Positions 1 through 64,000 of a DNA stretch of 64,000 nt are shown one piece after another (positions within the stretch are counted from its first letter, which is position 1; the number at the start of each line of letters is the position of its first letter). The DNA is taken from contig NC_019738.1 in the NCBI RefSeq assembly GCF_000317515.1, positions 2,001,623 to 2,065,622 on the forward strand, read 5' to 3'. The notes beneath the pieces are model-generated. The model saw nothing but the letters and a program-made list of their open reading frames with translations, searched no databases and was not told the DNA's origin. The DNA comes from Allocoleopsis franciscana PCC 7113 (GTDB lineage Bacteria; Cyanobacteriota; Cyanobacteriia; Cyanobacteriales; Coleofasciculaceae). The position numbers were made by a program, and so were the translations under genes.

Positions 1-1208
1 TTCATTTCAAATAGGGCAAAAGTGCCTCCGATACAAACACGAGCACCGCCGCCAAAGGGAAAAAATTCGTAGGGAGAGAATTGTTTTTCTAGAAAGCGCT
101 CTGGCTTGAATTGTTTTGGCTCTGGGTATAAATCTTCACGCTGATGTGTGGAATAAATATTACCAGTGAGCGCTACACCCGGACTCAACTCATAACCCAT
201 CACCTCAACTGGGGACTCTACCAACCTGGGAAATGTAAATAACTGAGTCGGGTAAATTCGCAAAGCTTCGTTACAAACAGCATTAAGGTAGGGTAATGCA
301 ACAATGCTCATGGGCTCTGGATTTTTACCAAGGCTATCGAGTTCCTCAATCAGTCGATCGCGAACGACAGGTAAACGGTGAATCCAGTACAAAGACCAGG
401 CGATCGCAGTTGCTGAAGCATCTTGAGCTGCGAATATGGGTGATAATAGAAGGTCGCGCACCTCTTCATCGCTTAATGGTTCACCTGATTCATCATGAGC
501 AAATATGAGATCGGAGAGAATGTCAGTGTGTGAAGGTTTTGCTTGCTTGCGGCGTTCTTGGACTTCAGCGTATAGCAATTGGAAAAGTTCTTGCCGGAGG
601 TGAAGCAGGTATCCCTGTGGACTCCACCGACCTAAATCCCGTTGTCCAAAGGGGAGTCTTGTGGCAATCTCAAACAAGGGAGAATTCGCATGTTTGAGCA
701 CAGAAACGAATAGATGCTTGATTTTGTCATAGCGCTCTCCTTCAGGCAATCCCATCACAACCTCTATACCCACTCGCAGGGTGATATCTTCGATGGTAGG
801 GTAGGCAATAAAAGGTTTCCCGATCGCCTGTTGACTCATGATTTTTTCTGTGAGTTCGCAGATCCGTCGTCCGCAGGCTTGCATCCGCTCTCCGTGAAAA
901 GCCTGCATTAACAGCTTGCGCCGATGTTTGTGACGGAAGCCATCGAGTTGAAGGACTCCTCGCTCTCCTGTAATCAAGGCGAAACTCTGGTTCAATGCAC
1001 CGGATGCAGTGATTTCTTTGACGTTAGTGAAAATCTGCTTTATCCCTGAAGGATTGCTGACGAACAGTGTTGGTGTAGAATCAGGCATGATTATGGTGAA
1101 GATCTCACCATAGCGTTTGCACATGGCATCCAGCCAGCCAAAGGGGTCAGCTTGGAGTTTCGGATACAGTTGTCTAGCGGGAGCTTTCGGTCCTGGGGGT
1201 AGTTTCAT
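1..1208 (-). CDS. Cytochrome P450 monooxygenase, partial (C-terminus runs off the window start)
   Basis: Reverse-strand translation from the ATG at 1208-1206 gives MKLPPGPKAPARQLYPKLQADPFGWLDAM... and the heme-binding signature FPFGGGARVCIGG near position 40. The ATGA start overlaps the upstream NRPS stop. No stop codon before position 1. Confidence 0.8.
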   Translation of the reverse strand, partial: MKLPPGPKAPARQLYPKLQADPFGWLDAMCKRYGEIFTIIMPDSTPTLFVSNPSGIKQIFTNVKEITASGALNQSFALITGERGVLQLDGFRHKHRRKLLMQAFHGERMQACGRRICELTEKIMSQQAIGKPFIAYPTIEDITLRVGIEVVMGLPEGERYDKIKHLFVSVLKHANSPLFEIATRLPFGQRDLGRWSPQGYLLHLRQELFQLLYAEVQERRKQAKPSHTDILSDLIFAHDESGEPLSDEEVRDLLLSPIFAAQDASATAIAWSLYWIHRLPVVRDRLIEELDSLGKNPEPMSIVALPYLNAVCNEALRIYPTQLFTFPRLVESPVEVMGYELSPGVALTGNIYSTHQREDLYPEPKQFKPERFLEKQFSPYEFFPFGGGARVCIGGTFALFEM

Positions 1209-4200
1209 CAGTATTCTTTACTTGCGTTCTGTATACAAGAGTGAGCCTTATCAATAAGATTTCTCAACTGTCTAGCTAATTCCTGAATATGAGGTTCGAC
1301 GAACATCGAGAAATGATCTCCTGAAACTTCAATGACTTGAATAGGCTGGGTGGAACATTTACTCCAACCTAGAAAGGGGTCATCAGTATGGAATTCTGGA
1401 CTCTCAAAGTCATGAATAATTTGCTCCTTAGCTTTCAAGAGAGTCATCTGGTGAGGATAAACCTGCGGAACATAATCTCGCATGGCTTGGACATGAGCTT
1501 TGAAAAGTTTGTAATAGCGGAGAAAATCCTTAACCTCTTTGTCGCTAAAGATGAAGTTAGCTTTTTTATTGATTAAATGAAATTGCTCATCCACTGGCAA
1601 ATCTCGAAGTTCCTCAAAAGGAAGGGAAAAGTCAATATTATTGTTAGTTTTTAGCGATTCCGCCATGCGAAGGAAGAATTTTGCATCATCATCGTCTGCT
1701 GGTTTAACGGCTGTTTCTGATAATATGGCGTCGATGACAACTAGCAAACCTACTGTTTGACCCTGCCTTTGCAATTGTTGCGCCATTTCAAAAGCAAGTA
1801 CACCCCCGTAACAAAACCCTCCTAAAAGATAAGGGCCATTCGGTTGTACCTGACGAATTTCTTCGAGGTATCGAGCTGCTGTTTCCTCCACCGAAATTAT
1901 TTCAGGTTCCTCTTGGTCAGGGGTATGTTGCAATGCATAAAATGGGTAGTTCTCACCCAGTCTTCTGGACAAGTTAAAGTAAGCCTGAACACCTCCACCA
2001 GCGCCATGCATACAGAAAAAAGGAATTTTGGAACCAGAAGACTGAATGGCTACCAGATGAGAATTGGATGTCTCATGGACAGGCTGACTGACAAGGTGAG
2101 CTAGTTTTTCAATCGTTGGGTTTTCAAAAAGAGCAGACAGGGGAAGATTGTGCCCAAATCGATCGTATATTTGAGCCATTAAGCGTACAGCTAAAAACGA
2201 ATGACCACCCAAGTCAAAGAAGTTATCTGTTACTCCAATCGGGCTAGTATTCAGGAGATTTTCCCAAGTCTTCGCTAAAGTCAGTTCCGTAAAATTCCGG
2301 GGAGCAATGAAGGATTTCGTGGTGTTTGGTCGGATACCGTCGTCGGTGGGAAGCGCTTGCTTGTCTACTTTACCATTAGGTGTCAGTGGGAGTGCATCTA
2401 GTACTACGAAAGCGGACGGTAGCATGTAATTTGGCAGTTTCTGCTGTAAGTCAGCGCTTAACTGTGGCACTATGTCTGGCTGATCTGTCACTATATATGC
2501 AATCAAACGCCGATCGCCTTGAGCATCATCTCGGACAATGACGACAGATTCTTGCACATCTGGATGTTGTGAGACTACAGTGGCAATTTCTTCCAGTTCC
2601 ACTCGGAAGCCACGGATTTTGACTTGGTCATCATGGCGACCTAAATACTCTAGATTTCCATCGTTGAGATAACGCACTAAGTCGCCAGTTTTGTAAAGTT
2701 TGGTTCCTGGAAAAAAGGGGTTATCAATAAACCTTGCCTGAGTTAATTCAGGACGATGCAAATATCCCCTAGCTAATCCATCGCCACCAATATAGAGTTC
2801 ACCAACAACTCCTACAGGCGTTAGTTGCAAATGGCGATTCAATACATAGACCAGAGTATTGTCAATAGGGCGACCAATGGGAATGCTGGTTGCTTGTTCT
2901 GGCAATAAACTAATGTCGTAGTAAGTGACGTTGGCAGAAACTTCCGATGAGCCATAGAGGTTGATCAGTTTCGCAGATGGCATTAATTCTCGGAATGTTT
3001 GAGCTAAGCTAACAGACAGCGCTTCACCACTCGTTATCCAGAGTTTTAGATGTGACAAATTTCTAGTCAGATGACTGTAGGTATCCAAAAGTAAGCGCAG
3101 CAGTGAGGGCACAAGTACGATACGCGTAACGTTGTGATGTGCCAGAGTTTCGATGAACAATTGGAGGTCTTTGAGAATGGCATCGGGAATAATCACACTG
3201 GGAACGCCCTGAAGTAAGGGAGCAAAAATTTCCCATACTGAGTCTACAAAGCTAATCGCTGTCTTCTGGCAACAAACTTCCTCTTGTGTGAAGGGATAGG
3301 TTTTCCACAGCCAGTGCAAGCCATTGACTGTACCTTGGTGAGTCCCAAGAACGCCTTTAGGAGTTCCGGTGGAACCAGAAGTATAGATAATATAAGCGAG
3401 ATTATCAGCTTTTGACGGACTGATCGGGTTTTCCTGACTTTCTTGGGCAATTTCGTCTTTGTGGATGTCCAGGCATATAGTTTTGGCTTTTGATGCAGGT
3501 AGCTTTTCTAATATCTCTTGTTGGGTGATTAACACCAATGCCTGGGAATCAGAGAGCATGAAGCCAAGGCGATCGACTGGATAACTTGGGTCAAGGGGAA
3601 TGTATGCACCGCCAGCTTTGAGGACAGCTAAAATTCCCACAACCATTTCTACTGAACGTTCCAGACAAATCGCAACCAAAGAAACTTTGGTTACACCTTG
3701 TTTTTGTAAATAATGGGCAAGCTGATTAATTCTCTGATTAAGTTGACGATAAGTCAGTTGCTCTGTTTGGCTAATTAATGCTAATGCATCAGGAGAATGC
3801 TTGACTTGCTGCTCAAATAGTTGATGGAGAGATGCATCTTGGGGATAATCTGCACGAGTCTGATTCCACTCAAATAATAGTTGCTCTCGCTCTTTAGCCG
3901 TGAGGGGTGACAATTCTGAGATGCGCTGTTCTTGATTCGCAACAATGTTTTCCAATAAAGCTTGGAAATTGCTGATGAATCGGGTTATTGTTACCTCTTC
4001 AAAAATGTCTGTATTGTACTCCAAAAACCCTGTTAAACCCTGTTGAGATTCAGACATCGACAGGAAAATGTCCAGCTGAGCTGTACCGCTATCGAACTCC
4101 AAAGTACGCAAGGTTAAACCAGAAATTTCCTGCGCGGGCATTGGGGTGTTTTGCAGGACAAACATCACTTCATAAAGCGGATTCCGGCTTAAGTCTCGGT

Positions 4201-5320
4201 CGGGTTGCAATTCTTCTACAAGCATCTCAAAAGGCAAATCCTGATGTGCATAAGCATCGAGAGTTACCTCACGCACTCGATGTAGCAGTTCGCGGAAGCT
4301 AGGGTCGCCACTGAGGTTATTACGCAACACCAAAGTATTCACAAACAAACCCAGCATCCCTTCTAATTCAGCTCGATTCCGGTTGGCAATTGGGGAACCA
4401 ATTAGGATGTCTTCTTGGTCTGTGTAGTGGTACAGCAAGGTATTGAATGCTGCCAGCAGAGTCATAAATAAAGTGGCATCTTCTCGCTGACTGAATTGAT
4501 TTAGTGCATCTGTGAGAGTTTTTGAGAATGTAAAGTATTGCTTAGCACCAGTAAAAGTGGTCACAGTAGGTCGCGGACGATCTGCGGGTAACTGTAGTAC
4601 AGGTAGTTCGCCGCTGAGTTGTTGCTTCCAATAATTAAGTTGAGTTGATAGGACTTCACCTTGGAAGCGATCGCGCTGCCAAACCGCAAAATCTGCATAC
4701 TGAATCGGGAGTTCAGCTAAGGGAGAAGGCTGATTTGTGGAGAAAGCTGCATACAGTGTTGCAAACTCCCGCAGAAACACACCCATAGACCATCCATCCG
4801 TAATGATATGGTGCATGGTCAAAAGGAAGACGTGTTCTTCGTCACTCAATCGCAGTAAAGTTGCTCTGACTAAAGGTTCTTTAGCCAAATTGAAATGTTT
4901 CTTGGCTTCTTCAGCGGCAAGTTGTTTAATCTCTGGTTCCCAGTTTTTTCCGGACAAATGCTCGAAATTGATGATGGGTAAGTTCCAGGTTAATTCCGGT
5001 ACAATCTCCTGTACTGGCTCTCCATTTACAAGTGCAAAAGTTGTACGCAAAACTTCATGACGCTTAAAGATTTCATTAAGACTTTGCTGGAATGCAGTAA
5101 TATTAAGCAGTCCTTTTAAATGACAGGCGATAGGAATATTGTAGAAAGGACTCCCGTGGTAAAGTTGGTCAATAAACCACAGCCTTTGTTGCGAGAAAGA
5201 TAAAGGAGCCTTGTTATAGAATTGACGCTTTGGAATAGTATCAGCTTTAAATTTTCCTCCTTTCCACTTTTCCAAAAGGGCTTTCTTGGCGGGTGATAAA
5301 TTGGGGTATTGCTTATCCAT
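1208..5320 (-). CDS. NRPS module C-A-PCP-TE. A domain core reads FVDSVWE; the TE has a Cys nucleophile.
   Basis: C domain MHHIITDGWS. A domain LAYIIYTSGSTGTPKG, YKTGDLVRYL, LPLTPNGKVDKQAL. PCP FFDLGGHSFLAV. TE elbow GGFCYGG. N-terminal LSPAKKALLEKW head. Confidence 0.9.
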   Translation of the reverse strand: MDKQYPNLSPAKKALLEKWKGGKFKADTIPKRQFYNKAPLSFSQQRLWFIDQLYHGSPFYNIPIACHLKGLLNITAFQQSLNEIFKRHEVLRTTFALVNGEPVQEIVPELTWNLPIINFEHLSGKNWEPEIKQLAAEEAKKHFNLAKEPLVRATLLRLSDEEHVFLLTMHHIITDGWSMGVFLREFATLYAAFSTNQPSPLAELPIQYADFAVWQRDRFQGEVLSTQLNYWKQQLSGELPVLQLPADRPRPTVTTFTGAKQYFTFSKTLTDALNQFSQREDATLFMTLLAAFNTLLYHYTDQEDILIGSPIANRNRAELEGMLGLFVNTLVLRNNLSGDPSFRELLHRVREVTLDAYAHQDLPFEMLVEELQPDRDLSRNPLYEVMFVLQNTPMPAQEISGLTLRTLEFDSGTAQLDIFLSMSESQQGLTGFLEYNTDIFEEVTITRFISNFQALLENIVANQEQRISELSPLTAKEREQLLFEWNQTRADYPQDASLHQLFEQQVKHSPDALALISQTEQLTYRQLNQRINQLAHYLQKQGVTKVSLVAICLERSVEMVVGILAVLKAGGAYIPLDPSYPVDRLGFMLSDSQALVLITQQEILEKLPASKAKTICLDIHKDEIAQESQENPISPSKADNLAYIIYTSGSTGTPKGVLGTHQGTVNGLHWLWKTYPFTQEEVCCQKTAISFVDSVWEIFAPLLQGVPSVIIPDAILKDLQLFIETLAHHNVTRIVLVPSLLRLLLDTYSHLTRNLSHLKLWITSGEALSVSLAQTFRELMPSAKLINLYGSSEVSANVTYYDISLLPEQATSIPIGRPIDNTLVYVLNRHLQLTPVGVVGELYIGGDGLARGYLHRPELTQARFIDNPFFPGTKLYKTGDLVRYLNDGNLEYLGRHDDQVKIRGFRVELEEIATVVSQHPDVQESVVIVRDDAQGDRRLIAYIVTDQPDIVPQLSADLQQKLPNYMLPSAFVVLDALPLTPNGKVDKQALPTDDGIRPNTTKSFIAPRNFTELTLAKTWENLLNTSPIGVTDNFFDLGGHSFLAVRLMAQIYDRFGHNLPLSALFENPTIEKLAHLVSQPVHETSNSHLVAIQSSGSKIPFFCMHGAGGGVQAYFNLSRRLGENYPFYALQHTPDQEEPEIISVEETAARYLEEIRQVQPNGPYLLGGFCYGGVLAFEMAQQLQRQGQTVGLLVVIDAILSETAVKPADDDDAKFFLRMAESLKTNNNIDFSLPFEELRDLPVDEQFHLINKKANFIFSDKEVKDFLRYYKLFKAHVQAMRDYVPQVYPHQMTLLKAKEQIIHDFESPEFHTDDPFLGWSKCSTQPIQVIEVSGDHFSMFVEPHIQELARQLRNLIDKAHSCIQNASKEY

Positions 5321-5431
5321 TTCGGAGAATTTTAATACTTGTTACGTTATAACTTGTAAAGTGAGTGCCTGTTTTAGTCAGCGATGTACTGCTAGCAAAA
5401 ATTTTAGGGATTGTTCCAATTAGCACGAAAA

Positions 5432-8400
5432 CTAGTTACCTAAAAGAACTGCAACTTGTTCTTCCGATAATTCTTCAATTTTCTCTAACATAAGTTGCTC
5501 AATCATTTCTGCTTGTTTTACAGGTATCATTGCTTGCAGTAAAAGGTCTCGCAGTGGTAGCTCTACTGGAAACTTTGTTCGCAATCGAGAAACTAGTTGA
5601 GTTGCAATCAGAGAGTCTCCTCCCAATTCATAGAAGTTATCGTAAATACCAACTTGTGCAATTCCAAGAACTTCTTGCCAGATTTCGGCAATTTGTTTTT
5701 CTAACTCGTTAGTTGGAGCAACATAGGAATTACTAAGGTTAGGTCTGGAATAGCGTGAGGATAAGTCTGCTTGACTGGAATGTTTTGAATCTGGTAGAGA
5801 GTCAAGGTTAAATGTGTGATGGCGCTGCGTGCCGCGCCAAAGGCGATCGCACCGGGTTTTGAGATCGACTGTGGAAACAACAACTTGAGTTCCCTCTCCT
5901 AAAGAGAGTATCCGTTTAAATACTTCTACGCTTTCTATTTCAGTGATGGCTAACTCCACCCCAGATGCCTGTTCAAATACTGTTTGTTCTTGGGTTGCAT
6001 TCAGTTGCAATTTATCCCAATTTATAGAAAGCCAGGGGGGACATTTAGTTTGGTTTTGTCTTTGTCTTTGAGTAAAGGTATCTGTTAATTGATTAACCCC
6101 TGAGTATAAAGCTAACCCAAACCCTCCTAAAATGGAAGACAAATAAGAAAATATAATACAAAAACTTAGATTTTTATTTTGTATTATTTGTTCTAATACA
6201 GTAATTTTATGGCGTTGATAGTCAAGTTGTTTTTCTAACGTTGTACTATCAATTTCTGATATCGAACTAAATATATTTTCGCGTGTTATTCCAGTTGAAT
6301 AGATAACCCCATGAATTTGACCAACCTTTTCAGGTGCAAGGCTCTGGTGCATTTGATCGTAGTTAGTTGCATCTGCACGCACCACCAAAACTTCTGCACC
6401 TAATTCATCTAACACTAGCAATTTTCTGATTTTACGACTCACCTCATCTTCTTGAGCGTGAGTTTCTAACCATTGCAAGTATTCATCCCTGCCAGGGAAA
6501 GCGGAATCTTCGATAAATATGAGTTTGGCTTGTAGGGTTTTTGCTAGATATTCCGCAATCACAACTCCAAGACTTTCCAGTCCGCCTGGAAACAGGTATA
6601 CACCTTGTTGTCTCAAACGAGTTTTTTCTTCAATTACTGACTCTAAGCGCATTGGCTCAAATGTTTGTACCCAGCGGTAGCGATCGCGATATGCAACAAC
6701 CAAGTCTGACGACAAAGCTGTGAACTCACCTAAGATTTGGTCAATAATAGGACTGTCACAATCTCCTCGTCCTCTCTCTGCGTCTTGGCGATTCGTTAAA
6801 GCAACATCAATACTCCGACAGGTGATATTAGGATACTCTTGCGGAATTACCTTACATAAACCTAAGACTGTTGCTTTCTCTGGAACCAGAGTTTCATTGC
6901 CACTGACTTCTTGGGTCTGGTTCGATACAACCCATATTTGCAGGTACTCATTAATGTTGAGCTTACCAAGAGACTGCGTTAAAAATAGCAAACTGTTAAA
7001 TTCTAAATACTTACCCAGTTGACGATTGTCAAAAGTATTCAGACTCCATAAGTGAGCAATGTTATGGGGAATTTTATCTTGTGCAATCAGCTCTTGGAAC
7101 AACGCCTCGTAGTCATCTCTGTTTTGGGGATTAATAGCATAGACTCCCTCACTCAATTGTGTAAATTTCTCTCCCACTTTCACCACAAGCACATTTTTGC
7201 CATTCTGTTCCAGTTTGTTAACTAACTGGGAACCTACCCCCCACTCATCAACAAACAACAACCATTGTTCTTGTGCAGATTCTATTGGAGAAGGGAAGGA
7301 TGCATGAGGTAGCAAGGAACGTTTCCATGAAGGGATATAGAACCAGTCAGCAATGTCTTGTTTTTTGTCTACTGTTACTGGCTTGCTACTTAAAGAAGGT
7401 GATGACGATTTTGCCTCAATCCAGTATCTTTGTCGCTCAAAGGGGTAGGTAGGCAAAGGCAGACGATGACGCCGCTCGTGGGTATAAAATCCTGACCAAT
7501 CTATCTCTACTCCAGCTAGCCACAACCGACCTAGTGTCTGCAACAAGAAGCTCACATCCGATTGTTGTTCTTTGACATGGCGTAAGGAAGTCAGCACCTG
7601 TTGTTTGGCTTGTGGCTTCAAATGCTGTGTTGTGAGTGTGCTTAATGTCCGCCCCGGACCTACCTCTAAGAAAACACCATCAAACTGCTCTAATAGTTGA
7701 GATATCCCATCAGAAAACTTCACAGATTGCCGTAGATGTTGACCCCAGTAGCTGGGATTTGTCGCTTGTTCATCTTTTATCCAAGTACCAGTCACATCGG
7801 AAATGAAGCGAAGGCGTGGCGGATTGAGTTTGACTTTTTTGACAGCCTGCACAAAGGGTTCCACTATTGGTTCCATCATCTGGGAGTGGAAAGCATGAGA
7901 TGTATGCAATAGCCGACATTCAATCCCTTGGGAGGATAATTGATTTTGGAGTGAGGCTATAGCCTCCCTAGAACCGGAAACTACGCATGAAGATGAAGTA
8001 TTGATTGCTGCTATTTGGATAGACGGGCCACCGTGCGTCTGTTGCTCCAACAGAGATTGCACCTGTTTTTCGGGAAGTGGAATTGCCAGCATACTCCCGA
8101 CGGGCAACTGTTGCATCAGTTTTCCCCTGGTTGCCACAATTGCTAAAACATCTTCCAAGGAGAACACACCAGCAATTGTTGCCGCGACATATTCCCCGAT
8201 GCTGTGACCAATCATCGCCTCTGGACGCACTCCCCATTCCATCCACAACTGGGCGAGGGCGTATTCAATTACAAACAGTGCTGGTTGGGTGATGGCTGTT
8301 TGTTGTAGTTGTTGAGATGCAACTTCAACCAGTTGTGCTTTGGGGAAGAGTATCTGGCGGATATCCAGATTGAGCAGGGGTTGGAGAGTCTTGGCGCAAG

Positions 8401-10102
8401 TATCTACATGTTTTTTGAAGGTGGCTTCCACCTCGTACAGTTCCTGCGCCATATTTACATATTGCGCCCCTTGTCCGGAAAACATGAAGATTACTGGACA
8501 GTGACTGGGTTTGCGATAGTTAGTGAAAATACGTTGCGCTTCTTGGGAGGTCAGCACTTTCAGTGCATCGTCAATGTCCTGGCAAACCAACATGCGGCGA
8601 TGCTCAAAAGCCCGACGACCTACTTGTAGGGTATGAGCGACATCAGGCAGGGTAATATCGGGATGTTGCTGGAAGTAATCAGCCAAATTTGTTGTAGCGC
8701 ACTCCAGGGCTGAATTAGTCTTAGCCGAGAGCAGCAACAACTGCCAAGGGCGTGAAGAGCTAGAGGCTTCAACGACGGGAGCTTCTTCGAGAATCACATG
8801 AGCATTAGTTCCACCAATTCCGAAAGAACTGACTCCAGCACGGCGAGGAATACCGTTGGTCTTCCATTCAGACAACGTGGTATTGACGTAGAAGGGACTG
8901 TTAGCAAAATCTATCTGGGGATTGGGCTGTTTGAAGTGCAAGCTGGGGGGTATTTGTTTATGTTTAAGCGCTTGGATGGTCTTAATTAAGCCAGTAACAC
9001 CAGCGGCTGTATTCAAATGTCCGACATTGGTTTTAACTGAACCAATAGCACAGAAGCCTTTTTTGTCAGTTTGGAGTGAGAACGCCTGTGTGAGAGCCTC
9101 AATTTCAATAGGGTCACCTAAGGAAGTTCCGGTTCCGTGAGCCTCGATGTAGCTAATAGTTTCAGATTCGACTCCAGCTAAGGCAAGCGCCTCTAAAATC
9201 ACCTCTCTTTGACCATCCACGCTGGGGGCTGTGTAACCAACCTTTAAAGAGCCATCGTTATTGATAGCCGAACCTTTGATGACGGCATGAATACAATCGC
9301 CATCAGCAAGGGCATCTTCTAATCGCTTCAACACGACAACCCCCAACCCATTGCCGAAAATGGTTCCCTGAGCATTAGCATCGAAGGCTCGGCAGTGTCC
9401 GTCAGGAGAATTAATCCCTCCTTCTTGATAGTAGTAACCAGCTTTTTGTGGCACTTGTATCGAAACACCACCGGCCAAAGCGATATCACTTTCGCCGTTC
9501 AGCAAACTTTGGCAGGCTAAGTGAACGGCAACCAAAGATGTAGAACAAGTGGTCTGAACATTGATGCTCGGTCCCCTTAGGTTTAACTTGTAAGAAATTT
9601 GCGTGGGCAGGTGGTCTTTATCATTTCCAATCCACGTTTGGAACTGGTCTACTGATTCTATTAAGTCCCGATTTGGATATAGGTTTGAAAATAAGTAACT
9701 ACTCACGGTTACACCAGCGTAAAGACCAATTTGGTCACTGTAAGTTTCCGAGTTGTAACCAGCATTTTCTAGCGCTTCCCAGACACTTTCTAGGAAGAGA
9801 CGATGTTGTGGGTCTGCTATTTCAGCTTCTCTGGGAGAAAAGCCGAAAAATGAAGCATCAAAAAATTCTATATTCTCTAGTACAGTGCCAGCCTTGACAT
9901 AGCTGGGGTCATTCAACACAGCGGCGTCTATTCCTGTGGCTACTAGTTCTTCATCTGTAAAAAAAGAAATTGACTCCACCCCGTCTCGCAGATTTTGCCA
10001 AAAAATATCAATATTTTTTGCCTCTGGAAAACGACCCGCTAGACCAATAATAGCTATTTCATCTCTATGATCAATAGTATTAAGTTCATTTGAATTATTC
10101 AT
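5432..10102 (-). CDS. Type I PKS module KS-AT-KR-ACP (malonyl-type AT; KR cofactor motif degenerate)
   Basis: KS: TTCSTSLVAVHLA, EAHGTGT, NVGHLNTAAG. AT: GHSIGEY plus HAFHS. KR region with FPGGLESLG in place of TGGxGxxG, then YSGVN. ACP: LGGDSLIATQL. Confidence 0.9.
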   Translation of the reverse strand: MNNSNELNTIDHRDEIAIIGLAGRFPEAKNIDIFWQNLRDGVESISFFTDEELVATGIDAAVLNDPSYVKAGTVLENIEFFDASFFGFSPREAEIADPQHRLFLESVWEALENAGYNSETYSDQIGLYAGVTVSSYLFSNLYPNRDLIESVDQFQTWIGNDKDHLPTQISYKLNLRGPSINVQTTCSTSLVAVHLACQSLLNGESDIALAGGVSIQVPQKAGYYYQEGGINSPDGHCRAFDANAQGTIFGNGLGVVVLKRLEDALADGDCIHAVIKGSAINNDGSLKVGYTAPSVDGQREVILEALALAGVESETISYIEAHGTGTSLGDPIEIEALTQAFSLQTDKKGFCAIGSVKTNVGHLNTAAGVTGLIKTIQALKHKQIPPSLHFKQPNPQIDFANSPFYVNTTLSEWKTNGIPRRAGVSSFGIGGTNAHVILEEAPVVEASSSSRPWQLLLLSAKTNSALECATTNLADYFQQHPDITLPDVAHTLQVGRRAFEHRRMLVCQDIDDALKVLTSQEAQRIFTNYRKPSHCPVIFMFSGQGAQYVNMAQELYEVEATFKKHVDTCAKTLQPLLNLDIRQILFPKAQLVEVASQQLQQTAITQPALFVIEYALAQLWMEWGVRPEAMIGHSIGEYVAATIAGVFSLEDVLAIVATRGKLMQQLPVGSMLAIPLPEKQVQSLLEQQTHGGPSIQIAAINTSSSCVVSGSREAIASLQNQLSSQGIECRLLHTSHAFHSQMMEPIVEPFVQAVKKVKLNPPRLRFISDVTGTWIKDEQATNPSYWGQHLRQSVKFSDGISQLLEQFDGVFLEVGPGRTLSTLTTQHLKPQAKQQVLTSLRHVKEQQSDVSFLLQTLGRLWLAGVEIDWSGFYTHERRHRLPLPTYPFERQRYWIEAKSSSPSLSSKPVTVDKKQDIADWFYIPSWKRSLLPHASFPSPIESAQEQWLLFVDEWGVGSQLVNKLEQNGKNVLVVKVGEKFTQLSEGVYAINPQNRDDYEALFQELIAQDKIPHNIAHLWSLNTFDNRQLGKYLEFNSLLFLTQSLGKLNINEYLQIWVVSNQTQEVSGNETLVPEKATVLGLCKVIPQEYPNITCRSIDVALTNRQDAERGRGDCDSPIIDQILGEFTALSSDLVVAYRDRYRWVQTFEPMRLESVIEEKTRLRQQGVYLFPGGLESLGVVIAEYLAKTLQAKLIFIEDSAFPGRDEYLQWLETHAQEDEVSRKIRKLLVLDELGAEVLVVRADATNYDQMHQSLAPEKVGQIHGVIYSTGITRENIFSSISEIDSTTLEKQLDYQRHKITVLEQIIQNKNLSFCIIFSYLSSILGGFGLALYSGVNQLTDTFTQRQRQNQTKCPPWLSINWDKLQLNATQEQTVFEQASGVELAITEIESVEVFKRILSLGEGTQVVVSTVDLKTRCDRLWRGTQRHHTFNLDSLPDSKHSSQADLSSRYSRPNLSNSYVAPTNELEKQIAEIWQEVLGIAQVGIYDNFYELGGDSLIATQLVSRLRTKFPVELPLRDLLLQAMIPVKQAEMIEQLMLEKIEELSEEQVAVLLGN

Positions 10103-10177
10103 ATAAATAAATCCTTTTAATTGATAGATTGCAATAGTTGAGACTCGTAACTGATACTCGATCTTTTTTTTACTTCA

Positions 10178-11848
10178 TTAGGCTACGTTATCGGACGCTT
10201 CTATAGAAGTTGATGTGGAAAGTTCCAAGGCAATCTGAATCTGATCGTTCAAAACCGCTTCGATATCATCTTCAGTAGTCAGTGGATTTGCAATCACTGC
10301 CCGCAGTGCAACAATAGGAACTTCTTTTCCAGCGCAGATAGTTGTTTTCATCGTCCGCGAGATAAAGGTACGACCCGCTTGACGCTGGCTTTTTTGAAGG
10401 CACTCATTAAATTGATTGATGAGTTGATTATCAGTTTCAGTTAACTGCTTCTTGGCAGCACGCTCTCTCAAGGACTCTGGGATGTAGCGATAGATTAGAA
10501 TGTTAATATCTGGCTGGGCTAACAATTCAAACTCAGACATGGCACAGATACGAGCAGCCATGTATTGAGTTTTCCTGATTCCTTCATCAATTAAAAATTC
10601 ATATCCCTTGACCCCTATCAGGTTTAGTCCAGCATGAAGGAATAATGCCATAGCGGGTCGAGAACCTTCCAAAGTCCGTTTTCCTAAATCGAACGAACTC
10701 TTACGCATGGTGTAACTGGCATTCTTTTCGATCGCTTGCGCCATTTTTGGATCGCGCAGAAAGACCATACCAATGCCCATCGGCAGATACAGTTGTTTAT
10801 GTCCATCAATAGTCACTGAGTCTGCCCGTTCGATGCCAGCAAGCTTATACCGATGTTGTTCGGAAAAGATGAGTGGCCCACCCCAAGCCGCATCTACGTG
10901 AAAATGAACATTAGCTTCTCGTGCAATCTCCGCGATTTGCCAAAGGGAATCCATACCACCAGAGTCTGTAGTGCCAGCAACGCCCACAATCGCGATAATA
11001 TGCTTGTTCTGAACACGACAGTCTGCAACAGCTTCGCGCAGGGCTTGTATGTCAACCCGATTGTTGCGATCGCTCTTAATTTTAATCAAACCCTGTGTAC
11101 CAATGCCCATTAAATCAGCCGCTTTATCAAACGAGTAGTGCATCAACTCAGAGCCAATCACCACTGCTCCTTTGTAGCCGTAGAAATTTAGGGCTACAGC
11201 TAAGCCTTCCTTTTCTACACCAAGAAAGCCATCCTTGGGTCCCAAAGAAGCATTACGAGCACACCAAAGCGCTGTGATATTTGCTGTAGTGCCTCCAGAA
11301 ACCAAAATGCCCAACGTACTCTGGCTGTTTTGAACATGCCGATCGTAGAAATGCTCAGAAAAGTTGTAAATCAGTCGATGCATCATTGCTAAAGCCTGAC
11401 GTTCATAGGGGCTTAAGGCTTTAGCCGTTTCCATTTTGACGGCGTTTTGGTTCATTGCCGTCATTAGTTTGGCTAGAGGTCGCACAAAATAAGGAAGTGC
11501 CGAGGTCATGTGACCGATAAATCGTGGCGAAGATGTGTGTACTGAATGGGCAATAACATTGTCAGCTAAGTATTCGAGATAGCTTTCAAAATCAGAAGGT
11601 TCAACAGGAACATTACTGTCAGAAAAATTTGCTATTACCGAAGCATAATCGATATCCGTATTAGTATAAATGGCGTCTAAAAAATCATGGGTTAAAGTAT
11701 CGAATTGCACATCTATTTTTTCCTCTACAGAGGCTACTTCTTTCGCTGAATTAAATAGTTGACTGATTTTTTCTTCAATCCCATAAGGCAAGTCTAGTTC
11801 AGTCTTAGTCAGTTGATTTGGTTGTGAAGTTTTTTGTTTAAATGTCAT
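10178..11848 (-). CDS. PLP-dependent group II amino-acid decarboxylase (glutamate/aspartate/aromatic decarboxylase family)
   Basis: HVDAAWGGPLIF and the PLP-lysine motif SVTIDGHKQLYLPMGIGMVF. Length of 556 aa fits the fold. Sits between NRPS and PKS genes in the same operon. Confidence 0.8.
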   Translation of the reverse strand: MTFKQKTSQPNQLTKTELDLPYGIEEKISQLFNSAKEVASVEEKIDVQFDTLTHDFLDAIYTNTDIDYASVIANFSDSNVPVEPSDFESYLEYLADNVIAHSVHTSSPRFIGHMTSALPYFVRPLAKLMTAMNQNAVKMETAKALSPYERQALAMMHRLIYNFSEHFYDRHVQNSQSTLGILVSGGTTANITALWCARNASLGPKDGFLGVEKEGLAVALNFYGYKGAVVIGSELMHYSFDKAADLMGIGTQGLIKIKSDRNNRVDIQALREAVADCRVQNKHIIAIVGVAGTTDSGGMDSLWQIAEIAREANVHFHVDAAWGGPLIFSEQHRYKLAGIERADSVTIDGHKQLYLPMGIGMVFLRDPKMAQAIEKNASYTMRKSSFDLGKRTLEGSRPAMALFLHAGLNLIGVKGYEFLIDEGIRKTQYMAARICAMSEFELLAQPDINILIYRYIPESLRERAAKKQLTETDNQLINQFNECLQKSQRQAGRTFISRTMKTTICAGKEVPIVALRAVIANPLTTEDDIEAVLNDQIQIALELSTSTSIEASDNVA

Positions 11849-11981
11849 ATTTAAATCCTCTGAATAAATTATTTTTCACTTTTTGTGTAGCACAAAAAAC
11901 ATCTATTAATTCCCTAATTCAACCGAATTCCAGGTAGTTTTATTAGAGAATATACCCGTGGAATGGAGGTATTTGTTTGAA

Positions 11982-14900
11982 TTATTGAGATGGAGTGCTT
12001 TTGGGCTTGCCTGCTGCTCGATGTTTTTGTCTGACTTGTTTTCTGCGATTGATTGAATCAGTCCGGCTTCCAGAGCGGTTAGAAGATTGTGAAGAAGACG
12101 GTTGTTTGCTTTGCTCCTGACTTAAATATTGAGCTAAGTAGCTTATGGTTGGATATTGAAACATTCCAACTAAGGGAAAATCTCGCTGAAAGGTTTTTTG
12201 CAGCTTGCCATGAACCTGAACCAAGAGCAATGAATGACCGCCGAGTTCAAAGAAATTGTCATGGATACCTATCTCCTCGACATGAAGGACTTCTTGCCAA
12301 ATAGTGGCAATTGTTTGTTCTACTTCAGTCCGGGGTGCCTGATAAGCCGCTTCCAACTCGGGACGCGATCGCTCGTCGGGCATTGGCAGCGCTCGATGGT
12401 CTACCTTGCCATTGGGTAGCAGTGGCAGAGCTTCTAGCATCACGAAAGCTGATGGCACCATATAGTTGGGCAGCTTCTGTTTGAGTAAGCGATGAAGTTC
12501 ACTAATTGCGATCGCCTGCACTTCGTGCCGCTTCTTTAACGGCATAGCTTCGCTTACCCACTGCTCTAGATCAGAAACGACATAAGCCACCAATTGCTGG
12601 TTACCGGATTCATCTTCCCTAGCCAGAACTACTGCCTCCCGTACCCCTGGATGTTGACCTAGCACCGCTTCAATTTCTCCCAGTTCGATGCGGAAACCGC
12701 GAAGTTTCACCTGGTTGTCGATTCGTCCCAGGAATTCGAGGTTACCGTCCGGTAGGTAGCGAACTAAGTCCCCAGTTTTGTATAGACGCACACTCGATTT
12801 GGGACTTCTAAATTGTGCGTTAGTCTCACAAGATTCTGAATTTTGATTAGAATCTGCCAATCTAAAATCTACAATCGGCAATTCCAAATCATTGAAAGGG
12901 TTTGGGATAAACCGCTCTGCCGTCATCTCTGGTCGGTTCAGGTAGCCCCTAGCAAGTCCTGCACCGCCTACATAGAGTTCACCAGGCACACCGATGGGAG
13001 CAGGCTTTAGATGCCGATCTAGCACGTAGATTTGCGTATTGGCGATCGGGCGACCGATGGAAACGTGCGAAGGAGCTTTATCTTGCGGACTTATGCTGTA
13101 GCAAGTCACGTCAGCAGACACTTCTGACGAACCGTAAAGGTTTAAGAGGGTACGATGAGACATGATCTGTCGAAACTTCTGCAATAGGTCTACTGAAAGT
13201 GCTTCTCCACTCGTGACCCAGAGCTTCAACTTGGGTAGCCGTTTTTGGAGGTCGCTGGCAGTATCCAAAAGTACGCGCAGCAATGAGGGGACAAGTACGA
13301 GTCGCGTTACCGCATTGTCGGCAAGGGTTTCCACAAACTGTTGAGGGTCTTTGAGAACTTGATCGGACACAATGACGATCCGCACTCCTTGGAGTAATGG
13401 CCCAAAAATCTCCCAAACGGAGTCCACAAAGTTTAAGGATGTTTTTTGACAACAAACTTCTTCGGCTTCAAAGGGATAGGTTTCCCACATCCAGTGAAAA
13501 CGATTGACGGCACCTTGATGAAGACCGAGAACCCCCTTGGGTTTCCCAGTCGAGCCAGAGGTGTAGATGACATAAGCCAGATTGTTAGCCGTAGAACTAC
13601 TGACGAGATTCTCTTGGCTTTCCTGGGCAATACTACCCCAGTCAGCGTCCAGGTAAACGACCTGTGCCTCATGTTCGGGAACTCTCTCGACCAGATGCTG
13701 CACAGTTAGCAGTACTTGTACTTGAGCATCTGAAAACATGAAAGCTAATCGCTCTTGCGGATAAGCTGGATCGAGGGGTACATATGCGCCACCCGCTTTC
13801 AGGATGCCCAAGAGTCCAATGACCATATGGAGCGATCGCTCTACACAAATGCCCACCAGTACCTCTGGTTTTACACCTAGCTTTTGCAGGTGGTGCGCTA
13901 GTTGATTTGCCCTAGCGTTGAGTTCTCGGTAGGTTAATTGTTGCCCTTCAAATACTACCGCTACAGCATCGGGTGTCTTCTCCACCTGAGCTTCAAAAAG
14001 CTGATGAATGCATTGATTGTGGGGATAATCAGCCTGTGTATCATTCCATTCCACTAATAGCTGATGGCGCTCGGCTTGGGTCAATCGAGGTAAATCTGAA
14101 AGGCGTACTTTAGGATTGGCGACCATTCCTTCTAGTAAGGTTTGTAAATGACCCAACATCCGAATAATGGTAGCTGCATCAAAACGGTGGCAATTGTACG
14201 CAATTTTCAGTTCTAACTCTTCTCCAGGTATTGCAAACACACTCAGAGGATAGTTCGTCTTTTCAAAGGCACGAATATTATCAACCTTGAGGTTAGCGAC
14301 TCGCTCCCGCAAGGAAGACTCTATGGGGTAGTTCTCAAAAATTACCAGACTCTCGAACAGAGGCAAATCTCTAGGTATTTCACTCCAGCCGTGAATTTCC
14401 ACTAGCGGACTATACTCGTACTGACCCATCTCAATGTATTGAGCTTGGATGTGCTTGAGCCAAGGCAGGAGGAATTCGTCAGGAGCTACCTGCACCCGTA
14501 TTGGCAGGGTATTGATCAACAGACCTACCATAGACTCTACATTCAGCAGAGCAGACGGGCGACCGGAGACGGTCGCTCCAAATACTACATCGTCCTGAGT
14601 GCTGTAACAGCTCAGGAGTAAACCCCAAGCTCCCTGAATCAAAGTATTGAGAGTCAGATGTTGCTGCTGTGCCAGTGATTTTAGTGCGGCTGTTAGTGCG
14701 ATCGATAGTTTGATTTCTTGCTCGTCGTAGTTCTCTTCCAGATTCGGAAACCTTAGAGAAGCTTGACCTACTTCCAGTGGTGTTGGAGCTGTAAAACCTT
14801 TAAATTTCTCTCGCCAGAATGCTTTGGCTTGAGACATATCCTGCTGCTGTAGCCATGCAATGTAGTTCCGATAGGGGCAAGGTAGTTTTAGTTCGGGGAT

Positions 14901-15416
14901 TTGACCTTGGCAAAATCCCTCATAGTAGGCAATGACTTCTTTAACGATTATGGGTAAAGACCAACCATCCAGCAGTAGATGGTGATGGCTCCAAACAAAA
15001 TGATAGTGAGTCTCGGCAAGTTTGATTAGAATTAGGCGCATTAGCGGCGCTTTGGACAGTTCAAAACCGCGCTTTCGGTTTGCGTCCAGTAAATTTTCCA
15101 GTCGTTCCTTTTGTTCAATGGGAGGGACGCTTTGCCAGTCTTGTTCTTCCCAATCGAGTTTTACGTGCCGACCTACTATCTGAAGGGGCTTTTCCAGTTT
15201 TTCCCACACAAAGGCGGTTCGTAAAACGGAATGCCGATTGACTACTTGCTGCCAGGCTTGGGCAAAGGCAGAAACGTTCAATTCTCCCTGCAATTCGCAA
15301 CTTAGTTGAGTGACATATACGTCGGATGCTGGGTCATAAAGGCTATGGAAAAGCATCCCCTGCTGCATCGGAGAGAGAGGATAGACATCTTCAATGTTTT
15401 TATTTTTTAAACTCAT
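11982..15416 (-). CDS. NRPS module C-A-PCP with an insertion in the A domain and an S/Q-rich C-terminal tail
   Basis: C: HHHLLLDGWSL. A: LAYVIYTSGSTGKPKG, core NFVDSVWEIF, YKTGDLVRYLPDGNLEFLGRIDNQVKLRGFRIELGEIE. PCP: FFELGGHSLLLVQV. ATGA start/stop overlap with the upstream NRPS at 15413-15416. Confidence 0.9.
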   Translation of the reverse strand: MSLKNKNIEDVYPLSPMQQGMLFHSLYDPASDVYVTQLSCELQGELNVSAFAQAWQQVVNRHSVLRTAFVWEKLEKPLQIVGRHVKLDWEEQDWQSVPPIEQKERLENLLDANRKRGFELSKAPLMRLILIKLAETHYHFVWSHHHLLLDGWSLPIIVKEVIAYYEGFCQGQIPELKLPCPYRNYIAWLQQQDMSQAKAFWREKFKGFTAPTPLEVGQASLRFPNLEENYDEQEIKLSIALTAALKSLAQQQHLTLNTLIQGAWGLLLSCYSTQDDVVFGATVSGRPSALLNVESMVGLLINTLPIRVQVAPDEFLLPWLKHIQAQYIEMGQYEYSPLVEIHGWSEIPRDLPLFESLVIFENYPIESSLRERVANLKVDNIRAFEKTNYPLSVFAIPGEELELKIAYNCHRFDAATIIRMLGHLQTLLEGMVANPKVRLSDLPRLTQAERHQLLVEWNDTQADYPHNQCIHQLFEAQVEKTPDAVAVVFEGQQLTYRELNARANQLAHHLQKLGVKPEVLVGICVERSLHMVIGLLGILKAGGAYVPLDPAYPQERLAFMFSDAQVQVLLTVQHLVERVPEHEAQVVYLDADWGSIAQESQENLVSSSTANNLAYVIYTSGSTGKPKGVLGLHQGAVNRFHWMWETYPFEAEEVCCQKTSLNFVDSVWEIFGPLLQGVRIVIVSDQVLKDPQQFVETLADNAVTRLVLVPSLLRVLLDTASDLQKRLPKLKLWVTSGEALSVDLLQKFRQIMSHRTLLNLYGSSEVSADVTCYSISPQDKAPSHVSIGRPIANTQIYVLDRHLKPAPIGVPGELYVGGAGLARGYLNRPEMTAERFIPNPFNDLELPIVDFRLADSNQNSESCETNAQFRSPKSSVRLYKTGDLVRYLPDGNLEFLGRIDNQVKLRGFRIELGEIEAVLGQHPGVREAVVLAREDESGNQQLVAYVVSDLEQWVSEAMPLKKRHEVQAIAISELHRLLKQKLPNYMVPSAFVMLEALPLLPNGKVDHRALPMPDERSRPELEAAYQAPRTEVEQTIATIWQEVLHVEEIGIHDNFFELGGHSLLLVQVHGKLQKTFQRDFPLVGMFQYPTISYLAQYLSQEQSKQPSSSQSSNRSGSRTDSINRRKQVRQKHRAAGKPKSTPSQ

Positions 15417-18400
15417 CTTGCACCTCCTCCCTCAAACTCAACCATTCCCAATACTGCATCTAAGTCGTCTTGACCAAGTTGCGCTAGTGGAAAGTCTGAG
15501 GGCGTGAAGCCACCAGCTTCAGGAGATTGACAGTGAGCGATCAGCGATCGCAACGCTTCCACAAAACCCTGAGCCAAGGTCTCAATCGTTGAGCGACGAT
15601 GTACCTTGTGGTTATAACTCCACTTCAGTTGCAATTGCCCCTGACTCACCAACCCATCGATTTCTAAAAGATGCGATCGCTTACCTCTGAGACTTCGAGC
15701 TAATCCACTCGATTCTTGAGTCAAGCCAAACAAAGACGATTCCGAAAGGGTTTGGTCAAACTGACCCAAGTAGTTGAAAATGACCTCAGCCTGCGGCAGA
15801 GTCCTCAGTTGTTCGGTAATCTCCGGGTCATCACTGAGATAGCGCAGTACACCATAGCCAATGCCTCGATTGGGAATGCCACGAAGCTGTTCTTTAACTT
15901 TCTTCAAAGCATCTCCTGGGTTAGAAGCCTCTCCTAGATTCAGGAGTACCGGAAAGATAGTGGTGAACCAACCCACGGTGCGTGACAAATCTACATCATC
16001 GGCAATGTCTTCCCGCCCATGACCTTCTATATTGACTAACAGAGTGCGTTCACCCGTCCATTGAGCAAAAGCTTGCACCAGTGCCGTTAACAATACATCG
16101 TTGATCTGAGTGTTATAAATTTGTGGCACTTCCTTGAGTAAGGCTTGGGTCTCTGAGAAACTCAAGGTACTCGATACACACCCCACAGAAGCCATTGTGT
16201 TTTCGCCCCCAGGAAAATCTACAGGTAGAGGGATGGACGGCTTACGGGACTGGCGTCGCCAGTAGTCCAACTCTTGCTGTAGGGCAGTTGAGCGTACATA
16301 CTCCCCCAGCTTTTGAGACCACTGCTGGAAAGATGTTGTTTTTGCGGGTAACTGTACTTGTTCACCCTGGCTCAGTTGCTGGTAGGCTGTTTGCAAGTCT
16401 TCTAGCAAGATTCGCCAAGAGACTCCATCTACAACCAAGTGGTGAATCACGATCAGTAAGCGGCTGGGTTGGTGAACCCCTAAGTCGAAGAAACCCACGC
16501 GCACGAGTAGTCCGGTTGAGAGGTTAAGACTGGCTTGTAATTCGGTGGCAGTTGCCTCAATCGCTAACGTTTGCTCTGCCTCTGCCAGCGCTGAGAAGTC
16601 CCACCGGGTTAATGGCACGGATACATCAGGACTGGATTGAACCTGCTGCCACCCAGACTCTATTGGTTCAAATCGCAGGCGGAGGACATCGTGGTGGAGT
16701 AACAAATGCTGCAGTGCTTGTTCTAACAGAGCTAAGTCGATCGCTTGTCGCACTTCCAGCAAAACAGCTTGGTTAAAATGGTGCGGATCGGATAGATTTT
16801 TCTCAAAGAACCATTTCTGGATGGGCGTTAGAAAAACTACACCCGTGACTAATCCTTGCTCTGCTAAGAGTACCTTCTTGGTGACGGCAACGGCTGCTAA
16901 GTCGGCAATATTCTGGTATTCAAATAACTGTTTGGGGGTTAACTGTAAACCTGCCTGGTTTGCCCTGGCAACGATTTGGATCGTGAGGATGGAATCTCCC
17001 CCCAATTCAAAAAAGTTATCGTAGATACCGACCTGCTCTACACCGAGGACTTGAGACCAGATCTCAACTAGCGTGGTTTCGACCGGAGTGCGGGGAGCCA
17101 CAAACGCTTTATCCAGTTCGGGTCTGACTGTATCGGGTGCTGGCAGTACTTTGCGGTCTATCTTGCCGTTCGGTGTTAGGGGCAACGCTTCGAGCTGCAC
17201 AAAAACCGAAGGCACCATGTATTCGGGCAACTTCTCTTTGAGGAAGCGACGCAGGTCATTGATAGAAGGTGCTAGCTGTTGTTCTGTAACTATATAGGCA
17301 ATCAGGCGCTTGTCCCCCTGCACCTTTTCCTGAGCGAGAACCACCGTTTCTCGCACTGCTGGGTGTTGATTCAGTGCCGCTTCAATTTCCCCTAATTCAA
17401 TGCGGAAACCCCGAACTTTTACTTGATGGTCGATGCGACCGAGGAATTCAATCTCTCCATTGGGCAGATATCTGGCTAAATCCCCGGTTTTGTACAGCCT
17501 TCTACCTTCTGCCTTCCCAAAAGGGTTAGGAATGAATTTCTCTGCTGTAAGTTCGGGGCGGTTGAGGTAGCCTCGTGCCAGTCCGTCACCACCGATGTAC
17601 AGTTCTCCTGGCACACCAATGGGAGTAGGTGTCAGGTGAGAGTCGAGGATATAGATTTGCGTGTTGGCAATAGGGCGACCGATGGGAACGGTTTGTCGTT
17701 CGCTCTGGCGCTGGCACTGCCAGAAGGTAACATCAATGGCAGCTTCAGTTGGACCGTAGAGGTTGTGCAGTTCGGCATCGAGACGCGCAAAGAAGCGTTG
17801 AGTCAGTTCAAAGGGTAGTGCTTCGCCGCTACAAATCACCCGCTTGAGACCGTTACAGGTTTCAAGTCTAGGTTCTTCTAAGAAAACTTGGAGCATTGAG
17901 GGGACGAAATGAAGGGTGGTAATTTGCTCAGTGGCAATCAGTTTGACCAGGTAAGCACTGTCCTGATGTCCTCCGGGTTTGGCAACCACCAGACGCGCCC
18001 CAGTCATCAGCGGCCAGAAGAACTCCCAAACTGACACATCGAAGCTGAAGGGGGTCTTTTGCAGAATGCGATCGCCTATCGTTAACTGATAGGTTTCCTG
18101 CATCCAGACCAAACGATTGCAAATCCCTTGATGGGTGTTCATCGCCCCCTTGGGCGTGCCTGTGGAACCAGAGGTGTAGATCACGTAGGCTAAGTTATCG
18201 GTTGTCGCTCCGCTATCGGGGTTTTCCTGACTCCGATTGGCAAGCATCTCGCCGTCGGTGTCCAGACAGAATACCTTAGCTTGATGAGTCGGTAATGTCT
18301 CCAACAACTGGAACTGGGTGAGCAAGACGGGAACTTGGGCATCCTCTAACATGAAAGCGAGGCGTTCTGGAGGATAAGTTGGGTCTAGCGGAACATAGGC

Positions 18401-21400
18401 TCCACCTGCTTTGAGGATACCCAAGAGTCCAATGACCATATCAAGCGATCGCTCTACGCAAATTCCTACCAGTACCTCTGGTTTTACACCTAGCTCTTGC
18501 AAATAATGGGCTAGCTGATTCGCCCTAGCGTTCAGTTCCCGGTAAGTCAACTGTTGGTTTTCAAAGACTACCGCTACAGCATCGGGCGTTCTCTCTACCT
18601 GCTCCTCAAATAGCTGATGAATACAGACATCTTTTGGATAATCGGCCTGAGTTTGATTCCATTCTCTCAACAACTTATGCTGCTGTGCTTCACTCAACAG
18701 GGGCAATTCAGCAACAGTTTGTTGGGGATTTTCCACAATGGCTGACAACAAGTTCTGGAAATGAGCCGCCATCCGCTCAATGGTTGACCCGTCAAACAAG
18801 TCACTGTTGTACTCCCATTCCCCCACCAATCCCTGGGAAGTTTCGGTGATTAACACTGTTAAATCAAACTTAGCAATTGTGCTTTCCCGCTCTAACTGAG
18901 TCAAAGTCACACCGGGTAATTCTACTTCACCCATCGGTGCGTTTTGCAACACAAACATCACTTGAAACAGGGGAGAATGACTCAAAGAGCGTTGCGGTTG
19001 CAAGACTTCTACTACCTGCTCAAAAGGCACATCCTGATGTTCATAGGCTTTGAGTGTGGTGTCCCTAACTTGTGCCAGTAAGTCTTTCATACTGGGATTA
19101 TCTTCAAAACGGGTTCTCAATACCAAAGTATTCACAAAAAAGCCAATCAAAGATTCAATTTCACGGCGATGGCGATTGGCTATAGGAGAACCAATTAAAA
19201 TATCTTCTTGACCACTGTAACGATAGAGTAAAGTAGCAAACGCCGCCAACAGGGTCATAAATAAAGTCGTCCCCGACTCCTGAGACAGAGTTTGCAACTT
19301 TTGGGTTAAATCAGTATCTAAAGTAAAACTTTGAGTCGTACCCCGGTAAGTTTGCACACTTGGACGAGGGCGGTCAGTGGGTAATTGTAACAAGTCTGGC
19401 GCACCCTGCAATTGTTGCTGCCAGTAATTGAGTTGCGTTTCTAGTACCTCGCCACACAACCATTGTCTTTGCCAAACGGCAAAGTCGGCATACTGGATTG
19501 GTAATTTTGCTAAAGGAGACGGCTCTCCCGTACAAAATGCTTGATATAAACTAGACAGTTCTTGGATAAATACTCCGATTGACCAACCATCAGCAACAAT
19601 GTGGTGCATCGTCAGTAACAATACAGATTCTGTTGCTGATAACTGCAACAAACTACACCTGATTAATGGTGCTATTTCCAAGTTAAACTCTGTAATGGCT
19701 TCAAGTTGTAGTTGTTGGTGTAGGACAGTTTCTCGTTCTGGTACTTCTAGTCGCTCTAAGTCCACCAGAGTTATGTTCAGGGTGGCTTCTGGATGAATTA
19801 CCTGTATGGGTGTGCCGTTAACAGTTTGGAAGCTCGTGCGTAGTACTTCGTGGCGGCGTAATATTTCTGATAAGGCTTGTTGTAGGGCATGAACATTTAA
19901 GTTACCAGTGATGCGGAGTGCCCCTGATAAGTTGTAAGTGGCACTTGACCCTTCCAGTTGGTTGAGGAACCACAGTCGCTGCTGGGCAAAGGACAGGGGT
20001 ATTTGTTCGCCCTCGGTTCTGGGTTGAATGGGGGGAAGACTTAATCCACTATTGGTAGTACGTAGTTGAGTTAATGTTTGCTCTAATTGAGCGACGGTGG
20101 GAGATTCAAAGACTGTCCGTAGTGGGATTTCTACGTCCCAGGCAACTCTGAGTCTCGAAATTAATTGGGTGGCTAGTAGAGAATGCCCTCCCAATTCAAA
20201 GAAGTTGTCGTGGATTCCTACATTTTGCACGCCGAGAACGGAAGCGAATATATTGGCTATTATTTCTTCACTTGGTGTGCGGGGTGCTACGCATTGATGT
20301 TCTCGGTTGATTTCTCCATCAGGTGCTGGTAGTGCTTTTCTATCTACTTTGCCGTTGGGTGTTAAGGGTAGGGTGTCTAAGGTAACAAAGACATTTGGCA
20401 CCATGTATTCGGGTAGCTTTGAAAAGAGGAATTCACGGAGTTGATTGTTGGTGAGTGATTCATCTCTAGTAACAATATAGGCAACTAAGCGTTGGTTACT
20501 AGCAATGTCCTCTGTGGCAATGACTACAGCTTGTTGGATTTGGGGGTGGGTGTTGAGGACTGCTTCAATTTCTCCGAGTTCGATGCGGAAGCCTCGAATC
20601 TTTACTTGATGGTCAATGCGACCGATAAATTCAATATTTCCATCTGGCAAATACCGACCTAAATCACCAGTTTTATACAACCTTTCCTGGGTTCGGGGAT
20701 GAATAATAAAACTAGCATTAGTCTTTTCTGGGTTTCGCCAGTAACCCTTAGCGAGTCCAATTCCCCCGATGTAAAGTTGTCCAGTCACCCACACTGGACA
20801 TGGCTCCAAAGCTTCATTCAGGACATAAAAATGTTGATGGCGCATTGGGCGACCGTAGGGAATGCTTTTCCAAGTTGGATCAACTTTTTCAATGGGATAG
20901 AGAATTGACCAGATAGAGGCTTCTGTCGCGCCGCCTAAACTAATGACCTGCACATCTTGAAACAAAGTCCGAATCTGGTCGGGTAAGCTTAGGGGTAGCC
21001 AATCTCCACTTAACATCACCAACCGCAAAGATTGAGGTAATAATTCTGAGCGATTAGCCGCATATTCCACCAGCATCTGCATCAAAGCTGGTACTGAATT
21101 CCAGATAGTGACCTGATGTTGTACGATTAATTGCGCCCAGTGGGCAGGGTCTTTTGTGGCATCGGCATCAGGAATGACAATGGTTCCTCCCGCTGCCAGG
21201 GTGCCAAAGATGTCATACACCGACAGGTCGAAACTCAGAGATGATAGGGCAAATACCCGGTCTTGGGGTTGAACGTTAAAGCGCTGGTTGATGTCGAGGA
21301 TGGTATTAACAGCACCTCGATGGTCAATCATGACTCCTTTTGGTTTGCCAGTTGAGCCAGAGGTGTAGATGACGTAAGCTAAATCCGACGGTTGTTGTAT

Positions 21401-23383
21401 CGACTCTAGAGGTGTGGAGGAACTAGGAGGTTCTACGGTGTCGATACAGAGGCGTGTGATATTTTCTGACCATTCTAAGGAGGTGTCGAGCCAAGATTGA
21501 GTGAGTATGCACTGCACTTGTGCTTCTTCTAATAGATGTTGCCGACGTTCGCTAGGGAGTCCGGGGTCAATCGGTACATAAGCAGCACCAGATGCGAGAA
21601 TGGCTAAGGCAGCGACGACTTGCTCCCAGCCTTTCTCCATGACAATTGCTACTAGTTGGTTGGGGCGAATACCTTGTTGTCGCAGTTGATGGGCGAGGTG
21701 ATTGGCGCGATCGCATAATTCCTGATAGGTTAGAGTGCGACTAGAGGTAACGACAGCAGCAAGCTTAGGATGCAAAGCGACTTGCTCAAAAAACAAGGTC
21801 TGGAGTAAGGCTCCTTCCGCAATGGGTGTCTCAGTGGCATTAATCGCGGCTATTTGCTTGAGCTGTGCTGAGGGCAACAGTTGCCGTGTTGTTGTTTGCC
21901 AAAGGTCTTCTTCATGTGCCAGACGATTCAGGAAGTCACAGTAAGCGGCAAACATATCATCCAGGAGTCCTGGAGGAAAGACTTCCTCAACAGCATCCCA
22001 ATCGAGAACCAGAGTACCTTCTCTTTCAGAAACCTGAAGGTCTAGATAAACCTGGGGTGTCTGGCTGAGAGCATAGACGAGTTTTCCTAACCGATCAATT
22101 GATGATAACGATTGTTCATTGGGTGCGTTACCAATTTGAGGTTTAGTTAACTTTTCTCGACTTAGGTTTTCTTGAGTTAGCCTGCTAGTAAAGACAACTG
22201 GCATTAGTGCCTCTGACTGACGCTTTTGCCTGCGAGCTAACTCCCGTAAAACTTTCACGCCACTAAAATAGCGGTAGTCAAAGTCTTGCCAAAGTTGCTT
22301 TTGAATACGTTGCGATCGCTGTGCAAAAGACTCCTGCTGTGAGTTGTCCACTGCTAGTAAATTCAATGATGTAAAGTCCCCAACAATCTGATTCACTTCG
22401 GGGTGCAGGGGTAGACGATTGAAAAGAGTCAGATTGATCGTAAATCTGGGACTTTTACTCCAAACGGTTAGGATTTCGGCAAAAGCAGCTAGCAATATTC
22501 CCGAAGCGGTCAAGTTTGCTTCAGTAGCTCTCCTCTTGAGACAATGCCAGGTATCTGGAGCTAATTTGCCACTGCGGCGCAGAAAACGGGGGTATTTGAC
22601 AGTTGCCGGACTTTTATCGAGGGGGAGTTCAGGAGAAGAGGGTAAGCTAGCCAGACGACTTTGCCAATATTCTTGTGCTTTCAGATAAAGTTGTGAATTT
22701 CGTAGGTCAATTTCAGCTAGGACGTAATCCCGAAATGAAAGTTCATAAGGAGCAAGATAAATATCCGGATTTTGGATTAAATCAGCTAGTTCCCCCAGCA
22801 AGATTTCAAAACTCCAACCGTCACCAATCAATACCTCTAAGCTGATATAAAGTCTGGCTTTACTCTTGTCTAACTTAGCAACTCGAATGTCAAATAAAGG
22901 CCAGGTGTCAGCAGGCAAGACTTGGTGGGACATTTGATTGCGAATTTCTGCTAACTGAGAAGCCACTAGTTCAGAACTTTTCCCACGCAAGTCCACCACC
23001 TTAATTTTGTACGGAGGTACCTGCTCCAAAATCTGCTGTTGCCCATCAGAGTTGATAATCATTCGCAACATCTCGTGATGGTCGATCAGTCGTTGCCAAG
23101 CTTTTTCAAATCTTTCTAGGTCTAAATCCGCCGTTTCAATCTCTAAATATCCATGACTTGATACATTACTTAACTCAAAAATACCACTACGACCAATCCA
23201 GTAAGCCTGCTGAACATCAGTGAGTGGGAATGGTTGGTATCGATCATCTGGATTGGGAACTATTGTGGGTAGTTCTTCGGTTTTGGACTTAACTTCACCA
23301 CGTAAACGCTTTTCAAGAAGTGCTTGTTTAGCAGGTGAAAATTTAGACTTAAGTTTGATAACTTCTTCTTCGGGTGATAACAT
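15413..23383 (-). CDS. Bimodular NRPS Cy-A(Cys-type)-PCP-C-A-PCP-E
   Basis: Cy motif FPLTDVQQAYWIGR and core EVLIGDGWS. A1 FDLSVYDIFGTLAAGG (Cys-type core). PCP1 FFELGGHSLLATQL. C MHHIVADGWS. A2 FSFDVSVWEF. PCP2 FFELGGDSILTIQ. C-terminal E domain LTPIQKWFF ... HHLVVDGVSW. Confidence 0.9.
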   Translation of the reverse strand: MLSPEEEVIKLKSKFSPAKQALLEKRLRGEVKSKTEELPTIVPNPDDRYQPFPLTDVQQAYWIGRSGIFELSNVSSHGYLEIETADLDLERFEKAWQRLIDHHEMLRMIINSDGQQQILEQVPPYKIKVVDLRGKSSELVASQLAEIRNQMSHQVLPADTWPLFDIRVAKLDKSKARLYISLEVLIGDGWSFEILLGELADLIQNPDIYLAPYELSFRDYVLAEIDLRNSQLYLKAQEYWQSRLASLPSSPELPLDKSPATVKYPRFLRRSGKLAPDTWHCLKRRATEANLTASGILLAAFAEILTVWSKSPRFTINLTLFNRLPLHPEVNQIVGDFTSLNLLAVDNSQQESFAQRSQRIQKQLWQDFDYRYFSGVKVLRELARRQKRQSEALMPVVFTSRLTQENLSREKLTKPQIGNAPNEQSLSSIDRLGKLVYALSQTPQVYLDLQVSEREGTLVLDWDAVEEVFPPGLLDDMFAAYCDFLNRLAHEEDLWQTTTRQLLPSAQLKQIAAINATETPIAEGALLQTLFFEQVALHPKLAAVVTSSRTLTYQELCDRANHLAHQLRQQGIRPNQLVAIVMEKGWEQVVAALAILASGAAYVPIDPGLPSERRQHLLEEAQVQCILTQSWLDTSLEWSENITRLCIDTVEPPSSSTPLESIQQPSDLAYVIYTSGSTGKPKGVMIDHRGAVNTILDINQRFNVQPQDRVFALSSLSFDLSVYDIFGTLAAGGTIVIPDADATKDPAHWAQLIVQHQVTIWNSVPALMQMLVEYAANRSELLPQSLRLVMLSGDWLPLSLPDQIRTLFQDVQVISLGGATEASIWSILYPIEKVDPTWKSIPYGRPMRHQHFYVLNEALEPCPVWVTGQLYIGGIGLAKGYWRNPEKTNASFIIHPRTQERLYKTGDLGRYLPDGNIEFIGRIDHQVKIRGFRIELGEIEAVLNTHPQIQQAVVIATEDIASNQRLVAYIVTRDESLTNNQLREFLFSKLPEYMVPNVFVTLDTLPLTPNGKVDRKALPAPDGEINREHQCVAPRTPSEEIIANIFASVLGVQNVGIHDNFFELGGHSLLATQLISRLRVAWDVEIPLRTVFESPTVAQLEQTLTQLRTTNSGLSLPPIQPRTEGEQIPLSFAQQRLWFLNQLEGSSATYNLSGALRITGNLNVHALQQALSEILRRHEVLRTSFQTVNGTPIQVIHPEATLNITLVDLERLEVPERETVLHQQLQLEAITEFNLEIAPLIRCSLLQLSATESVLLLTMHHIVADGWSIGVFIQELSSLYQAFCTGEPSPLAKLPIQYADFAVWQRQWLCGEVLETQLNYWQQQLQGAPDLLQLPTDRPRPSVQTYRGTTQSFTLDTDLTQKLQTLSQESGTTLFMTLLAAFATLLYRYSGQEDILIGSPIANRHRREIESLIGFFVNTLVLRTRFEDNPSMKDLLAQVRDTTLKAYEHQDVPFEQVVEVLQPQRSLSHSPLFQVMFVLQNAPMGEVELPGVTLTQLERESTIAKFDLTVLITETSQGLVGEWEYNSDLFDGSTIERMAAHFQNLLSAIVENPQQTVAELPLLSEAQQHKLLREWNQTQADYPKDVCIHQLFEEQVERTPDAVAVVFENQQLTYRELNARANQLAHYLQELGVKPEVLVGICVERSLDMVIGLLGILKAGGAYVPLDPTYPPERLAFMLEDAQVPVLLTQFQLLETLPTHQAKVFCLDTDGEMLANRSQENPDSGATTDNLAYVIYTSGSTGTPKGAMNTHQGICNRLVWMQETYQLTIGDRILQKTPFSFDVSVWEFFWPLMTGARLVVAKPGGHQDSAYLVKLIATEQITTLHFVPSMLQVFLEEPRLETCNGLKRVICSGEALPFELTQRFFARLDAELHNLYGPTEAAIDVTFWQCQRQSERQTVPIGRPIANTQIYILDSHLTPTPIGVPGELYIGGDGLARGYLNRPELTAEKFIPNPFGKAEGRRLYKTGDLARYLPNGEIEFLGRIDHQVKVRGFRIELGEIEAALNQHPAVRETVVLAQEKVQGDKRLIAYIVTEQQLAPSINDLRRFLKEKLPEYMVPSVFVQLEALPLTPNGKIDRKVLPAPDTVRPELDKAFVAPRTPVETTLVEIWSQVLGVEQVGIYDNFFELGGDSILTIQIVARANQAGLQLTPKQLFEYQNIADLAAVAVTKKVLLAEQGLVTGVVFLTPIQKWFFEKNLSDPHHFNQAVLLEVRQAIDLALLEQALQHLLLHHDVLRLRFEPIESGWQQVQSSPDVSVPLTRWDFSALAEAEQTLAIEATATELQASLNLSTGLLVRVGFFDLGVHQPSRLLIVIHHLVVDGVSWRILLEDLQTAYQQLSQGEQVQLPAKTTSFQQWSQKLGEYVRSTALQQELDYWRRQSRKPSIPLPVDFPGGENTMASVGCVSSTLSFSETQALLKEVPQIYNTQINDVLLTALVQAFAQWTGERTLLVNIEGHGREDIADDVDLSRTVGWFTTIFPVLLNLGEASNPGDALKKVKEQLRGIPNRGIGYGVLRYLSDDPEITEQLRTLPQAEVIFNYLGQFDQTLSESSLFGLTQESSGLARSLRGKRSHLLEIDGLVSQGQLQLKWSYNHKVHRRSTIETLAQGFVEALRSLIAHCQSPEAGGFTPSDFPLAQLGQDDLDAVLGMVEFEGGGAR

Positions 23384-23437
23384 CTTTTTCGTAACTAAAA
23401 CTACCTAAAAATATGCCTTATTAATCATTTTTAATTT

Positions 23438-24508
23438 CTAAGAAATAATCTTTACTTTCATATACTCAGGCCAAAGTTGAATTCGCGTTAGTTCATTTTC
23501 CATAACTACCAACTCGCCCCTCTTTTCAATTTCCTTGAAACCCGCAAACTTATAAGAGATATACATCATCCGATTGCGATTATTGGAAACGAACTCTGCA
23601 CACAGACGAACCTTATTTTCCTTAGCCAGCTTGATAATGTAGTTGAGCATCACTGTGCCGACACCCCTAGACATGACGCGGCAAGACATTAACAATAACT
23701 TAATCGTCCACAGGCTTTCTTGGCATTCCACAAGAGCTAGCCCAATTTTTCCATAACTTCCATATTTATCTTCCAAACTGGCAATTAGCAGTTTGTGCTG
23801 ATTCGATTGCCGAAACTGATTGAGTTCATCGTAGGAGTATGTATAGCCAGTTGTGTTAAGTTGGTTTGTTCGTACCGTTAATTCTTCAGCTCGCTGTAAA
23901 TCCTCTTCTTGAGCCGAAGAGATAGTGAAGTGCATATTGAGTGTAGCTAAGAATTCTTCTTGAGGGCCTACGAATTCTGACTCTACCTTCTGGCGTTTTA
24001 TATCGCTAAGATACATCAACCTTCTCTTTTTTGAATCCTCTGTAATAAAACGAGGATTCATTTCTGGCATATCAAGCAACTGCTCCAGAGTGGCGGCATT
24101 AATACAGAGAACTTCAGGCAGTGAAAAACTGACTTCTTCCAACTCAAATGGCTGATCGTCAACAAAAGCTATTGTATCTATACCGATGTTGATTGATTTA
24201 GCAATTTCCTGAATAGAGGAAGCCTTAGAATTCCAGTTGATTTGTGGATACAAAAAATACTCATGCAATCCCAGCTCCTCTAGTTTCGCCATTGCTTTGC
24301 CATACTCATTTTTGCTGGCAACGGATTGGAGTATTCCTCGACTGTCCAAGGTTTTGATGATACCGACTATATTGTCTTTTAAGGAAACGCGATCGTCCTC
24401 CAATAATACGCCATTCCATAGGGTATTATCCAAATCCCAAACTACACATTTAATCGTTTTTTGACTAACTAGATTAGTTTCTACTTTCTCTGAATTTAGA
24501 CTTACCAT
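23438..24508 (-). CDS. FkbH-like HAD-superfamily glyceryl-ACP-forming enzyme
   Basis: N-terminal HAD motif I WDLDNTLW. Length about 356 aa. C-terminal half carries a conserved Cys (LLLMSCRVMSRG). Co-located with acyl-dehydrogenase, ACP and 3-hydroxyacyl dehydrogenase, as in hydroxy/methoxymalonyl-ACP cassettes. Confidence 0.7.
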   Translation of the reverse strand: MVSLNSEKVETNLVSQKTIKCVVWDLDNTLWNGVLLEDDRVSLKDNIVGIIKTLDSRGILQSVASKNEYGKAMAKLEELGLHEYFLYPQINWNSKASSIQEIAKSINIGIDTIAFVDDQPFELEEVSFSLPEVLCINAATLEQLLDMPEMNPRFITEDSKKRRLMYLSDIKRQKVESEFVGPQEEFLATLNMHFTISSAQEEDLQRAEELTVRTNQLNTTGYTYSYDELNQFRQSNQHKLLIASLEDKYGSYGKIGLALVECQESLWTIKLLLMSCRVMSRGVGTVMLNYIIKLAKENKVRLCAEFVSNNRNRMMYISYKFAGFKEIEKRGELVVMENELTRIQLWPEYMKVKIIS

Positions 24509-24511
24509 TTG

Positions 24512-25696
24512 TCAAATCTTTGCCACTAATTCTTGAGATATTACAGGGCGAGTCGGTGGAAACAGATGTTCTTGGTAACCATACTCAGCGATGGTAATTT
24601 GTTGAATCTGGTTGCTACCTTCAATAATTTCCATGATTTTGGCGTCTCGCAAATACCGTTGAACAGAGTATTCACTACTACAACCATTACCGCCATGAAT
24701 TTGTACTGCATCATTTGCCGCTTTAGTTGCCGTTGTGGAGGCAAAATATTTGGCAATTGAAGTTTCCATAATTGATTTAGGAGCGCCAATATCTTTGAGG
24801 TAGCCTGCTTGATAACATAGCAGTCTCGCTGCTTTGACATTGACAAGCATCTCAGCAATCATTTGTCGAATTAATTGGTGTTCTTTGAGATAGACACCAA
24901 ATTGCTGGCGTTGACTCGTATATTGAATGCAAGCTTCTAAACAGGCTTGGGCAATACCTACACAACCCCAAGCTACGCTATATCTTCCATAATCCAGTGC
25001 AGAAGAAGCCACATGGGAAAAACCAAAACCCTGCCTACACACAAGGTTTTCCAACGGAATTTTACAATCATGCAGGTGCAGTTCTGCTAACATTGAAGCT
25101 CTCACACCTAACATCCCAAAAATGGGTTTGATTGTCAATCCTGGGCTATTTTTTTCGACTAAGAATGCTGATGGCTTACCTTCACACTGAGCAAAGACTA
25201 AAAAGACATCCGCAATTTGCCCATAAGTAATCCATTTTTTTTGCCCATTTAATACATAAAAATCTCCCGAACGTGTGGCTGTCGTCTCTATACTTTTGGC
25301 ATCGCTGCCGACGTTAGGTTCGCTCAATGCAAAAGCCGCAATGACTTCTCCAGATGCTAATTTAGGCAACCAATTTTCTTTTTGAAATTTGTTGCCCCAC
25401 TTGAGCAGAGCCTGAGATACCATATTATGAACTGTCAGCAAGCTCCTGAGTGAAGAACAGCCTCGTCCAATTTCTTCATTCAAAAGACCGTATGTAATTG
25501 CATCCATTCCACTGCCACCTTTATCTTTAGGTAAGGCAGCACCTAAATATCCTTGTTGAGCTAGTTTTTCAATGAGTTCTGGGGGCGTATGTTCTTTGCG
25601 ATCGCATCGATTTGCATAAGGAATTATTGCTTCGTCTACAAAAGCTTTGAATTCAGATCGAGCTTGGTTTTGCTGAGGAGTTAATTCTATTCGCAT
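24512..25696 (-). CDS. Acyl-CoA/acyl-ACP dehydrogenase (FAD; FkbI-like)
   Basis: ACAD signatures LSEPNVGSDA and YQAGYL. C-terminal catalytic region IMEIIEGSNQI. Confidence 0.85.
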   Translation of the reverse strand: MRIELTPQQNQARSEFKAFVDEAIIPYANRCDRKEHTPPELIEKLAQQGYLGAALPKDKGGSGMDAITYGLLNEEIGRGCSSLRSLLTVHNMVSQALLKWGNKFQKENWLPKLASGEVIAAFALSEPNVGSDAKSIETTATRSGDFYVLNGQKKWITYGQIADVFLVFAQCEGKPSAFLVEKNSPGLTIKPIFGMLGVRASMLAELHLHDCKIPLENLVCRQGFGFSHVASSALDYGRYSVAWGCVGIAQACLEACIQYTSQRQQFGVYLKEHQLIRQMIAEMLVNVKAARLLCYQAGYLKDIGAPKSIMETSIAKYFASTTATKAANDAVQIHGGNGCSSEYSVQRYLRDAKIMEIIEGSNQIQQITIAEYGYQEHLFPPTRPVISQELVAKI

Positions 25697-25767
25697 TTTA
25701 CACTTAAATCACAACAAAATCCATTCTTCTCTGTCCAGATCCCCGACTTCTTCAAGAAGTTTGGGAT

Positions 25768-26022
25768 CTAGATCGAGCCTATAGCTACATTTGTCTTAGA
25801 TTGGATCAACCGATTCATCGCTTCAATAGTTCTAAAGTTATCAAAATCGAGGTCTTCGTTTTCAATCGTGACATTAAACTCTTTTTCTAGAAATAGAACC
25901 AGTTGCATGGCAAACATCGAATTAACAAAACCTAGAGCAAAGATATCTTCATCATCTTGGAGTTGATGATTGCCGAAATACTGGGAAAGAAAATTTTTGA
26001 TTTTAGATTTAGCTGCTTGCAT
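25768..26022 (-). CDS. Discrete acyl carrier protein (FkbJ-like)
   Basis: 84 aa, acidic. Carrier-protein serine motif ALGFVNSMFAMQLV in a four-helix-sized protein. Confidence 0.65.
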   Translation of the reverse strand: MQAAKSKIKNFLSQYFGNHQLQDDEDIFALGFVNSMFAMQLVLFLEKEFNVTIENEDLDFDNFRTIEAMNRLIQSKTNVAIGSI

Positions 26023-26062
26023 GGTGAGTTATCTTGTGTGAATTACTGCAAATTTAAGAAGT

Positions 26063-26917
26063 TCAGGTATAAGCATAAAAACCTTGCCCGCTTTTTCGAC
26101 CATACAACCCTGCATCTACCATTTTCTTGAGCAAAGGGCAGGGTCTATATTTACTGTCGTTAAAGCTTTCGTATAGAACTTCAATAGAGAAGAGAATCGT
26201 ATCTAATCCGATTAAATCAGCGGTTTCAAGAGGTCCCATTTTGTGACCAAAGCAGGTTTTGAAGATTCTATCTACATCGGAGGCTGAAGCAACTTGGTCT
26301 TGCAAAAGAAAAATTGCTTCATTAATAGTTAACATCAGTACACGATTAGAAACAAAACCGGGAGAATCATTGACTAGGATGCATTCTTTGCCCATCTGAG
26401 CCAACATTTTTTTTGCGGTTTCAATAGTTTCCTCAGAGGTATGATAGCCGCGAATCGTTTCCACCATTGATTTCATTGGTACAGGATTCATGAAATGCAT
26501 ACCAATGACTTTAGGGGCACGCTGAGTTACTGAAGCAATGCGAGTAATGGGAATAGCAGATGTATTGGCGGCAAAGACTGATTCTTTAGGACAAATGGTA
26601 TCAAGTTGAGAGTAAACCTGGTTTTTAATATTCCATTTTTCTGTCGTGTTTTCAATAACGAATTCCGCAGATTCTAGAAATTGATAATTAGTTGTAAATT
26701 TAATTCGCTGGAGGACTTCTTTGGGATTTTCGGTTTTCTCGCTTTTATTGAAAAAACCTTGAAAACGAATATTTTTACTAATTTCCTGTTTCGCCTGCTC
26801 CAAAATCTTATCGGAAATATCAACAAGAATCACTTGATGTCCGGTTTGGGCAAGGTTTTGTGCTACCCCGATACCCATAACACCAGCTCCGACTACACCA
26901 ACTGTTTGAATGTTCAT
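26063..26917 (-). CDS. 3-hydroxyacyl-CoA (ACP) dehydrogenase, NAD-binding (FkbK-like)
   Basis: N-terminal Rossmann VGVVGAGVMGIGVA. HBD-family C-terminus GRKSGQGFY. Confidence 0.85.
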   Translation of the reverse strand: MNIQTVGVVGAGVMGIGVAQNLAQTGHQVILVDISDKILEQAKQEISKNIRFQGFFNKSEKTENPKEVLQRIKFTTNYQFLESAEFVIENTTEKWNIKNQVYSQLDTICPKESVFAANTSAIPITRIASVTQRAPKVIGMHFMNPVPMKSMVETIRGYHTSEETIETAKKMLAQMGKECILVNDSPGFVSNRVLMLTINEAIFLLQDQVASASDVDRIFKTCFGHKMGPLETADLIGLDTILFSIEVLYESFNDSKYRPCPLLKKMVDAGLYGRKSGQGFYAYT

Positions 26918-27005
26918 TTTCAGATCTACCTCATGTAGAGTTTTTGGACATGGGTGTATAGTAATGCTGCCAAAATTGTATTGTGATGTATTGATTTTGT
27001 TTCTT

Positions 27006-30000
27006 TTATTTGCTGGTAATTTCTCTCATAAGCTTCTGAGCATCTTCTTCAGTTATTTCTGCTATTTCCCTTATGATTATTTCTTCTATAAACAGAGCCA
27101 ACTCCGCTACAGATGGTTTCTGAAACAAGCTAATTAAAGGTATTTCTACTTGTAGTTCTTGGCGAATTATTAGAAACATTTTGGTTGCTATTAAAGAGTT
27201 TCCGCCCAATTCAAAAAAGTTGTCATGAATACCTACTTTATCGATTCCCAAAAACTCTTGGAATAATTGAGCAATCCGGTGTTCAATTTCACTGCTAGGA
27301 ACAACATAGGTAGTCCGCAGGTTTGAGCGCGGATACAGAGAGGGGGTTGCCTCACTGCCCTTTACTTTTTCAGGATACTGGCTAGACTTATGCTTAATAA
27401 GCTTATCGACTTCTGTTTCTATATCACTCTGCCAGATAGCAACCTGAGGAATTAGACGATTAGATAAAAGACGTTTAAAAATTTCCACAACTTGTTCATG
27501 AAAAACCTCAATTTTTCTTGGGTCTGGGGCTATACCTCTAAGGGCTAAGAAGGCATCTTCATAGTGAAACCAATTTACACTACACCAATTACTATTACCA
27601 AGCTGGTTCTGCCTGTGAACCCAGGCATCCATGAAAAGATTAGCCGCAGTATAGGAAGCAAACCCTGTTCCTCCAAAGATAGCTCCCATTGAGGACATCA
27701 ATATGCAAAAATCAATTTCTCTGTCTTGCAAAACTTTATCTAACGTATAAAGTCCATACACCTTAGCTTGAAAGTGCCAGTTAGATTCGGTGTAGCTTGT
27801 ATCCAAAATTGAATTAATGATCTTATCTTGATCGAGAATTGCAGCTGCATGGATCACCCCATTAAGCTTGCCAAATCGCTTTTCAGTCTGCGTAATAACT
27901 CTTCGCATGTGGATTTCATTCGCCACGTCTGCGCTGATGACGAGAACATCAGCACCTAAATCTTCCAATTCTTGGATTTTCCTGATTCTGGTGCTTACTC
28001 GATTTTGTTGCTCATGATTTGCCAGCCACTGCTCCCATTCTTCTTTAGGAGGTAATGCTGAACGTCCTGTCAATACAAGCTTGGCTTGTACAGTTTGCAC
28101 TAGGTATTTAGCTAGTGTCAAACCAAATCCTCCTAATCCGCCTGTTATTAAATACACGCCCCCTTGACGCAATTGTTTGGGAGACTCAACTGGATTATCG
28201 AATCTTACAGGCTCAAATACTTGCCGCCAACGCTGATTAGCCCTATAGGCGATTACCAAATCAGATGACTTTCCAGTGATTTCTGCTAAGAGTTGGTCTA
28301 TTAGTTTATCCTTCGACCAACTTCCTAATTTGGGCAGTACTAAATCAACACTTTGGCAGGTGATATTACTATACTCTTGGGGAATGACCTTACACAGTCC
28401 CAACAAGGTTATCTTTTCCGGATATGACACATCAGTGCTCTCTACAGCGTACATACTATTGGACAACACCCAAAGTCGAAGAGGAATAGTAATCCGTTGC
28501 TTACTGAGAGCCTGCGTAAGAAAGAGCAGACTGTAGAAACCTAAGTGCTGAGCTTCTTCAAATAGCTCTACTCCTGATGGTATTTGTTCGTGAGAAGTGA
28601 TACTCCACGAGTGAATCACAGTACTGGGAATTTTGTCCAAAAAATCAAGTTTTTTGAGTAAGGAATGGTAGTCCTCTTTCCTTTGAGGATTGATAGTGTA
28701 TTCCCATTCACTAACTTGGTCAAATTGTTCTCCTACCCTTACACTGATGACATCTTGACCCTCGTTTTCTATTCTTGCCGCAATTTGAGAACCTATTCCG
28801 CATTCATCGACAAATACCAGCCAGCAGGACTTTTGCTTTGCCAAGCTACCCACTTCAAGCGGAACAGGCGGCATCGACTGTTTCCAGACTGGAATGTAGA
28901 ACCAGTCTGCTATGTCCAGCTTTTTCTCTAAGGAGGCTTGATCTATGGACACAGTCTGTCCCGCTTGGGGAGAGTCAACCCAGTAGCGCTGGCGCTCAAA
29001 GGGATAAGTCGGTAATGGGACACGTTCGCGGTACTCCTCGGCATAGAACTTCGACCAATCGATTTGAATTCCCGATAGCCACAACTGACCCAAAGCGTTG
29101 AGCAAAAACGCTAAATCCGACTGTTGAGTATAGGCATCGCGAAGAGAGGGTAGCACAACTTTATCTGCCACCTGCTCGCTTTCTAAACACTGTAATGCCA
29201 AACTACTCAATGTCTGTCCTGGCCCCACTTCCAACAAAATCGGTTGCTGTTGTTTCCATAACTCATTCACCCCATCGGCAAATAGCACAGGTTGGCATAG
29301 ATGCTGCGTCCAGTAGCTGGGGTCTGTGGCTTGGGCTGCTGTTATCCAAGTTCCCGTAACATTGGATATGTAAGGGATTTTCGGGGGATTGAGACTGACC
29401 GTTGTTACCAGTTCAGTGAAGGAAGAGGCAATAGGTTCCATCATCTGGGAATGGAAGGCATGAGATGTCTGCAAACGTCGGCAAGCCAAGCCCTTTTCAG
29501 TTAACTGAGAAGCCAATTCATCCACAGCATCTGGGGTTCCGGCAATTACGCAGAGTTTTGAGCCATTCACCGCAGACAAAGACAGTTTCTCTCCTAGGAG
29601 AGGACGTACCTCTTCCTCTGAGAGGGGAACCGCCAACATTGCTCCACCGGGCAACTCTTGAATCATTTGCGCTCTTTTTGTCACAAGAGTCAGAGCATCT
29701 TCCAGAGACAATACTCCCGCCAAAGTTGCCGCGACATACTCACCGATGCTGTAGCCAATCATCGCCGTTGGACGAATTCCCCACGACATCCATAACTGGG
29801 CGAGGGCATACTCGATAACAAAAATTGCCGGTTGAGTAAGATGGGTTTGATTCAGTTTTTGAGTGGCTTCATCGATCGGTTCTGCGTTACGACCAAGCAT
29901 TTTGCGTAGATCGATGCCCGATTGAGGCACACCTGCGATCGCCTGGGTTGGTTGGGAACTTGCCGAAGCCTCGTTCTTCGTGGGATACAGTACATCTCTC

Positions 30001-31688
30001 AGATCGAGACCAAGGAGAGGCTTGAGCAACTCGCAACAGCGATCAATTGTTTTTTGAAACGTTGGCTCAATTTGGTAAAGCTCCCAAGCCATATTAATGT
30101 AATGAGTTCCCAGTCCAGTAAACATGAAGGCGATGGGGCGATCGCTCGTCTCCTGAAGACCGGAGAGAACCCGTTTGGGGTCTTGCAGTGCGACTAGAGC
30201 ATCTTCAATATCTTTGCAAACAACCGTTCGCCGATGCTCAAATTCTCGACGACCCACTTGTAGGGTGTAAGCCACATCAGCTAGGTTAAGCTCAGGATGT
30301 TGTTTCAGGTGTTCAACCAAGTTGCTTGTCGCCGTCTCCAAAGCTGAACTCGTCTTGGCAGATAACATCAGCACTTGCCAAGGGCGGGAGGTTGCAGACG
30401 GTTGCACAGTTGGCGCTTCTTCGAGAATGACATGGGCATTGGTTCCACCAAAACCAAAGGAACTTACTCCAGCGCGACGGGGAGTACCGTTAGCTTTCCA
30501 CTCTGTAAGCTTAGTGTTGACATAAAACGGGCTATTCTCAAAATCTATCTGAGGATTGGGTGTCTCGAAGTTAAGCGTCGGCGGTAGCCACTTTTTGTCG
30601 AGAGCTAAAACTGTTTTAATCAAGCCTGCGATCCCCGCCGCAGCATCCAAATGCCCAATATTGGTTTTCACTGAGCCAATTGCACAGTAACCTTTTTGAT
30701 CTGTTGAAAATGCTTGTTTTAACCCAGCAATTTCAATCGGATCGCCCAGAGACGTTCCGGTTCCATGTGTTTCTATATAAGTAATTGTTTCTGGCTCAAC
30801 TTCAGCCATGATTTGAGCGGCTCGAATGACTCTCGCTTGTGCCTCTTCACTAGGGGCTGTGTAGCTAACTTTTACAGCACCATCATTATTGATGGCTGAA
30901 CCTTTAATAACAGCATAAATATAATCTCGATCTGCGATCGCATCTTCCAGTCGCTTGAGGACAACCACACCAATTCCGTTGCCGCCAATTGTCCCATTGG
31001 CACGAGCATCAAACGCTTTGCAATGTCCATCGGGAGAAATCCCTTCCGGACACAGCGTTACTTCGTTTTGGGGAGCTTTAACTGAAACCCCAGCCGCCAA
31101 AGCCATGTCGCATTCACCACTGAGCAAACTTTGACAGGCGAAATGAACGGCAACTAACGAACTGGAACAAGCTGTTCCAACACTAACACTCGGCCCTTTG
31201 AGATTTAATTTGTAAGAAACTCGGGTGGATGCGTAATCTTTATCATAAGCAAGTAGAGTGGGGAAATATCCTAGTGTTTCTCTCACCTTGTTGGGGAAAA
31301 GATTATAAAGCAAATATGTGCTTGTCCCTACTCCCGCATACACTCCTATCGGTCTTTCTTCTTTTTCAGAGTCATAGCCAGCATTTTCCAGAGCCTCCCA
31401 AGCACACTCTAAAAATAGACGATGCTGTGGATCGATAATCTCCGCTTCTCTGGGATTAAACCCAAAAAACGAGGCATCAAATAGCTCAATATCTTCTAGT
31501 AATGCAGCCGCTTTTATTTCTTTATTAAAACCATTAGCTTCAGGATTTTTTCCCGAATCTGGAAAAACTGAAATAGACTCTTTTCCATTGAACAAATTTT
31601 CCCAAAACTGAGCAATATTACCACTGCCTGGAAAACGTCCGGAAACACCTATTATTGCAATTTCTAATCCGTTATGTTTGAAGTTCAT
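27006..31688 (-). CDS. Type I PKS module KS-AT-KR-ACP
   Basis: KS: GTACSSSLVAVHFA, ETHGTGT, NIGHLDAAAG. AT: GYSIGEY plus HAFHS, with an insertion relative to the other PKS. KR: TGGLGGFGLTLAKYL, LTGRSA, SYTAAN. ACP: LGGNSLIATKMF. Confidence 0.9.
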   Translation of the reverse strand: MNFKHNGLEIAIIGVSGRFPGSGNIAQFWENLFNGKESISVFPDSGKNPEANGFNKEIKAAALLEDIELFDASFFGFNPREAEIIDPQHRLFLECAWEALENAGYDSEKEERPIGVYAGVGTSTYLLYNLFPNKVRETLGYFPTLLAYDKDYASTRVSYKLNLKGPSVSVGTACSSSLVAVHFACQSLLSGECDMALAAGVSVKAPQNEVTLCPEGISPDGHCKAFDARANGTIGGNGIGVVVLKRLEDAIADRDYIYAVIKGSAINNDGAVKVSYTAPSEEAQARVIRAAQIMAEVEPETITYIETHGTGTSLGDPIEIAGLKQAFSTDQKGYCAIGSVKTNIGHLDAAAGIAGLIKTVLALDKKWLPPTLNFETPNPQIDFENSPFYVNTKLTEWKANGTPRRAGVSSFGFGGTNAHVILEEAPTVQPSATSRPWQVLMLSAKTSSALETATSNLVEHLKQHPELNLADVAYTLQVGRREFEHRRTVVCKDIEDALVALQDPKRVLSGLQETSDRPIAFMFTGLGTHYINMAWELYQIEPTFQKTIDRCCELLKPLLGLDLRDVLYPTKNEASASSQPTQAIAGVPQSGIDLRKMLGRNAEPIDEATQKLNQTHLTQPAIFVIEYALAQLWMSWGIRPTAMIGYSIGEYVAATLAGVLSLEDALTLVTKRAQMIQELPGGAMLAVPLSEEEVRPLLGEKLSLSAVNGSKLCVIAGTPDAVDELASQLTEKGLACRRLQTSHAFHSQMMEPIASSFTELVTTVSLNPPKIPYISNVTGTWITAAQATDPSYWTQHLCQPVLFADGVNELWKQQQPILLEVGPGQTLSSLALQCLESEQVADKVVLPSLRDAYTQQSDLAFLLNALGQLWLSGIQIDWSKFYAEEYRERVPLPTYPFERQRYWVDSPQAGQTVSIDQASLEKKLDIADWFYIPVWKQSMPPVPLEVGSLAKQKSCWLVFVDECGIGSQIAARIENEGQDVISVRVGEQFDQVSEWEYTINPQRKEDYHSLLKKLDFLDKIPSTVIHSWSITSHEQIPSGVELFEEAQHLGFYSLLFLTQALSKQRITIPLRLWVLSNSMYAVESTDVSYPEKITLLGLCKVIPQEYSNITCQSVDLVLPKLGSWSKDKLIDQLLAEITGKSSDLVIAYRANQRWRQVFEPVRFDNPVESPKQLRQGGVYLITGGLGGFGLTLAKYLVQTVQAKLVLTGRSALPPKEEWEQWLANHEQQNRVSTRIRKIQELEDLGADVLVISADVANEIHMRRVITQTEKRFGKLNGVIHAAAILDQDKIINSILDTSYTESNWHFQAKVYGLYTLDKVLQDREIDFCILMSSMGAIFGGTGFASYTAANLFMDAWVHRQNQLGNSNWCSVNWFHYEDAFLALRGIAPDPRKIEVFHEQVVEIFKRLLSNRLIPQVAIWQSDIETEVDKLIKHKSSQYPEKVKGSEATPSLYPRSNLRTTYVVPSSEIEHRIAQLFQEFLGIDKVGIHDNFFELGGNSLIATKMFLIIRQELQVEIPLISLFQKPSVAELALFIEEIIIREIAEITEEDAQKLMREITSK

Positions 31689-31892
31689 TGCTTTATCTTT
31701 TTGTAGACGGTATCTTGGCTAGCGATTACTACTCTTTTTTGAGACGAACCACTCCAGGCACAGAGTTCGCAGAGTCGAGAATAAGAGGAAATAAAGAGAT
31801 ATAAGGGGTTATAAGGGTGGATTTGGTATGCGACTCTGAGCTGGGCAATTAATTATAGAATTCCCTAGTTTGGAGCCAAGCGGCATGACCGA

Positions 31893-34800
31893 TTAGCGAG
31901 TCGTTAGTCTTGATTTTTGAAATCTTTGCTTCAGGCGAGTTTTTCCCTGTTGTATTTTCTGCTCCAAGTTAGTATCTGGCTGTTGTAAAGAAGGAGCTTG
32001 GGAAAAAACTAAGTGCTTAGCTAAAGCACGAATGCTTGAGTAATTAAACAAGTCAATCAATGAGATATATTGTACCTCATCTGGCAATTCTTCTCGAATC
32101 TTGTTGTAAATTTTTATAATGAGTAGTGAATTTACACCCAAGTCAAAAAAGTTATCATTAACTCCTACTTTCTCTATCTGCATCACATATTGGACAACAG
32201 CAGCAATCGTTTTTTCGATTTCATTTTTTGGGGGTACATAAGAAACGTTTAATTCCTGAAGAAAAGCGTCTGGAGTAGGAAGCGCACGGCGGTCTACTTT
32301 ACCATTTGCTGACAGTGGAAAAGCCTCTAGAAAGACAAAGGCTGATGGCAGCATATACTCAGGCAGCTTCCCGCGCAGAAAACGACGCAATTCATCTGTG
32401 GGAATTTCCTGGTGGGGAACCACATAAGCGACCAGCCGCTTATGGCTGGGCTGTTCACCCGCTACAGTAACGACTGCTTTACCCACAGCAGGATGCTGCA
32501 CCAGCACCGCTTCAATTTCTCCTAACTCAATGCGGTATCCACCAATCTTGACTTGAAAATCTTCTCGACCCAGAAATTCAATCGTTCCATCGGGAAGAAA
32601 ACGACCCAAATCACCTGTCCGGTACAATCGCTCACCTGTACGAGGATGGGTAATAAAACTAGCCGCCGTTTTAGCTTCTTGCCGCCAGTAACCCAACGCC
32701 AGCCCCATGCCTCCGATGTAAAGCTGCCCTGGAACCCAAACAGGACAGGGTTCTAGCGCATGATTGAATACATAGAAACGCTGATTTGTCATCGGACGAC
32801 CATAGGGAATACTCTTCCAAGCTGGGTCAACCGATTGAATCGGATAGAGAATAGACCAGATAGACGCCTCAGTAGCACCCCCCAAACTAATCACTTGAAT
32901 ATCCGGGACAAGGGCTTTAATTTGAGTCGGTAAAGTTAGGGGGAGCCAATCTCCGCTCAACAAGACCAACCGCAGACTGGCTAAAGCTTCAGAGTTATTC
33001 TGGGCATAGTCCACCATCATCTGCATTAAAGCTGGCACCGAGTTCCAGATAGTGATGTTGTGCTGTACTATCAACTCTTCCCAGTGGCTCGGTTCCCGCT
33101 CAAAGGATGCTTTGGGGATGACAATCGTTCCCCCTGCTGCTAGCGTGCCGAAAATATCGTAAACCGACAGGTCAAAACTGAGGGAAGAGAGCGCCAACAC
33201 GCGGTCAGTTGGACTCACGCCAAAGCGCTGATTGATATCAATAATGGTGTTGACGGCACCCCGATGGTTAATCATCACCCCTTTGGGAACACCTGTAGAA
33301 CCGGAGGTGTAGATGAGGTAAGCTAAATCCTCTGGTGTCTGGACTGGCTCTAAAGGCTGGTTACTTTCTTCTGCTAAGTCTTCACTGTCTATACACAACC
33401 GATGAACTGACTGAGGCCAAGACAGTTTCTCATTGAGCCAAGATTGAGTGAGAACAATATTAACTTCACTGTTTCTTAGCAGGTACGAAAAACGTTCTTC
33501 AGGGAGTCCGGGATCGATGGGGACATAGGCAGCACCAGAGGCTAAAATGCCCATAATTGCAACAATTTGCTCGCATCCCTTTTCCATCACTACGGCTACC
33601 AGTTGGTTGGGAGTTGCCCCCAATTTCCGCAGTCGATGAGCAACTTGATTGGAGCGATCGCATAATTCCTGATAGGTTAGGCTACGCTCCGGCGAAATGA
33701 TAGCCAGCTCATTTCTTCGACGCTGTACTTGTTCGGTAAATAACTCATGCAGCAGCGTATCAGGAACGGGTGCGTCAGTAGCATTGATAGCATCCCGTTG
33801 CGCTAACTGTGCCGGAGGTATAAGATTTCGCCTTGTCTCAACCCAAACTGAATCGGAGGTAGCTAGCTGCTGGAGAAAGCGGCAATACGCCTCGAACATA
33901 TCCTGAATTAAATCTTCAGGGAAGAGTTCCTCGACTACATCCCAATTAAATGTCAGCGTTCCCTTTTCCTCCCATACTTGAACATCCATCCACGCCTGAG
34001 ATGCTTGGCTGATGCCATAGACTAACTCTCCAAAATGGCTGAAGGTTAAGGTTTCCTGTCCTAGCGAACTGAAGCCTAAAGTACTGGTGAAGATGACAGG
34101 TATGGTGCTGATAGCCGTCCCTTTCCTGCGAGCTAGTTCCCGCATCGCTTGCACACCATTAAAGTAGCGGTGTTCTAAATCCTGCCATAGTTGTTTCTGG
34201 AGGCGGATGGCGCGTTGGCTAAACGACTCAGAGGCTGAGTTGTCCACTGCCAGGAGGGTTGCAGAGGTAAAGCCTCCCAAGATTTCATTGACTTGGGGAT
34301 GCAGGGGCAACCGATTAAACAGGGCAAGATTGAGAGTAAATTGGGGACTCTTGCTCCAAACGGTGATGATTTCGGCAAAAGCGGCAAGTAAGACGCCAGA
34401 AGGTGTCAAACCAACTTGAGCAGCACGTTGCTTTAACTGCTGCCATTGAGTGCGATCTAAGCCACTCTCATAACGCTTGGAGCGATACTGTTTAAGTTGA
34501 TGGGGACTCTTAGCCAGGGGTAAGTCGGGTGCTGGGGGAAGAGTGTCTATACGGCTTAACCAATAATCGCGCGATCGCTGATACAGTTGGGTCTCTTGTA
34601 AACGTTGCTCTGCTAAAGCATAATCCCGGAATGAAAGTTCAAGCGGTGGCAGTGCAACTTCAGGATTTTGATACAGTTGAAACCACTGTTCAAATAGACG
34701 AAACAGACTCCAGGCATCAAAAATTAGCAAGTCGTAGCTGATGTGCAATCGAACGCGATCTGCCGTAGGCGGCAGCGCTTCGCTATCGCCCTTACGGGCG

Positions 34801-35411
34801 CGCCTTCGGCTATCGCCATCCAAACACGTTGCCCTAAACTCAAACAAAGGCCACTGATTGGCAGGCAACACCTGATGAGACATTCGTTCCCGAATAGCCT
34901 CTAACTGAGCCTTGACAACTGCCTCATCTTGTCCTATTAAATCTAAAACCTCGAACGGGTAAGGAGGCACCTGCTTGAGAATCTGCTGTTGACCATCCGG
35001 TAACACCACAGCCCTCAGCATGTCGTGACGCTCAATCAATCGTTGTAACGCCCAGTTCAAGCGTTCCAGATTTAAGTCCTTACCCTCAATTTCGTAGTAA
35101 CCATGATTGCTCACATTGCCTAACTCAAATACCCCACTGCGGCCTATCCAGAAGGCATGTTGCATATCCGTCAGAGGAAACGGTTCGTAGCGCAACTCTG
35201 GTGCTGGCACAATAGTTGGTAGAGCAGTAGAACTGACACTTATATTGCTTTGGTGCAGCAACTTAAGAATCTCTGCTTTATGCTCTGCTAAAGAGTTCCG
35301 CAGTTCTGGAGTGATTACCCCTTTGGGCGCATCAATTTCTAGTGAATTACCATTAGCAGAAAGTTTTACGCCTTTGTTGGAGAGGGTGGTTAAAAGTGAA
35401 TGTAAATCCAT
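31893..35411 (-). CDS. NRPS Cy-A(Cys-type)-PCP with a TubC-like N-terminal docking domain
   Basis: N-terminal about 55 aa [47 protein letters not shown]. Cy [14 protein letters not shown] and [44 protein letters not shown]. Confidence 0.9.
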   Translation of the reverse strand: [1172 protein letters not shown]

Positions 35412-35620
35412 AACTGACTCCAGAAGATTGTGCCTTGCACTACGAACCTGATTCGCTAATTTTTAAGCAAATAGACCAAAAAAATAAATTTGTAGGGGCG
35501 GGTTTAGCGATATGGATTGCCAACAACTAGTTTGTTCTGTTCAAAACCTACCCTGCTCCTGCTGTGTTTCTTTTCACTCACCTGCTTAAGAAAAAAATAT
35601 CCGTATAGTTCAGACACACG

Positions 35621-37180
35621 TTACAGACTCAACTTCTCTCGTTCTTCTTCATGTGTTTTAGCAGCATCAATTGGCTCTGTTGCAATTAGATTGACCAGCA
35701 CTAATTGATTAAGCAATTGTTCTGATAGTTGAGCAATGGTGTTGTCTCCAAAGAAGCTCTCCATTGGCACTTGTACCTGGAGGTCGGTTTCAATTCGGCT
35801 CCTAAACATCAATGCCATCAAGGAGTCCAGTAATGAAGCAAAAGATTGCTGAGGCGTGAATTGATTTGGGGGAAGCTGTAAAGTAGTGGTGAGCCATCCT
35901 ATAAGGTAAGTTTCCAGCATCTGCCGTCTTTTCTCTGGTTCAGCAGCTAGAAGCTGTTCTCTTGAAAGAGTTTCCGTTTGGTGAATAGGAGGATTTTCTT
36001 GGGAACGAGAGTCTGCTCCTGCTAAACGAATCTTCTCTTGTTCCGGTGTAACACTAATGGGAGGAGCTGGAACCGCTCCTAGCGCTACATCACCCCAACG
36101 CATCACCATTGCGCCTGCTGTGGCACCTGCACCGTTTGTGTAAACGAGAACCAGGTCATTTTCACGCAGTTTGCCCGATCTCGTCGCGTGGTACAAGTTG
36201 GCGATGGGAAGAACTGGTCCGATATTGGCGTATCGGGGGTAAAGATTGATGGTACGTTCTGGATCGATGCCTAATGCCCGCGTACAGACGCTAGCATACC
36301 AGGCGGTCGGCGTATTGAAGGCAAAAAAGTCGATGCCCTCAAGGGACACTCCTGCTGCTGTTGCCGCTTCTTTGCAACAAGTGCGGACGAAATCAACGGC
36401 AGTTTCAGCAAGCATACTTGCGTTCTCACCCGTTCGAGTACGCATTCGAGGCACGCCTTGAGCATCCGTTACGAGTTCGTGGGAGTAAGCGCCGCAGGTG
36501 GCAGTGGTGCTGATGATTTTGGTGCCGAGGACTCCCTGATTGGGTTTGAGCGCACTCACGACAAAGGCTCCAGCGCCGTCACCCATCGACCAAGAAAGCG
36601 TGTCTTCATCGTCTACCGTGTTAGAACCAAATTGCGAAACCACCACCAGTACATTGCGGTACTCTCCCGTTTGCACCAAGGCACGGGCATTTTGCAGTGC
36701 CACCAAAGCACTCGAACAGGTTGATTCCAGATTCCAGGCAGGACAATGCAAGTTGAGTTGACGGACGAGGGAGGAGGTATTACTAAGTCCGATGGGTTCA
36801 CAGAAAAGTGAGGTGGCGATAGCGAAGCGCTGCTGCGAAGCGCAGATCGCCAATTCGACTTCTTCAGGATGAAGGTTTGCCGCCTCAAGTGCCTCTTTTG
36901 CCGCCCGATACTCCAGTGTCAGCGGCGACTCATCATGACTGAGTACTCGCCGTTCGACATTCCCTCGAAACGGGTCGTTTAAATACGGGGCTACCTCTTG
37001 CGACCAGATTTCAATTCCATCGTCGTTGGAGGTGGATTGAGAGGTTCTAGGCAACCGAACTCGTTTTGGTTGAGCTTGAACCGCTAACTCTGGAAACTTC
37101 TCGTACCAATAATCATTGGTACGAATCAGACTGGGAAAGCTTACGGCAAGCGAACGAATACCAATGGAGTGACTCGTCAC
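35621..37180 (-). CDS. Thiolase-fold KSIII-like enzyme fused to a C-terminal ACP domain
   Basis: Cys-containing condensing-enzyme motif NLESTCSSALVALQNA. Last about 100 aa form a carrier domain (FASLLDSLMALMF). Confidence 0.55.
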   Translation of the reverse strand: MTSHSIGIRSLAVSFPSLIRTNDYWYEKFPELAVQAQPKRVRLPRTSQSTSNDDGIEIWSQEVAPYLNDPFRGNVERRVLSHDESPLTLEYRAAKEALEAANLHPEEVELAICASQQRFAIATSLFCEPIGLSNTSSLVRQLNLHCPAWNLESTCSSALVALQNARALVQTGEYRNVLVVVSQFGSNTVDDEDTLSWSMGDGAGAFVVSALKPNQGVLGTKIISTTATCGAYSHELVTDAQGVPRMRTRTGENASMLAETAVDFVRTCCKEAATAAGVSLEGIDFFAFNTPTAWYASVCTRALGIDPERTINLYPRYANIGPVLPIANLYHATRSGKLRENDLVLVYTNGAGATAGAMVMRWGDVALGAVPAPPISVTPEQEKIRLAGADSRSQENPPIHQTETLSREQLLAAEPEKRRQMLETYLIGWLTTTLQLPPNQFTPQQSFASLLDSLMALMFRSRIETDLQVQVPMESFFGDNTIAQLSEQLLNQLVLVNLIATEPIDAAKTHEEEREKLSL

Positions 37181-38010
37181 AACACGACTCCTAAACTTCG
37201 GTAACTATCACCTGGAAAGGTGCATGACTCTGCACTCAGCACTGAACGTCGTCATAGCTGGCACTCAGGTGGTAATTCCATTGATTGATTTATGCCTGTA
37301 GGTCACTAATGAGAATTACTAGCGACTGACTGACTCATGTATCTTACTACTTGACAAGACATTGACAAGTCTTTCATTGAATATTTTTTCTTATTTGCAG
37401 AAAAAAATTGATAGTAATTTATTATTAATGAGTACGAAAGCGACCATTAAGGGCATCTAGTCGGTCATGGGAGGCGAAGGTTTCCATTCGGAGAAAAGCA
37501 AGTATGCTGATGCTATCAGCCTTGTTCGGAGGCGATTGCGCCCAAATCCGATGCACCTTCGATCAGGCTCGAATCGGTATCAAGCGGCGATCGCTAGCGC
37601 CTGCGATCGCAAGTGACCCTAAAAATTTTTAAAATTTTATTGCAAATAAATACCAGTTAGCTGTATTGTAATTCTGGATCAGTAAACGATAAAATCAACT
37701 TAGTTAATGAGAAAATTTATCGTGAGTTGTACCCACATCATGCATAGAGGGTTGGGCGCATCAAGTCTGCCATCAAAGGTGCAGGCTGGCTTCAAATAAC
37801 TAACCAGCTTACCCTCACAGGAATGCGTGAAGGCGTGACTTGGAACAAAACGGCACTAGTACCGCTACCCTTTATGTCAAAAGTCAAAAAGCTTTATTTC
37901 TAGACTTTTGAGCAAGTTTTCAGATGGTAGGCTCATTTGGGTCGTCATGTACTAGTCACATCTCAAAAGAAAGCCATCTGGGGCAATTAGATTTCCGAGG
38001 TGTTTTCTGC
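37181..38010. promoter_or_regulatory. Divergent promoter region between the two biosynthetic operons. AT-rich, with a tandem TTGACAAG repeat and a Fur-box-like AT tract.
   Basis: ttgacaagac/attgacaagtc at 37351-37369. tgatagtaatttattattaatga at 37408-37432. Both operons start here. Confidence 0.3.
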
Positions 38011-38274
38011 ATGGATACTTCAAAAGCGATGGATACTCTCAAAGCAATACTTGCTGACTTAGGTATTCCCCAAGAATCGCTGCACAATGACACACTACTG
38101 CACGAGGATTTACAACTTGATTCCACTGAAATAGTAGAAATTGCCCTAGGACTGAAACGCCAACTAGGGGTAAGCGTGAAGCTGGAAGGTCGGCAGGATA
38201 TGACACTGGCTCAAGTCTGCAACAAAGTCGAAGCGGCGCTGCTGGCCAACTCCAACTCTAACCATGTCTCTTGA
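38011..38274 (+). CDS. Free-standing aryl/acyl carrier protein
   Basis: MDTSKAMDTLKAILADLG... with LQLDSTEIVEIALGL (DS phosphopantetheine site). In frame inside track ORF 37924..38274. Stop overlaps the start of the following PPTase. Confidence 0.6.
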   Translation: MDTSKAMDTLKAILADLGIPQESLHNDTLLHEDLQLDSTEIVEIALGLKRQLGVSVKLEGRQDMTLAQVCNKVEAALLANSNSNHVS

Positions 38275-38683
38275 AGTTAAAGGACTCGGTATTGATATCG
38301 CGCCCATCCCCCGGATTGCTAGATTAATTGAGCGGTACGATCGCGAAACGTTAAATTTGTTGTTTACTCCGGGCGAACTCGACCGTTGCCAATCCTCCAG
38401 TCATCCCCACCGTTCTTTCGCCGTGTGCTTTGCCACCAAGGAAGCTGTGGGAAAAGCTTTAGGAACTGGATTAGCAGGCATTGGCTGGAATGAAATTGAA
38501 GCCAACCTTACCCAAGACAGGTTAACCGTTCACCAGCATGGGGACGCCAGCATTCAGGCGAAACGATGGGGTATCCACACATGGTTAGCGACATGGTGCC
38601 ATTGGGATGAACACGTACTAGTTCACGTTCTCGCCTTATCAAACATAAGCGTCAAAGAAAAATTTTATGAAAAGTGTTTCTGA
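38264..38683 (+). CDS. AcpS-type (holo-ACP synthase-like) 4'-phosphopantetheinyl transferase
   Basis: 139 aa. GLGIDIAPIPRI and FATKEAVGKALGTG match AcpS motifs. Coupled to the carrier protein upstream and the ligase downstream. Confidence 0.65.
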   Translation: MSLEVKGLGIDIAPIPRIARLIERYDRETLNLLFTPGELDRCQSSSHPHRSFAVCFATKEAVGKALGTGLAGIGWNEIEANLTQDRLTVHQHGDASIQAKRWGIHTWLATWCHWDEHVLVHVLALSNISVKEKFYEKCF

Positions 38684-40229
38684 ACAGTTGCCGAGTGCCT
38701 TCAATGTGGCAGCTTATTTCTTGAACAGCAATATAGAACGGGGAAATAGCCAAAAAGTCGCCTGTTTTTATCAGGACGATACCTATACTTACGATCAACT
38801 CAACCGCTTTGTCCAACGCACGGCGCGATCGCTCCTCACTCTCGATTTAGAGCGGGAAAATAGGATTGCCATTCTTTTGCCTGATACTCCCGAGTTAGTC
38901 TTTGCCTTTTGGGGAGCAATTTGGATGGGTGCCGTACCTGTTCCCATTAACACCGCCTGTAGCATTGATGAAATCCAGTATATTCTGCAAGACTCGCGAG
39001 CCAAAATCTTACTGACGACTCAGGAATGGCAAAAGAAACTCACTCCCATTCCGTCTCAGTTTTTGCAGCACATTCTACTCAAAGATGGAGACAACCCATT
39101 TTTATCCCGACTCACCCAACAGCCTGACGAACCCTTCCCCTGTGCCGAAACCTCTCGCGACGAACCCGCCTTCTGGCTTTACACCTCCGGCAGTACAGGC
39201 AAACCCAAAGGGGTGGTTCACTTGCATCAAAGCATGGTGGTTTGTGCTGAACGCTATGCTAAAGCCACACTTGGCTTGCAACCCGATGACATCACCTATT
39301 CGGTTGCCAAGGTGCCTTTCGCCTACGGTTTAGGAAATACGCTTTATATGCCAATGGCAGTCGGTGCAGCCACCGTATTGTCAGATGCCAGCAACGCATT
39401 TGATATTATCTCCGACATTCAGCGCTATCAACCGACCGTCTTTTTTGGCATCCCCAGTATTTATGCCAACCTTCTCGCCGTACAGGATATCGCACCTTTA
39501 GATGTCTCCTCCCTGCGCTTATGCATCTCTGCCGCCGAACAGCTTCCTGAGAGTATCTGGCAAAAGTGGCGAGAGACTTACAACCGGGAAATTTGTGAAG
39601 GAATTGGCACAACTGAGTTTTTGCACATTTTTCTTGCCAACCGCTTAGGTGAGTGCAAACCTGGCACCTCCGGTCGCCCCGTTCCGGGTTACGATGTCCG
39701 AGTCGTTGATGAAAATGGACTTCCCTGTCCTCCAGGCGAGATTGGCGACCTTTTGGTAAGTGGAGAAAGCCTGATGTTGGGGTACTGGAACCGACTCCGA
39801 GAAACGCGGCAAGCACTCTATGGCAACACCATGCGAACGGGGGATAAGTATCTGTGTGATGCTGACGGCTATTTTAAGTTTATGGGTCGTAAGGACGATT
39901 TGTTTAAAGTAAACGGTCAGTGGGTTTCTCCTTTGGAAATTGAGGATATCTTGCACCAGCATCCCCAAGTGCTAGAAGTGGCGGTGGTTCCTGAATCTAA
40001 TGAGGGCGAACAACTCACTCGAGTCGTTGCTTATGTCAGCCTCAAACCCGGACAAGAACCGTCCCCTGAATTGGAAACTAGTATTTGTAAATTTGCCAAA
40101 CAGCAACTTCCTCATTTTAAGGCTCCAAAAACCGTGCGCTTTGTGGAACAGTTACCGCGTACTGCGACGGGGAAAATTCACCGGAAATTGATAGGAAAAA
40201 ATCAAGTCCTAGCTGTAGGCACTCACTGA
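38667..40229 (+). CDS. Aryl-CoA ligase of the benzoate-CoA ligase family (candidate salicylate/aryl acid activating enzyme)
   Basis: NVAAYFLNSN, FWLYTSGSTGKPKGVVHLH, VPFAYGLGNTLYMP, MRTGDKY, RKDDLFKVNGQWVSP, LPRTATGKIHRKL. These are typical of the BadA/BclA-type family. Confidence 0.8.
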   Translation: MKSVSEQLPSAFNVAAYFLNSNIERGNSQKVACFYQDDTYTYDQLNRFVQRTARSLLTLDLERENRIAILLPDTPELVFAFWGAIWMGAVPVPINTACSIDEIQYILQDSRAKILLTTQEWQKKLTPIPSQFLQHILLKDGDNPFLSRLTQQPDEPFPCAETSRDEPAFWLYTSGSTGKPKGVVHLHQSMVVCAERYAKATLGLQPDDITYSVAKVPFAYGLGNTLYMPMAVGAATVLSDASNAFDIISDIQRYQPTVFFGIPSIYANLLAVQDIAPLDVSSLRLCISAAEQLPESIWQKWRETYNREICEGIGTTEFLHIFLANRLGECKPGTSGRPVPGYDVRVVDENGLPCPPGEIGDLLVSGESLMLGYWNRLRETRQALYGNTMRTGDKYLCDADGYFKFMGRKDDLFKVNGQWVSPLEIEDILHQHPQVLEVAVVPESNEGEQLTRVVAYVSLKPGQEPSPELETSICKFAKQQLPHFKAPKTVRFVEQLPRTATGKIHRKLIGKNQVLAVGTH

Positions 40230-40253
40230 AAAAGTATTGACAAGGAGATATTA

Positions 40254-41576
40254 ATGGTTACAGAATTAAAAACCGCTCTATCGTATCAAGAAACTTTTGT
40301 ATCGGGCAGAAGGAATGCAGTAGCGGTTTTACAGAATTTTTTGAAAGCGGGTATTTTTTCCAATTATGTGATGTATGAAAAAGACAACGAAGTTCGCATT
40401 GCGGGCAATGAGCTAGCCAAGGTGTCCGTCAGCAAAACTACAGTCTGTCTTGAGGGTATGGGGAAATCTTCCTCTCAACCTGTCAGCGATCCGTTTAAAC
40501 AAGTCGGTGATTTACTGAGGTCTTTATCTATTAAAAATTGGACCGCTTATGGTTATGTAGCCTTTGACATGGCTGGCTTCTATTCGTCCTACTCTAAAGC
40601 AATGGAGCAGCCACTTCTTTATTTATTAGTTCCTGAAACCGAACTGCGTTTTACGTCAGAAGGCGTTCATGTTAAAAGCACCAGTTCATTAGAGCAAATT
40701 CGAGAACTACTATCTATTGATAGCAAGCTCCCCGATTATGTACCCATCTCTCTCGCTGAAGATTTCGCGGACTGCGAAAATTACTCCCACCGTATTGAGA
40801 GGTTAATTGAGGCAATTCAAAATGATGAATTGCATAAAGCTATTATCTCTCGCTCCAAGAAACTTATCGGCAATTTGGATGTATTGGGAACTTATGCCGT
40901 TGGAGCCAAAGCGAATAATTCAGCGCGTTCCTATTGTCTAAATATAGGAGACGTGCGTGCGGTTGGCTTTAGTCCTGAAATTTTGATGCAAGTTAATAAA
41001 GACGGGTTTGTCGTGACGAATCCTTTAGCAGCAACTCGTCCTCGCGGTCAATCTAGTGAAGAGGATGCACGCTTCAATGATGAACTTTTCACCGATGCTA
41101 AGGAGGTGAAAGAACACGCACTTTCTATCTGGTTGGCACAAAGCGAACTGAGTTCATTTTGCTTTCCAGAAACGGTTCGGGTTTTTAATTTTATGGAGGT
41201 GAAAAAATATCGCTGTGTGCAGCACCTTTCTTCGAGAGCTGGCGGTCAGCTAAAAGATGGAAATACGTTGTGGGATGCGTTGAAGGTTTTGTTTCCAGGT
41301 ATTACTGTTTCTGGAATTGATAAACAAAAAGCTTTAGATTGGATCGATCGCTTGGAGGACGAACCGAGAGGAATTTATGCGGGTGGTATTGGTTGGGTTG
41401 ATAGTAATGGGGAATCGGATTTAGCGATCGCAATTCGTTCTGTCTACCAGTACGGCAATGAAATCTACCTCAATGCTGGAGCGGGTATTGTTGCTGAATC
41501 AGTGCCTCAAAATGAGTATATCGAGTCGGTTAACAAAATGAATACGATGCTGACGAATTTAGTTTTGCAATCTTGA
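40254..41576 (+). CDS. Chorismate-utilising enzyme (salicylate synthase / isochorismate synthase family)
   Basis: 440 aa. C-terminal chorismate-binding signature PRGIYAGGIGWVDSNGESDLAIAIRS. Size fits MbtI/Irp9-like salicylate synthases. Confidence 0.7.
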   Translation: MVTELKTALSYQETFVSGRRNAVAVLQNFLKAGIFSNYVMYEKDNEVRIAGNELAKVSVSKTTVCLEGMGKSSSQPVSDPFKQVGDLLRSLSIKNWTAYGYVAFDMAGFYSSYSKAMEQPLLYLLVPETELRFTSEGVHVKSTSSLEQIRELLSIDSKLPDYVPISLAEDFADCENYSHRIERLIEAIQNDELHKAIISRSKKLIGNLDVLGTYAVGAKANNSARSYCLNIGDVRAVGFSPEILMQVNKDGFVVTNPLAATRPRGQSSEEDARFNDELFTDAKEVKEHALSIWLAQSELSSFCFPETVRVFNFMEVKKYRCVQHLSSRAGGQLKDGNTLWDALKVLFPGITVSGIDKQKALDWIDRLEDEPRGIYAGGIGWVDSNGESDLAIAIRSVYQYGNEIYLNAGAGIVAESVPQNEYIESVNKMNTMLTNLVLQS

Positions 41577-41594
41577 TAACGACGAGATAGCTGC

Positions 41595-42026
41595 ATGAAT
41601 ATTATCGGTCATGGGATTGACATTGTGGACGTGAGATGCATCCAAGAACTTGTCGAACAAACGGGGGAGTGTTTTGAACGTCAATGCCTCACGGCTGCGG
41701 AACTCAATGCTTCGGGGTTCCGTACTCACCGCTTTGAGTATCTTGCTAGCCGTCTCGCTGCCAAAAAAGCGGTTCAAAAAGCGCTCGGTGGAGATTGCCA
41801 ACAGCCTATCTCGTGGCATGAGATTGAGATCCAAAAGCTACCGACGGGTGAACCGTTTGTCGTGCTGTATGCCACTACCCTTGAAATTGCCGCGAAACTT
41901 GGCATTACCAAGTGGCTGCTGAGTATCAGCCATACCCCATCTTATGCGACAGCCAGTGCGATCGCCCTTCAGGCGCTGGCAAAGCCAATTGCCCTTCTAT
42001 TCTCCAACAGTGGTGCACCTTACTAA
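41595..42026 (+). CDS. AcpS-type 4'-phosphopantetheinyl transferase (second copy)
   Basis: 143 aa. MNIIGHGIDIVDV, LASRLAAKKAVQKALGG and SISHTPSYATASAIA match AcpS motifs. Confidence 0.75.
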   Translation: MNIIGHGIDIVDVRCIQELVEQTGECFERQCLTAAELNASGFRTHRFEYLASRLAAKKAVQKALGGDCQQPISWHEIEIQKLPTGEPFVVLYATTLEIAAKLGITKWLLSISHTPSYATASAIALQALAKPIALLFSNSGAPY

Positions 42027-42168
42027 CTGTCAACTGTACAGTCATCTACCGAAATAAATAAAGTTGACATGGCAAACGAACTGTTTTATTGTTACTTGAG
42101 TTAATGATACTATTTCTCAATAATTTACTTGAGTTGCTGAGAGTAACTCAATTCCTGGGGGTGAGGAC
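42027..42168. promoter_or_regulatory. Promoter region of the TonB-dependent receptor gene with a Fur-box-like element and a direct repeat
   Basis: ttgaca at 42064-42069. tgatactatttctca at 42104-42118 matches the Fur 7-1-7 consensus TGATAATnATTATCA at 11 of 14 positions. ttacttgagtt is repeated at 42092-42102 and 42125-42135. Confidence 0.35.
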
Positions 42169-44757
42169 GTGGACACTCGATTGAAACTACAACAATTATT
42201 TCCTAGTTTTTTGTTCGCTAGCACGGTTTCTGTACTCGTTGCAGCTCCGGCTTTTGCTCAAGTTATACAAGTAACAGGCGTGCGTGTCTCTGCCACATCG
42301 AGCGGAGTTAATGTGATTTTAGAGACCAATTCAGACACTATTCCCCAAGTGTCTACGGCAAGCTTGGATAAGACGTTACTGACTGATATTTTCAATACTC
42401 AACTGCGTCTACCAGATGGTCAAGCGTTTCGTCAAGACAACCCGGTGGAAGGGATTTCGTCTGTCACGGTGACTCAGCAATCTCCAAACACCATTCGAGT
42501 TGCGGTAACGGGTACAACAGAGGTGCCGACGGTTCAACTTAGTCCCAGTCCATCAGGATTCGTCCTGAGCCTGAGTACTCCATCGGCTACGGCTCAAACT
42601 CCATCAACTGAAACTCCTACAGCACAAGAGCCTCAAACTCAGCCGCCTACCGCACCTGAAGTCACCACCCCTTCAGAGGATAAACCCGAAGCCCCGACGG
42701 CTGCACCCGAGCCAGAAGAGGAGATTGAAATCGTGGTGACGGGGGAACAAGATGAAGATAGATACTTTGCCCCCAATGCCAGCACCGCGACGCGCACCGA
42801 TACTCCACTGCGCGACATTCCTCAGTCAATTCAGGTGATTCCGCAAGAGGTAATTAAAGATCAACAGGCAACCGATTTAAGAGATGTCCTAAGTAACTTG
42901 AGTGGCGTAACACCCAGTGGCTCAGCCGGTAATGCGGTTACTAATTTTACGATTCGAGGATTTCAACAGGCACCCATCTTACGCGACGGCTTTAGACAAA
43001 ATCCTTTGAATCGGGGAGTACCACAACTTGCCGACCTCGAGCGGGTTGAAGTTCTCAGAGGCCCTGCATCAATTTTATACGGTGAGGTGCAGCCAGGAGG
43101 TGTGATTAACCTAGTGAGTAAACAGCCCCTCACTGAGCCATTTTATGAAGCGGAACTGCAAATTGGCAACCGCGAGCTGTTTCGACCCCGGATTGACATT
43201 TCAGGTCCATTGACAGCAAACCGCAGCTTGCTCTATCGCTTGAATTTGGCATACGAAAGCAGTGAACCGTTTCAAGACTTTGAGCAAGGATTTGAGCAAT
43301 TTCTGATTGCACCCGTAGTCACTTGGAAGCCGAGCGATCGCACAGATGTCACGTTTCGACTACAGTATTCTGATCGAGAAGCCCCCGCAGATAATGGTTT
43401 AGTTGCGTTTGGCAACCGAGTTGTTGATGTTCCTTTCGATACCATTACCACTTCTCCAAACGACCCTGGGATTCGGGAAAACAACTTCAGCATCGGGTAC
43501 GACTTAGAGCATCGCTTTAGCGACAACTGGCGACTTCGCAACGCCTTCCAGTTTTCGGATTTCTCAAGCGATATCGGTCTCAGGAATCCTTTCTTCATTA
43601 ATGAAACTACAGGAATTTTGGGTCGTGTTCCTGTTCGACAACAAACTGATACGCAAAATTATAATTTGCAAACCAATATTGTCGGGGAATTTGCCACAGG
43701 CTCGATCAAGCATACACTTTTGTTTGGAGTCGATCTTAATCGAATTGAAAATGCCCAACTCCTATGGGGAGGTTCCTTCGGCAATCCGTTGCCACTCAAT
43801 ATCTTCGCTCCTGATTATGGCGCAGATCCTAATATTGATTTTAAGACCTTACCCTTCTTATCTGGCTTTGGCCCTTCAAAAGTTCAAACCGATCGATTGG
43901 GAGTTTATATACAAGATCAAGTCAAGTTTCTAGACAACCTAATCCTAGTGGCAGGGCTTCGCTATGATACAGTAAACAGCACCAGCGCTCCTTTCCTTGA
44001 TGTAGACAATACTGGACCTGAAACGACTCAAAACGATGACGCACTAACCCCCCGAATTGGAATTGTCTATCAACCCATCCCAGCGATTTCGCTCTACGGC
44101 AGCTACTCCCGGTCATTTACACCCAGCAGCGAAACTACAGCCAACGGCGATCCGCTTGAACCAGAACGAGGTGAGGGATTTGAAGTTGGTGTCAAAGCCG
44201 AATTGCTCGAAGGTAGACTGTTGACCACCCTGGCATATTTTGACATCACCAAACAAAATGTTGCCACAGCCGATCCCAATAATTTGTTTGGGGTTGTGGC
44301 AGCGGGCGAACAGCGAAGTCGCGGGGTTGAGCTGGACGTGACTGGAGAAATCTTGCCGGGATGGAATATTATTGCCTCCTATGCCTACACCGATGCCGAA
44401 GTTACAGCAGACAACGAAATTCCTGTGGGCAATCGGTTGTTTAACGTCCCTGAACATAGTGCCAGTCTGTGGACGACCTATGAAATCCAACAGGGGAATT
44501 TGCAAGGCTTGGGTTTTGGTGTTGGATTTAACTTTGTTGGGGAACGTCAGGGCGATTTAGCCAATAGTTTTCAGGTAGACAGCTATTTTCTGACCAATGC
44601 GGCTATTTTTTATCGTCGCAACAACTGGCGAATTGGCCTCAACGTCAAGAACCTGTTCAATATCGACTACATTCAAGCGACTGATAATCTTAGGCGGGCT
44701 GGAATTGAACCAGGCGATCCGTTGACGATCATTGGCTCAGTTTCAGTGGAATTTTGA
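42169..44757 (+). CDS. TonB-dependent outer-membrane siderophore receptor
   Basis: Signal peptide. N-terminal extension, then Pro/Thr/Glu-rich linker. Plug domain (DTPLRDIPQSIQVIPQEV). Long beta-barrel ending in C-terminal aromatic SVSVEF. Confidence 0.85.
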   Translation: MDTRLKLQQLFPSFLFASTVSVLVAAPAFAQVIQVTGVRVSATSSGVNVILETNSDTIPQVSTASLDKTLLTDIFNTQLRLPDGQAFRQDNPVEGISSVTVTQQSPNTIRVAVTGTTEVPTVQLSPSPSGFVLSLSTPSATAQTPSTETPTAQEPQTQPPTAPEVTTPSEDKPEAPTAAPEPEEEIEIVVTGEQDEDRYFAPNASTATRTDTPLRDIPQSIQVIPQEVIKDQQATDLRDVLSNLSGVTPSGSAGNAVTNFTIRGFQQAPILRDGFRQNPLNRGVPQLADLERVEVLRGPASILYGEVQPGGVINLVSKQPLTEPFYEAELQIGNRELFRPRIDISGPLTANRSLLYRLNLAYESSEPFQDFEQGFEQFLIAPVVTWKPSDRTDVTFRLQYSDREAPADNGLVAFGNRVVDVPFDTITTSPNDPGIRENNFSIGYDLEHRFSDNWRLRNAFQFSDFSSDIGLRNPFFINETTGILGRVPVRQQTDTQNYNLQTNIVGEFATGSIKHTLLFGVDLNRIENAQLLWGGSFGNPLPLNIFAPDYGADPNIDFKTLPFLSGFGPSKVQTDRLGVYIQDQVKFLDNLILVAGLRYDTVNSTSAPFLDVDNTGPETTQNDDALTPRIGIVYQPIPAISLYGSYSRSFTPSSETTANGDPLEPERGEGFEVGVKAELLEGRLLTTLAYFDITKQNVATADPNNLFGVVAAGEQRSRGVELDVTGEILPGWNIIASYAYTDAEVTADNEIPVGNRLFNVPEHSASLWTTYEIQQGNLQGLGFGVGFNFVGERQGDLANSFQVDSYFLTNAAIFYRRNNWRIGLNVKNLFNIDYIQATDNLRRAGIEPGDPLTIIGSVSVEF

Positions 44758-44900
44758 CTTTACTTGGTATCCTCCTTTCATCAGGACTTACGCAAAACCT
44801 CTATTTGTAGAGTGTGTTAGCGTAGCGTAACGCACCATCTCCTCTATAAGTGGTGTAGGTGCGTAAGTCCTGTTCATAAAAGGAAGGGAGTCGAAATTTC

Positions 44901-46013
44901 TTGGCAAGGGGGGATTGGGAAAGCCGGATTTTCACTCATGAAGTAGAGATGAGAACAAAGAATCAATTTATTAAGCTTCTGGTATTAGCAGTACTCACAG
45001 CGTTTGTAGTGGCGGCTTGTAATGGAACAGCCAATAAGCTCACTGCTGATGACGACAATCCCCTGATTAGATCATCTGCAACGTCAGCAAACTGCCGCAC
45101 CATTGAGCATCAAATGGGAGAAACCGAAGTTTGTGGTCAGCCCCAGAGGATTGTGGTGCTTGGTCCTTCTGTCCTAGAATTGCTCCTAGCTCTAGACGTT
45201 CAACCGACTGGGTTCGCTGACCAGGTAACGTGGCATAGAGGAAATTACGATAACCCCGGTCAACAAATTCCTTATCTGGGAAGCCGAGTAACCAGTCAGT
45301 TGAAGAATGTAGGCTCGGTTTCTGAACCGTCTATCGAAGCCATTCTCAGTGTTCAGCCCGACTTGATTTTAGGCACTCAGTACAATGCCAATCAATATAA
45401 GGTATTTTCTAAGATTGCTCCAACCTTGCTGCTCAGTCGGAATGATAATGATATAGAAAAAAGTTTGCGGGCGATTGCCAAGGCTGTAGGAAAGTCTGAC
45501 CAAGCCGAACAATTGCTAACGAAAACACAACAGCAAATTGCTTCGGCTCGTGAAACCTTTGCACGCACTGTTGCTACTCACCGCAAAGTATTGCTGCTCA
45601 GTGCAGTCAAATGGGAGGAGCTTTATTTAGGTGACTCTAACTTTGGTCTTTGCAGTTCCTTGCTTGAAGCTTTGGGATTTCAACTAGTTACACCACCTGG
45701 TTTAAATTTGTCTAAACCAGATACTCCAGTTCCCATTTCTCTCGAAATTCTACCTCAACTGAATGCCGCAGATTCAGTGATTATGTTTGGAGGCAATTTC
45801 AGCGAACTTAATAACACGAATAATTTTGAAGCCCACCAACTGTCACATCTGAAGCAAGCGTGGGCAAACAATGCGATCGCCCAATCCCTCAATGCCAGCA
45901 AAACTGGACGAGTGTATTTCATTGCTGGTTATCTATGCCGAGGTTTTCCCGGTCCGATTGGTACTGAGCTTTATCTGGAAGAACTTGAAAAGCAATTGCT
46001 CTCGCCAAGTTGA
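44901..46013 (+). CDS. Periplasmic iron-siderophore ABC transporter substrate-binding lipoprotein (FecB/FhuD-like). Likely true start at 44949.
   Basis: MRTKNQFIKLLVLAVLTAFVVAAC lipobox. Class III SBP-like sequence follows. Adjacent to the TonB-dependent receptor. Confidence 0.7.
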   Translation: MARGDWESRIFTHEVEMRTKNQFIKLLVLAVLTAFVVAACNGTANKLTADDDNPLIRSSATSANCRTIEHQMGETEVCGQPQRIVVLGPSVLELLLALDVQPTGFADQVTWHRGNYDNPGQQIPYLGSRVTSQLKNVGSVSEPSIEAILSVQPDLILGTQYNANQYKVFSKIAPTLLLSRNDNDIEKSLRAIAKAVGKSDQAEQLLTKTQQQIASARETFARTVATHRKVLLLSAVKWEELYLGDSNFGLCSSLLEALGFQLVTPPGLNLSKPDTPVPISLEILPQLNAADSVIMFGGNFSELNNTNNFEAHQLSHLKQAWANNAIAQSLNASKTGRVYFIAGYLCRGFPGPIGTELYLEELEKQLLSPS

Positions 46014-46449
46014 ACCTTACTGCCTACAGCTCCTTTGGATTACTGGTTGAGTCGAGGAGGCTGTTTCGCCTCGCCCCTCTCAGTGGGTGTGGTCAAAAGC
46101 TGTTGGTGACGAATAAGCTGTTCAGAATTTAAATCACTGCCGCAAAGCTCGGATTCAAAAGAATCATATTGCTTGTGCTATTTTAGTTTGGCTCAGGCTT
46201 AAAGATATTGCTTATCAGACGGGTCAAACTATTTATCAAATCAAATACGCACTTTTGTCAGAGTATTTAATTCAACAATTAAAACGACCGAATACTTTCA
46301 TGCGTTTTGTCTAGTTTTTTGGTAGAAGGCGCGGCGTAGCAGCGCCTGTGCTTGTGACAGTTGCGTAAGTCCTGAAAACAAGAAAATTGGAACACAGTTG
46401 GAGGCATTCTGGCACCCGATCAGGTACTCTCTCTGGATACCATCCTTTG

Positions 46450-47562
46450 CTAAGTTCGAGTTAGATAGCAGTGGCAATCAGGCTTTTCAATCAGCGTTTC
46501 AACCAAGGCATTTAGAGTCACTGCGGCTAAAAGACTACCACCAAGACTCCCTTGAATCGTAACGGACGGAATTGATGTTGCCATCAGTCGCCGCTTTGCT
46601 GCTGGGGCATGGCTAAAGCCAATCGGCATCCCAATCACAAGGGCTGGTTGAATTTGCTGTTGCTCAATCAGCTTACAGGCAGTAAGCAAGACGGAAGGGG
46701 CATATCCAATCACAAGTATGCATCCCTTTGGAATCTGTTGTAACCGTTGCTGCCATTGGTCATGATTCCAAAAGGCTTGCTCAGCTTCACTGACTCCAGT
46801 AATGTGAGGGTCATCAATCAGCGTTTCAAACGCGCATCCTAAATGGACTAACCGAGTTTGATCGAGGGCCGCCGCAACAACCGGAACATCGGTCAAGACT
46901 GGACACCCGACTTTCAGCGCATCCCGTGCAGCCGCGATCGCATTTTGGCTTAACTGAACCGAGTTCACCAAACTGACATCGCCACACGCCAGCACCAATT
47001 GATGCAGCAAATGGACGGTGATTTCAGAATAACCAGACAAATCAGGCAGCAGGTGTTGTAGGGATTCCTGAAATGCTTCTGGATGAGTATTTGTCTCTGC
47101 ATCCAGGTTAGTCCATAACTGATCGAGTTTTCCTAACCCCTCTTGGGCATCTACATCCAGTTGCTTCAGTTGTGCTAGGGCTTCAGCTTGAATGATTTGG
47201 CAGTTTTGATCACGTCCCAGCAATCCCTCCAAAGCAGATGCTGTTTGGCGGAGCCGGGTGATCTGCTGAATCACAGAGCGATATTGCTGCTGCAACTGAA
47301 TCATCAGGGTTGGATCGACGGTCTCTTCTGAATGGCTGTCTAGAAGTTGTCGAATGTGGGATAACTGAAAGCCTTGCTGTTTCAAAGCAATGACCCGCTG
47401 TAGCCGTTGCACATCCTGCTGAGTGTAGAGGCGGTAATTGCCTTCTGAGCGTTGTACTGGGGGAAGCAATTTGAGCGTGTGATAATGGCGTACCATGCGA
47501 GGGGTAACGCCACCGCCCACCGCATCCGTCAGTTCTTTAATCGTCAAGTGTTCGGTCTTCAT
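46450..47562 (-). CDS. coaR: CoaR-like cobalt-responsive regulator (MerR HTH fused to a precorrin isomerase CobH-like domain, C-terminal Cys-His-Cys)
   Basis: MerR HTH LTIKELTDAVGGGVTPRMVRHYHTLKLL. CobH-like segment GYAPSVLL ... VIGMPIGFSHAPAAKRRL ... GSLGGSLLAAVTLNAL. Terminal KPDCHCYL. Confidence 0.8.
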   Translation of the reverse strand: MKTEHLTIKELTDAVGGGVTPRMVRHYHTLKLLPPVQRSEGNYRLYTQQDVQRLQRVIALKQQGFQLSHIRQLLDSHSEETVDPTLMIQLQQQYRSVIQQITRLRQTASALEGLLGRDQNCQIIQAEALAQLKQLDVDAQEGLGKLDQLWTNLDAETNTHPEAFQESLQHLLPDLSGYSEITVHLLHQLVLACGDVSLVNSVQLSQNAIAAARDALKVGCPVLTDVPVVAAALDQTRLVHLGCAFETLIDDPHITGVSEAEQAFWNHDQWQQRLQQIPKGCILVIGYAPSVLLTACKLIEQQQIQPALVIGMPIGFSHAPAAKRRLMATSIPSVTIQGSLGGSLLAAVTLNALVETLIEKPDCHCYLTRT

Positions 47563-47644
47563 CCTTTCAGTTTACTCAAAACCTTGACATTGACACTAAT
47601 GTTAAGGTTTAGGCTGAAAGGGTAGGAATCTGACGTAAAAAAAC
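47563..47644. promoter_or_regulatory. Divergent coaR/coaT promoter-operator with tandem TTGACA and flanking 8-bp inverted repeat
   Basis: cctttcag (47563-47570) pairs with ctgaaagg (47614-47621). ttgacattgaca at 47584-47595. Confidence 0.4.
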
Positions 47645-49570
47645 ATGGTTGCGGCTACCCGTTTTACTTCTCGATTTACCAACCTTTTCAAGGAACACCC
47701 CGATGCAGTCGCCGCGATCACCTGTGGAGTTCTGGTATTTTTAGGCTGGCAAATGCTCAACTTTGGTTGGCTGGGAGTTGCCCTTTTCATTCTGACGGCG
47801 GCTTATGTGATTGGTGGGTTTGAAAGTGCCCGCGAAGGGTTGACAACCTTATTTAAGGAAAAAGAATTCGATGTAGACCTGCTAATGATTGTGGCAGCGT
47901 TGGGAGCCGCAGGTTTGGGACTCTGGCGACAAGAATATTATCTGATTGTGGATGGGGCGGTTCTGATCCTGATTTTTGCCATCAGCGGGGCGTTAGAAGG
48001 GTATGCGATGCAACGGACGGAGCGTAGTATTCAGGGATTGATGAGCCTAACCGCTGATACGGCGCGAATGGTGCGGAATGGGCAGGAGAGAATTATCCCC
48101 GTTTCAGAACTCAAAATTGGGGATCAAGTTCTGATCAAACCAGGAGAATTAGTGCCAACAGATGGCTTAGTTATAGAAGGATTTAGCACTCTCAACCAAT
48201 CTTCCATTACAGGAGAATCGATTCCTGCCGAGAAAACGGTTGGGGATGAAGTCTTTGCAGGTACGATTAATGGTCATGGCGCACTGCGGCTCAAAATTCA
48301 TCAACCGCCCGAAAGTAGCTTAATTCAGCGAGTCATTCGTCTGGTTCAGCAAGCCCAAACGGAAGCACCGCCTTCTCAGCAGTTCATTGAACGATTTGAG
48401 CGCGGCTACGCCAAGTTGATTGTAATTGCCGGAATCTTGTTGGGTACATTACCGCCGTTTCTGTTGGGCTGGAACTGGGAAGAAACCATTTACCGGGCAT
48501 TGATTTTCCTGGTCGTTGCCTCACCCTGTGCGCTCATGGCTTCGATTATGCCGACGCTGCTCTCCGGTATTGCTAATGGAGCGCGTCACGGCATCCTGTT
48601 TAAGAACGGGGCACAGTTGGAGCGGATTGGACGAGTGCGGGCGATCGCCTTTGATAAAACTGGAACGCTGACCATAGGAAACCTTCAAGTCGTGAACGTT
48701 CTCTCAACTCAGCCATCCACCGACAAACTTCTGCAAGTAGCGGCGGCACTGGAAAGCTTGTCAGAGCATCCGATTGGAGAGGCGATCGCTCAGTTCGCCA
48801 GTCAGCAAAACCTGCACTGGACAACAGCCGTGAACGTTCAAGCCCAGGCAGGACAGGGAATCACTGGAGAAATCAACTCCAAGATGGCGATCGTTGGTAA
48901 AGCAGCGTTTGTCCAGGCGCAAATGAACGATGCTGCAAAAACCCTGATAGAGCAGAGCCAACAGTGGGAATTTGACGGCAAAACTGTGGTTTGGGTTGCC
49001 TATGCCAGAGAAATCTTAGGCATCATTGCCGTTGCGGATACGGTACGACCGGCAGCCGCAAAAGCGATCGCCCGATTAAAACGGTTAGGAATTGAGCAGA
49101 TTGTGATGCTAACTGGAGATAACTCGCGTACCGCCCACAGCATTGCTCAACAGGTTGGAGTCGATCAGGTTTATGCAGAGCTTTTGCCCGAAGAGAAAGT
49201 TGATATCATTCGCAAACTCCAGAAGCAGTATCAGGCAGTAGCAATGATTGGAGACGGCATCAATGATGCTCCTGCCCTGGCTCAAGCGGATGTGGGAATT
49301 GCGATGGGAGCCGCAGGTAGTGATGTGGCGTTGGAAACGGCAGATATTGTATTGATGGCGGATCGTCTGGAGCGACTAGAACATGCGATTCGTCTGGGTC
49401 GTCGCGCTCAAGGTGTGGTAAAACAAAACATTGTGTTTGCCTTGAGCTTCGTGGTAATTCTGTTGATTACAAACTTTACAGGTAATATCACCTTGCCGTT
49501 AGGAGTCTTGGGGCATGAAGGCTCAACGGTAATTGTGACATTAAGTGGATTGCGATTGCTGAGAGGTTAA
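47645..49570 (+). CDS. coaT: P1B-type heavy-metal ATPase, CoaT-like cobalt exporter (SPC motif, no N-terminal metal-binding domain)
   Basis: VVASPCALMAS (SPC motif), DKTGTLT, GDGINDAP, HEGSTVIV. 641 aa. Divergent from coaR. Confidence 0.85.
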   Translation: MVAATRFTSRFTNLFKEHPDAVAAITCGVLVFLGWQMLNFGWLGVALFILTAAYVIGGFESAREGLTTLFKEKEFDVDLLMIVAALGAAGLGLWRQEYYLIVDGAVLILIFAISGALEGYAMQRTERSIQGLMSLTADTARMVRNGQERIIPVSELKIGDQVLIKPGELVPTDGLVIEGFSTLNQSSITGESIPAEKTVGDEVFAGTINGHGALRLKIHQPPESSLIQRVIRLVQQAQTEAPPSQQFIERFERGYAKLIVIAGILLGTLPPFLLGWNWEETIYRALIFLVVASPCALMASIMPTLLSGIANGARHGILFKNGAQLERIGRVRAIAFDKTGTLTIGNLQVVNVLSTQPSTDKLLQVAAALESLSEHPIGEAIAQFASQQNLHWTTAVNVQAQAGQGITGEINSKMAIVGKAAFVQAQMNDAAKTLIEQSQQWEFDGKTVVWVAYAREILGIIAVADTVRPAAAKAIARLKRLGIEQIVMLTGDNSRTAHSIAQQVGVDQVYAELLPEEKVDIIRKLQKQYQAVAMIGDGINDAPALAQADVGIAMGAAGSDVALETADIVLMADRLERLEHAIRLGRRAQGVVKQNIVFALSFVVILLITNFTGNITLPLGVLGHEGSTVIVTLSGLRLLRG

Positions 49571-49952
49571 TAGACCTCTTGCAAAAGTCGCGGCTGAGGT
49601 ACTATGAGAGCTAAAATTATGCGCTCGCAACAAAAGAGTCAGCGATCGCCTCGCTCCATTCATAAGTAAAAAGCGAGCGCTGTTGACACTCTTTCCAGAA
49701 TAACCCATCAGAACTAATGACATGAACCACTAGTAAGGGCGACCTTGATATTGCAAAAAGAGTTAGTGGGTTGATTCAATGCATTGACCAAAAACTAACC
49801 ATTATAGCATTTTTTATTTTTATGGCAATTATTTGCAATATTTATTTGTATTTTTTAACAAAATACTGCAATATAAAATTGAAGAGGGCAAACAAGAGAG
49901 ACGTACCTCAAACTGATTAACTGCTCAACACTAAAGGGTTTTTGGCAAAATC

Positions 49953-50915
49953 ATGACTTATACCATCGAGTCGGCTCAAGGCATTTTCCCTAATACTCAA
50001 ATTGCTAATGCGGTTCCAGCAACCACGGAAGCATACAATAAACTCAGCGTTGAGGATCAACTGGCATTACTCTGGTTTGCCTACACCGAAATGGGTACTT
50101 CTATTACTCGCGCCGCCACGGGAGCCGCCAGCATGATTCTAGCGGAAGGCTTACTCAATGAAATCAAGCAAATGCCTCGACAGGCTCAATCGCAAGCCAT
50201 GTATGATTTGGCTAGCAATGCTGACACTCCTATCGGTCGTACCTATTCCTCCTTCCGTGTCAACACCAAGCTAGGTTTCTGGTATGAGTTAGGGCAGTTG
50301 ATGAAACAGGGCGTAGTTGCTCCCATCCCCCCTGGTTATCAAATGAGTTCTGAAGCTGTTGGCGTGCTAGAAACGATCAAGAAACTCGATCCCGGTCAGC
50401 AAATCACAGTCTTGCGTAATACCGTAGTTAACATGGGATACGACCCAGATCTGAGCGAGGATTACGCAAAACGCGAAGCCCCCCGCAGCACACCGAAGGC
50501 ACTATCTGAACGTGTTCAGACCAAGATTGAGGGTATCGACAATTACACGGTATTAAACTACATTGACTACATGAATGCATTTGACTTCACACCGGCTGTG
50601 GGTCTATTTGCTGAAGAAGGTGCCCTGCAACCTCCATTCCAGAAGCCGATAGTCGGCAAGGCAGCTATTCTCACCTATATGCGTGAAGAATGTGTGGGAC
50701 TTAAGATGATGCCAGAGCGGGGCGTAGCCGAGACCATAGAAAATGGCTACACGCAGATTAAAGTGACCGGTAAAGTAGAGACTCCTTGGTTCGGTAACAA
50801 CGTCGGTATGAACATTGCGTGGCGGTTCTTATTAGATCCCCAAGGCAAGATTTTCTTTGTAGCGATAGACTTGCTCGCCTCTCCCAAAGAACTACTAAAC
50901 CTGATGCGGAAGTAG
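49953..50915 (+). CDS. ocp: Orange carotenoid protein (full-length)
   Basis: Near-colinear match to canonical OCP: GIFPNT, DQLALLWFAYTEMG, ITVLRNTVV, TPWFGNNVGMNIAWRFLLDPQGKIFFVAIDLLASPKELLN. Confidence 0.9.
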   Translation: MTYTIESAQGIFPNTQIANAVPATTEAYNKLSVEDQLALLWFAYTEMGTSITRAATGAASMILAEGLLNEIKQMPRQAQSQAMYDLASNADTPIGRTYSSFRVNTKLGFWYELGQLMKQGVVAPIPPGYQMSSEAVGVLETIKKLDPGQQITVLRNTVVNMGYDPDLSEDYAKREAPRSTPKALSERVQTKIEGIDNYTVLNYIDYMNAFDFTPAVGLFAEEGALQPPFQKPIVGKAAILTYMREECVGLKMMPERGVAETIENGYTQIKVTGKVETPWFGNNVGMNIAWRFLLDPQGKIFFVAIDLLASPKELLNLMRK

Positions 50916-50943
50916 AATACAAAGTTCGGCAAAATCCGTCTAG

Positions 50944-50972
50944 AAGGGCAGGTCTACACCTGCCTTTCTGCT
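50944..50972 (+). terminator. Rho-independent terminator candidate downstream of ocp
   Basis: Stem ggcaggt / acctgcc with loop ctac, followed by tttctgctt. Confidence 0.45.
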
Positions 50973-51124
50973 TAACTGGGCTTAAACGAAAATTAAGAGT
51001 AAACAGAAGTATAGTGCTTAACTGTACATTCGCCAATTAAATGTCGCAATTCAAGAGCGCGACATATATCATCTAAATTCGTGAAAGCTTTTCATCAGTT
51101 TTGATAACCAAATGATAGCCACTG

Positions 51125-51325
51125 TTAAGACTCAGGTGGTACTGGAGGCGTAGCACCTGAGTAGATGACTGCTGCTTTCCCTTGCCTACGGGCTACCTTG
51201 ACCGCTTCCATTGCTTCATCCCAGCTAGGATAGGCGAGGTACTGCCATTCTCCAGTGTTGTTGCCTTCTATAGCAATTACGGTTTCCTCTTGCTTCCAGT
51301 CATCGCTGCGATCGCTATCGTTCAT
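51125..51325 (-). CDS. Small hypothetical protein (66 aa)
   Basis: Track ORF only. No recognisable motif. GC content matches the host DNA. Confidence 0.2.
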   Translation of the reverse strand: MNDSDRSDDWKQEETVIAIEGNNTGEWQYLAYPSWDEAMEAVKVARRQGKAAVIYSGATPPVPPES

Positions 51326-51772
51326 TAGAAGGATCGTAAACTATCTTTAGGTCATATCCTACCTTAATAGCGTTTCTCATGCTTCACAGACTATTCTCGA
51401 AGGATTAATCTAACAACCTGATAGCAATACTCGATCTGTAACATCTAGTCAACATAAACACTTAAGCTTATTACCTTTTAGGTGTGTGATAGCTTTGCTA
51501 TTCATCTAAATTACTCATTTATCAATTATTCAGCTTAGTAATTTATTTACTGATTCCTACTTTTTTAGGTAACTGGATTTATCTGGCAAGTATAAAGAAT
51601 CAGGTAAGTTTAAGTAGAAGATTAGACATAAGTTTAAGTGTAAGTAAAAGCTTAAGAATAACTATGAAATTGTCATATAATGACCTATTTTTTAATTTCT
51701 CATCTTGATATTCTGCTCTAGAGGACATTAGTAGGTAATTGTTTCTTACATTCCATTCTGATATAGCTATAG

Positions 51773-54538
51773 CTACGACTTAGGTAATCCTCCACTTCCT
51801 TGTAAATTCTCGAAAGCATCTTTAAGCTCAAACTTTTTTGGAATCTGACTTAGTGCAGCCATCTTTTCATGCACGATATCAAGATAACTATTTAAATCTA
51901 GTTGTCTTGCTTGTGCATACTGCTGTAAGCCAATTTTGGTCTTGTTAGCAGCATCCCTTAAGTTACGGTAGCGCCGTATTATTTCTACTGCTCGATATGC
52001 AAATATCGAATAAATATTTACCAACTCAGTAGGTAATGGCTGAAATGTTGTGAGTAATTTATCATGCTCTAGTGATGTTTTGTTTCGTATTTCTAGAAAT
52101 TCCTGACTAAGCATTAACGAATGTATGACCGCATAATGTATCGGTAGCATATTACTTGCTACATTACTAAATGAGTTAAGACCTAGAGAATTATTAATAT
52201 CTAGAATCTTATTTTGAAATTTAGTTGCATCTACCTTTGCTGGCAACTTACTATTTCTTAAAGTAAGAACTACTCTTTGTTCTACCATTGCTAGCTGAAA
52301 CAACAACGGTTTTACATACCCAGCAAGCTTGACTGAATAAATGGATATTTCTTTGGTCGGTTCATTAACAGATAATACTGAAATATCACGAGCATCTAGT
52401 AACTCATTAATTTTTATTTTCTGACGTTCTACTTGAAGATGGTGTTTAACTTCTATGATTGATTTTTTTTGTTTAACTTTTTGTTTAACAGGTAAAAGAA
52501 TATCATAAATTATTGCTAATTTGCCTACTCCTGCTTGAGGATAAGAAACAGATTCAGGATTGCTTGCTATGTTCTTATCTTCGGGAGATTTATCTTTAAA
52601 ATTACTTATTTGTTTGATTTCTCGATTGTCTTTTACTTCAAAAAAATGATTGCCATCTATTATTAGAGGCACAAAATCAAGATTAAAATAACTAGCTATT
52701 TGTTCATTCCATATCTTAATCGGTGTAAATTTATTTTTATTTCCTAAATTATATTTCTTGGCTAAATATTCCTTTAGTTGTTTATTGTCAGTATTAGTAA
52801 ATATTTTTTCAGCGTCTTTTAACTCCTTGATCTTTAAATATTTTGTACGACTGCAACTAACTGGTTGATTATTTTCTAATCCCCACTTATTTAATGCTAA
52901 TAATATACAACCAAAAGCAGTTAATCCATTACCTAACTCATGCTTTTTAGCTAACGAGGTAAATTTAGGTACTAATTTGCAAAATAATACAGACTTACCT
53001 TTAATATTTTGTATTATTAATGAACCAATTGCTTGAAATCTTAATTCATTTCTTTCATTATCTAATACAGATTTATCGCACCAAGCTATATCTACTAATC
53101 TGTTTTGAACAGGTGAAGCCTTTAATATTACAATAATGCTGCCTATTTGTTGCCGTATATATAGCGGAATATCAAGTAATAGATCATTTAAATTTCTATC
53201 ATTAATTGCACTTGCGCCTAGCTGATGTTGAGCTACGGAATTATATTTATTTTCTAAAATCAAAAAAAATCTATCATCCCTTGAAAATTCATAATTAATT
53301 CCTAGATTTCGTAATTTTTGTTCAGCGACATCTAGCATAGCTTGTAAGTCGCCTAAATGAGTTGGTTTGGAATTTACGGGGATTTTCTCAATTTCTTCTC
53401 CAATTAATCTAATTACTTGATTGGCAGAATCAATCCATTTCTCATTAGATAATGGCAATGGGCTAGGTGGATCAATAAAATTGACTGTCAAAATATCTCC
53501 TTGGATTTTTTGACTTGCTAATATACCGACAGCTAACATGAACCATTGAACATTGCTACTGTTGATAATTTTCCATATCAATTGTGAGAAGAAATCTTGA
53601 GACGGAGATGTTCGACGTAGTAATTCGCAGTTAATTCCTTTCTCATAGTTCAACTCTAATTTAAATAATTCTGATTTTTTTTGTGTCTTATCTATTACCG
53701 AATAAATAGAATTTTCACAACTAATAATTGAGTAGCGCTCATTTATGAATAGTGAGCTGCTGCCATCTCCTCTGTTGAAGTTAGAAACATAAGGTTGATA
53801 TTCTTTCTTTTTAAAATTAGTTTTAAATTGTTTTCCAGATCCCCAATCAATATCAATAATTATTTGAAGAGTTTTTTCAATAGTTTTATTAAAAAACTCT
53901 TCTTTGTTTGACTGTATTTGTGCTTTGATGATGCTTTCTTTAGCTCTGCTAGGAATTAATTCAAAACTTTCAATAACATGATTAATTGCATACTGAATAA
54001 GCTTTTCTAAAATATGTCTATTCATGTCAATAGACAAAATATTTAATACAGCTATACAATGTGCAGGATTATTAGAAGAATTATTTCGTATCCAGTCTTC
54101 TAACTCTTCCCATTCTTCTTTAATATTTTTGTTAGCATCAAATTTAATGAATTTCTTTTTAATTTCGTTTGAAATATATTTAAGACAATGAATATTACTT
54201 ATTGTACTTGTTATCTCTTCATAAGAACTATTTATACTTGAGAATATAATCTTTTCAAATTCATTTTGTATACCTTCTAAATCTTGTCCTTGATTTTCAT
54301 TAGTATTTATATTAACTGCGGCGTTATTGCTAGATGATTTAACTCTAAGATCACAGCTTTTATCCTCAACATCGTAGTGAGCGAAATAACTTGATTTTGA
54401 TTTTCTCCAATGAACAAATTGATAACATTCAGGACAGTACAACTTCCATTTTCTGCAAAGTTTATGAGTTAGTTCTGGTTGGTTAGCGTCAATTTTCTTA
54501 CTAGCATATTGTCCAGCAAGAGCTTTAGCTTTATCCAT
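51773..54538 (-). CDS. Large hypothetical protein (921 aa) with an N-terminal Cys/His cluster. Island cargo.
   Basis: Long uninterrupted ORF in AT-rich DNA. N-terminus CRKWKLYCPECYQFVHW...FAHY...C. No family recognisable by eye. Confidence 0.5.
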   Translation of the reverse strand: MDKAKALAGQYASKKIDANQPELTHKLCRKWKLYCPECYQFVHWRKSKSSYFAHYDVEDKSCDLRVKSSSNNAAVNINTNENQGQDLEGIQNEFEKIIFSSINSSYEEITSTISNIHCLKYISNEIKKKFIKFDANKNIKEEWEELEDWIRNNSSNNPAHCIAVLNILSIDMNRHILEKLIQYAINHVIESFELIPSRAKESIIKAQIQSNKEEFFNKTIEKTLQIIIDIDWGSGKQFKTNFKKKEYQPYVSNFNRGDGSSSLFINERYSIISCENSIYSVIDKTQKKSELFKLELNYEKGINCELLRRTSPSQDFFSQLIWKIINSSNVQWFMLAVGILASQKIQGDILTVNFIDPPSPLPLSNEKWIDSANQVIRLIGEEIEKIPVNSKPTHLGDLQAMLDVAEQKLRNLGINYEFSRDDRFFLILENKYNSVAQHQLGASAINDRNLNDLLLDIPLYIRQQIGSIIVILKASPVQNRLVDIAWCDKSVLDNERNELRFQAIGSLIIQNIKGKSVLFCKLVPKFTSLAKKHELGNGLTAFGCILLALNKWGLENNQPVSCSRTKYLKIKELKDAEKIFTNTDNKQLKEYLAKKYNLGNKNKFTPIKIWNEQIASYFNLDFVPLIIDGNHFFEVKDNREIKQISNFKDKSPEDKNIASNPESVSYPQAGVGKLAIIYDILLPVKQKVKQKKSIIEVKHHLQVERQKIKINELLDARDISVLSVNEPTKEISIYSVKLAGYVKPLLFQLAMVEQRVVLTLRNSKLPAKVDATKFQNKILDINNSLGLNSFSNVASNMLPIHYAVIHSLMLSQEFLEIRNKTSLEHDKLLTTFQPLPTELVNIYSIFAYRAVEIIRRYRNLRDAANKTKIGLQQYAQARQLDLNSYLDIVHEKMAALSQIPKKFELKDAFENLQGSGGLPKS

Positions 54539-54714
54539 GCTTGAAACTCCTAATATTTAGGTCTGTTTATAAGTTATCTAATTTTTATCGTATTAGAAAG
54601 TAAAATCTTAAAGCAACGCTGGTTTCTTCTAAACTAATCACTTGAATTCGATAGTAGATGCATCCTGATTTTCTATGTAAGCTCGTTCTTACTAACTTCC
54701 GCAGATATTAATCA

Positions 54715-55008
54715 TTACTTACAATCCTTATCTGCTAAGTTAATCTCTGCATTAACTAACTGTAAATCCTTATTATTGTTTATCTCCTTTAGAGCTTTAA
54801 ATTGTAAAGAAGCTTTATTATGTTTTTTCTGCTTAATGGCTTTACAGAAAGTATCATATCTATCTTTACTTTTTACTTCACCTCCAGCATTTTCATATAC
54901 TTGATTATCAAACTTATCTCCTAGCTGTTGCTTAATCTTGTCTGTATGGCTGCTACATGACGTTAGAAGCAATGATAAAACAATTAATGATGGAATATGT
55001 TTTAACAT
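54715..55008 (-). CDS. Small lipoprotein (97 aa), hypothetical
   Basis: Signal peptide with lipobox LLLTSC. Lys-rich mature part. Confidence 0.4.
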   Translation of the reverse strand: MLKHIPSLIVLSLLLTSCSSHTDKIKQQLGDKFDNQVYENAGGEVKSKDRYDTFCKAIKQKKHNKASLQFKALKEINNNKDLQLVNAEINLADKDCK

Positions 55009-55376
55009 GATAAGTCTCCTTAAATAAGCTCAATCTATTTAATCATCTTCAGCGCAGTTTTAATTGTTATACCTGTAGATTGCAGTGATCGCTTCATTAA
55101 AGCTTGAATAGGTTTCAGATTACCTTCTTTGGCAAGAAGTTGCAAAAGAGTCTGTTTATTAGACAGAAGATAAAAACTTCTCTTTTTGCTTGTTTAAGTA
55201 TTAGTGCTTATCTTTTCCAAGATAATCTCTACTAATTACGTTAGTGTGATTTCCATCAACTAAAACTGTGATTTTAATAGTTGAATTTTTTATTGTCTTA
55301 TGAGTTTAAATATTAAAAATACTCCTACAACCAATAAAGCTATAGGAGCATCTTGCTAAATTATCACAAACCTAAT

Positions 55377-55574
55377 CTATTGCTGATCGGGTTCGACTGG
55401 TCTAATCATCTCTTCAAGCTGCTGTAACTGTTGCTGTAAATCCTCGAAGTCTTCTGTGAATTTTTGCTCCAGTAACAACAATTGATTGATATGAATATTT
55501 GTGATTAACCTCAATCTTTCTTGAATGTAGTTAACCTTGTCTATCAATCTCAGACTAGCCGTATTTTCTGGCAT
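55377..55574 (-). CDS. Small hypothetical coiled-coil protein (65 aa)
   Basis: Track ORF. Gln/Leu/Glu-rich heptad-like sequence. Low support. Confidence 0.2.
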   Translation of the reverse strand: MPENTASLRLIDKVNYIQERLRLITNIHINQLLLLEQKFTEDFEDLQQQLQQLEEMIRPVEPDQQ

Positions 55575-55726
55575 GATATATTTGCTCCTTCGCTTGGCGC
55601 TTCAAGTGGAGTGAGTAGTCCAGCAGTAGTATTCCCAGTACTAGCTGCTGGGCGTTAGATGCAATAATTATTGTGTGAATGGAATGTTAATTCCATGTAC
55701 ATCATAATCACACAGTATGTACATTA

Positions 55727-55903
55727 ATGGCAAGTAAATCTAAATTAGTAAGGCTCTCAGTTAACATAACTCAAAGCCAGATGCACAAATTGGAGAGATA
55801 TGCTGAACAAAATGAATGGACTAAGACCCAAGCAGTGCAGGAATTAATCAAAGCTATACCTGAATCCAAGCTGAAAGCAGATGACAGTGAGGAAAATGAG
55901 TAA
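55727..55903 (+). CDS. Small ribbon-helix-helix-like protein (58 aa), not in the ORF track (<60 aa)
   Basis: MASKSKLVRLSVNITQSQMHKLERYAEQNEWTKTQAVQELIKAI... has a beta-strand then two-helix pattern typical of CopG/Arc-type RHH regulators. Upstream of the integrase. Confidence 0.3.
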   Translation: MASKSKLVRLSVNITQSQMHKLERYAEQNEWTKTQAVQELIKAIPESKLKADDSEENE

Positions 55904-56110
55904 TTATTACTAGCTTCTCTATGGCTCTAGAAGACGATCGAAACTAGTTTTAGGTCTTGAACTACCTAGAGCAGTTGAGTTATTTGTCTGTATTTAGTGT
56001 TTTTCTAGTGTAGGGATGCCTTAGAGAGAATAATTTAATCGACATAGATATAGAAAAGGATAGTAGAAACTAAAAACTACTATCCTCTTAAGGTTAATTA
56101 GCTGATTTCA

Positions 56111-57286
56111 TTAGAATTCAGGTACTTGCACATGAGCAGTAATACCAGCATAATGCTTCATAATTATTTCTGGTGAATTTCCTGCCCACTTCGCTACCTG
56201 CACAACACTAACTCCAGCTTCTAAACACTGCGTAATAAACGTATGGCGTGTATTGTATTGAGTACGATAACGGCTTATTTTTCCTTCCTTGACAAGCTGT
56301 GTAACAATTCCATCATTTCTATCAGAACGTCCTTTCCATGCACTATCAATGAAATGACCAGAACGAATAACTCCACCTTTCTTACTTGGAAAAACTAATG
56401 CTTCAGGATTACAGGCATTAGGTTTAATACTCAGTAACAAAGCTTGCAAAGTAGCATTACAAGGAAATTTACGGCTTTGATGTGTTTTACAGTCTTTACG
56501 GATTTTCAATTGAGTACTAACTGATTCAGAGAACGTAATTGTTCTACAATCCGCAGAAATATGTTTCCACTGCAATCCTACCGCTTCACCAGTACGGCAT
56601 CCAGTCATAAATAAGAACTTGACGAATGGAACATAATAGGAATAGAGAGAATGTTCCTCAAAAGCTTTGATGATAATATCTCGTTCTTCAGCAGTGAATG
56701 GATCGATAGTATCTGTTTCATCCTTTACTACCTTAATTTTCTGTGCCATGCCATGAAACGGATTACTGGAGATTAAGCAAGAATCAACTGCCCAGTCGCA
56801 ACAAGCTGAAATTTGAGTTAGAGTTCTTCTTGCCGCATCATTAGACAACTTACCTACCAGAAAATCTCGAATCTGAACAGCATCGCTTAGAGTCTTTGTC
56901 GGTAGCTTGGCAATATGATTCCGTACTGCTGCATATTGAATCTTGAGCGTTGTCTCAGCAATCAGAGGTTTTCTATACTCGGTGTACTGTTCCCATAGTT
57001 CCGAAAGTGATAGCGCTGGTTGAGCTTTAATTGCTTGTACAACTGTTAAATGATGCTGTGGCTTATAGCTAGCCAAGGTAGAATCAAACGTTCCACGGCT
57101 GATATCATCCTCAATCTGCCATGCTATCTTCTGAGCTTTCTTGCTGTTTTCTGGAGTATCCTGCCAGCCAGTAGAGATATATCTGTTCTTAGTTTCAATA
57201 CTACGAGGTAAGCGCAGACGTAATTTACCTCTGAAGCTCTCAACCCCTACTGTTCCTTTCGCTGCTTTGGTTTGTGTAGTATTCAT
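56111..57286 (-). CDS. Tyrosine-type site-specific recombinase (phage integrase family)
   Basis: C-terminal catalytic region RHTFITQCLEAGVSVVQVAKWAGNSPEIIMKHYAG (H-x-x-R ... Y). Adjacent to a tRNA gene. Confidence 0.85.
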   Translation of the reverse strand: MNTTQTKAAKGTVGVESFRGKLRLRLPRSIETKNRYISTGWQDTPENSKKAQKIAWQIEDDISRGTFDSTLASYKPQHHLTVVQAIKAQPALSLSELWEQYTEYRKPLIAETTLKIQYAAVRNHIAKLPTKTLSDAVQIRDFLVGKLSNDAARRTLTQISACCDWAVDSCLISSNPFHGMAQKIKVVKDETDTIDPFTAEERDIIIKAFEEHSLYSYYVPFVKFLFMTGCRTGEAVGLQWKHISADCRTITFSESVSTQLKIRKDCKTHQSRKFPCNATLQALLLSIKPNACNPEALVFPSKKGGVIRSGHFIDSAWKGRSDRNDGIVTQLVKEGKISRYRTQYNTRHTFITQCLEAGVSVVQVAKWAGNSPEIIMKHYAGITAHVQVPEF

Positions 57287-57417
57287 TCGTTGGATATCAA
57301 AACTCTAGCGCGTCACAACGACGATAGCCAGTTGATAGCCAAAAAGACAAGATATAGCCAAAAATAAGTTAAGGATTCCAGCTAACATCTAAGCTAGAAC
57401 CCTTACCAGATATTAAA

Positions 57418-57499
57418 TGCGGATGAAAGGACTTGAACCTTCACACCTTGCGGTACTAGAACCTAAATCTAGCGCGTCTGCCAATTCCGCCACATCCGC
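57418..57499 (-). tRNA. tRNA-Leu (anticodon UAG), class II with long variable arm
   Basis: Reverse complement GCGGATGTGGCGGAATTGGCAGACGCGCTAGATTTAGGTTCTAGTACCGCAAGGTGTGAAGGTTCAAGTCCTTTCATCCGCA. Acceptor stem GCGGATG/CATCCGC. Anticodon loop TTTAGGT. T-loop GGTTCAAGTCC. CCA not encoded. Confidence 0.8.
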
Positions 57500-57582
57500 T
57501 TAACTTGCATTAGCAATCATAGCAAAAACTTGAGATTATTGAACACACTCAGGCAAAAGAATTCCAGACAGCCTAGCCTCCA

Positions 57583-60500
57583 CTACGAAGATTGCCGAAT
57601 CGGAAGGGAAATTAAGAACACCGTACCCTGACCTGGTGCTGAAATACACTCCAATCGCCCCCCGTGTTTTTCCACCACAATCTGGTAACTAATCGACAAC
57701 CCTAAACCTGTACCCGAACCGACGGGTTTGGTTGTAAAGAACGGATCGAAAATCCTTCGCTGTACCTCTTGGGTCATCCCAGGCCCGTTGTCACTAATCA
57801 GAATCATTACCTCATTGCGCTCGGCTATAACCTCTGTGCAAATCCAAATCAACCCAGGATGACTTTTGAACAGCTCAGGCGAACACGGTGGGTTAACCTG
57901 TCCAAGCGCCTCGCAAGCGTTACGAGATGCGATCGCGTCTATGGCATTCGCCAGGATATTCATAAACACCTGATTGAGTTGCCCCGCATAGCACTGCACT
58001 TTGGGCAGATTGTTGTAGTCTTTAATAATTTGGATATCTGATTCTTCCGGTCGTTGGGCTTTCAGGCGATGAGCGAGAATCAACAGGCTATTATCAATCC
58101 CCTCGTGAATATCCACCCATTTCATCTCAGCTTCATCCACCCGTGAGAAGTTCCTCAAAGATAAGACAATCTGACGGATGCGATCGGCACCGCCCTTCAT
58201 GGATGACACGATTTTGGGGAAATCCTCTTTCATGAAATCCAAATCAAGGTTCGCCGCTGCCGTTTCAATCACGGGTGCAGGACGGGGGCAATATTCCTGA
58301 TAAAGTTGAATCAGATGGAGCAAATCTTCGGCATATTCACTCACGTAGGTGAGATTGCCATAGATAAAATTAACAGGATTATTAATTTCGTGCGCGATAC
58401 CCGCGACTAATTGCCCTAAAGAAGACATTTTTTCGCTTTGCACCAATTGAGCCTGGGTTTGCTGGAGTTCATTCAATGCCTGTTTAAGCTGGGTTGCTTG
58501 CTCTTGAGCTGCTGCTGCGGTTGTGCGACTTTGATGCAAAAGTTCGGCCTGGTCAATAGCGATCGCCATTTGATCCGCCACTGCCTCTAGCAATTCTACT
58601 TCCTCCTGACGCCAAGGTCTTGAACCCGTTGAGTGACCACAGCTAACCACTCCAATTTCGCCGGATGTGGTGTGAATCGGCAATGCCAACATCGCCGTGT
58701 AGCCCAAACTGAAGAAAAACTTGCGCTCGGCGGGATCTGTTAAACTCCTGGCATTGTCCACACGAGTAATTTCCTTGTTAAACACCCGACGGGTCAAGGG
58801 GCCAAAGGTGCTAAGCGGAACACAGTGACCAATAACGCTGGGAAAGGCCGGACTCCTCGCTTCGGTCACGACCTCCCAAACGGGTTGAGTTTCATGCGCT
58901 CTGTACCACAAAAAGAAACAACGGTCAATCTTTAATAAGTTTTGAATTTCATGCACCGCTGTTTCTAGAATGGTGTTGAGGTCGAGAGAACGACGAATCT
59001 GACTTGCCAATTGGTTCAGCAAAGCCTCCCTCTGAGCTATGGCTCGAAATCTAGCTTCCGATTGCCGCAACTCCTCTTCTGAAAGCTGATGTTCCAACAA
59101 TGCTCCCACCCACTGCGCCATCAGCTTCAACAGTGCCTTATCTCCGGCTGTAAAAGGGTGTTGGTGTGCGTGGAGACTAAAAAAGCTTAAGCTGCCGTAT
59201 ATTTGACCCGCTACCACCACGGACATACCAAGATAGGCTTCCACTGGGCGAGAGGTATAGGCAGGGAGATGACGCCAGGAAGAAGTTCCAGCCGATGCAA
59301 ACGCAATTGGTTCTTTCGTGCCCAACGTTACGCTGCAATACGTCTGCTCTAGATTCCAGATCGTTCCTTTGGTAATGGGAAAGCTAGATTTGGGCGCAAC
59401 TTGAGCGGCAATGACTTCATAGACATTGTTTTTCACCCGACCTAAAGCCCCTATTTCCAGTCCAAATCGGCGGCGTCCCAGAGCTAACAAGCCTTGCAGG
59501 CGTTGCTCAAAGCTGAGTTTTCGAGCTGTGCTGACTTTATAGATCGCTCGCAGGGTTTCTTCCGTGCGTTTGCGTTCCTTAATTTCGTGTTTCAGCGCTT
59601 CGGCTTGCTCTTGGGCTTTAACAGTGGCAATTTGACTTTGATTTAAGAGTTCCGCTTGTTGAATGGCGATCGCCAATTGCTCGGCAACAGCTAAGGTGAG
59701 TTGCACCTCTGAGTCTTGCCAAGCGTAAGCATGATTTTCGACAAACAAGCTGAGACTTCCCCAGAGTTGGGAACCCAAATACAACGGCACCCATAACCCA
59801 GCACCGGGAAAAGTTGGAGAAAAGTGGCGGTTAATTTCATCCTCACACTGATTCGTGTGATCCATCAAAACCAGTTGTGATTGCTTCAATCGAGCAGCAA
59901 TACAATTATCCTCATCCGGAATTTCTAAACCTAATGCGACGGGTAAATCAGAGGAGGCGCGATAATCAGCGACATTCAACCACAGCTTGCGGTCTGGCAA
60001 ATATTGAACCACAAGCGCCCGATCTACGGGCAAGAGTTTGCCAATTTCAGCAACAGCGGTGAAAAAAATCGTCTCTAAATCGAGAGAGTTGCGGATAGAT
60101 TGGACAAGCTGATGTAGCGCCTGCTCTCTGAGAAGGCGTTGTTGCAGCGCTTTTTCTGCCTGCTTGGCTGGTGTAATGTCGTGAGTTACACCGAGCAAAA
60201 ACCGGATTGTCCCATCTTGGGCGAACTCTGGGATAATACGGGTTTGATAAGATTTAAGACCACTGGCGGTGGGAAAATCGAATTCAATCATCCCTTCCTG
60301 CCCGGTTGCCAATACCTCCAACAAGACCTTGTTCCAACCCGCCACGAGTTCCTGTGGCATACCCAATTCCTGATTAGTTTTGCCAATAAATGTCTGTCTC
60401 GGTATTCCCGTGCTGCGTTCCACGGCTGGATTGACGTACAGATGGCGTAATTGGGGGTCAAACCGCACAATCAAGTCTGGTGAATGTTCCACCAAGGCTC

Positions 60501-61719
60501 TAAATTCTTGTTCACGCAGATGTAACAGTTCTTCAGCTTGCTTTCGTTCGGTGATGTCTGTGGAAATCACCATTGCTGCGATAACTTCTCCCTCCTGTTG
60601 AATTGGGCCAACACGGCTGGCATACCAGGACGTTGTACCATAGGCTCCCGATCCCTGTGTTTCGTAGTAAACCGCTTCCCCGGTTTGGAAAACTCGCTCA
60701 AAGGATTGTTTTAATAACGGTTTACTTTCGTCGGGTATGTAATCATACACACTGCTACCAATGGCCTGTTCTAATGTAAAACCGGGTACAGTGCGATTTA
60801 TATACAGGATTTTACCGGTGCGATCGCAGGTGAAAATCAGGTCGGGAGCATTTTTTACCAGGGAGCGCCACCGTTCTTCGGATTCACGCAGGGCTTTTTC
60901 GGTGCGTTGGCGCTCATTAATTTCTTGCTGAAGTTGTTCTAAGGTTTTTGTGAGTTTAGCAGTACGCTGTGCAACTAATTCTTCCAGGTGTTCCTGATAT
61001 TGAGCCTGGGATAGAGCAATGCTAACTTGGTCAGCCAGTTGCTGCAAAAGTTCAATTTCACCCCTTAACCACTGCCTGGGATGAGCGCACTGATGGGCTA
61101 CCAACAAACCCCAAAGTTTTTCCTTGAGAAGAATCGGTACCACTAATTTGGACTTCACCTCAAATTGTTGGAGAAATTCCACCATGCAAGGAGATATCTC
61201 AGCGTCTTCTACATTTTTAATCGCCAGAATACGTCCAGAGGCATAGAGCTGATGGTACTCTTGGGGAAAAACTTCGGCTTCAAATACTTGTCCCAGAACC
61301 GTTGACCAACCGGGCACAATCGCTTCTGTGACTCCGCTTCCGGTTCCATCGGGCCAAAGCCGATAGATTAAAACTCGATCCGCCTCCAGCAACTCTCGCA
61401 CTTCTGTAACTGTGGTTTGCAGAATGTCCTCTAACTGTAAAGACTGGCGAATTTTAAGAGTGATTTTAGCCAGTAACTGTGTCCACTGGTCTTGTTGAGC
61501 TGGCTGTTTGCTCCAGGAATTGGCTTGATTTAAATTAGTCGAAATAAGCTCTTGTTTTTTTTTCAATGTCCATTCATTATCTGTGTTGTCCGACATTGAT
61601 TCCGTCATGTGAGCTAAGCTGTGATTGAGGTCTGAGTTGCAGCTCTGCATCGATTTTTCGGCTCCAATTTGATTGGTATTGCCAATTTCGGGACAATAAA
61701 ATACTCTCCTCACAATCAA
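57583..61719 (-). CDS. Multi-sensor histidine kinase (GAF/PAS repeats, HisKA, HATPase; no receiver)
   Basis: Several GAF/PAS segments. H-box LVAGIAHEINNPVNFIYGNL. ATP-binding GTGLGLSISYQIVVEKHGGRL. Confidence 0.85.
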   Translation of the reverse strand: MIVRRVFYCPEIGNTNQIGAEKSMQSCNSDLNHSLAHMTESMSDNTDNEWTLKKKQELISTNLNQANSWSKQPAQQDQWTQLLAKITLKIRQSLQLEDILQTTVTEVRELLEADRVLIYRLWPDGTGSGVTEAIVPGWSTVLGQVFEAEVFPQEYHQLYASGRILAIKNVEDAEISPCMVEFLQQFEVKSKLVVPILLKEKLWGLLVAHQCAHPRQWLRGEIELLQQLADQVSIALSQAQYQEHLEELVAQRTAKLTKTLEQLQQEINERQRTEKALRESEERWRSLVKNAPDLIFTCDRTGKILYINRTVPGFTLEQAIGSSVYDYIPDESKPLLKQSFERVFQTGEAVYYETQGSGAYGTTSWYASRVGPIQQEGEVIAAMVISTDITERKQAEELLHLREQEFRALVEHSPDLIVRFDPQLRHLYVNPAVERSTGIPRQTFIGKTNQELGMPQELVAGWNKVLLEVLATGQEGMIEFDFPTASGLKSYQTRIIPEFAQDGTIRFLLGVTHDITPAKQAEKALQQRLLREQALHQLVQSIRNSLDLETIFFTAVAEIGKLLPVDRALVVQYLPDRKLWLNVADYRASSDLPVALGLEIPDEDNCIAARLKQSQLVLMDHTNQCEDEINRHFSPTFPGAGLWVPLYLGSQLWGSLSLFVENHAYAWQDSEVQLTLAVAEQLAIAIQQAELLNQSQIATVKAQEQAEALKHEIKERKRTEETLRAIYKVSTARKLSFEQRLQGLLALGRRRFGLEIGALGRVKNNVYEVIAAQVAPKSSFPITKGTIWNLEQTYCSVTLGTKEPIAFASAGTSSWRHLPAYTSRPVEAYLGMSVVVAGQIYGSLSFFSLHAHQHPFTAGDKALLKLMAQWVGALLEHQLSEEELRQSEARFRAIAQREALLNQLASQIRRSLDLNTILETAVHEIQNLLKIDRCFFLWYRAHETQPVWEVVTEARSPAFPSVIGHCVPLSTFGPLTRRVFNKEITRVDNARSLTDPAERKFFFSLGYTAMLALPIHTTSGEIGVVSCGHSTGSRPWRQEEVELLEAVADQMAIAIDQAELLHQSRTTAAAAQEQATQLKQALNELQQTQAQLVQSEKMSSLGQLVAGIAHEINNPVNFIYGNLTYVSEYAEDLLHLIQLYQEYCPRPAPVIETAAANLDLDFMKEDFPKIVSSMKGGADRIRQIVLSLRNFSRVDEAEMKWVDIHEGIDNSLLILAHRLKAQRPEESDIQIIKDYNNLPKVQCYAGQLNQVFMNILANAIDAIASRNACEALGQVNPPCSPELFKSHPGLIWICTEVIAERNEVMILISDNGPGMTQEVQRRIFDPFFTTKPVGSGTGLGLSISYQIVVEKHGGRLECISAPGQGTVFLISLPIRQSS

Positions 61720-62206
61720 GGGATAGTTTAGAGAGTTGAAAATTATTGGAGTTAAATCAAGATAAATATTTTCTTGAAAACTAATCCCTTAGGGTAAACG
61801 CGATAGCATCTTTAAAAAAATATAAAACTCTATAAACTCATCTCTTGTGAAAAAAAACACAATCGTGTTCAATCTATCCTGTAGATGCTTGGGCTTCTTG
61901 CCGGGGTGATGGAAGAGGAAAATTTTTATCGCCTAACAATAACCCTCTTGAGTTAGAAGTCTATATATAATTCTTGCCATATTTGGCAACAAATGTAAGT
62001 CTATTTAAGAAGTATTTACACAATCTTATTGCAACTTTACTTACGGGGATGTTTTGGATACTGTTATTCCATTCATTCTCGTCTTGTAAGTACTGCAAAC
62101 TTTTCTAGAGACTCCTCTAGGTATGGTTTTAGAGAAATTTTGCCAAAGCTGCACACCTGTAGAGGAGCCTCATGAAGGCTTTATGTATTATTCAATACAT
62201 CATAAC

Positions 62207-64000
62207 TTAATGATGATTTAGTGGCAGCGTCACCGTAAAGGTTGTGCCAACGCTTCCTTCACTAGCTACAAAAATCTCGCCTCCCTGTAATTCCACACAC
62301 TGTTTAACGACGAATAAACCTAAACTACTGGCGGCAAGGGTGCCGAGGGAATTGCCTCGGTGCAATACCTTAAACAGCAATTCTTGGTCTTCAGGAGATA
62401 TACCTGATCCAGAATCTTGAATGTGAAAAACGACCTGTTGTTCTTGACAAATCAACTCCATCTTAACCTCGCTGCCTTCAGGCGAAGACTTAATCGCGTT
62501 GAGCAGTAAATTGGTGAGTAGGTGCCGCAGTAGTTTTTTGTCCATACACACATCAACATCAAGACATTCACTATTAAAGCTCAGTTGATGTAAGAAACCT
62601 GCACCCTGCTGTACATCTTCGGTCAACTCACGGCAGAACTCGGTTAGATTGAGCAAAGCGGGGTTTAAGCTCAGTTCTTTCGCTTCTAACTTCTTAATCA
62701 ACAACAAGTTATGCAAAAGCTGATTGATCCGTCTAACATTTGCTTGAATCAGTTGCAGATAGTAGAGTAGTTTTTCATCAGCTTCTGGATGAGCGTTCGT
62801 TTCAATTAACTTCGTGCAAGCGAAAATATTGTTGAGTGGATTCCGCAGTTCCCGCACCACAACCGAGACAAAATAAGAAAAGTGAGATTGAAGAGTACTC
62901 AATTCGTCTTCTTTGGCTAAGGCTTCACTCATCGCGACGGCGGCAAGTTTTTGCTCAGTGATATCTCTAACGGTGACGACGACGGCCTCCGGTTTATTGT
63001 TGATGTCACTAATCGGCGTCATGGTATATTCATAATCCCGGATGCCGTCTACGGTCGGAAAACTGGCTTCATCTGCGATCGCTTGTCCCGTTGCGAAGAC
63101 GGTGGCGCGTTGAGCATCCAAGCGTTCCATCACCTCTGCGGGTAAATCGAGCTGTTGCCAGGTTTTACTGATAAAATCGCTTTGAGTCAAACCCAAGGCA
63201 TGTGCTGCGGCTCGATTCACATAGATGTATTTGCCGGTGCGATCGCAGACAAAGAAGAATTCAGACGTACTCGAAAGAATATCATTCAAGATTTTCCCTA
63301 GCTGTTCCAGCAAGGGTGCCAGTTGTTGATTGGGAGTTTCCAGCAACTGGTTTAAGCTATTTTTCTGCTCTTGAAGGGTAATTTCTAACTTCTTGGTCGC
63401 CTGCTGCTGTTTAATGGCTTCCTGGTGTTCAATGGCATGTTGCTGCGCGGCTTTGAGCTGACGCAGGGCTGTAATGTCTTCTAGGATACAGGTTGCCAAG
63501 GTGGGTTCAGACTGAGTCCCCCGGACGAGAGAAAAGGTCAGGCGTCCCCATTGCATAGAGCTATCATGATTCGAGAGACGCTTTTCTAGCTGGTAAGAGC
63601 GGCGTCGTCCTGCCATCAATTGGTGAAACATGGCAGACTCCATACCGGGTTCATCCAAGTTCAGCAACATGGGGAAACGAGACTGCAACTCTTGGGCGCT
63701 ATACCCTAAGGCTTCTTGAAGTGCCCGGTTGCTTTTGAGGATGCGACCCTGGTGATCGAGAAGTGCGATGCCAACCGCCGAGTTTTCAAACATAGCACGA
63801 AACAGGCGATCGCTCTGAGTTTGGGCAGACTCCTTCTTGGGGGATGTCAAGTCTTGCATCTGCCAGCGCAACCCCACCACCTCCCCTTGGGAATTCTTGA
63901 ACGGTGCCACAGTCAACGACACCCTAAAGGAGGCACCACGCCAACGCTGAAGCTGAACTTGCCAATTTTTAATCGACTCGCCCTTTTGCAACTGACGTAA
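62207..64000 (-). CDS. PAS-domain sensor kinase-like protein with HATPase domain and degenerate H-box. N-terminus probably continues past the window end.
   Basis: PAS repeats. DHp-like VSVVVRELRNPLNNI, with Arg where the phospho-His is expected. HATPase DSGSGI ... GLGL. No in-frame stop between 63991 and 64000. Confidence 0.7.
   Translation of the reverse strand, partial: LRQLQKGESIKNWQVQLQRWRGASFRVSLTVAPFKNSQGEVVGLRWQMQDLTSPKKESAQTQSDRLFRAMFENSAVGIALLDHQGRILKSNRALQEALGYSAQELQSRFPMLLNLDEPGMESAMFHQLMAGRRRSYQLEKRLSNHDSSMQWGRLTFSLVRGTQSEPTLATCILEDITALRQLKAAQQHAIEHQEAIKQQQATKKLEITLQEQKNSLNQLLETPNQQLAPLLEQLGKILNDILSSTSEFFFVCDRTGKYIYVNRAAAHALGLTQSDFISKTWQQLDLPAEVMERLDAQRATVFATGQAIADEASFPTVDGIRDYEYTMTPISDINNKPEAVVVTVRDITEQKLAAVAMSEALAKEDELSTLQSHFSYFVSVVVRELRNPLNNIFACTKLIETNAHPEADEKLLYYLQLIQANVRRINQLLHNLLLIKKLEAKELSLNPALLNLTEFCRELTEDVQQGAGFLHQLSFNSECLDVDVCMDKKLLRHLLTNLLLNAIKSSPEGSEVKMELICQEQQVVFHIQDSGSGISPEDQELLFKVLHRGNSLGTLAASSLGLFVVKQCVELQGGEIFVASEGSVGTTFTVTLPLNHH

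Follow-up and report, generated by a model that had tools for sequence, protein, structure and literature searches.

The salicylate loader of cyanobacterial assembly lines was drawn for anachelin in 2014 and is listed as FatB-FatH for fatuamide, whose product is an NMR-proven salicyl-thiazoline. For chain ending, kirromycin provides a logic of beta-alanine, Dieckmann cyclisation and P450 that leads to a pyridone (KirD, KirB, KirHI, KirOI). With regard to uptake, a receptor and a binding protein alone are enough for import of cyanochelin, the permeases acting in trans. The AMIN-TBDT receptor class has been described (bioRxiv 10.64898/2026.07.30.741596).

Here we analyse a 64,000-nt stretch of DNA from Allocoleopsis franciscana PCC 7113 (= Microcoleus sp. 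PCC 7113), hereafter the window, carrying a cluster whose starter and loader set is known from fatuamide and anachelin and whose downstream line is new. Judged by its genes, the cluster probably produces a peptide-polyketide metallophore with a salicylate cap and two thiazolines and takes it up again, with metal binding and an iron response as predictions. A first-pass annotation of the DNA could name no characterised product and considered a new cyanobacterial metallophore plausible. Indeed, we found no product matching the domain string in the searchable literature, and the leptochelin, lusichelin, fatuamide and anachelin clusters each differ downstream of the first module; the salicylate synthase, the Cy/Cys pairs, the siderophore receptor and the Fur-box-like sites all agree with that suggestion. 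A search of the same literature for reports on chemistry, expression or metal binding in PCC 7113 found none.

Extent and gene content of the cluster

ORF and Pfam mapping placed 13 consecutive minus-strand genes, from a P450 to a KSIII::ACP fusion (1-37180), opposite seven plus-strand genes, the last of which ends at 46013, exactly as the first-pass annotation had stated. The P450, KSIII::ACP, decarboxylase, FkbH cassette, two PKS and four NRPS proteins that it listed are all present, and the Pfam E-values across the cluster genes (1e-7 to 1e-250) are such that chance is no concern for this inventory. Its figure of about seven NRPS modules was too high, the actual count being five (five A domains across the four proteins). 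All cluster ORFs are intact. The two-module NRPS (15413-23383) overlaps the C-A-T NRPS (11982-15416), the terminal NRPS (1208-5320) overlaps the P450, and the remaining minus-strand intergenic gaps are 3-209 bp. Domain annotation gave no ABC permease or ATPase genes in the cluster. Its left limit at position 1 is an artefact of the window: the cluster extends ~4 kb beyond the edge. On the identical contig L083 the P450 is complete (460 aa); next come a MATE exporter (MatE) and a 259-aa type II thioesterase, after which the genes are unrelated. The cluster is intact, ~50 kb long and uncharacterised, and the window holds most of it. In the route proposed below (steps 1 to 9), colinearity is taken from gene order, its two supports being the E-to-DCL junction and the docking of the KSIII tail on TubC.

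The terminal block and chain release

The chain-ending genes are the following:
11982..15416, minus strand: C(DCL-like HHHLLLDGWS)-A-T NRPS, A code VDWVVSLADK, beta-alanine type (Pfam, A code)
10178..11848, minus strand: PanP, PLP-dependent aspartate 1-decarboxylase (TIGR03799 equivalog, 618.1 bits vs cutoff 606.1)
5432..10102, minus strand: PKS module 2, KS-AT(GHSIGE/HAFHS)-KR*-ACP (Pfam, motif reading)
1208..5320, minus strand: terminal NRPS, C-A-T-TE, A code VDWVISLANK, beta-alanine-like, no Asp235 (Pfam, A code)
1..1208, minus strand: cytochrome P450, 402 of 460 codons inside the window (ORF; PF00067 on contig L083)

More precisely, the PLP decarboxylase of the first-pass annotation is PanP, which supplies beta-alanine; the G. 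dulcis cluster has an annotated panP in the same place. We take the VDWV(V/I)SLA(D/N)K codes to specify beta-alanine; a text search of the literature for these strings gave no match. This type of A domain also occurs in the Brasilonema and G. dulcis clusters. Since a single position separates the terminal code from the internal one, the last unit could be something other than beta-alanine. The two NRPS proteins are 44% identical overall, with A domains roughly two thirds identical by reading and diverged C domains. Both KR domains of the two KR-PKS modules claimed earlier exist, but only KR1 looks reductive. KR2 has lost three cofactor-binding motifs (loop PGGLESLG, GRS to EDS, HAAG to YSTG), as have all 4-5 orthologues compared, and is predicted to be non-reducing; its catalytic Lys/Ser/Tyr/Asn are kept, and residual or altered activity is possible. 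PKS2 would add malonate and, given the missing cofactor motifs, leave the beta-ketone in place (step 6), and the terminal C-A-T would incorporate a second beta-alanine-type unit (step 7).

The terminal TE carries a Cys-Asp-His triad (GGFCYGG, VVIDA, GDH), confirming the nucleophilic Cys noticed earlier. Its best solved match, AB3403 (4zxh), likewise has Cys (GGWCFGG), and among 120 orthologues of the terminal NRPS at 75-100% identity the TE Cys is present in at least 106. The start of the P450 overlaps the stop of this NRPS, and the two are translationally coupled; in loci L084-L088 and L093 the gene immediately after the NRPS orthologue encodes a P450, and P450 and MatE are always downstream of that NRPS in the relatives examined. 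In clusters of Nostocales and Gloeocapsopsis the terminal block recurs at 67-85% identity.

The Cys-Asp-His TE could release the chain as a 3-acyl-piperidine-2,4-dione through Dieckmann cyclisation; desaturation by the coupled P450 may then give a 3-acyl-4-hydroxy-2-pyridone, following the kirromycin pattern (step 8). By analogy we consider this the most likely single route, albeit tentatively, with plain TE hydrolysis nearly as likely. Dieckmann cyclases use a Cys-Asp-His triad and TE domains are among the known tetramate cyclisation catalysts, although AB3403 is not known for a Dieckmann reaction and the P450 resembles CYP120-type enzymes (closest solved structure CYP120A1, PDB 2ve3) rather than KirOI. 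It is also quite possible that release is ordinary, the TE hydrolysing the chain or macrolactonising it onto the Ser or a polyketide hydroxyl to give a beta-alanine end and no pyridone, with the P450 hydroxylating elsewhere. Pfam indeed classes the domain as an ordinary type I TE, the closest solved TEs (AB3403, Pks13 and others) hydrolyse or esterify, dedicated Dieckmann cyclases belong to a different protein family, and KR2 retains its catalytic tetrad. Hydrolysis, however, gives no reason why four features should travel together, as they do in all relatives examined, matching four kirromycin functions one for one: a gene supplying beta-alanine, a preceding KR that lacks cofactor motifs, a TE with a Cys-Asp-His nucleophile and a coupled P450. 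The predicted [M+H]+ values are 620.148 for the pyridone from Dieckmann release, 622.164 for its dihydro form and 640.174 for the linear 3-oxo acid, or 642.190 for the linear form if KR2 is active.

Uptake, export and putative iron control

The features that bear on metal transport and regulation are:
37181..38010, no strand: divergent promoter region containing promoter-like hexamers on each strand and two Fur-box-like sites
37305-37323, no strand: Fur-box-like site, 13/19 positions
37703-37721, no strand: Fur-box-like site, 14/19 positions
42100..42118, no strand: Fur-box-like site 50 bp upstream of the receptor gene, 14/19 positions
42169..44757, plus strand: TonB-dependent siderophore receptor with N-terminal AMIN (Pfam AMIN+Plug+barrel; TIGR01783, 459.1 bits vs cutoff 223.5)
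44901..46013, plus strand: periplasmic siderophore-binding protein, FhuD/FecB type (PF01497)

The number of Fur-box-like sites was reached in 1 of 1000 shuffles. The cluster's own TonB receptor, as proposed from the first reading, scores well above its cutoff, and the gene next to it encodes a siderophore-type binding protein, which hits the NCBIfam Fe-siderophore binding-protein models with sub-cutoff scores. We propose that the MATE pump would export the product, and that the AMIN-TonB receptor and the binding protein would return the metal complex (step 9). It was as cytotoxic fractions that leptochelins, lusichelins and fatuamide first drew attention, and iron limitation brought no response in lusichelin production; together with the lack of permease and ATPase genes in the cluster, this could point to a cytotoxin or signal, with receptor and binding-protein genes that are accidental neighbours or serve another siderophore. 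We consider this unlikely, as both genes directly follow the starter genes on the same strand with short gaps, a Fur-box-like site precedes the receptor gene, AMIN-TonB receptors lie inside the G. dulcis cluster and beside the Tolypothrix loader, cyanochelin import relies on permeases in trans, and the predicted product has phenolate-thiazoline, diol and beta-dicarbonyl donor groups.

Starter genes and aryl loader

Returning to the probable metallophore, its starter genes flank the divergent promoter region:
35621..37180, minus strand: KSIII::ACP fusion (triad Cys155-Asn289-Asn319, ACP Ser453, C-terminal tail EEREKLSL)
38011..38274, plus strand: free-standing carrier protein, 87 aa (PF00550; alternative ORF start 37924)
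38264..38683, plus strand: AcpS-type phosphopantetheinyl transferase 1 (PF01648; holo-ACP synthase models)
38667..40229, plus strand: aryl ligase, benzoate-CoA type (TIGR02262, 495.7 bits vs cutoff 375.25)
40254..41576, plus strand: salicylate synthase (TIGR03494 equivalog, 327.8 bits vs cutoff 325.15)
41595..42026, plus strand: AcpS-type phosphopantetheinyl transferase 2 (Pfam and holo-ACP synthase models)

The start at 38011 is the more likely one for the carrier protein, which is annotated as 87 aa on the identical contigs L001 and L002 and is the counterpart of FatB by size and position. In the fatuamide cluster the same starter gene types stand in the same order with near-identical lengths, the salicylate synthase gene having the same 1323 nt as FatE. 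The chorismate-utilising enzyme to which an aryl acid had been ascribed can now be called a salicylate synthase by the TIGR03494 cutoff, exceeded by just 2.6 bits, with MbtI and Irp9 as closest solved relatives. By family, it would convert chorismate to salicylate (step 1). The ligase (closest solved relatives benzoate-CoA ligase 2v7b, 1e-110, and anthranilate-CoA ligase 4wv3; PqsA matches too) would activate salicylate, probably as salicyl-CoA. The KSIII, whose solved relatives are FabH, PqsD and PqsC, keeps the Cys and has Asn where FabH has the decarboxylation His; it would accept the aryl group and hand it on to the fused ACP, and the fusion is a predicted aryl transacylase and donor carrier. 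Its C-terminal tail would dock on the first NRPS at the TubC-type domain, and the two discrete carriers would be primed by the two AcpS-type enzymes (step 2). The triad residues are conserved in 120 (Cys), 118 (Asn) and 120 (Asn) of 120 homologues and the ACP Ser in 119; with the tail included, conservation is 118-120/120. The non-textbook elements pointed out earlier are real, but KSIII::ACP is not peculiar to this cluster: cyanobacteria usually load salicylate with this fusion, a CoA-type ligase, a carrier protein and two PPTases, and the same gene set lies beside a TubC_N-Cy-A-T protein in Chroococcidiopsis, Tolypothrix and the fatuamide and anachelin clusters.

Given the narrow score, the additional hits of the synthase to anthranilate and aminodeoxychorismate synthase models, and the anthranilate-CoA ligases in the ligase family, the starter might be another chorismate-derived acid, such as aminobenzoate or an isochorismate-derived one. 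This appears improbable, since the top family and top solved relatives are salicylate synthases, neither a partner glutamine amidotransferase nor genes of the EntA/EntB type are among the annotated genes, and the matching fatuamide set yields a salicyl-thiazoline.

Thiazoline and serine modules

Salicylate would be passed to the first of two cyclisation proteins:
31893..35411, minus strand: first NRPS, TubC_N-Cy(DLLIFD)-A(Cys, DLYNLSLIWK)-T (Pfam; TubC_N PF18563, E = 1.1e-18)
15413..23383, minus strand: two-module NRPS, Cy(ExxxxD variant)-A(Cys, DLYNMSLIWK)-T-C-A(Ser, DVWHISLIDK)-T(GGDSI)-E (Pfam, A codes)

The FDLSVYD core occurs in exactly two A domains, each behind a Cy-type domain, as first reported. 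Their 10-residue codes, extracted with a GrsA numbering check, are DLYNLSLIWK and DLYNMSLIWK, which we take to be cysteine codes. Both Cy domains retain the Asp/Thr dyad and the helper Gln; in the variant domain of 15413..23383 the dyad residues lie in FTS and QTPQVYLDLQ, judged against the catalytic residues named in PMC9547227. Together with the salicylate synthase, these pairs uphold the salicyl-thiazoline logic, and the E domain claimed earlier stands at the end of the two-module protein. The first Cy-A(Cys)-T would form a hydroxyphenyl-thiazoline (step 3) and the second, after PKS1, another thiazoline; Ser would then be incorporated and epimerised, and the DCL-type C domain would add beta-alanine supplied by PanP (step 5).

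The FkbH cassette and PKS module 1

Between the two cyclisation proteins lie:
23438-24508, minus strand: FkbH (TIGR01686, 297.9 bits vs cutoff 146.65)
24512-25696, minus strand: acyl-CoA dehydrogenase (Pfam)
25768-26022, minus strand: small cassette ACP (Pfam)
26063-26917, minus strand: 3-hydroxyacyl-CoA dehydrogenase (Pfam)
27006..31688, minus strand: PKS module 1, KS-AT(GYSIGE/HAFHS)-KR-ACP (Pfam, motif reading)

By sequence, 23438..26917 is a putative hydroxymalonyl-ACP cassette; it is 72-89% identical at Symploca, Phormidium and Microcoleus loci, and Pfam found no O-methyltransferase in it. The AT motif GYSxGE stands beside an FkbH cassette at about 50 loci in several phyla, and a close relative with a GHS AT in the PKS at the same position has no cassette after that PKS; the PKS1 AT belongs to a clade that travels with FkbH cassettes. 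As the methyltransferase is absent and the AT is of this GYS type, PKS1 would extend with hydroxymalonyl-ACP, and its KR would reduce the ketone to give a vicinal diol (step 4). An FkbH-like protein, an ACP and a FabH-like condensing enzyme define tetronate clusters and all three types are present, but a tetronate-like joining of glyceryl-ACP to a beta-ketothioester, in place of extender supply and aryl loading, is highly improbable, as the cassette also holds both dehydrogenases that oxidise glyceryl-ACP to hydroxymalonyl-ACP, KSIII::ACP accompanies salicylate genes with no FkbH listed (fatuamide gene table) or seen in the other stretches inspected, G. dulcis has the cassette with no KSIII annotated nearby, and the KSIII here lacks the condensation His and is encoded at the operon end opposite any beta-keto intermediate.

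Implications

What is new in the probable metallophore line downstream of the loader is an FkbH cassette without methyltransferase beside a GYSxGE-AT PKS, a second Cys cyclisation module and D-Ser, followed by two beta-alanine-type modules fed by PanP and a cysteine thioesterase to which a P450 is translationally coupled. The chain-ending genes, common to more than 100 other cyanobacteria, may build a second, pyridone-type metal-binding group, and the cluster is a good orphan metallophore target.

Gene content and extent of the cluster

The first-pass annotation had proposed 13 minus-strand genes facing 7 plus-strand genes, and an ORF list combined with Pfam scans confirmed this arrangement almost one by one.

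Genes of the NRPS-PKS cluster in window positions (entries between 1208 and 37180 assigned by Pfam)
Frame leaving the left window edge, minus strand: P450, 460 aa in full on an identical Logan contig
1208-5320, minus strand: terminal NRPS, C-A-T-TE
5432-10102, minus strand: PKS2, KS-AT-KR-ACP
10178-11848, minus strand: group II PLP decarboxylase
11982-15416, minus strand: C-A-T NRPS
15413-23383, minus strand: 2656-aa two-module NRPS
23438-26917, minus strand: FkbH cassette, four genes
27006-31688, minus strand: PKS1, KS-AT-KR-ACP
31893-35411, minus strand: TubC_N dock followed by Cy-A-T
35621-37180, minus strand: KSIII::ACP fusion, 519 aa
Series with its last gene ending at 46013, plus strand: small carrier protein, AcpS-type PPTase, AMP-ligase, chorismate-binding enzyme, second AcpS-type PPTase, AMIN-Plug-barrel TonB receptor, periplasmic binding protein

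Two pairs of minus-strand genes overlap, namely the terminal NRPS with the P450 and the C-A-T NRPS with the 2656-aa NRPS; the remaining gaps measure 3-209 bp, and a divergent promoter region of approximately 830 bp separates the plus-strand from the minus-strand genes. The left limit, which had been placed at the window edge, had to be moved, as a Logan contig identical to the window (L083) shows the cluster to extend further left. On this contig, the start codon of the P450 sits on the stop codon of the terminal NRPS, and the P450 is followed by a MatE exporter, a 259-aa type II thioesterase and then unrelated genes. To the right of the cluster, a separate metal-efflux unit comes next. Since the rest of the P450, the exporter and the thioesterase lie beyond the left edge and the genes on the right form a separate unit, the cluster spans approximately 50 kb and is cut by the window.

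The A-domain codes were read from an alignment to GrsA-PheA, in which the GrsA sequence gave its known code, DAWTIAAICK, at the canonical positions. Together with an A-domain motif scan, this alignment yielded five NRPS modules instead of the approximately seven estimated earlier. Both of the cysteine-type A domains reported behind Cy domains were recovered, with the codes DLYNLSLIWK and DLYNMSLIWK; the remaining codes are DVWHISLIDK (Ser) and, in the last two modules, VDWVVSLADK and VDWVISLANK. The predicted E domain is present after the Ser A domain and a GGDSI carrier, and the predicted cysteine thioesterase (Cys-TE) has a GGFCYGG nucleophile motif, with Asp and His also in place. Two KR-PKS modules had been described. 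Two KS-AT-KR-ACP proteins are indeed encoded, and the ketoreductase of PKS1 (KR1) is complete in all its motifs, whereas that of PKS2 (KR2) has lost its cofactor motifs.

A putative salicyl-CoA-dependent loader

The chorismate-binding enzyme passes the salicylate synthase equivalog TIGR03494 (327.8 bits against a cutoff of 325.15), and its closest solved relatives are MbtI and Irp9. The sole stand-alone ligase of the cluster falls into the benzoate-CoA ligase family (495.7 versus a cutoff of 375.25 bits); its closest solved relatives are benzoate-CoA and anthranilate-CoA ligases, PqsA matches as well, and it differs from the EntE/YbtE-type salicyl-AMP ligase expected for the yersiniabactin/pyochelin class. 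When aligned to FabH, the KSIII domain of the KSIII::ACP fusion was found to keep the acyl-accepting Cys and the Asn, with the catalytic His replaced by Asn. Among the 120 homologues listed (63-100% identity), this Cys and Asn are both present in 120/120, the Asn-for-His exchange in 118/120 and the ACP Ser in 119/120, and the C-terminal tail EEREKLSL is conserved.

FabH without its active-site His retains self-acylation and loses malonyl-ACP decarboxylation, and for this reason we read the KSIII domain as an aryl transacylase; the missing His and the ACP fusion point to transfer rather than condensation. In the scheme that we infer, the ligase would convert salicylate to salicyl-CoA, the KSIII domain would pass the aryl group to its own fused ACP, and the aryl-loaded ACP would then dock on the first NRPS. 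The small carrier protein (87 aa) is encoded by a separate gene. Acylation of a KSIII Cys by an aryl-CoA has a mechanistic precedent in the PqsA/PqsD pair, in which an aryl-CoA ligase is likewise followed by a KSIII-fold enzyme, and both members of which are among the solved relatives of the loader proteins. PqsD is said to take the aryl group onto its active-site Cys and then to condense it with malonyl units; the KSIII of the window differs in lacking the His and in being fused to an ACP.

The KSIII::ACP gene lies directly upstream of a TubC_N-docked Cy-A-T gene in the window and in contigs from Chroococcidiopsis (L090), Tolypothrix (L091) and a metagenomic relative (L092). The full loader set, consisting of ACP, one or more AcpS-type PPTases, benzoate-CoA-type ligase, salicylate synthase and KSIII::ACP, is also found in Chroococcidiopsis and Tolypothrix, and it appears to be a standard cyanobacterial start for salicylate-capped compounds. 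No in vitro reconstitution of such a ligase and KSIII::ACP loader was found in the open-access literature. In Chroococcidiopsis sp. CP083762.1, a flavin-dependent halogenase gene (11585-13234) is inserted between KSIII::ACP and Cy-A-T in an otherwise identical loader, which suggests halogenation of carrier-bound salicylate, as with the halogenated leptochelins. We also considered a tetronate logic based on FkbH, ACP and a FabH-like enzyme, and rejected it because both glyceryl-ACP-oxidising dehydrogenases are present, the KSIII lacks its His, and across the relatives the KSIII co-occurs with the salicylate genes and not with FkbH.

Two thiazoline modules flank a predicted hydroxymalonyl extension

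Structural work on HMWP2-Cy2 assigned cyclodehydration to a Thr/Asp dyad with a helper Gln and treated the DxxxxD motif as structural (PMC9547227). The dyad and helper residues are kept in both Cy domains of the window, as Thr in FTS and as Asp and Gln in TPQVxLDxQ; the second Cy domain has ExxxxD in place of DxxxxD.

The FkbH cassette between PKS1 and the next NRPS encodes FkbH (TIGR01686, 297.9 versus a cutoff of 146.65 bits), an ACP and homologues of 3-hydroxyacyl-CoA dehydrogenase and acyl-CoA dehydrogenase. The window thus has the same four-gene set as zwittermicin (ZmaD/E/G/N) and FK520 (FkbH-K), which we take to be the extender set of those pathways. No methyltransferase gene or domain accompanied the cassette in Pfam and NCBIfam scans, and a cassette of this composition presumably corresponds to the zwittermicin-type set for hydroxymalonyl-ACP. 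Compared with FK520-type systems, an FkbG-type O-methyltransferase is missing, so the extender unit should remain a free hydroxyl, and the partner AT domain carries GYSxGE rather than GHSxGE.

This difference in the AT motif was followed across loci. In the window, the PKS1 AT reads GYSIGE (28900-29000) and the PKS2 AT reads GHSIGE. In 80 loci around FkbH relatives, taken from among the matches listed, approximately 50 had GYSxGE in the cassette-adjacent AT, with GHS in the more distant ATs, and the GYSxGE loci span cyanobacteria, Acidobacteriota, Chloroflexota-type MAGs and myxobacteria. The metagenomic relative has, at the position of PKS1, a PKS with a GHS AT, and the next NRPS adjoins it without an intervening cassette. 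The PKS1 AT also has a HAFHS motif, which is malonyl-like in look. Because the GYSxGE AT travels with FkbH cassettes, we assign hydroxymalonyl-ACP to PKS1, an assignment by association, not proof. With this extender and an active KR1, whose motifs are all present, PKS1 would place a 2,3-diol between the two thiazolines. GYSxGE may be a sequence marker for AT domains that use FkbH-derived extender units, and we know of no description of this signature. Further along, the C domain that follows the E domain shows strong divergence from its terminal counterpart and has the form HHHLLLDGWS, which we take to be associated with DCL domains; an E domain followed by a DCL-type C domain agrees with the colinear order.

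The terminal block and its relatives

With 618.1 bits against a cutoff of 606.1, the decarboxylase falls within the equivalog for PanP, a PLP-dependent aspartate 1-decarboxylase. In the A domains encoded on its two sides, Asp235 is missing and position 236 is Asp, and their codes, VDWVVSLADK and VDWVISLANK, presumably fit the beta-alanine code; a search of the open-access literature for VDWV-type code strings gave no match. The two NRPSs concerned, C-A-T and terminal, are 44% identical overall, with the A domains best conserved, at roughly two thirds identity as read from the alignment. In KR2, TGGLGGxG is changed to PGGLESxx, GRS to EDS and HAAG to YSTG in all five orthologues, and Lys, Ser, Tyr and Asn are kept in all five. 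We read KR2 as probably non-reducing, and with the cofactor motifs gone, a beta-ketoacyl thioester would reach the last module. There, the in-line alpha/beta-hydrolase TE domain with its Cys-Asp-His triad is the sole releasing catalyst of the cluster. The adjacent P450 is CYP120-like.

This terminal arrangement is widespread. We found at least 120 orthologues of the terminal NRPS at 75-100% identity, at least 106 of them with the Cys nucleophile, in Nostoc, Scytonema, Fischerella, Tolypothrix, Calothrix, Brasilonema, Gloeocapsopsis and others. The five relative contexts examined had, in this order, one or more PKSs, the terminal NRPS, one or two P450s and, further downstream, a MatE gene, with PanP upstream wherever the view extended that far. 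The P450, terminal NRPS, PKS2 and PanP of the window are 67-85% identical to those of the relatives. The relatives often add a methyltransferase, an SDR and a 'sucrase ferredoxin', and many also have an Asp/Asn hydroxylase-like gene. The same ferredoxin-like class has been described in cyanobacterial siderophore transport clusters, in a preprint on cyanochelin transport (bioRxiv 10.64898/2026.07.30.741596). In Nostocales and Chroococcales, a large orphan NRPS-PKS family combines FkbH cassette, PanP, cofactor-less last KR, Cys-TE NRPS, P450 and MATE without the salicylate loader. A Gloeocapsopsis dulcis plasmid (NZ_CP119970.1, 36.7-103.6 kb) has the FkbH cassette, with a TonB receptor and binding protein mid-cluster, and no salicylate genes are annotated in this plasmid cluster.

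In the metagenomic relative (JGI 3300072952, Ga0613659_000210), PKS2 and the terminal NRPS are each 96% identical to those of the window, compared with 59-70% for the front end. The cluster is therefore a mosaic, and the discrepancy indicates recent recombination between the cluster halves. The second module of the same relative is Cy-A-Ox-T, of the thiazole-forming kind, and the relative encodes two P450s.

Transport, regulation and genes beside the cluster

The TonB-dependent receptor passes the siderophore receptor model TIGR01783 (459.1 versus a cutoff of 223.5 bits), and a gene for a siderophore-type periplasmic binding protein follows directly. AMIN-Plug-barrel receptors have been reported to be exclusive to cyanobacteria, and for cyanochelin import a receptor and binding protein are sufficient, with permeases acting in trans (bioRxiv 10.64898/2026.07.30.741596). 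Given this precedent, the absence of permease genes from the cluster is no longer an objection to the metallophore reading. Sites matching the Fur-box consensus at 14 of 19 positions occur four times in the whole 64 kb, two of them in promoter regions of the cluster (37703 and 42100), and a further site, at 37305 in the divergent promoter, matches at 13 of 19 positions and is approximately 20 bp away from promoter-like hexamers of the minus strand. When the promoter regions were shuffled, two hits were reached in only 1 of 1000 cases, and the Fur-like sites are suggestive of iron regulation, but no more than suggestive. The predicted product would offer as donors a phenolate-thiazoline, a diol, a thiazoline, a Ser hydroxyl and a beta-dicarbonyl. 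Its predicted [M+H]+ is 620.148 with a pyridone end, 622.164 for the dihydro form, and 640.174 or 642.190 for linear forms. Our searches of the open-access literature for siderophore work on PCC 7113 or Allocoleopsis, and for FkbH or hydroxymalonyl in cyanobacterial metallophores, returned nothing relevant.

The metal-efflux unit directly beside the cluster consists of a MerR::CbiC fusion on the minus strand (46450-47562), ending in ...PDCHCYLTRT with a Cys-His-Cys motif, and a divergent gene for a P1B-type ATPase (47645-49570) whose TM6 contains SPC and whose N-terminus lacks a metal-binding domain. Their 82-bp spacer contains TTGACA and an ACCTT..AAGGT inverted repeat. We take the MerR::CbiC fusion and the SPC P1B ATPase to be hallmarks of the Synechocystis CoaR/CoaT cobalt-efflux pair. 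The pair is retained on two further contigs identical to the window (L001 and L002), and it may be linked in function to the cluster, for example as a guard against cobalt taken up with the metallophore.

Next comes a full-length orange carotenoid protein gene (49953-50915, Carot_N and NTF2), as fits a cyanobacterium, and then a low-GC stretch (51700-57500, approximately 0.30) with a 921-aa minus-strand ORF (51773-54538) and two small ORFs. The 921-aa ORF had no Pfam match, and the ORFs of the stretch matched no PADLOC model. A tyrosine integrase gene (56111-57286) adjoins tRNA-Leu (57418-57499), and the low-GC stretch with its integrase resembles an integrated mobile element; a search for flanking direct repeats gave none. 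Lastly, two large multi-PAS/GAF sensor histidine kinases unrelated to the cluster, of 1378 aa and at least 594 aa, are encoded on the minus strand (57583-63991), the former with four GAF domains and phytochrome- or cyanobacteriochrome-like.

Discussion

The pathway logic had been ascribed to the yersiniabactin/pyochelin class. The salicylate synthase, the two Cy-A(Cys) modules and the TonB receptor support this; the loader does not. In yersiniabactin and pyochelin biosynthesis, an EntE/YbtE/PchD-type salicyl-AMP ligase loads an aryl carrier domain, whereas the window has a benzoate-CoA-type ligase and a KSIII::ACP interposed before Cy. The likeness comprises salicylate synthase chemistry, Cy-A(Cys) modules for a hydroxyphenyl-thiazoline, a dedicated receptor and, in the case of yersiniabactin, a PKS insertion; neither a thiazoline reductase nor a methyltransferase is found in the cluster, and the back half is different. 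Judged from the encoded proteins, the locus is like this class at the first module and lacks the loader by which the class is recognised. Its gene content places it in the cyanobacterial salicylate-loader group.

The closest described front end is that of the fat cluster of a Leptolyngbya sp. (fatuamide A, a proven salicyl-thiazoline), which comprises the ACP FatB, the AcpS-type PPTase FatC, the benzoate-CoA ligase family member FatD, the salicylate synthase FatE (1323 nt), the second PPTase FatF, the KASIII FatG (approximately 507 aa) and the Cy-A(Cys)-PCP protein FatH, along with a type II thioesterase, a TonB receptor and a binding protein (PMC11877528). Compared by published sizes and annotations, the two front ends have the same genes in the same order at near-identical lengths, with salicylate synthases of identical length. 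Everything past the first module differs: the fat line runs through three fully reducing PKS modules and modules for Phe and Gly, its chain is released by a C domain or TEII rather than by a Cys-TE, and its published gene table has no FkbH cassette, second thiazoline, D-Ser, PanP or beta-alanine modules, Cys-TE or P450. A benzoate-CoA ligase and a KASIII are also listed for the leptochelin neighbourhood (leptochelin paper). The leptochelin and lusichelin clusters were rejected as matches, since the papers make no mention of FkbH or a decarboxylase and the module strings differ.

The 2014 model for anachelin in Anabaena cylindrica PCC 7122 includes a 'KSIII acyl carrier protein' (KACP), SalS and a salicyl-CoA/PCP ligase, CoAL (PMC4247773). 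The cluster shares with it KACP, salicylate synthase and ligase before Cy-A-T, two PKS modules of the KR type, an E-domain NRPS for D-Ser, and efflux, binding-protein and receptor genes. It differs in that the anachelin PKS modules are consecutive and the terminus is a quinolinium chromophore that dedicated enzymes make from tyrosine; an FkbH cassette, PanP and Cys-TE are not described in the model. The first heterocycle of anachelin is an oxazoline from Ser, not Cys. The locus is thus not an anachelin cluster, as its A codes specify Cys rather than Ser, its PKS modules lie apart and chromophore genes are absent. The first-pass annotation named no matching product, and this holds up: by their published descriptions, the strings of leptochelin, lusichelin, fatuamide and anachelin all differ downstream of the first module, and no described product matching the rest of the assembly line was found in the open-access literature.

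For the release step, kirromycin offers a functional parallel. There, KirD decarboxylase provides beta-alanine, which is loaded by the terminal NRPS KirB; KirHI cyclises and releases the N-(beta-ketoacyl)-beta-alanyl thioester, and the P450 KirOI adds a ring double bond (PMC5818483, PMC4979870). The catalytic triad of Dieckmann cyclases is Cys-Asp-His, and the catalysts known to form tetramates include TE domains (PMC5818483, PMC4979870). Decarboxylase, beta-alanine-type terminal module, beta-ketoacyl supply, Cys-Asp-His release and P450 all have counterparts in the window. The differences are equally clear: the window decarboxylase is a PLP-dependent PanP and its P450 is CYP120-like, KirHI stands alone while the TE is in-line, and the host is a cyanobacterium with a metallophore, not an elfamycin, as predicted product. 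KirD, for its part, is presumably of the pyruvoyl PanD type. A stand-alone KirHI-type cyclase gene was not found in the cluster, nor was any unassigned stand-alone gene, which places the cluster outside the kirromycin-type family; the resemblance is functional, not a demonstrated homology, and the cluster could still work like a member of that family.

As all four kirromycin functions are matched, we propose the same ring-forming outcome, with a product that may end in a 3-acyl-piperidine-2,4-dione or 3-acyl-4-hydroxy-2-pyridone. Because every link in the chain is inferential, we regard such an ending as a real possibility that falls somewhat short of being probable. The main rival is plain hydrolysis by the TE. 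The ring-forming route has its weak links: the substrate assignment of the last A domain (VDWVISLANK) is uncertain, the catalytic residues of KR2 are still present, and the P450 is CYP120-like. Furthermore, the closest solved Cys-TE, that of AB3403 from Acinetobacter baumannii (4zxh/4zxi; E = 2e-31), which shares the C-A-T-TE order and has its Cys nucleophile in GGWCFGG, is without known Dieckmann activity; AB3403 reportedly serves a small fatty-acyl pathway that lacks PanP, a P450 and a PKS partner. Release as a beta-lactone or beta-lactam, for which obafluorin and sulfazecin reportedly offer precedent, was rejected because the match to ObiF is marginal (E = 0.003) and the predicted terminus contains no beta-hydroxy-alpha-amino acid.

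Taking the ring-forming release further, PanP, the PKS with the cofactor-less KR, the C-A-T-TE(Cys) protein and the P450 might together form a self-contained device for making a metal-binding head group, in which a TE-catalysed Dieckmann reaction would turn an N-(beta-ketoacyl)-beta-alanyl thioester into a 3-acyl-piperidine-2,4-dione or 4-hydroxy-2-pyridone. We put this forward tentatively, as something rather more doubtful than probable. A search of the open-access literature for cyanobacterial pyridone siderophores gave nothing relevant. If the proposal is true, then a large unrecognised class of cyanobacterial metallophores carries a pyridone-type terminus, the cysteine thioesterase domains are the in-line equivalent of actinomycete Dieckmann cyclases, and the PCC 7113 compound has a pyridone-type group at one end and a salicyl-thiazoline at the other.

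The known cyanobacterial metallophores are few, namely schizokinen, synechobactins, anachelin, cyanochelins, leptochelins, lusichelins and fatuamide, and each newly found one has brought unexpected metal preferences, with copper, cobalt and zinc besides iron. PCC 7113, presumably the strain formerly named Microcoleus sp. PCC 7113, is available from a culture collection and has a complete genome, and its cluster offers a culturable orphan target with predicted masses, which we consider to be of moderate to good interest. The enzymology of note lies in the ligase and KSIII::ACP loader, the GYSxGE AT clade and the cysteine thioesterase block. The main upside is the widespread terminal block: since the cysteine thioesterase block is common to more than 100 genomes of Nostocales and other cyanobacteria, solving the PCC 7113 product would annotate many orphan clusters together.

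Follow-up and report, generated by a model that had tools for sequence, protein, structure and literature searches.

In Allocoleopsis franciscana PCC 7113 (genome 7.5 Mb), a four-gene cassette embedded in an assembly line probably makes unmethylated hydroxymalonyl-ACP, and the AT domain of the adjacent PKS1 (AT1) would load this unit onto its own module to give a vicinal diol, a reading to which we assign a probability of about 70%. The window, i.e., the whole stretch of DNA analyzed, is 64 kb long and contains a salicylate-primed NRPS-PKS cluster resembling a metallophore pathway. Supply of an unmethylated hydroxymalonyl-ACP to the neighboring GYSIG AT was one of two routes in the original prediction, and it is the one favored by the 46 to 59% identity of the cassette to zwittermicin enzymes and by a gene order that matches methoxymalonyl operons minus the O-methyltransferase.

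Table 1. Coordinates in the window of the cassette genes and the surrounding assembly line.
Feature	Coordinates	Strand	Details
HADH (FkbK/ZmaG type)	26063..26917	(-)	284 aa; Pfam 3HCDH_N 186 bits, 3HCDH 115 bits
Discrete ACP (FkbJ/ZmaD type)	25768..26022	(-)	84 aa; PP-binding; putative carrier of extender unit
ACAD-like flavoprotein (FkbI/ZmaE type)	24512..25696	(-)	394 aa; all three Acyl-CoA_dh Pfam domains
FkbH-like HAD-IIIC glyceryl-ACP synthase/phosphatase (ZmaN type)	23438..24508	(-)	356 aa; TIGR01686 297.9 bits
PKS1, KS-AT-KR-ACP	27006..31688	(-)	Pfam; KS nt 30399-31664, KR nt 27564-28160, acceptor ACP nt 27090-27278
AT1, AT domain of PKS1	29049..30134	(-)	aa 519-880; sequence and clade signature
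AT1 insertion, ~28 aa	29889..29972	(-)	PKS1 aa 573-600; ends (G)(I/L)DLRxMLGR
NRPS1, TubC_N docking-Cy-A(Cys)-PCP	31893..35411	(-)	Pfam; Cy motif DLLIFDAWS
NRPS2, Cy-like-A(Cys)-PCP-C-A(Ser)-PCP-E	15413..23383	(-)	Pfam; motifs HHIVADG, HHLVVDG, EGHGRE
PKS2, KS-AT-KR-ACP	5432..10102	(-)	Ordinary AT (GQGAQY, GHSIG, HAFH, spacing 93); internal comparator
KSIII-ACP fusion, salicylate starter set	35621..37180	(-)	Pfam; outside cassette

The cassette is ordered HADH-ACP-ACAD-FkbH over positions 23438-26917, on the minus strand throughout. Gaps of 54, 3, 71, 40, and 88 bp separate the genes from one another and from the flanking megasynthase genes, NRPS2 starting 54 bp past FkbH and the PKS1 gene ending 88 bp ahead of HADH. 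The predicted cassette was borne out by ORFs with exactly the expected boundaries and by their Pfam and TIGR01686 matches (FkbH-domain cut-off, 146.65 bits), for which chance is out of the question, judged by E-values. FkbH contains the motifs KCVVWDLDNTLW (nt 24416-24451), VASKN, FVDDQP, and LLLMSCRVMSRG (nt 23663-23698); WDLDNTLW, as had been reported, occupies residues 23 to 30. Alignment of 81 sequences showed the catalytic Cys and HAD residues to be present, with C21, D24, D26, T28, D117/D118, and C276 (nearly) invariant. The phosphopantetheine Ser35 of the ACP, invariant in 70 homologues, lies within a VNSMFAMQ motif (nt 25912-25926), and the conserved cassette begins with HADH in 65 loci. 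The ACAD matched FkbI (1r2j) with an E-value of 1.4e-56; ordinary short-chain acyl-CoA dehydrogenases scored better, which runs counter to an FkbI-type assignment.

In zwittermicin biosynthesis, hydroxymalonyl-ACP comes from the enzymes ZmaN, ZmaD, ZmaE, and ZmaG (Park 2014, PMC4207774). With the zwittermicin cluster (L088) as the reference for ZmaN, ZmaE, ZmaD, ZmaG, ZmaI, and ZmaF, FkbH was 58.6% identical to ZmaN with no gaps in the core, HADH shared 51.4% identity with ZmaG over 280 aa, and the ACP was 46.6% identical to ZmaD, sharing the motif VNS(L/M)FA(M/I)Q with ZmaD and ZmaH. The identity of the ACAD was 46.2% to ZmaE and 44.1% to ZmaI, and its IIEGSNQ catalytic-base region aligned with both.

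No methyltransferase was found among the ORFs of at least 150 aa in the 64-kb window, in agreement with the predicted absence of an FkbG-like enzyme, and the small ORFs beside the cluster encode AcpS-type PPTases. This absence extended to the 10 kb past the left edge of the window, which encode a P450, a MatE transporter, and a type II thioesterase, followed by unrelated genes. The true unit could still be methoxymalonyl if an O-methyltransferase elsewhere in the genome methylated hydroxymalonyl-ACP or if the hydroxyl were methylated after assembly; we consider this very unlikely. The search took in the window plus 10 kb on its left side, out of a 7.5-Mb genome, and methylation is encoded in several related loci: an FkbM-family methyltransferase comes after the same cassette in L046, L048, and L080, an AT-ACP-FkbM fusion occurs in L019 and L029, a small class I methyltransferase precedes the cassette in L026, and a PKS with an embedded MT domain is paired with it in L002 and L007. 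However, where methylation is encoded, it lies in or beside the cassette or the PKS, whereas here the slot after FkbH is taken by the start of an NRPS, and the closest orthologous clusters (L001, L003, and L005) have a KS-AT-KR-ACP protein of ~1530 to 1580 aa, likewise without an MT.

AT1 reads GLGTHY in place of GQGxQ and GYSIG in place of GHSxG; its signature comprises FMFTG-L526-GTHY, G-Y646-S647-IG, R672, and H743-AFH746, and A673, I676, and C798 are specific to its clade when compared with the ordinary ATs of the same loci. The GYSIG motif and the insertion noted for this domain were both confirmed, the spacing from the G-x-G motif to the active-site Ser being 124 in PKS1-AT versus 93 in PKS2-AT (~28-31 residues extra). 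The insertion sits directly ahead of QTHLTQ, the equivalent of the RVDVVQ motif, and is found in neither PKS2-AT nor ZmaA-AT nor any of the GHS/GQG ATs compared. Its residues D593, L594, R595, M597, L598, and R600 are 89 to 98% conserved among 47 clade members and hardly vary in alignment A1. In the structure model, pLDDT falls below 50 over most of the segment (aa 573-597), so that it is predicted to be flexible. The AT1 model (pLDDT 88.7) has ZmaA-AT (4qbu) as its best fold match; given this confident model and the retention of Ser647, His746, and Arg672, the domain looks active.

The two biochemically characterized ACP-linked-extender ATs, ZmaA-AT and ZmaF, are active and carry GYSxG (PMC4207774). 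The former has GNGSQY and GYSFG and the latter GVGSHY and GYSLG, whereas malonyl-specific ZmaK-AT has GHSIG. Both PKS ATs of the window read HAFHS, as had been noted, but the conclusion that both are malonyl-type held only as a motif reading: HAFH is not predictive of specificity in the AT1 clade, and the apparent paradox of two malonyl ATs arises because this motif alone had been read. HAFH is the classical malonyl-CoA signature, and at the same YASH position ZmaA-AT has GAAH and ZmaF GPFH (PMC4207774). At the RXR position, a proposed marker of ACP-linked ATs (MCM in ZmaA, IAI in ZmaF; PMC4207774), AT1 has A-C-R, which is hydrophobic only in part, and against ZmaA-AT it scored 252.7 bits versus 276.2 bits for the ordinary PKS2-AT (AT2). 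HAFH, A-C-R, and this lack of extra overall closeness run counter to AT1 as a hydroxymalonyl loader. In a phylogeny of both ATs, built as a rough NJ tree, AT2 grouped with GHSIG ATs and not with the GYS clade, and ZmaA fell outside both groups.

Among 65 related loci with the full cassette, an AT was present within 10 kb in 53 and a GYSxG AT in 44. In 43 of the 53 loci holding any AT, the one closest to the cassette was of the GYSxG type, usually in a gene ending 3 to 150 bp ahead of HADH, and the remaining ATs of the same loci were of the GHS/GQG type with spacing 93. In almost every cyanobacterial locus, the gene immediately upstream of the cassette is a PKS1 homologue. In a reverse test, with ATs chosen by AT similarity alone, Actinomadura and a Chloroflexota MAG showed the AT followed directly by HADH-ACP-ACAD-FkbH. 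Salicylate-primed clusters with the cassette after the first PKS (the window, L001, L003, L005, and L006/L087) have a GYS/GLG AT in that PKS, whereas cluster L084, with an ER-ACP gene there instead, has GHS/GQG. The GYS clade spans phyla at 45 to 70% identity and includes free-standing ATs adjoining the cassette. Judged by sequence, AT1 is a member of a distinct, widespread AT class, nearly always beside the four cassette genes, and both this position and the GYSxG shared with ZmaA-AT and ZmaF support the neighboring AT as the predicted recipient. No cassette lies within 8 kb of a Polyangium GYS-type AT-ACP, and GHS ATs adjoin some non-cyanobacterial cassettes; both run counter to the cassette-AT1 reading.

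The surrounding line is co-linear and ends in a TE. By hand reading, the A-domain code of NRPS1 is DLYNLSLIWK (Cys), and this protein would form a salicyl-thiazoline chain and pass it to PKS1, in which the KS retains its Cys and His motifs, the KR its Rossmann motif and Tyr, and the ACP its GGNSL. NRPS2, with codes DLYNMSLIWK (Cys) and DVWHISLIDK (Ser) and ExxxxDxxS in its first domain, would take over the chain, and PKS2-AT is presumably malonyl-CoA specific. Domain and motif annotation revealed no orphan C domain in the line, so that the AT is left as the sole obvious entry point.

From the sequence we infer the substrate of AT1, the product, and every enzymatic step as follows. The four cassette enzymes would convert 1,3-bisphosphoglycerate to (2R)-hydroxymalonyl-ACP: FkbH would dephosphorylate and load glyceryl onto the discrete 84-aa ACP, the NAD-dependent HADH homologue would oxidize C3 to the aldehyde (glyceryl-ACP to 2-hydroxy-3-oxopropionyl-ACP), and the ACAD-like flavoprotein would oxidize the aldehyde to the carboxylate. 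The hydroxyl would stay free because no O-methyltransferase step follows. AT1, with its GLG, GYSxG, DLRxMLGR insertion, and HAFH, would move hydroxymalonyl from this ACP to the PKS1 ACP, the KS would join it with the salicyl-thiazolinyl chain, the KR would reduce the ketone to a 2,3-dihydroxy unit, and the Cy-like/Cys module of NRPS2 would carry on. The free alpha-hydroxyl would supply an extra oxygen ligand in the apparent salicyl-thiazoline metallophore.

That AT1 is instead a plain malonyl-CoA AT, as HAFH implies, with hydroxymalonyl-ACP used elsewhere (e.g., by PKS2 or by an enzyme encoded outside the cluster) or the cassette silent, is unlikely. HAFHS in AT1 and AT2 alike, the bit scores against ZmaA-AT, and the single GYS-type AT found without a nearby cassette agree with it, but a plain malonyl AT would hardly be expected to have Q replaced by L and H by Y at two almost universal AT positions, or to carry the conserved insertion. 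Moreover, PKS2-AT is wholly ordinary, as are the ATs that do not adjoin the cassette in 19 other loci, and the cassette is tied to the GYS-type-AT gene whatever the other flanking genes. We give hardly any credence to a catalytically dead AT1 with its module loaded in trans by another AT. The GHSxG motif is broken, some predictors score such a motif as an absent active site, and inactivity was once suggested for the AT of the first anachelin PKS (Calteau 2014, PMC4247773). Against this, AT1 retains its Ser, His, and Arg, ZmaA-AT and ZmaF are active despite GYSxG (PMC4207774), the clade is kept across phyla and by the cassette in free-standing form, unlike a decaying domain, and no trans-AT gene was found in the window.

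Equally far-fetched is the other predicted route, in which a C/Cy domain or KSIII-like protein would condense glyceryl- or hydroxymalonyl-ACP directly in the manner of tetronates or FkbH starters. Tetronate logic combines FkbH, an ACP, and a FabH-like protein (PMC7489565), and a KSIII-ACP gene is present in the cluster. We discarded this gene as a candidate for tetronate-type use of glyceryl-ACP: it is part of a conserved salicylate starter set with an AMP ligase, salicylate synthase, and PPTases, which matches fatuamide FatB-FatG and is also found in clusters where no cassette is visible. The two conserved dehydrogenases point to a malonate-level product, and the terminal TE and the lack of an orphan C domain leave this route without support.

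Methoxymalonyl-ACP operons (FK520 fkbG-K, bafilomycin BafAI-AV, and tetromadurin Mad11-15) have the identical order HADH-ACP-ACAD-FkbH and identical chemistry as far as hydroxymalonyl-ACP, but they include a fifth gene, for an O-methyltransferase, which the Allocoleopsis cassette lacks; BafAI-AIV, for example, are followed by the O-MT BafAV rather than an NRPS. Actinomycete methoxymalonyl ATs generally retain GHSxG. The AT-ACP-O-MT type of soraphen (SorC) and haliangicin (HliQ; PMC4768178) resembles, by architecture description, the free AT-ACP-FkbM-methyltransferase directly after the cassette in L019 and L029, whose AT falls in the GYS/GLG/insertion clade like AT1. In contrast to this myxobacterial type, the Allocoleopsis AT is built as a cis-AT into a KS-AT-KR-ACP protein, with no methyltransferase.

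Salicyl-thiazoline metallophore clusters (yersiniabactin and the cyanobacterial lusichelins, fatuamide, leptochelins, and anachelin) share with the Allocoleopsis cluster a salicylate synthase, an aryl ligase and carrier, Cy-A(Cys)-PCP leading into a PKS module, and a TonB receptor, binding protein, and exporter, and FatB-FatH of fatuamide make up the same starter gene set. They differ in that no FkbH cassette or hydroxymalonate unit has been reported for them, and lusichelin ATs are described as GHSVG/HAFH. Zwittermicin A of Bacillus cereus/thuringiensis likewise uses the four enzyme types with no O-methyltransferase, ZmaA-AT likewise has Tyr for His ahead of the catalytic Ser and lacks the GQG Gln, and its receiving module reduces the ketone to a diol, as proposed here. 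Nevertheless, the zma genes are scattered (zmaD-E, zmaG, and zmaN are split by other genes), whereas the Allocoleopsis cassette is one contiguous operon; ZmaA-AT has no insertion, and AT1 shows no specific overall kinship to it; and the zwittermicin product is an aminopolyol antibiotic, whereas the Allocoleopsis line is of a salicyl-thiazoline, metallophore-like kind. The Allocoleopsis cassette would be a further instance of the already known hydroxymalonyl-ACP pathway.

The predicted set of four cassette genes was borne out: the ORFs encode an HADH, an 84-aa ACP, an ACAD and an FkbH, each with the expected domain. FkbH matched TIGR01686 with 297.9 bits (cut-off, 146.65), HADH and ACAD, both encoded with the ACP, matched Pfam and NCBIfam models, and ACAD matched FkbI (1r2j) with an E value of 1.4e-56. 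The genes lie on the same strand with intergenic gaps of 3-88 bp, and a scan for operon promoters and terminators gave counts no different from those of shuffled sequences. The zma proteins were obtained by tblastn of plasmids, which led to the zwittermicin A cluster of Bacillus thuringiensis pIS56-233. The record names zmaJ alone and the other zma names were assigned via gene order; the motifs and residue numbers of ZmaF and ZmaK-AT were consistent with Table 2 of Park et al. 2014 (PMC4207774). Amino acid identities were 58.6% between FkbH and ZmaN, 51.4% between HADH and ZmaG, and 46.6% between ACP and ZmaD, and ACAD was 46.2% and 44.1% identical to ZmaE and ZmaI, respectively. FkbH and ZmaN aligned without internal gaps and have the motifs KCVVWDLDxTxW, VASKN, DDQPFELEEV, and LLLMSCRVMSRGVGT in common. 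The catalytic residues of FkbH were also in place: across 81 sequences, D24-x-D26-x-T28, DD117/118, C21, and C276 (MSCRV) showed little or no variation, and they aligned with their ZmaN counterparts; work on OzmB is reportedly the source for which Cys is catalytic. Ser35 of the ACP, a PP-binding protein, was invariant in 70 homologues, and a VNSxFAxQ motif is common to this ACP, ZmaD, and ZmaH. A PDB sequence search with FkbH was uninformative, returning solely a remote HAD domain (3slr). GC3 was 0.31-0.41 in the cassette genes versus 0.40-0.45 in the flanking megasynthase genes and, within PKS1, 0.485 in the linker and AT versus 0.333 in the KS; this mosaic base composition (23438-31688) may reflect recombination that brought the AT and cassette into the line.

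Both ATs of the line have the HAFHS motif, as originally predicted, and the AT of PKS1, the PKS adjoining the cassette, indeed has GYSIG and is approximately 30 residues longer than the AT of PKS2 in the stretch from the N-terminal glycine motif to the catalytic serine. The two motifs read FMFTGLGTHY and GYSIG in PKS1-AT, FMFSGQGAQY and GHSIG in PKS2-AT, FLFSGNGSQY and GYSFG in ZmaA-AT, and FMFPGVGSHY and GYSLG in ZmaF. GHSxG is found in the malonyl-specific ZmaK-AT, FabD, and the DEBS ATs (PMC4207774). At the level of sequence, GYSxG is thus a mark of both characterized ATs for ACP-linked extenders, ZmaA-AT and ZmaF, and the GYSIG flagged in PKS1-AT reads as the same mark. The motif Gln is lost in PKS1-AT, ZmaF, and ZmaA, whereas PKS2-AT and all GHS ATs of the compared loci keep GQGxQY; taking Gln loss as a feature of ACP-linked ATs is our own reading of the sequences and not a published criterion. 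At the RXR position, for which MXW, MCM, and IAI have been proposed in carrier recognition, PKS1-AT has A-C-R and PKS2-AT has E-C-R; the first position is hydrophobic in the former and the Arg is kept. At the YASH position, ZmaA has GAAH and ZmaF has GPFH, whereas PKS1-AT and nearly all members of its clade have HAFH and so do not share the non-HAFH character of the two. The predicted structure of PKS1-AT (pLDDT 88.7, pTM 0.89) had ZmaA-AT (4qbu) as the best structural match, with TM scores of 0.85/0.91. However, ZmaA-AT was the best PDB match of both ATs in sequence and fold, and the ordinary PKS2-AT was at least as similar to it overall as PKS1-AT; ZmaA-AT therefore does not separate them. 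HAFH, A-C-R, and the similarity of PKS2-AT to ZmaA-AT speak against a simple call of PKS1-AT as a member of the ACP-linked-extender ATs. The positions that split ATs like PKS1-AT (hereafter GYS type) from ordinary ones are L526 (Q in the latter), Y646 (H), A673 (G), I676 (M), and C798 (R), together with an inserted DLRxMLxR. This insertion motif was nearly invariant in an alignment of 55 sequences across several phyla, and most of the segment is predicted to be flexible, with pLDDT below 50.

A scan of one genome per species gave 80 loci with FkbH identities of 60-87%, spanning Cyanobacteria, Chloroflexota, Acidobacteriota, Myxococcota, Desulfobacterota, Paenibacillus, and other groups. Nearly all of them kept the order HADH-ACP-ACAD-FkbH. 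In the cyanobacterial loci, a PKS gene lies immediately 5' of the cassette, and its AT always has G(L/V)G, GYS(I/L/V)G, HAFH, and a spacing of 111-125 residues between the glycine motif and the active-site Ser (versus 93). The cassette was complete in 65 loci, of which 53 had an AT within 10 kb and 44 had a GYS-type AT, which was the AT nearest the cassette in 43 of the 53; second ATs of the same loci had GHS and GQG with a spacing of 93. The flanks of the PKS and cassette differ widely between loci, and the five genes thus behave as a portable unit. A rough NJ tree, from which FkbA, OzmH, Asm AT3, SorC, and HliQ were absent, placed the GYS types together and apart from the GHSIG ATs, with ZmaA outside both groups.

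In the reverse direction, a search by the AT domain alone yielded numerous ATs, both free-standing and integrated, in which GLG and the insertion always occurred together, mostly with GYS and in one subgroup with GHSLG. Among three GYS-type ATs chosen by AT similarity alone, those of an Actinomadura and a Chloroflexota MAG were directly followed by the cassette, and a Polyangium AT-ACP had no cassette within 8 kb; P0324, of the GHSLG subtype, had none nearby. In a matched contrast, salicylate-primed clusters were chosen via the KSIII-ACP protein. The first PKS of the Tolypothrix NIES-4075 cluster has an AT with GHSIG, GQG, and a spacing of 93, and an ER-ACP gene comes next; a Nostoc locus with a GYS/GLG AT showed 93.7% identity over 6.6 kb to a cassette-bearing locus. 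The coupling of the GYS-type AT with the cassette is strong but not absolute. Separately, two Desulfobacterota MAGs (loci L040 and L042) have an extra AMP-ligase-like gene between ACAD and FkbH and an ordinary GHSVG AT as the neighbor, a variant arrangement outside the GYS-AT rule.

By the established route, 1,3-bisphosphoglycerate gives glyceryl-ACP, 2-hydroxy-3-oxopropionyl-ACP, and then hydroxymalonyl-ACP (PMC4207774, PMC7489565). The methoxymalonyl operon of bafilomycin has the identical order HADH-ACP-ACAD-FkbH but carries an O-methyltransferase gene in fifth place, where an NRPS gene starts 54 bp after FkbH in the window; the chemistry is therefore expected to end with the unmethylated unit. 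The claim that the window has no FkbG-like gene was confirmed, since no methyltransferase was detected among its ORFs of at least 150 aa, nor was one found in the 10 kb adjoining it on the left. In this respect the cluster differs from methoxymalonyl-ACP pathways of the FkbG-K type, which have a gene for an FkbG/FkbM-type O-methyltransferase within the operon or next to it. A methyltransferase is likewise missing from the closest orthologous clusters (L001, L003, and L005). Elsewhere, an FkbM-family gene directly follows FkbH (L046, L048, and L080), a small class I methyltransferase gene precedes HADH (L026), a fused AT(GYS type)-ACP-FkbM protein is followed by an ordinary trans-AT (L019 and L029), or the PKS has the form KS-AT-MT-KR-ACP (L002 and L007). 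These loci show that predicted methylation, where present, is encoded on the spot, so that its absence from the window is meaningful.

Two of these arrangements deserve description in their own right. In L019:11096-15071 and L029 (Nostoc sp. and Nostocales HT-58-2), the second free AT has GHSIG and HAPH, and the loci look like a two-trans-AT arrangement with one AT for each extender type. PKS1 orthologues of approximately 1950 aa with an MT domain between AT and KR occur in L002:1639-7572, L007:1699-7590, and about ten other loci, and both O- and C-methylation of the hydroxymalonate-derived unit are possible. The fused protein of L019 and L029 shares its AT-ACP-MT architecture with HliQ (PMC4768178). 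SorC has this architecture as well.

ORF and domain reading of the window gave a single long co-linear NRPS-PKS line. A P450 gene crosses the left window edge, beyond which lie genes for a MatE exporter and a type II thioesterase. The KSIII-ACP and the divergent genes, which encode an aryl/benzoate-type (benzoate-CoA-ligase-like) AMP ligase, a chorismate-binding, salicylate synthase-like enzyme, and two AcpS-like PPTases, form the starter set; an AMIN-domain TonB-dependent receptor and a periplasmic binding protein are encoded after it. This salicylate starter set recurs in L082-L087, and the fatuamide cluster has it as FatB-FatG. A-domain specificity codes were read by hand, and from published assignments we take the first two A domains to be specific for Cys, the third for Ser, and the last two to be of the V-D (beta-amino acid) type. 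The starter set and these codes together give the line the look of a salicyl-thiazoline metallophore pathway akin to that of yersiniabactin or the lusichelins.

Coordinates of the assembly line and neighboring features in the window
Feature	Position	Strand	Basis
C-A-PCP-TE	1208-5320	-	domain reading
PKS2 (KS-AT-KR-ACP)	5432-10102	-	domain reading
KR of PKS2	6014-6604		
PLP-dependent decarboxylase	10178-11848	-	domain reading
C-A-PCP	11982-15416	-	domain reading
Two-module NRPS (NRPS2), E domain last	15413-23383	-	domain reading
Cy-like motif of NRPS2 (aa 182-191)	22811-22840		
Four-gene cassette	23438-26917	-	domain reading
PKS1 (KS-AT-KR-ACP)	27006-31688	-	domain reading
TubC_N-Cy-A-PCP	31893-35411	-	domain reading
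KSIII-ACP	35621-37180	-	domain reading
Starter set	35621-42026		
PPTase of starter set	38264-38683		
PPTase of starter set	41595-42026		
Metal-homeostasis neighborhood	42169-49570		
Low-GC island	51773-57499		
Phage-type integrase	56111-57286		
tRNA-Leu	57418-57499		

Several further features of the line and its surroundings were observed. Two A domains have V-D at code positions 235/236 (VDWVVSLADK and VDWVISLANK; 10178-15416 and 1208-5320), and the PLP-dependent group II decarboxylase encoded between the V-D modules could make beta-alanine from aspartate. The first, Cy-like domain of NRPS2 has ExxxxDxxS (LEVLIGDGWS) versus the Cy signature DxxxxDxxS; the second cysteine may be cyclized or left uncyclized. 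In the KR of PKS2, the nucleotide-binding motif is degenerate (GGLESLG) and the Pfam KR score is 68.7 bits versus 143.3 bits for PKS1; this KR may be inactive. The genes for the TonB receptor and binding protein adjoin those for a fusion of CbiC (precorrin-8X methylmutase) with MerR and for a P-type ATPase, an unusual metal-homeostasis neighborhood for the cluster. FkbH is 100% identical to a protein of Allocoleopsis franciscana (formerly Microcoleus sp. PCC 7113), and the presence of an orange carotenoid protein gene in the window agrees with a cyanobacterial origin. The low-GC island contains a 921-aa ORF (GC 0.30), which had no match in Pfam and PADLOC scans, small ORFs, and the integrase gene adjoining tRNA-Leu, and looks like an integrated mobile element carrying a cargo protein.

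In the pathway that we propose, with a probability of about 0.7, FkbH would load glycerate onto the ACP, HADH and ACAD would oxidize the glyceryl unit to hydroxymalonyl-ACP, and PKS1-AT would transfer the hydroxymalonyl unit to the ACP of PKS1. The KS would condense it with salicyl-thiazolinyl-S-PCP, the KR would then reduce the ketone, and extension of the chain by the next Cy-like/Cys module would leave a CH(OH)-CH(OH) bridge. We infer all these enzymatic steps from homology and context; a free alpha-hydroxyl could plausibly provide an extra metal ligand. The competing explanations, even when taken jointly, are less likely than this pathway. PKS1-AT may be a true malonyl AT beside a cassette serving something else, a reading that its HAFHS motif would suit and that has to be set beside the GYS-type signature and its recurrent place next to the cassette. 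It may also be a dead AT, although it retains Ser647 and His746 for catalysis and Arg672 for carboxylate binding. A distant O-methyltransferase could still methylate the unit, as happens in methoxymalonyl pathways, whose methyltransferase genes lie in or beside the operon. Lastly, the unit may be delivered by a non-AT route, in which case PKS1-AT would have no part in its transfer. A tetronate or glyceryl-ACP route, which comprises FkbH, ACP, and a FabH-like enzyme with neither an HADH/ACAD pair nor a terminal TE, was rejected because the cluster has the two dehydrogenases as well as a terminal TE; the KSIII is unlikely to be the FabH-like enzyme of such a route, as it is fused to an ACP and belongs to a salicylate starter set that is also seen without the cassette.

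If hydroxymalonyl loading by PKS1-AT holds, the product of this PCC 7113 cluster would have two cysteine-derived rings separated by a vicinal diol, and its ligands would be arranged in a way new to salicyl-thiazoline metallophores. The rule that HAFH means malonate would also fail in a recognizable and widespread class of ATs. The signature of GLG, GYSxG, and the DLRxMLGR insertion could then correct genome-mining predictions in many phyla, and the conserved insertion would offer a handle on how ATs recognize ACP-bound versus CoA-bound substrates, which matters for PKS engineering. GYS-type ATs were found in Cyanobacteria, Chloroflexota, Acidobacteriota, Myxococcota, Actinomycetota, and other groups. 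More tentatively, and with slightly less than even odds, the whole clade, defined by G(L/V)G, GYSxG, the flexible insertion, and Cys in place of a conserved Arg near the C-terminus, may be a general, mis-annotated clade for hydroxymalonyl- or methoxymalonyl-ACP, with the insertion docking the extender ACP. Because its members keep HAFH, they would then be systematically mis-called as malonyl-CoA specific, and the predicted structures for hundreds of cyanobacterial and other NRPS-PKS clusters would be short of an oxygen. The GYS-AT PKS and cassette would be a mobile five-gene unit that adds a diol or alpha-hydroxy ligand and serves different assembly lines, including a cyanobacterial metallophore family. 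The AT signature has possibly been described elsewhere.

Hydroxymalonyl-ACP is a rare extender unit. Its use is established biochemically for zwittermicin (PMC4207774), and in the searchable literature, itself incomplete, no cyanobacterial product or siderophore was reported to contain hydroxymalonate. Searches combining FkbH or hydroxymalonyl with cyanobacteria, siderophore, or PCC 7113 gave nothing relevant, and the papers on lusichelin, leptochelin, and fatuamide, all salicylate-primed, do not mention FkbH, hydroxymalonate, or the two dehydrogenases. FatB-FatH of the fatuamide cluster are the counterpart of the starter set of the window, which is also similar to the starter predicted for anachelin; identity with the anachelin cluster was rejected, as the starter genes are alike but the module order is different. 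A likeness to fabrubactin was also rejected, since its alpha-hydroxy acids arise via a monooxygenase. The pathway itself is thus the one known from zwittermicin, and what appears less ordinary is its setting in a cyanobacterial line resembling those for salicyl-thiazoline metallophores and the signature of an AT clade behind HAFH.

Follow-up and report, generated by a model that had tools for sequence, protein, structure and literature searches.

The putative anachelin cluster (PMC4247773) and those for leptochelin (PMC11240249) and lusichelin (PMC12210259) contain the same accessory gene set as the locus described here. The cassette was first annotated in 2014, when Calteau et al. (2014; PMC4247773) drew it in the putative anachelin cluster as "KACP / CoAL / SalS". 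In the leptochelin cluster a benzoate-CoA ligase, a carrier and an "oxoacyl-ACP synthase III" were noted, and the leptochelins have a salicyl group bound directly to an oxazoline (PMC11240249); the lusichelin figure has an ACP, a PPTase, an AMP ligase and a salicylate synthase (PMC12210259). These papers are annotation only, the leptochelin KSIII gene being just listed among the neighbourhood genes, and the missing histidine, docking tail, CybF relationship and two unequal PPTases that we report below are absent from them. We found no published biochemical study of any component of the cassette.

ChlB3 moves an aryl acid between carrier proteins, taking 6-methylsalicyl from the ChlB1 ACP to the ChlB2 ACP (PMC9573744). 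EncN puts benzoate straight onto an ACP, and AuaEII and AuaE go first to CoA and then to ACP (PMC12664062, PMC10295502). In the cyanobacterin pathway (D'Agostino et al., 2022; see PMC12395478 and PMC8777810) the furanolide synthase CybF, which carries the annotation 3-oxoacyl-ACP synthase, performs an O-acylation from coumaroyl-CoA.

We analyzed a window of 64,000 nucleotides from Allocoleopsis franciscana PCC 7113 and infer that the region considered here encodes the loading module of an assembly line for a hydroxyphenyl-thiazoline siderophore, to which salicylate would be delivered by a thioester relay in place of the classical aryl-AMP ligase with its ArCP.

Gene content of the locus

31893..35411, minus strand, Cy-A-T first NRPS module (Pfam)
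35621..37180, minus strand, KSIII-like::ACP didomain, 519 aa, GTG start (Pfam)
35624..35647, minus strand, C-terminal tail EEREKLSL, putative SLiM docking motif
35681..35938, minus strand, fused ACP domain, about residues 415-500 (PF00550 at residues 432-488)
36071..37180, minus strand, KSIII-like domain, about residues 1-370 (HMMER alignment to FabH structures)
37181..38010, no strand, divergent intergenic region between the assembly-line and accessory operons (direct reading)
38011..38274, plus strand, free ACP, 87 aa (PF00550)
38264..38683, plus strand, PPT1, AcpS-type PPTase (PF01648, TIGR00556)
38667..40229, plus strand, benzoate-CoA-ligase-family aryl acid ligase, 520 aa (TIGR02262)
40254..41576, plus strand, salicylate synthase of MbtI/Irp9 type, 440 aa (TIGR03494)
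41595..42026, plus strand, PPT2, second AcpS-like protein (PF01648)
42169..44757, plus strand, AMIN-domain TonB-dependent siderophore receptor (TIGR01783, 459 bits; Plug, beta-barrel and AMIN domains)

The accessory operon, divergent from the KSIII-like::ACP gene, consists of the genes for the free ACP, PPT1, the ligase, the salicylate synthase and PPT2, with the PPT1 gene overlapping those of the free ACP by 11 nt and the ligase by 17 nt. The intergenic region is AT-rich and has candidate Fur-box-like sequences, as judged by direct reading, and the TonB-dependent receptor identifies the cluster as one for a siderophore. Downstream, the assembly line has an FkbH/I/J/K-type cassette, a PLP decarboxylase and a TE, and in this it differs from the anachelin, leptochelin and lusichelin clusters.

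A sequence-only reading of this DNA had pointed to a starter module of a KSIII-like::ACP fusion, a free carrier protein, a PPTase and a ligase, and Pfam and TIGRFAM matches located all four at the coordinates listed above. The genes for the salicylate synthase, PPT2 and Cy-A-T lie a short way beyond the range 35621-40229 that this reading had covered. The free carrier is indeed a stand-alone ACP, but of 87 aa and not 88 aa as first given. The view that a benzoate-CoA-ligase-like enzyme takes the place of a salicyl-AMP ligase/ArCP pair was borne out by the TIGR02262 match and by Pfam scans of the window ORFs of at least 150 aa, where neither a stand-alone EntE/YbtE-type adenylating enzyme nor an ArCP was detected.

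Conservation of the cassette

The cassette genes are grouped in at least 14 further cyanobacterial loci, and their arrangement is, therefore, not a matter of chance. The genes for the free ACP, PPT1, ligase, salicylate synthase, PPT2, KSIII-like::ACP and Cy-A-T are conserved and mostly colinear in at least 13 genomes, and the full cassette is present in Leptothoe, a leptochelin producer (locus L024). In a Chamaesiphon locus (L013) both PPTase genes are absent and the ACP still adjoins the ligase. The earlier description of the starter module as unusual is apt only relative to the enterobactin/yersiniabactin paradigm, but the cassette is common in cyanobacteria and had been drawn by Calteau et al. 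(2014).

Salicylate supply, ligase and free ACP

The chorismate enzyme, for which a check for salicylate synthase had been suggested, passes TIGR03494 (327.8 bits, cut-off 325.15) and has MbtI (5.7e-65, 6.4e-58) and Irp9 (2e-55) as its best solved relatives, with its HKAIISR Lys and SPE Glu aligning with MbtI residues. These similarities support salicylate as the starter unit. The ligase passes the benzoate-CoA ligase family model TIGR02262 with 495.7 bits (cut-off 375), and it keeps the FAYGLGN and LHIF stretches of its best solved relatives, benzoate-CoA ligase 2v7b (1e-110) and anthranilate-CoA ligase 4wv3 (2.8e-110). We propose that it is the salicylate activator.

The free ACP (PF00550, 23.8 bits) has Ser38 (38122-38124) in LQLDSTEIVEIAL and an acidic, FAS-like helix II. 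Its start was placed at 38011, as a longer 116-aa version starting at 37924 is unsupported by orthologues. The orthologues share 55-91% identity. Wherever a locus has a free ACP, its gene is found directly before that of the ligase, or separated from it only by PPT1 where that gene is present. The best 120 of 203 homologues are all stand-alone proteins of 76-119 aa, none of them an ACP-ligase or ACP-KSIII fusion that would link the free ACP to a partner.

The sequence-only reading had a dedicated PPTase with the free carrier; PPT1 does sit beside the free ACP, but the AcpS-like genes number two. PPT1 (PF01648, 56.8 bits, 2.6e-15; TIGR00556, 59.3 bits, cut-off 45.35) retains both catalytic residues, Asp in GIDI and Glu in FATKEA, motifs conserved in all 14 of its 14 orthologues, and its alignment to solved AcpS structures covers residues 5-80 only. 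PPT2 (PF01648, 42.3 bits) aligns with AcpS structures over its full length and has a degenerate catalytic motif, AAKKA in place of AAKEA. Of its 15 orthologues, 13 have K, T or Q at the Glu position and 10 have E or V instead of the first-motif Asp, and the Leptothoe copy scores under the Pfam threshold.

The KSIII-like domain

The KSIII-like::ACP protein, which has 100% identity to an NCBI protein of Allocoleopsis, matches the Pfam families ACP_syn_III (E 1.9e-14), ACP_syn_III_C (2.8e-12) and, C-terminally, PP-binding (2.5e-8). An AF2 model of moderate quality (mean pLDDT 71) has a KSIII fold with TM values of 0.8-0.87 to FabH, PqsC and PqsD. Cys155 (36716-36718) lies within the motif ESTCSSALVAL and, in the HMMER alignment to FabH structures, Asn289 (36314-36316) occupies the position of FabH His244 and Asn319 (36224-36226) that of FabH Asn274. 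The active site thus reads Cys155-Asn289-Asn319, neither the Cys-His-Asn nor the Cys-His-His triad between which the sequence-only reading had sought to choose, and the FabH histidine is absent. Cys155 and Asn319 are each present in 118/118 full-length homologues and Asn289 in 116 (Ser in the other two), and among 50%-identity representatives a His at the Asn289 position reappears only at 34% identity or less. The near invariance of Cys155, the NTP motif and Asn319 over more than 100 sequences and a stand-alone clade indicates a working active site. Malonyl decarboxylation by KSIII enzymes requires a histidine, and its absence argues against decarboxylative condensation; the Asn in its place could still permit other chemistry, and C-C bonds are made by CybF itself.

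The domain scores 98.9 bits against FabH family models (cut-off 249), has weak similarity to CerJ (E 2.7e-6) and did not match ChlB3 at E <= 1e-3. The FabH, ChlB3/CerJ and DpsC types, which had been suggested for its placement, all fail to fit, and it groups with its nearest relatives, stand-alone proteins of 49-56% identity with the same Cys/Asn/Asn residues. The clusters of these relatives encode an ammonia-lyase, CoA-ligase, TPP-enzyme, KSIII and SDR, which is the CybB-C-E-F-G layout, and no ACP. From this gene order the relatives would be CybF "furanolide synthases".

Salicyl may genuinely pass through the free ACP, or this ACP may be bypassed with salicyl-CoA used directly. Acyl-CoA is the usual primer of FabH-type enzymes and, in agreement with this, the ligase could release free salicyl-CoA and the KSIII-like domain could act as a salicyl-CoA:ACP transacylase loading its own ACP, leaving the free ACP and PPT1 with an accessory part (buffering, substrate presentation for tailoring or halogenation, or another step). 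The ligase is a strong TIGR02262 member whose best solved relatives all make CoA esters, and the inferred CybF relatives use aryl-CoA in clusters without an ACP (PMC12395478). The free ACP would then be unneeded, but such a route deprives the strictly conserved, translationally coupled free ACP and PPT1 of any needed role and sits poorly with the Chamaesiphon ACP, which adjoins the ligase even with both PPTase genes gone. We consider it credible, although rather unlikely.

It is also conceivable that the fused ACP receives salicyl straight from the ligase, with the KSIII-like domain serving without catalysis as a scaffold or for dimerisation, or as an editing or gate-keeping domain. Such ligases can load ACPs directly (EncN; RauF/SauE; PMC12664062, PMC10295502) and the canonical KSIII triad is incomplete here. 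However, the near-invariant residues described above, which extend to the stand-alone clade with its active enzyme type, make this improbable, and it would leave the free ACP without an explanation.

The fused ACP and its putative docking to Cy-A-T

The phosphopantetheine serine of the fused ACP, Ser453 (35822-35824) in LLDSLMAL, is invariant in 118/118 homologues, and helix II is like that of type-I PKS ACPs. The EEREKLSL tail follows a consensus, E-E-R-E-x-L-S-[LFI], found at the extreme C-terminus throughout the family, Leptothoe included. Its low pLDDT in the AF2 model fits disorder and, of all megasynthase subunits in the window, only KSIII-like::ACP has such an acidic/hydrophobic tail. 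Similarly, PF18563 is matched in the window only by Cy-A-T, whose N-terminus is a TubC-type beta-hairpin docking domain (residues 4-54, 35250-35402; TubC_N, 67.5 bits, cut-off 26). The pairing of this tail and domain agrees with SLiM-betahD docking rules (PMC9113145) and we consider them a putative docking pair. Cy-A-T also matches the Pfam Condensation, AMP-binding and PP-binding families and has the Cy motif DLLIFDAWS at residue 227. The signature residues of its A domain are D-L-Y-N-L-S-L-I-W-K, which we take to be cysteine-like under the Stachelhaus code.

The docking pair bears on an alternative in the sequence-only reading, that KSIII-like::ACP makes a separate acyl piece. The domain would then be a true condensing enzyme of the PqsD/FabH kind, joining salicyl or another primer to malonyl on the free ACP, as its fold, its closest solved structures (FabH, PqsC and PqsD) and the FAS-like character of the free ACP might suggest. 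Against this are the lost histidine, the FabH model scores far below cut-off, the lack of a malonyl transferase gene within the accessory operon, the probable docking of the fused ACP on the Cy domain, and the fact that leptochelin has no C2 unit between salicylate and heterocycle (PMC11240249). We regard condensation as very improbable indeed.

A proposed salicylate relay

The reading we prefer is a relay from salicylate through the ligase, a free-ACP thioester, Cys155 and the fused ACP to the Cy domain, and we give this relay as a whole slightly less than an even chance. The MbtI-type synthase would convert chorismate to salicylate, which would be adenylated and thioesterified by the benzoate-CoA-ligase-family enzyme. 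The acceptor thiol is proposed to be the phosphopantetheine arm of the FAS-like free ACP, presumably held holo by PPT1, with salicyl-CoA a possible by-path or precursor. Salicyl would then be taken onto Cys155 of the KSIII-like domain, which would not condense it since the histidine for decarboxylation is missing, and passed to the Ser453-phosphopantetheine of the fused ACP. The fused ACP would dock via its EEREKLSL tail on the beta-hairpin domain of Cy-A-T, where the Cy domain would couple salicyl to PCP-bound cysteine, followed by cyclisation.

An aryl shuttle from KSIII to ACP to Cy domain had also been envisaged in the sequence-only reading and, judged from sequence, it appears to fit best with the invariant Cys, the lost His, the docking pair and the salicyl on the leptochelin heterocycle. 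Overall, the observation of this starter module is confirmed and its earlier interpretation is partly supported.

Comparison with known systems

CybF resembles the KSIII-like domain in its KSIII fold, its partner ligase supplying an aromatic acyl thioester, and an initial acyl transfer. Unlike this domain, CybF is a stand-alone protein with a TPP-enzyme partner and without an ACP or docking tail, and it acylates a hydroxyl and then makes C-C bonds, whereas the acceptor here would be a phosphopantetheine thiol in NRPS priming. ChlB3 and CerJ are functionally alike in that a thiolase-fold enzyme holds an aryl acid on its active-site Cys and transfers it from carrier to carrier (PMC9573744); they differ in their Cys-His-Asp triad, weak sequence similarity, and lack of an ACP fusion, and they feed no NRPS Cy domain.

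In EncN/EncC and AuaEII/AuaE/AuaB, as here, benzoate-CoA-ligase-type activation delivers an aromatic acid to a discrete ACP, directly or via CoA, and AuaEII (4wv3) is one of the two best solved relatives of our ligase. In the aurachin system, however, the CoA-to-ACP transfer is made by a second ligase homolog and not by a KSIII, and the acceptor feeds a KS/CLF, not an NRPS (PMC12664062, PMC10295502). The outcome is the same as in capping by YbtE, PchD, MbtA or EntE with an ArCP, in which salicylate from an Irp9/MbtI-type enzyme reaches a Cy domain to give a hydroxyphenyl-thiazoline or -oxazoline, but here the EntE-type enzyme and ArCP are replaced by a member of the CoA-ligase family, a KSIII-like domain and a pair each of ACPs and AcpS-like proteins.

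Gene content of the cluster

By exact protein matches, the DNA belongs to Allocoleopsis franciscana. The NRPS/PKS siderophore cluster lies on the minus strand of the window (about 1.2-37.2 kb), and an accessory operon is transcribed divergently from it on the plus strand. The genes on either side of the divergent promoter region are as follows.

35621-37180 (-): KSIII::ACP, 519 aa, opening the assembly-line operon; ACP_syn_III, ACP_syn_III_C and PP-binding domains
38011-38274 (+): free ACP, 87 aa, first gene of the accessory operon
38264-38683 (+): PPT1, an AcpS-type PPTase, second gene
38667-40229 (+): ligase, third gene
40254-41576 (+): chorismate-binding enzyme, fourth gene
41595-42026 (+): PPT2, a second AcpS-like protein, fifth gene
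after PPT2 (+): AMIN-domain TonB-dependent siderophore receptor, last listed in the operon

The genes for the free ACP and PPT1 overlap by 11 nt and those for PPT1 and the ligase by 17 nt. In the textbook picture of aryl-capped siderophores, an aryl-AMP ligase and an ArCP initiate the NRPS line. A sequence-only reading of this region had described a different set of starter genes, and we confirmed that observation: KSIII::ACP, the free ACP, the PPTase and the ligase are all present, and among the large ORFs of the window we detected no EntE/YbtE-type enzyme, other stand-alone adenylating enzyme or ArCP. The divergent promoter region (37300-37720) contains AT-rich, Fur-box-like sequences (taatgagaattacta, ttgatagtaatttattattaatgag and ttaatgagaaaatttatcg), with which iron regulation would be consistent.

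Several other genes lie in or beside the cluster. A cassette of FkbH-like (HAD), FkbI-like (acyl-CoA dehydrogenase) and FkbK-like (3-hydroxyacyl-CoA dehydrogenase) genes at 23438-26917 (-), with its own small ACP-like ORF (...LGFVNSMFAMQLV..., about 25.7-26.0 kb), points to hydroxymalonyl- or methoxymalonyl-ACP as an extender unit of the PKS modules. A 2656-aa NRPS (15413-23383, -) has a second Cy-type N-terminus (...RYQPFPLTDVQQA) without a beta-hairpin docking domain, and a second heterocycle is probable in the product. A stand-alone PLP-dependent decarboxylase of 556 aa (10178-11848, -) is located between the NRPS and PKS assembly-line genes. Outside the cluster border, 46450-50915 encodes a MerR-CbiC fusion protein, a P-type ATPase and an orange carotenoid protein, and 51773-57286 has a GC content of 0.30-0.32 vs about 0.46, with a 921-aa ORF without a Pfam match and a phage-type integrase (56111-57286). 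Based on its low GC content and the integrase, this last segment is probably an inserted mobile element.

Predicted supply of activated salicylate

The ligase belongs to the benzoate-CoA ligase family (TIGR02262, 495.7 bits vs a cut-off of 375.25), and among solved structures benzoate-CoA ligase (2v7b, 1e-110) and anthranilate-CoA ligase (4wv3, 2.8e-110) are its best matches; TIGR02275 was not within its 25 best families. The earlier description of a benzoate-CoA-ligase-like enzyme was thus borne out, and we rejected the fatty-acyl-AMP ligase identity that it had named as its own refutation, based on the clear family membership of the protein. Relatives of the ligase are known for both kinds of acceptor, CoA and ACP (PMC12664062).

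The chorismate-binding enzyme, which the sequence-only reading had left to be assigned, passes the salicylate synthase model marginally (TIGR03494, 327.8 bits vs 325.15). MbtI and Irp9 are its best solved relatives, the catalytic Lys (HKAIISR) and Glu (SPE) both align, and it is accordingly a predicted salicylate synthase (SalS) of the MbtI/Irp9 type.

Active site and placement of the KSIII-like domain

Alignment to FabH structures places Cys155 of KSIII::ACP at the nucleophile position, Asn289 at the position of FabH His244 and Asn319 at that of FabH Asn274; because Asn289 replaces His244, the HQAN motif of FabH reads FNTP here. Among 118 full-length homologues, Cys155 and Asn319 are each conserved in 118/118, and the Asn289 position is Asn in 116/118 and Ser in 2/118. 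The Cys and Asn of the FabH-type Cys-His-Asn triad are therefore kept and its His is lost, and the cut-offs of the FabH families are missed widely (TIGR00747, 88.5 vs 292.1 bits; NF006829, 98.9 vs 249 bits). The AlphaFold (AF2) model nevertheless has a KSIII fold (mean pLDDT 71, most of the KS core 70-96), and in Foldseek comparisons with FabH, PqsC, PqsD and BioZ it gave TM (target) values of 0.8-0.87 at 18-25% identity, with FabH, PqsC and PqsD as the closest solved structures.

The ChlB3/CerJ acyltransferases have a Cys-His-Asp triad (Cys113, His296 and Asp301 in ChlB3; PMC9573744). The aligned position here is without a His, and in a PDB search the match to CerJ was weak (E 2.7e-6) and ChlB3 was absent from the matches at E <= 1e-3. 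The DpsC-type priming KSIII enzymes have a Ser-His-His active site (PMC9573744), and the domain here has Cys as nucleophile and Asn at both other positions; DpsC gave no match in the PDB search. Of the earlier placement, then, the thiolase/KSIII fold stands and the three families put forward (FabH, ChlB3/CerJ and DpsC) do not. Neither of the two triads that it weighed, Cys-His-Asn and Cys-His-His, is present, and we correct the assignment to a Cys-Asn-Asn enzyme, as aligned across the 118 homologues, presumed to be of the CybF clade described below.

In FabH, malonyl decarboxylation depends on the His and Asn, whereas the Cys alone performs transacylation. A site of the Cys-Asn-Asn type therefore speaks for acyl transfer and against Claisen condensation. 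We rejected a condensing role for the domain since the His for decarboxylation is absent, and the alternative that KSIII::ACP makes a separate acyl piece by condensation is disfavoured for the same reason.

The A. franciscana protein also has a 27-nt in-frame insertion (36821-36847, -; ICASQQRFA, residues 112-120) without a counterpart in the homologues compared. The insertion splits a would-be GCGATCGC (HIP1-like) site, with ATC repeated at both ends and an internal repeat, GCGCTTCGC; AF2 confidence is low in this loop.

Stand-alone relatives of the KSIII-like domain

A search of 1.8 billion representatives identified a sizeable clade of stand-alone proteins of about 360-380 aa with the same xNTPxA motif. 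Cys-Asn-Asn was found in 36/104 representatives, and the canonical His returned only at <=34% identity. By sequence the domain belongs to this His-less KSIII clade, and it is 49-56% identical to stand-alone KSIII proteins encoded in cyb-like clusters of other genomes (L014-L017 and L022). The KSIII genes in these clusters are accompanied by genes for an aromatic ammonia lyase, an acyl-CoA ligase, a TPP enzyme and an SDR, with no ACP, a layout that is that of CybB-C-E-F-G in the cyanobacterin cluster. One such cluster has two tandem His-less KSIII genes encoding 375 and 380 aa (L014, 9992-12397), and the L016 copy has degenerate active-site positions, including Tyr at the Asn289 position (YGVIS).

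CybC makes coumaroyl-CoA; CybF, whose annotation is 3-oxoacyl-ACP synthase, uses it to O-acylate an acyloin and forms the furanolide by ring closure (PMC12395478, PMC8777810, PMC13288894). From gene order, rather than from the CybF sequence, we infer that the stand-alone relatives are CybF orthologues; a profile search with the stand-alone clade returned no protein labelled as from the cyanobacterin strain among the matches listed. If this equivalence is true, the closest characterised relative of the domain receives its aromatic acyl thioester from a partner ligase, and acyl transfer is its first step.

Proposed docking of the fused ACP to the first NRPS module

The carrier domain fused to the KSIII has an invariant Ser453 (LLDSLMAL) among homologues, and the protein ends in EEREKLSL, a tail with low pLDDT in the AF2 model, for which the pattern E-E-R-E-x-L-S-[LFI] is kept across the family and in Leptothoe. 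The first module protein, Cy-A-T (31893-35411, -), begins with a TubC-type beta-hairpin docking (betahD) domain (PF18563 TubC_N, residues 4-54, 67.5 bits vs a cut-off of 26), followed by the Cy (DLLIFDAWS), A and T domains. No further subunit in the window has a betahD domain or an EEREKLSL-like tail, and the free ACP is without such a tail. The signature of the A domain is one that we take to be cysteine-like, and the predicted first product is therefore a hydroxyphenyl-thiazoline.

According to a published rule, a short disordered C-terminal motif (SLiM) on a carrier binds a betahD domain ahead of a C or Cy domain, such tails being disordered, <15 aa long and with charged and hydrophobic residues among the last five (PMC9113145). 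The EEREKLSL tail and the betahD domain of Cy-A-T match this description as a putative docking pair, and the fused ACP is most likely the donor to the Cy domain.

Conservation of the cassette and known products

The set of free ACP, PPT1, ligase, SalS, PPT2, KSIII::ACP and Cy-A-T recurs, mostly colinear and on one strand, in Coleofasciculus, Phormidium, Acaryochloris, Microcoleus, Waterburya, Stenomitos, Calothrix, Nostoc, Halotia and other genera, and all named homologues of KSIII::ACP and of the free ACP among the matches listed are cyanobacterial. In Chamaesiphon (L013) both PPTase genes are absent, yet the ACP adjoins the ligase.

The full cassette is also present in the leptochelin producer Leptothoe sp. 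EHU-05/26/07-4. Leptochelins have a halogenated salicylate bound straight to an oxazoline (PMC11240249), and there is therefore no C2 unit between salicylate and heterocycle. The leptochelin paper places the KSIII gene merely among other genes of the neighbourhood (PMC11240249). In this strain a flavin-dependent, Trp-halogenase-like gene immediately follows KSIII::ACP (L024, 17170-19531), which hints that salicylate is halogenated on a carrier, and the KSIII::ACP itself has Ser at the His position (FAFSMPTAW).

The starter module had been called unusual. This holds with regard to the lack of an EntE/YbtE-type enzyme and ArCP, but the cassette is not rare and was already annotated in 2014, when "KACP", "CoAL" and "SalS" were drawn as salicylate-starter genes of a putative anachelin cluster (Calteau et al., 2014; PMC4247773). 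The lusichelin cluster likewise lists an ACP, PPTase, AMP ligase and salicylate synthase (PMC12210259). Literature searches gave no experimental work on the route, and for salicyl-CoA and FabH, or salicylate and a ketosynthase in cyanobacteria, they gave Calteau et al. (2014) at most.

Proposed relay and the first acceptor of the salicyl group

In the relay we propose, the synthase would make salicylate, the ligase would activate it as a thioester, Cys155 would pick up the salicyl group and pass it to the fused ACP, and the latter, by docking, would deliver it to the Cy domain. We consider the general route via Cys155 and the fused ACP likely. The main proposal of the sequence-only reading, in which an aryl group passes by a KSIII-like enzyme and an ACP to the Cy domain, is therefore the best available, based on the Cys-Asn-Asn site, the putative docking pair and the leptochelin structure.

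The first thiol acceptor may be the free ACP. This carrier is strictly conserved and translationally coupled with PPT1 and the ligase, and its helix II is acidic and FAS-like (DSTEIVE), whereas the fused ACP is type-I-like. There are precedents for direct loading of an ACP in EncN and RauF/SauE (PMC12664062, PMC10295502) and for ACP-to-ACP aryl transfer in ChlB3 (PMC9573744). A holo carrier that is conserved must have an acyl group to bear, and the neighbours of the free ACP make only salicyl; we have therefore committed to the free ACP as the intermediate, albeit with slightly less than even confidence. Direct use of CoA as first acceptor would agree with the family of the ligase, with the inferred CybF precedent and with the general behaviour of FabH, but would leave the strict conservation of the free ACP and its coupling with PPT1 and the ligase unaccounted for, and we regard it as rather unlikely.

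The best 120 of 203 homologues of the free ACP are all stand-alone proteins (76-119 aa), none of them fused to a ligase, KSIII or PPTase, and so the Rosetta-stone test gave no help on its partner. A role for the free ACP in the FkbH/FkbI/FkbK-like extender cassette was rejected, as that cassette has its own ACP-like ORF and the free ACP accompanies the ligase in other clusters.

The two AcpS-like proteins

PPT1 (PF01648, 56.8 bits) has the catalytic Asp and Glu motifs of AcpS (GIDI and KEA) in 14/14 orthologues, but its alignment to solved AcpS structures is confined to the N-terminal half, the C-terminal half being atypical. PPT2 contains the domain (PF01648, 42.3 bits; TIGR00516, 70.6 vs 59.8), aligns over its full length to AcpS structures and keeps the SISH strand, but departs from the catalytic pair: it has Lys in place of the Glu, a position occupied by K, T or Q in 13/15 orthologues, and E or V replaces the first Asp in 10/15. 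The Leptothoe copy of PPT2 falls under the Pfam threshold. AcpS active sites are situated between protomers, and the complementary defects of the two proteins therefore suggest either a PPT1-PPT2 hetero-oligomer or a non-catalytic PPT2 (a pseudo-enzyme).

Implications and comparison with CybF

Conceivably, although we think it doubtful, the cassette is a self-contained and previously uncharacterised type of NRPS initiation. Here, a CoA-ligase-family enzyme may put salicylate on a FAS-like ACP, a His-less KSIII of the furanolide-synthase clade may have been repurposed as a carrier-to-carrier aryl transferase to the tail-bearing fused ACP, and the AcpS-like pair may be a single hetero-oligomeric PPTase, or PPT2 a non-catalytic carrier-binding partner.

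If the relay is true, cyanobacteria use a different and widespread solution to aryl-cap initiation, and a function would be assigned to a gene previously listed among unassigned neighbours or drawn without a mechanism. The ligase, KSIII::ACP and docking tail form a compact, portable unit that could supply non-native aromatic acids to lines initiated by Cy or C domains, and the cassette signature could sharpen genome-mining rules for cyanobacterial metallophores. The relay would also join NRPS priming and furanolide formation, two seemingly unrelated chemistries, via one His-less KSIII clade. The systems differ in their setting: no TPP enzyme is encoded in the window, and while CybF-type enzymes are stand-alone and paired with the TPP-dependent, acyloin-forming CybE, the domain here is fused to an ACP in an NRPS/PKS line.
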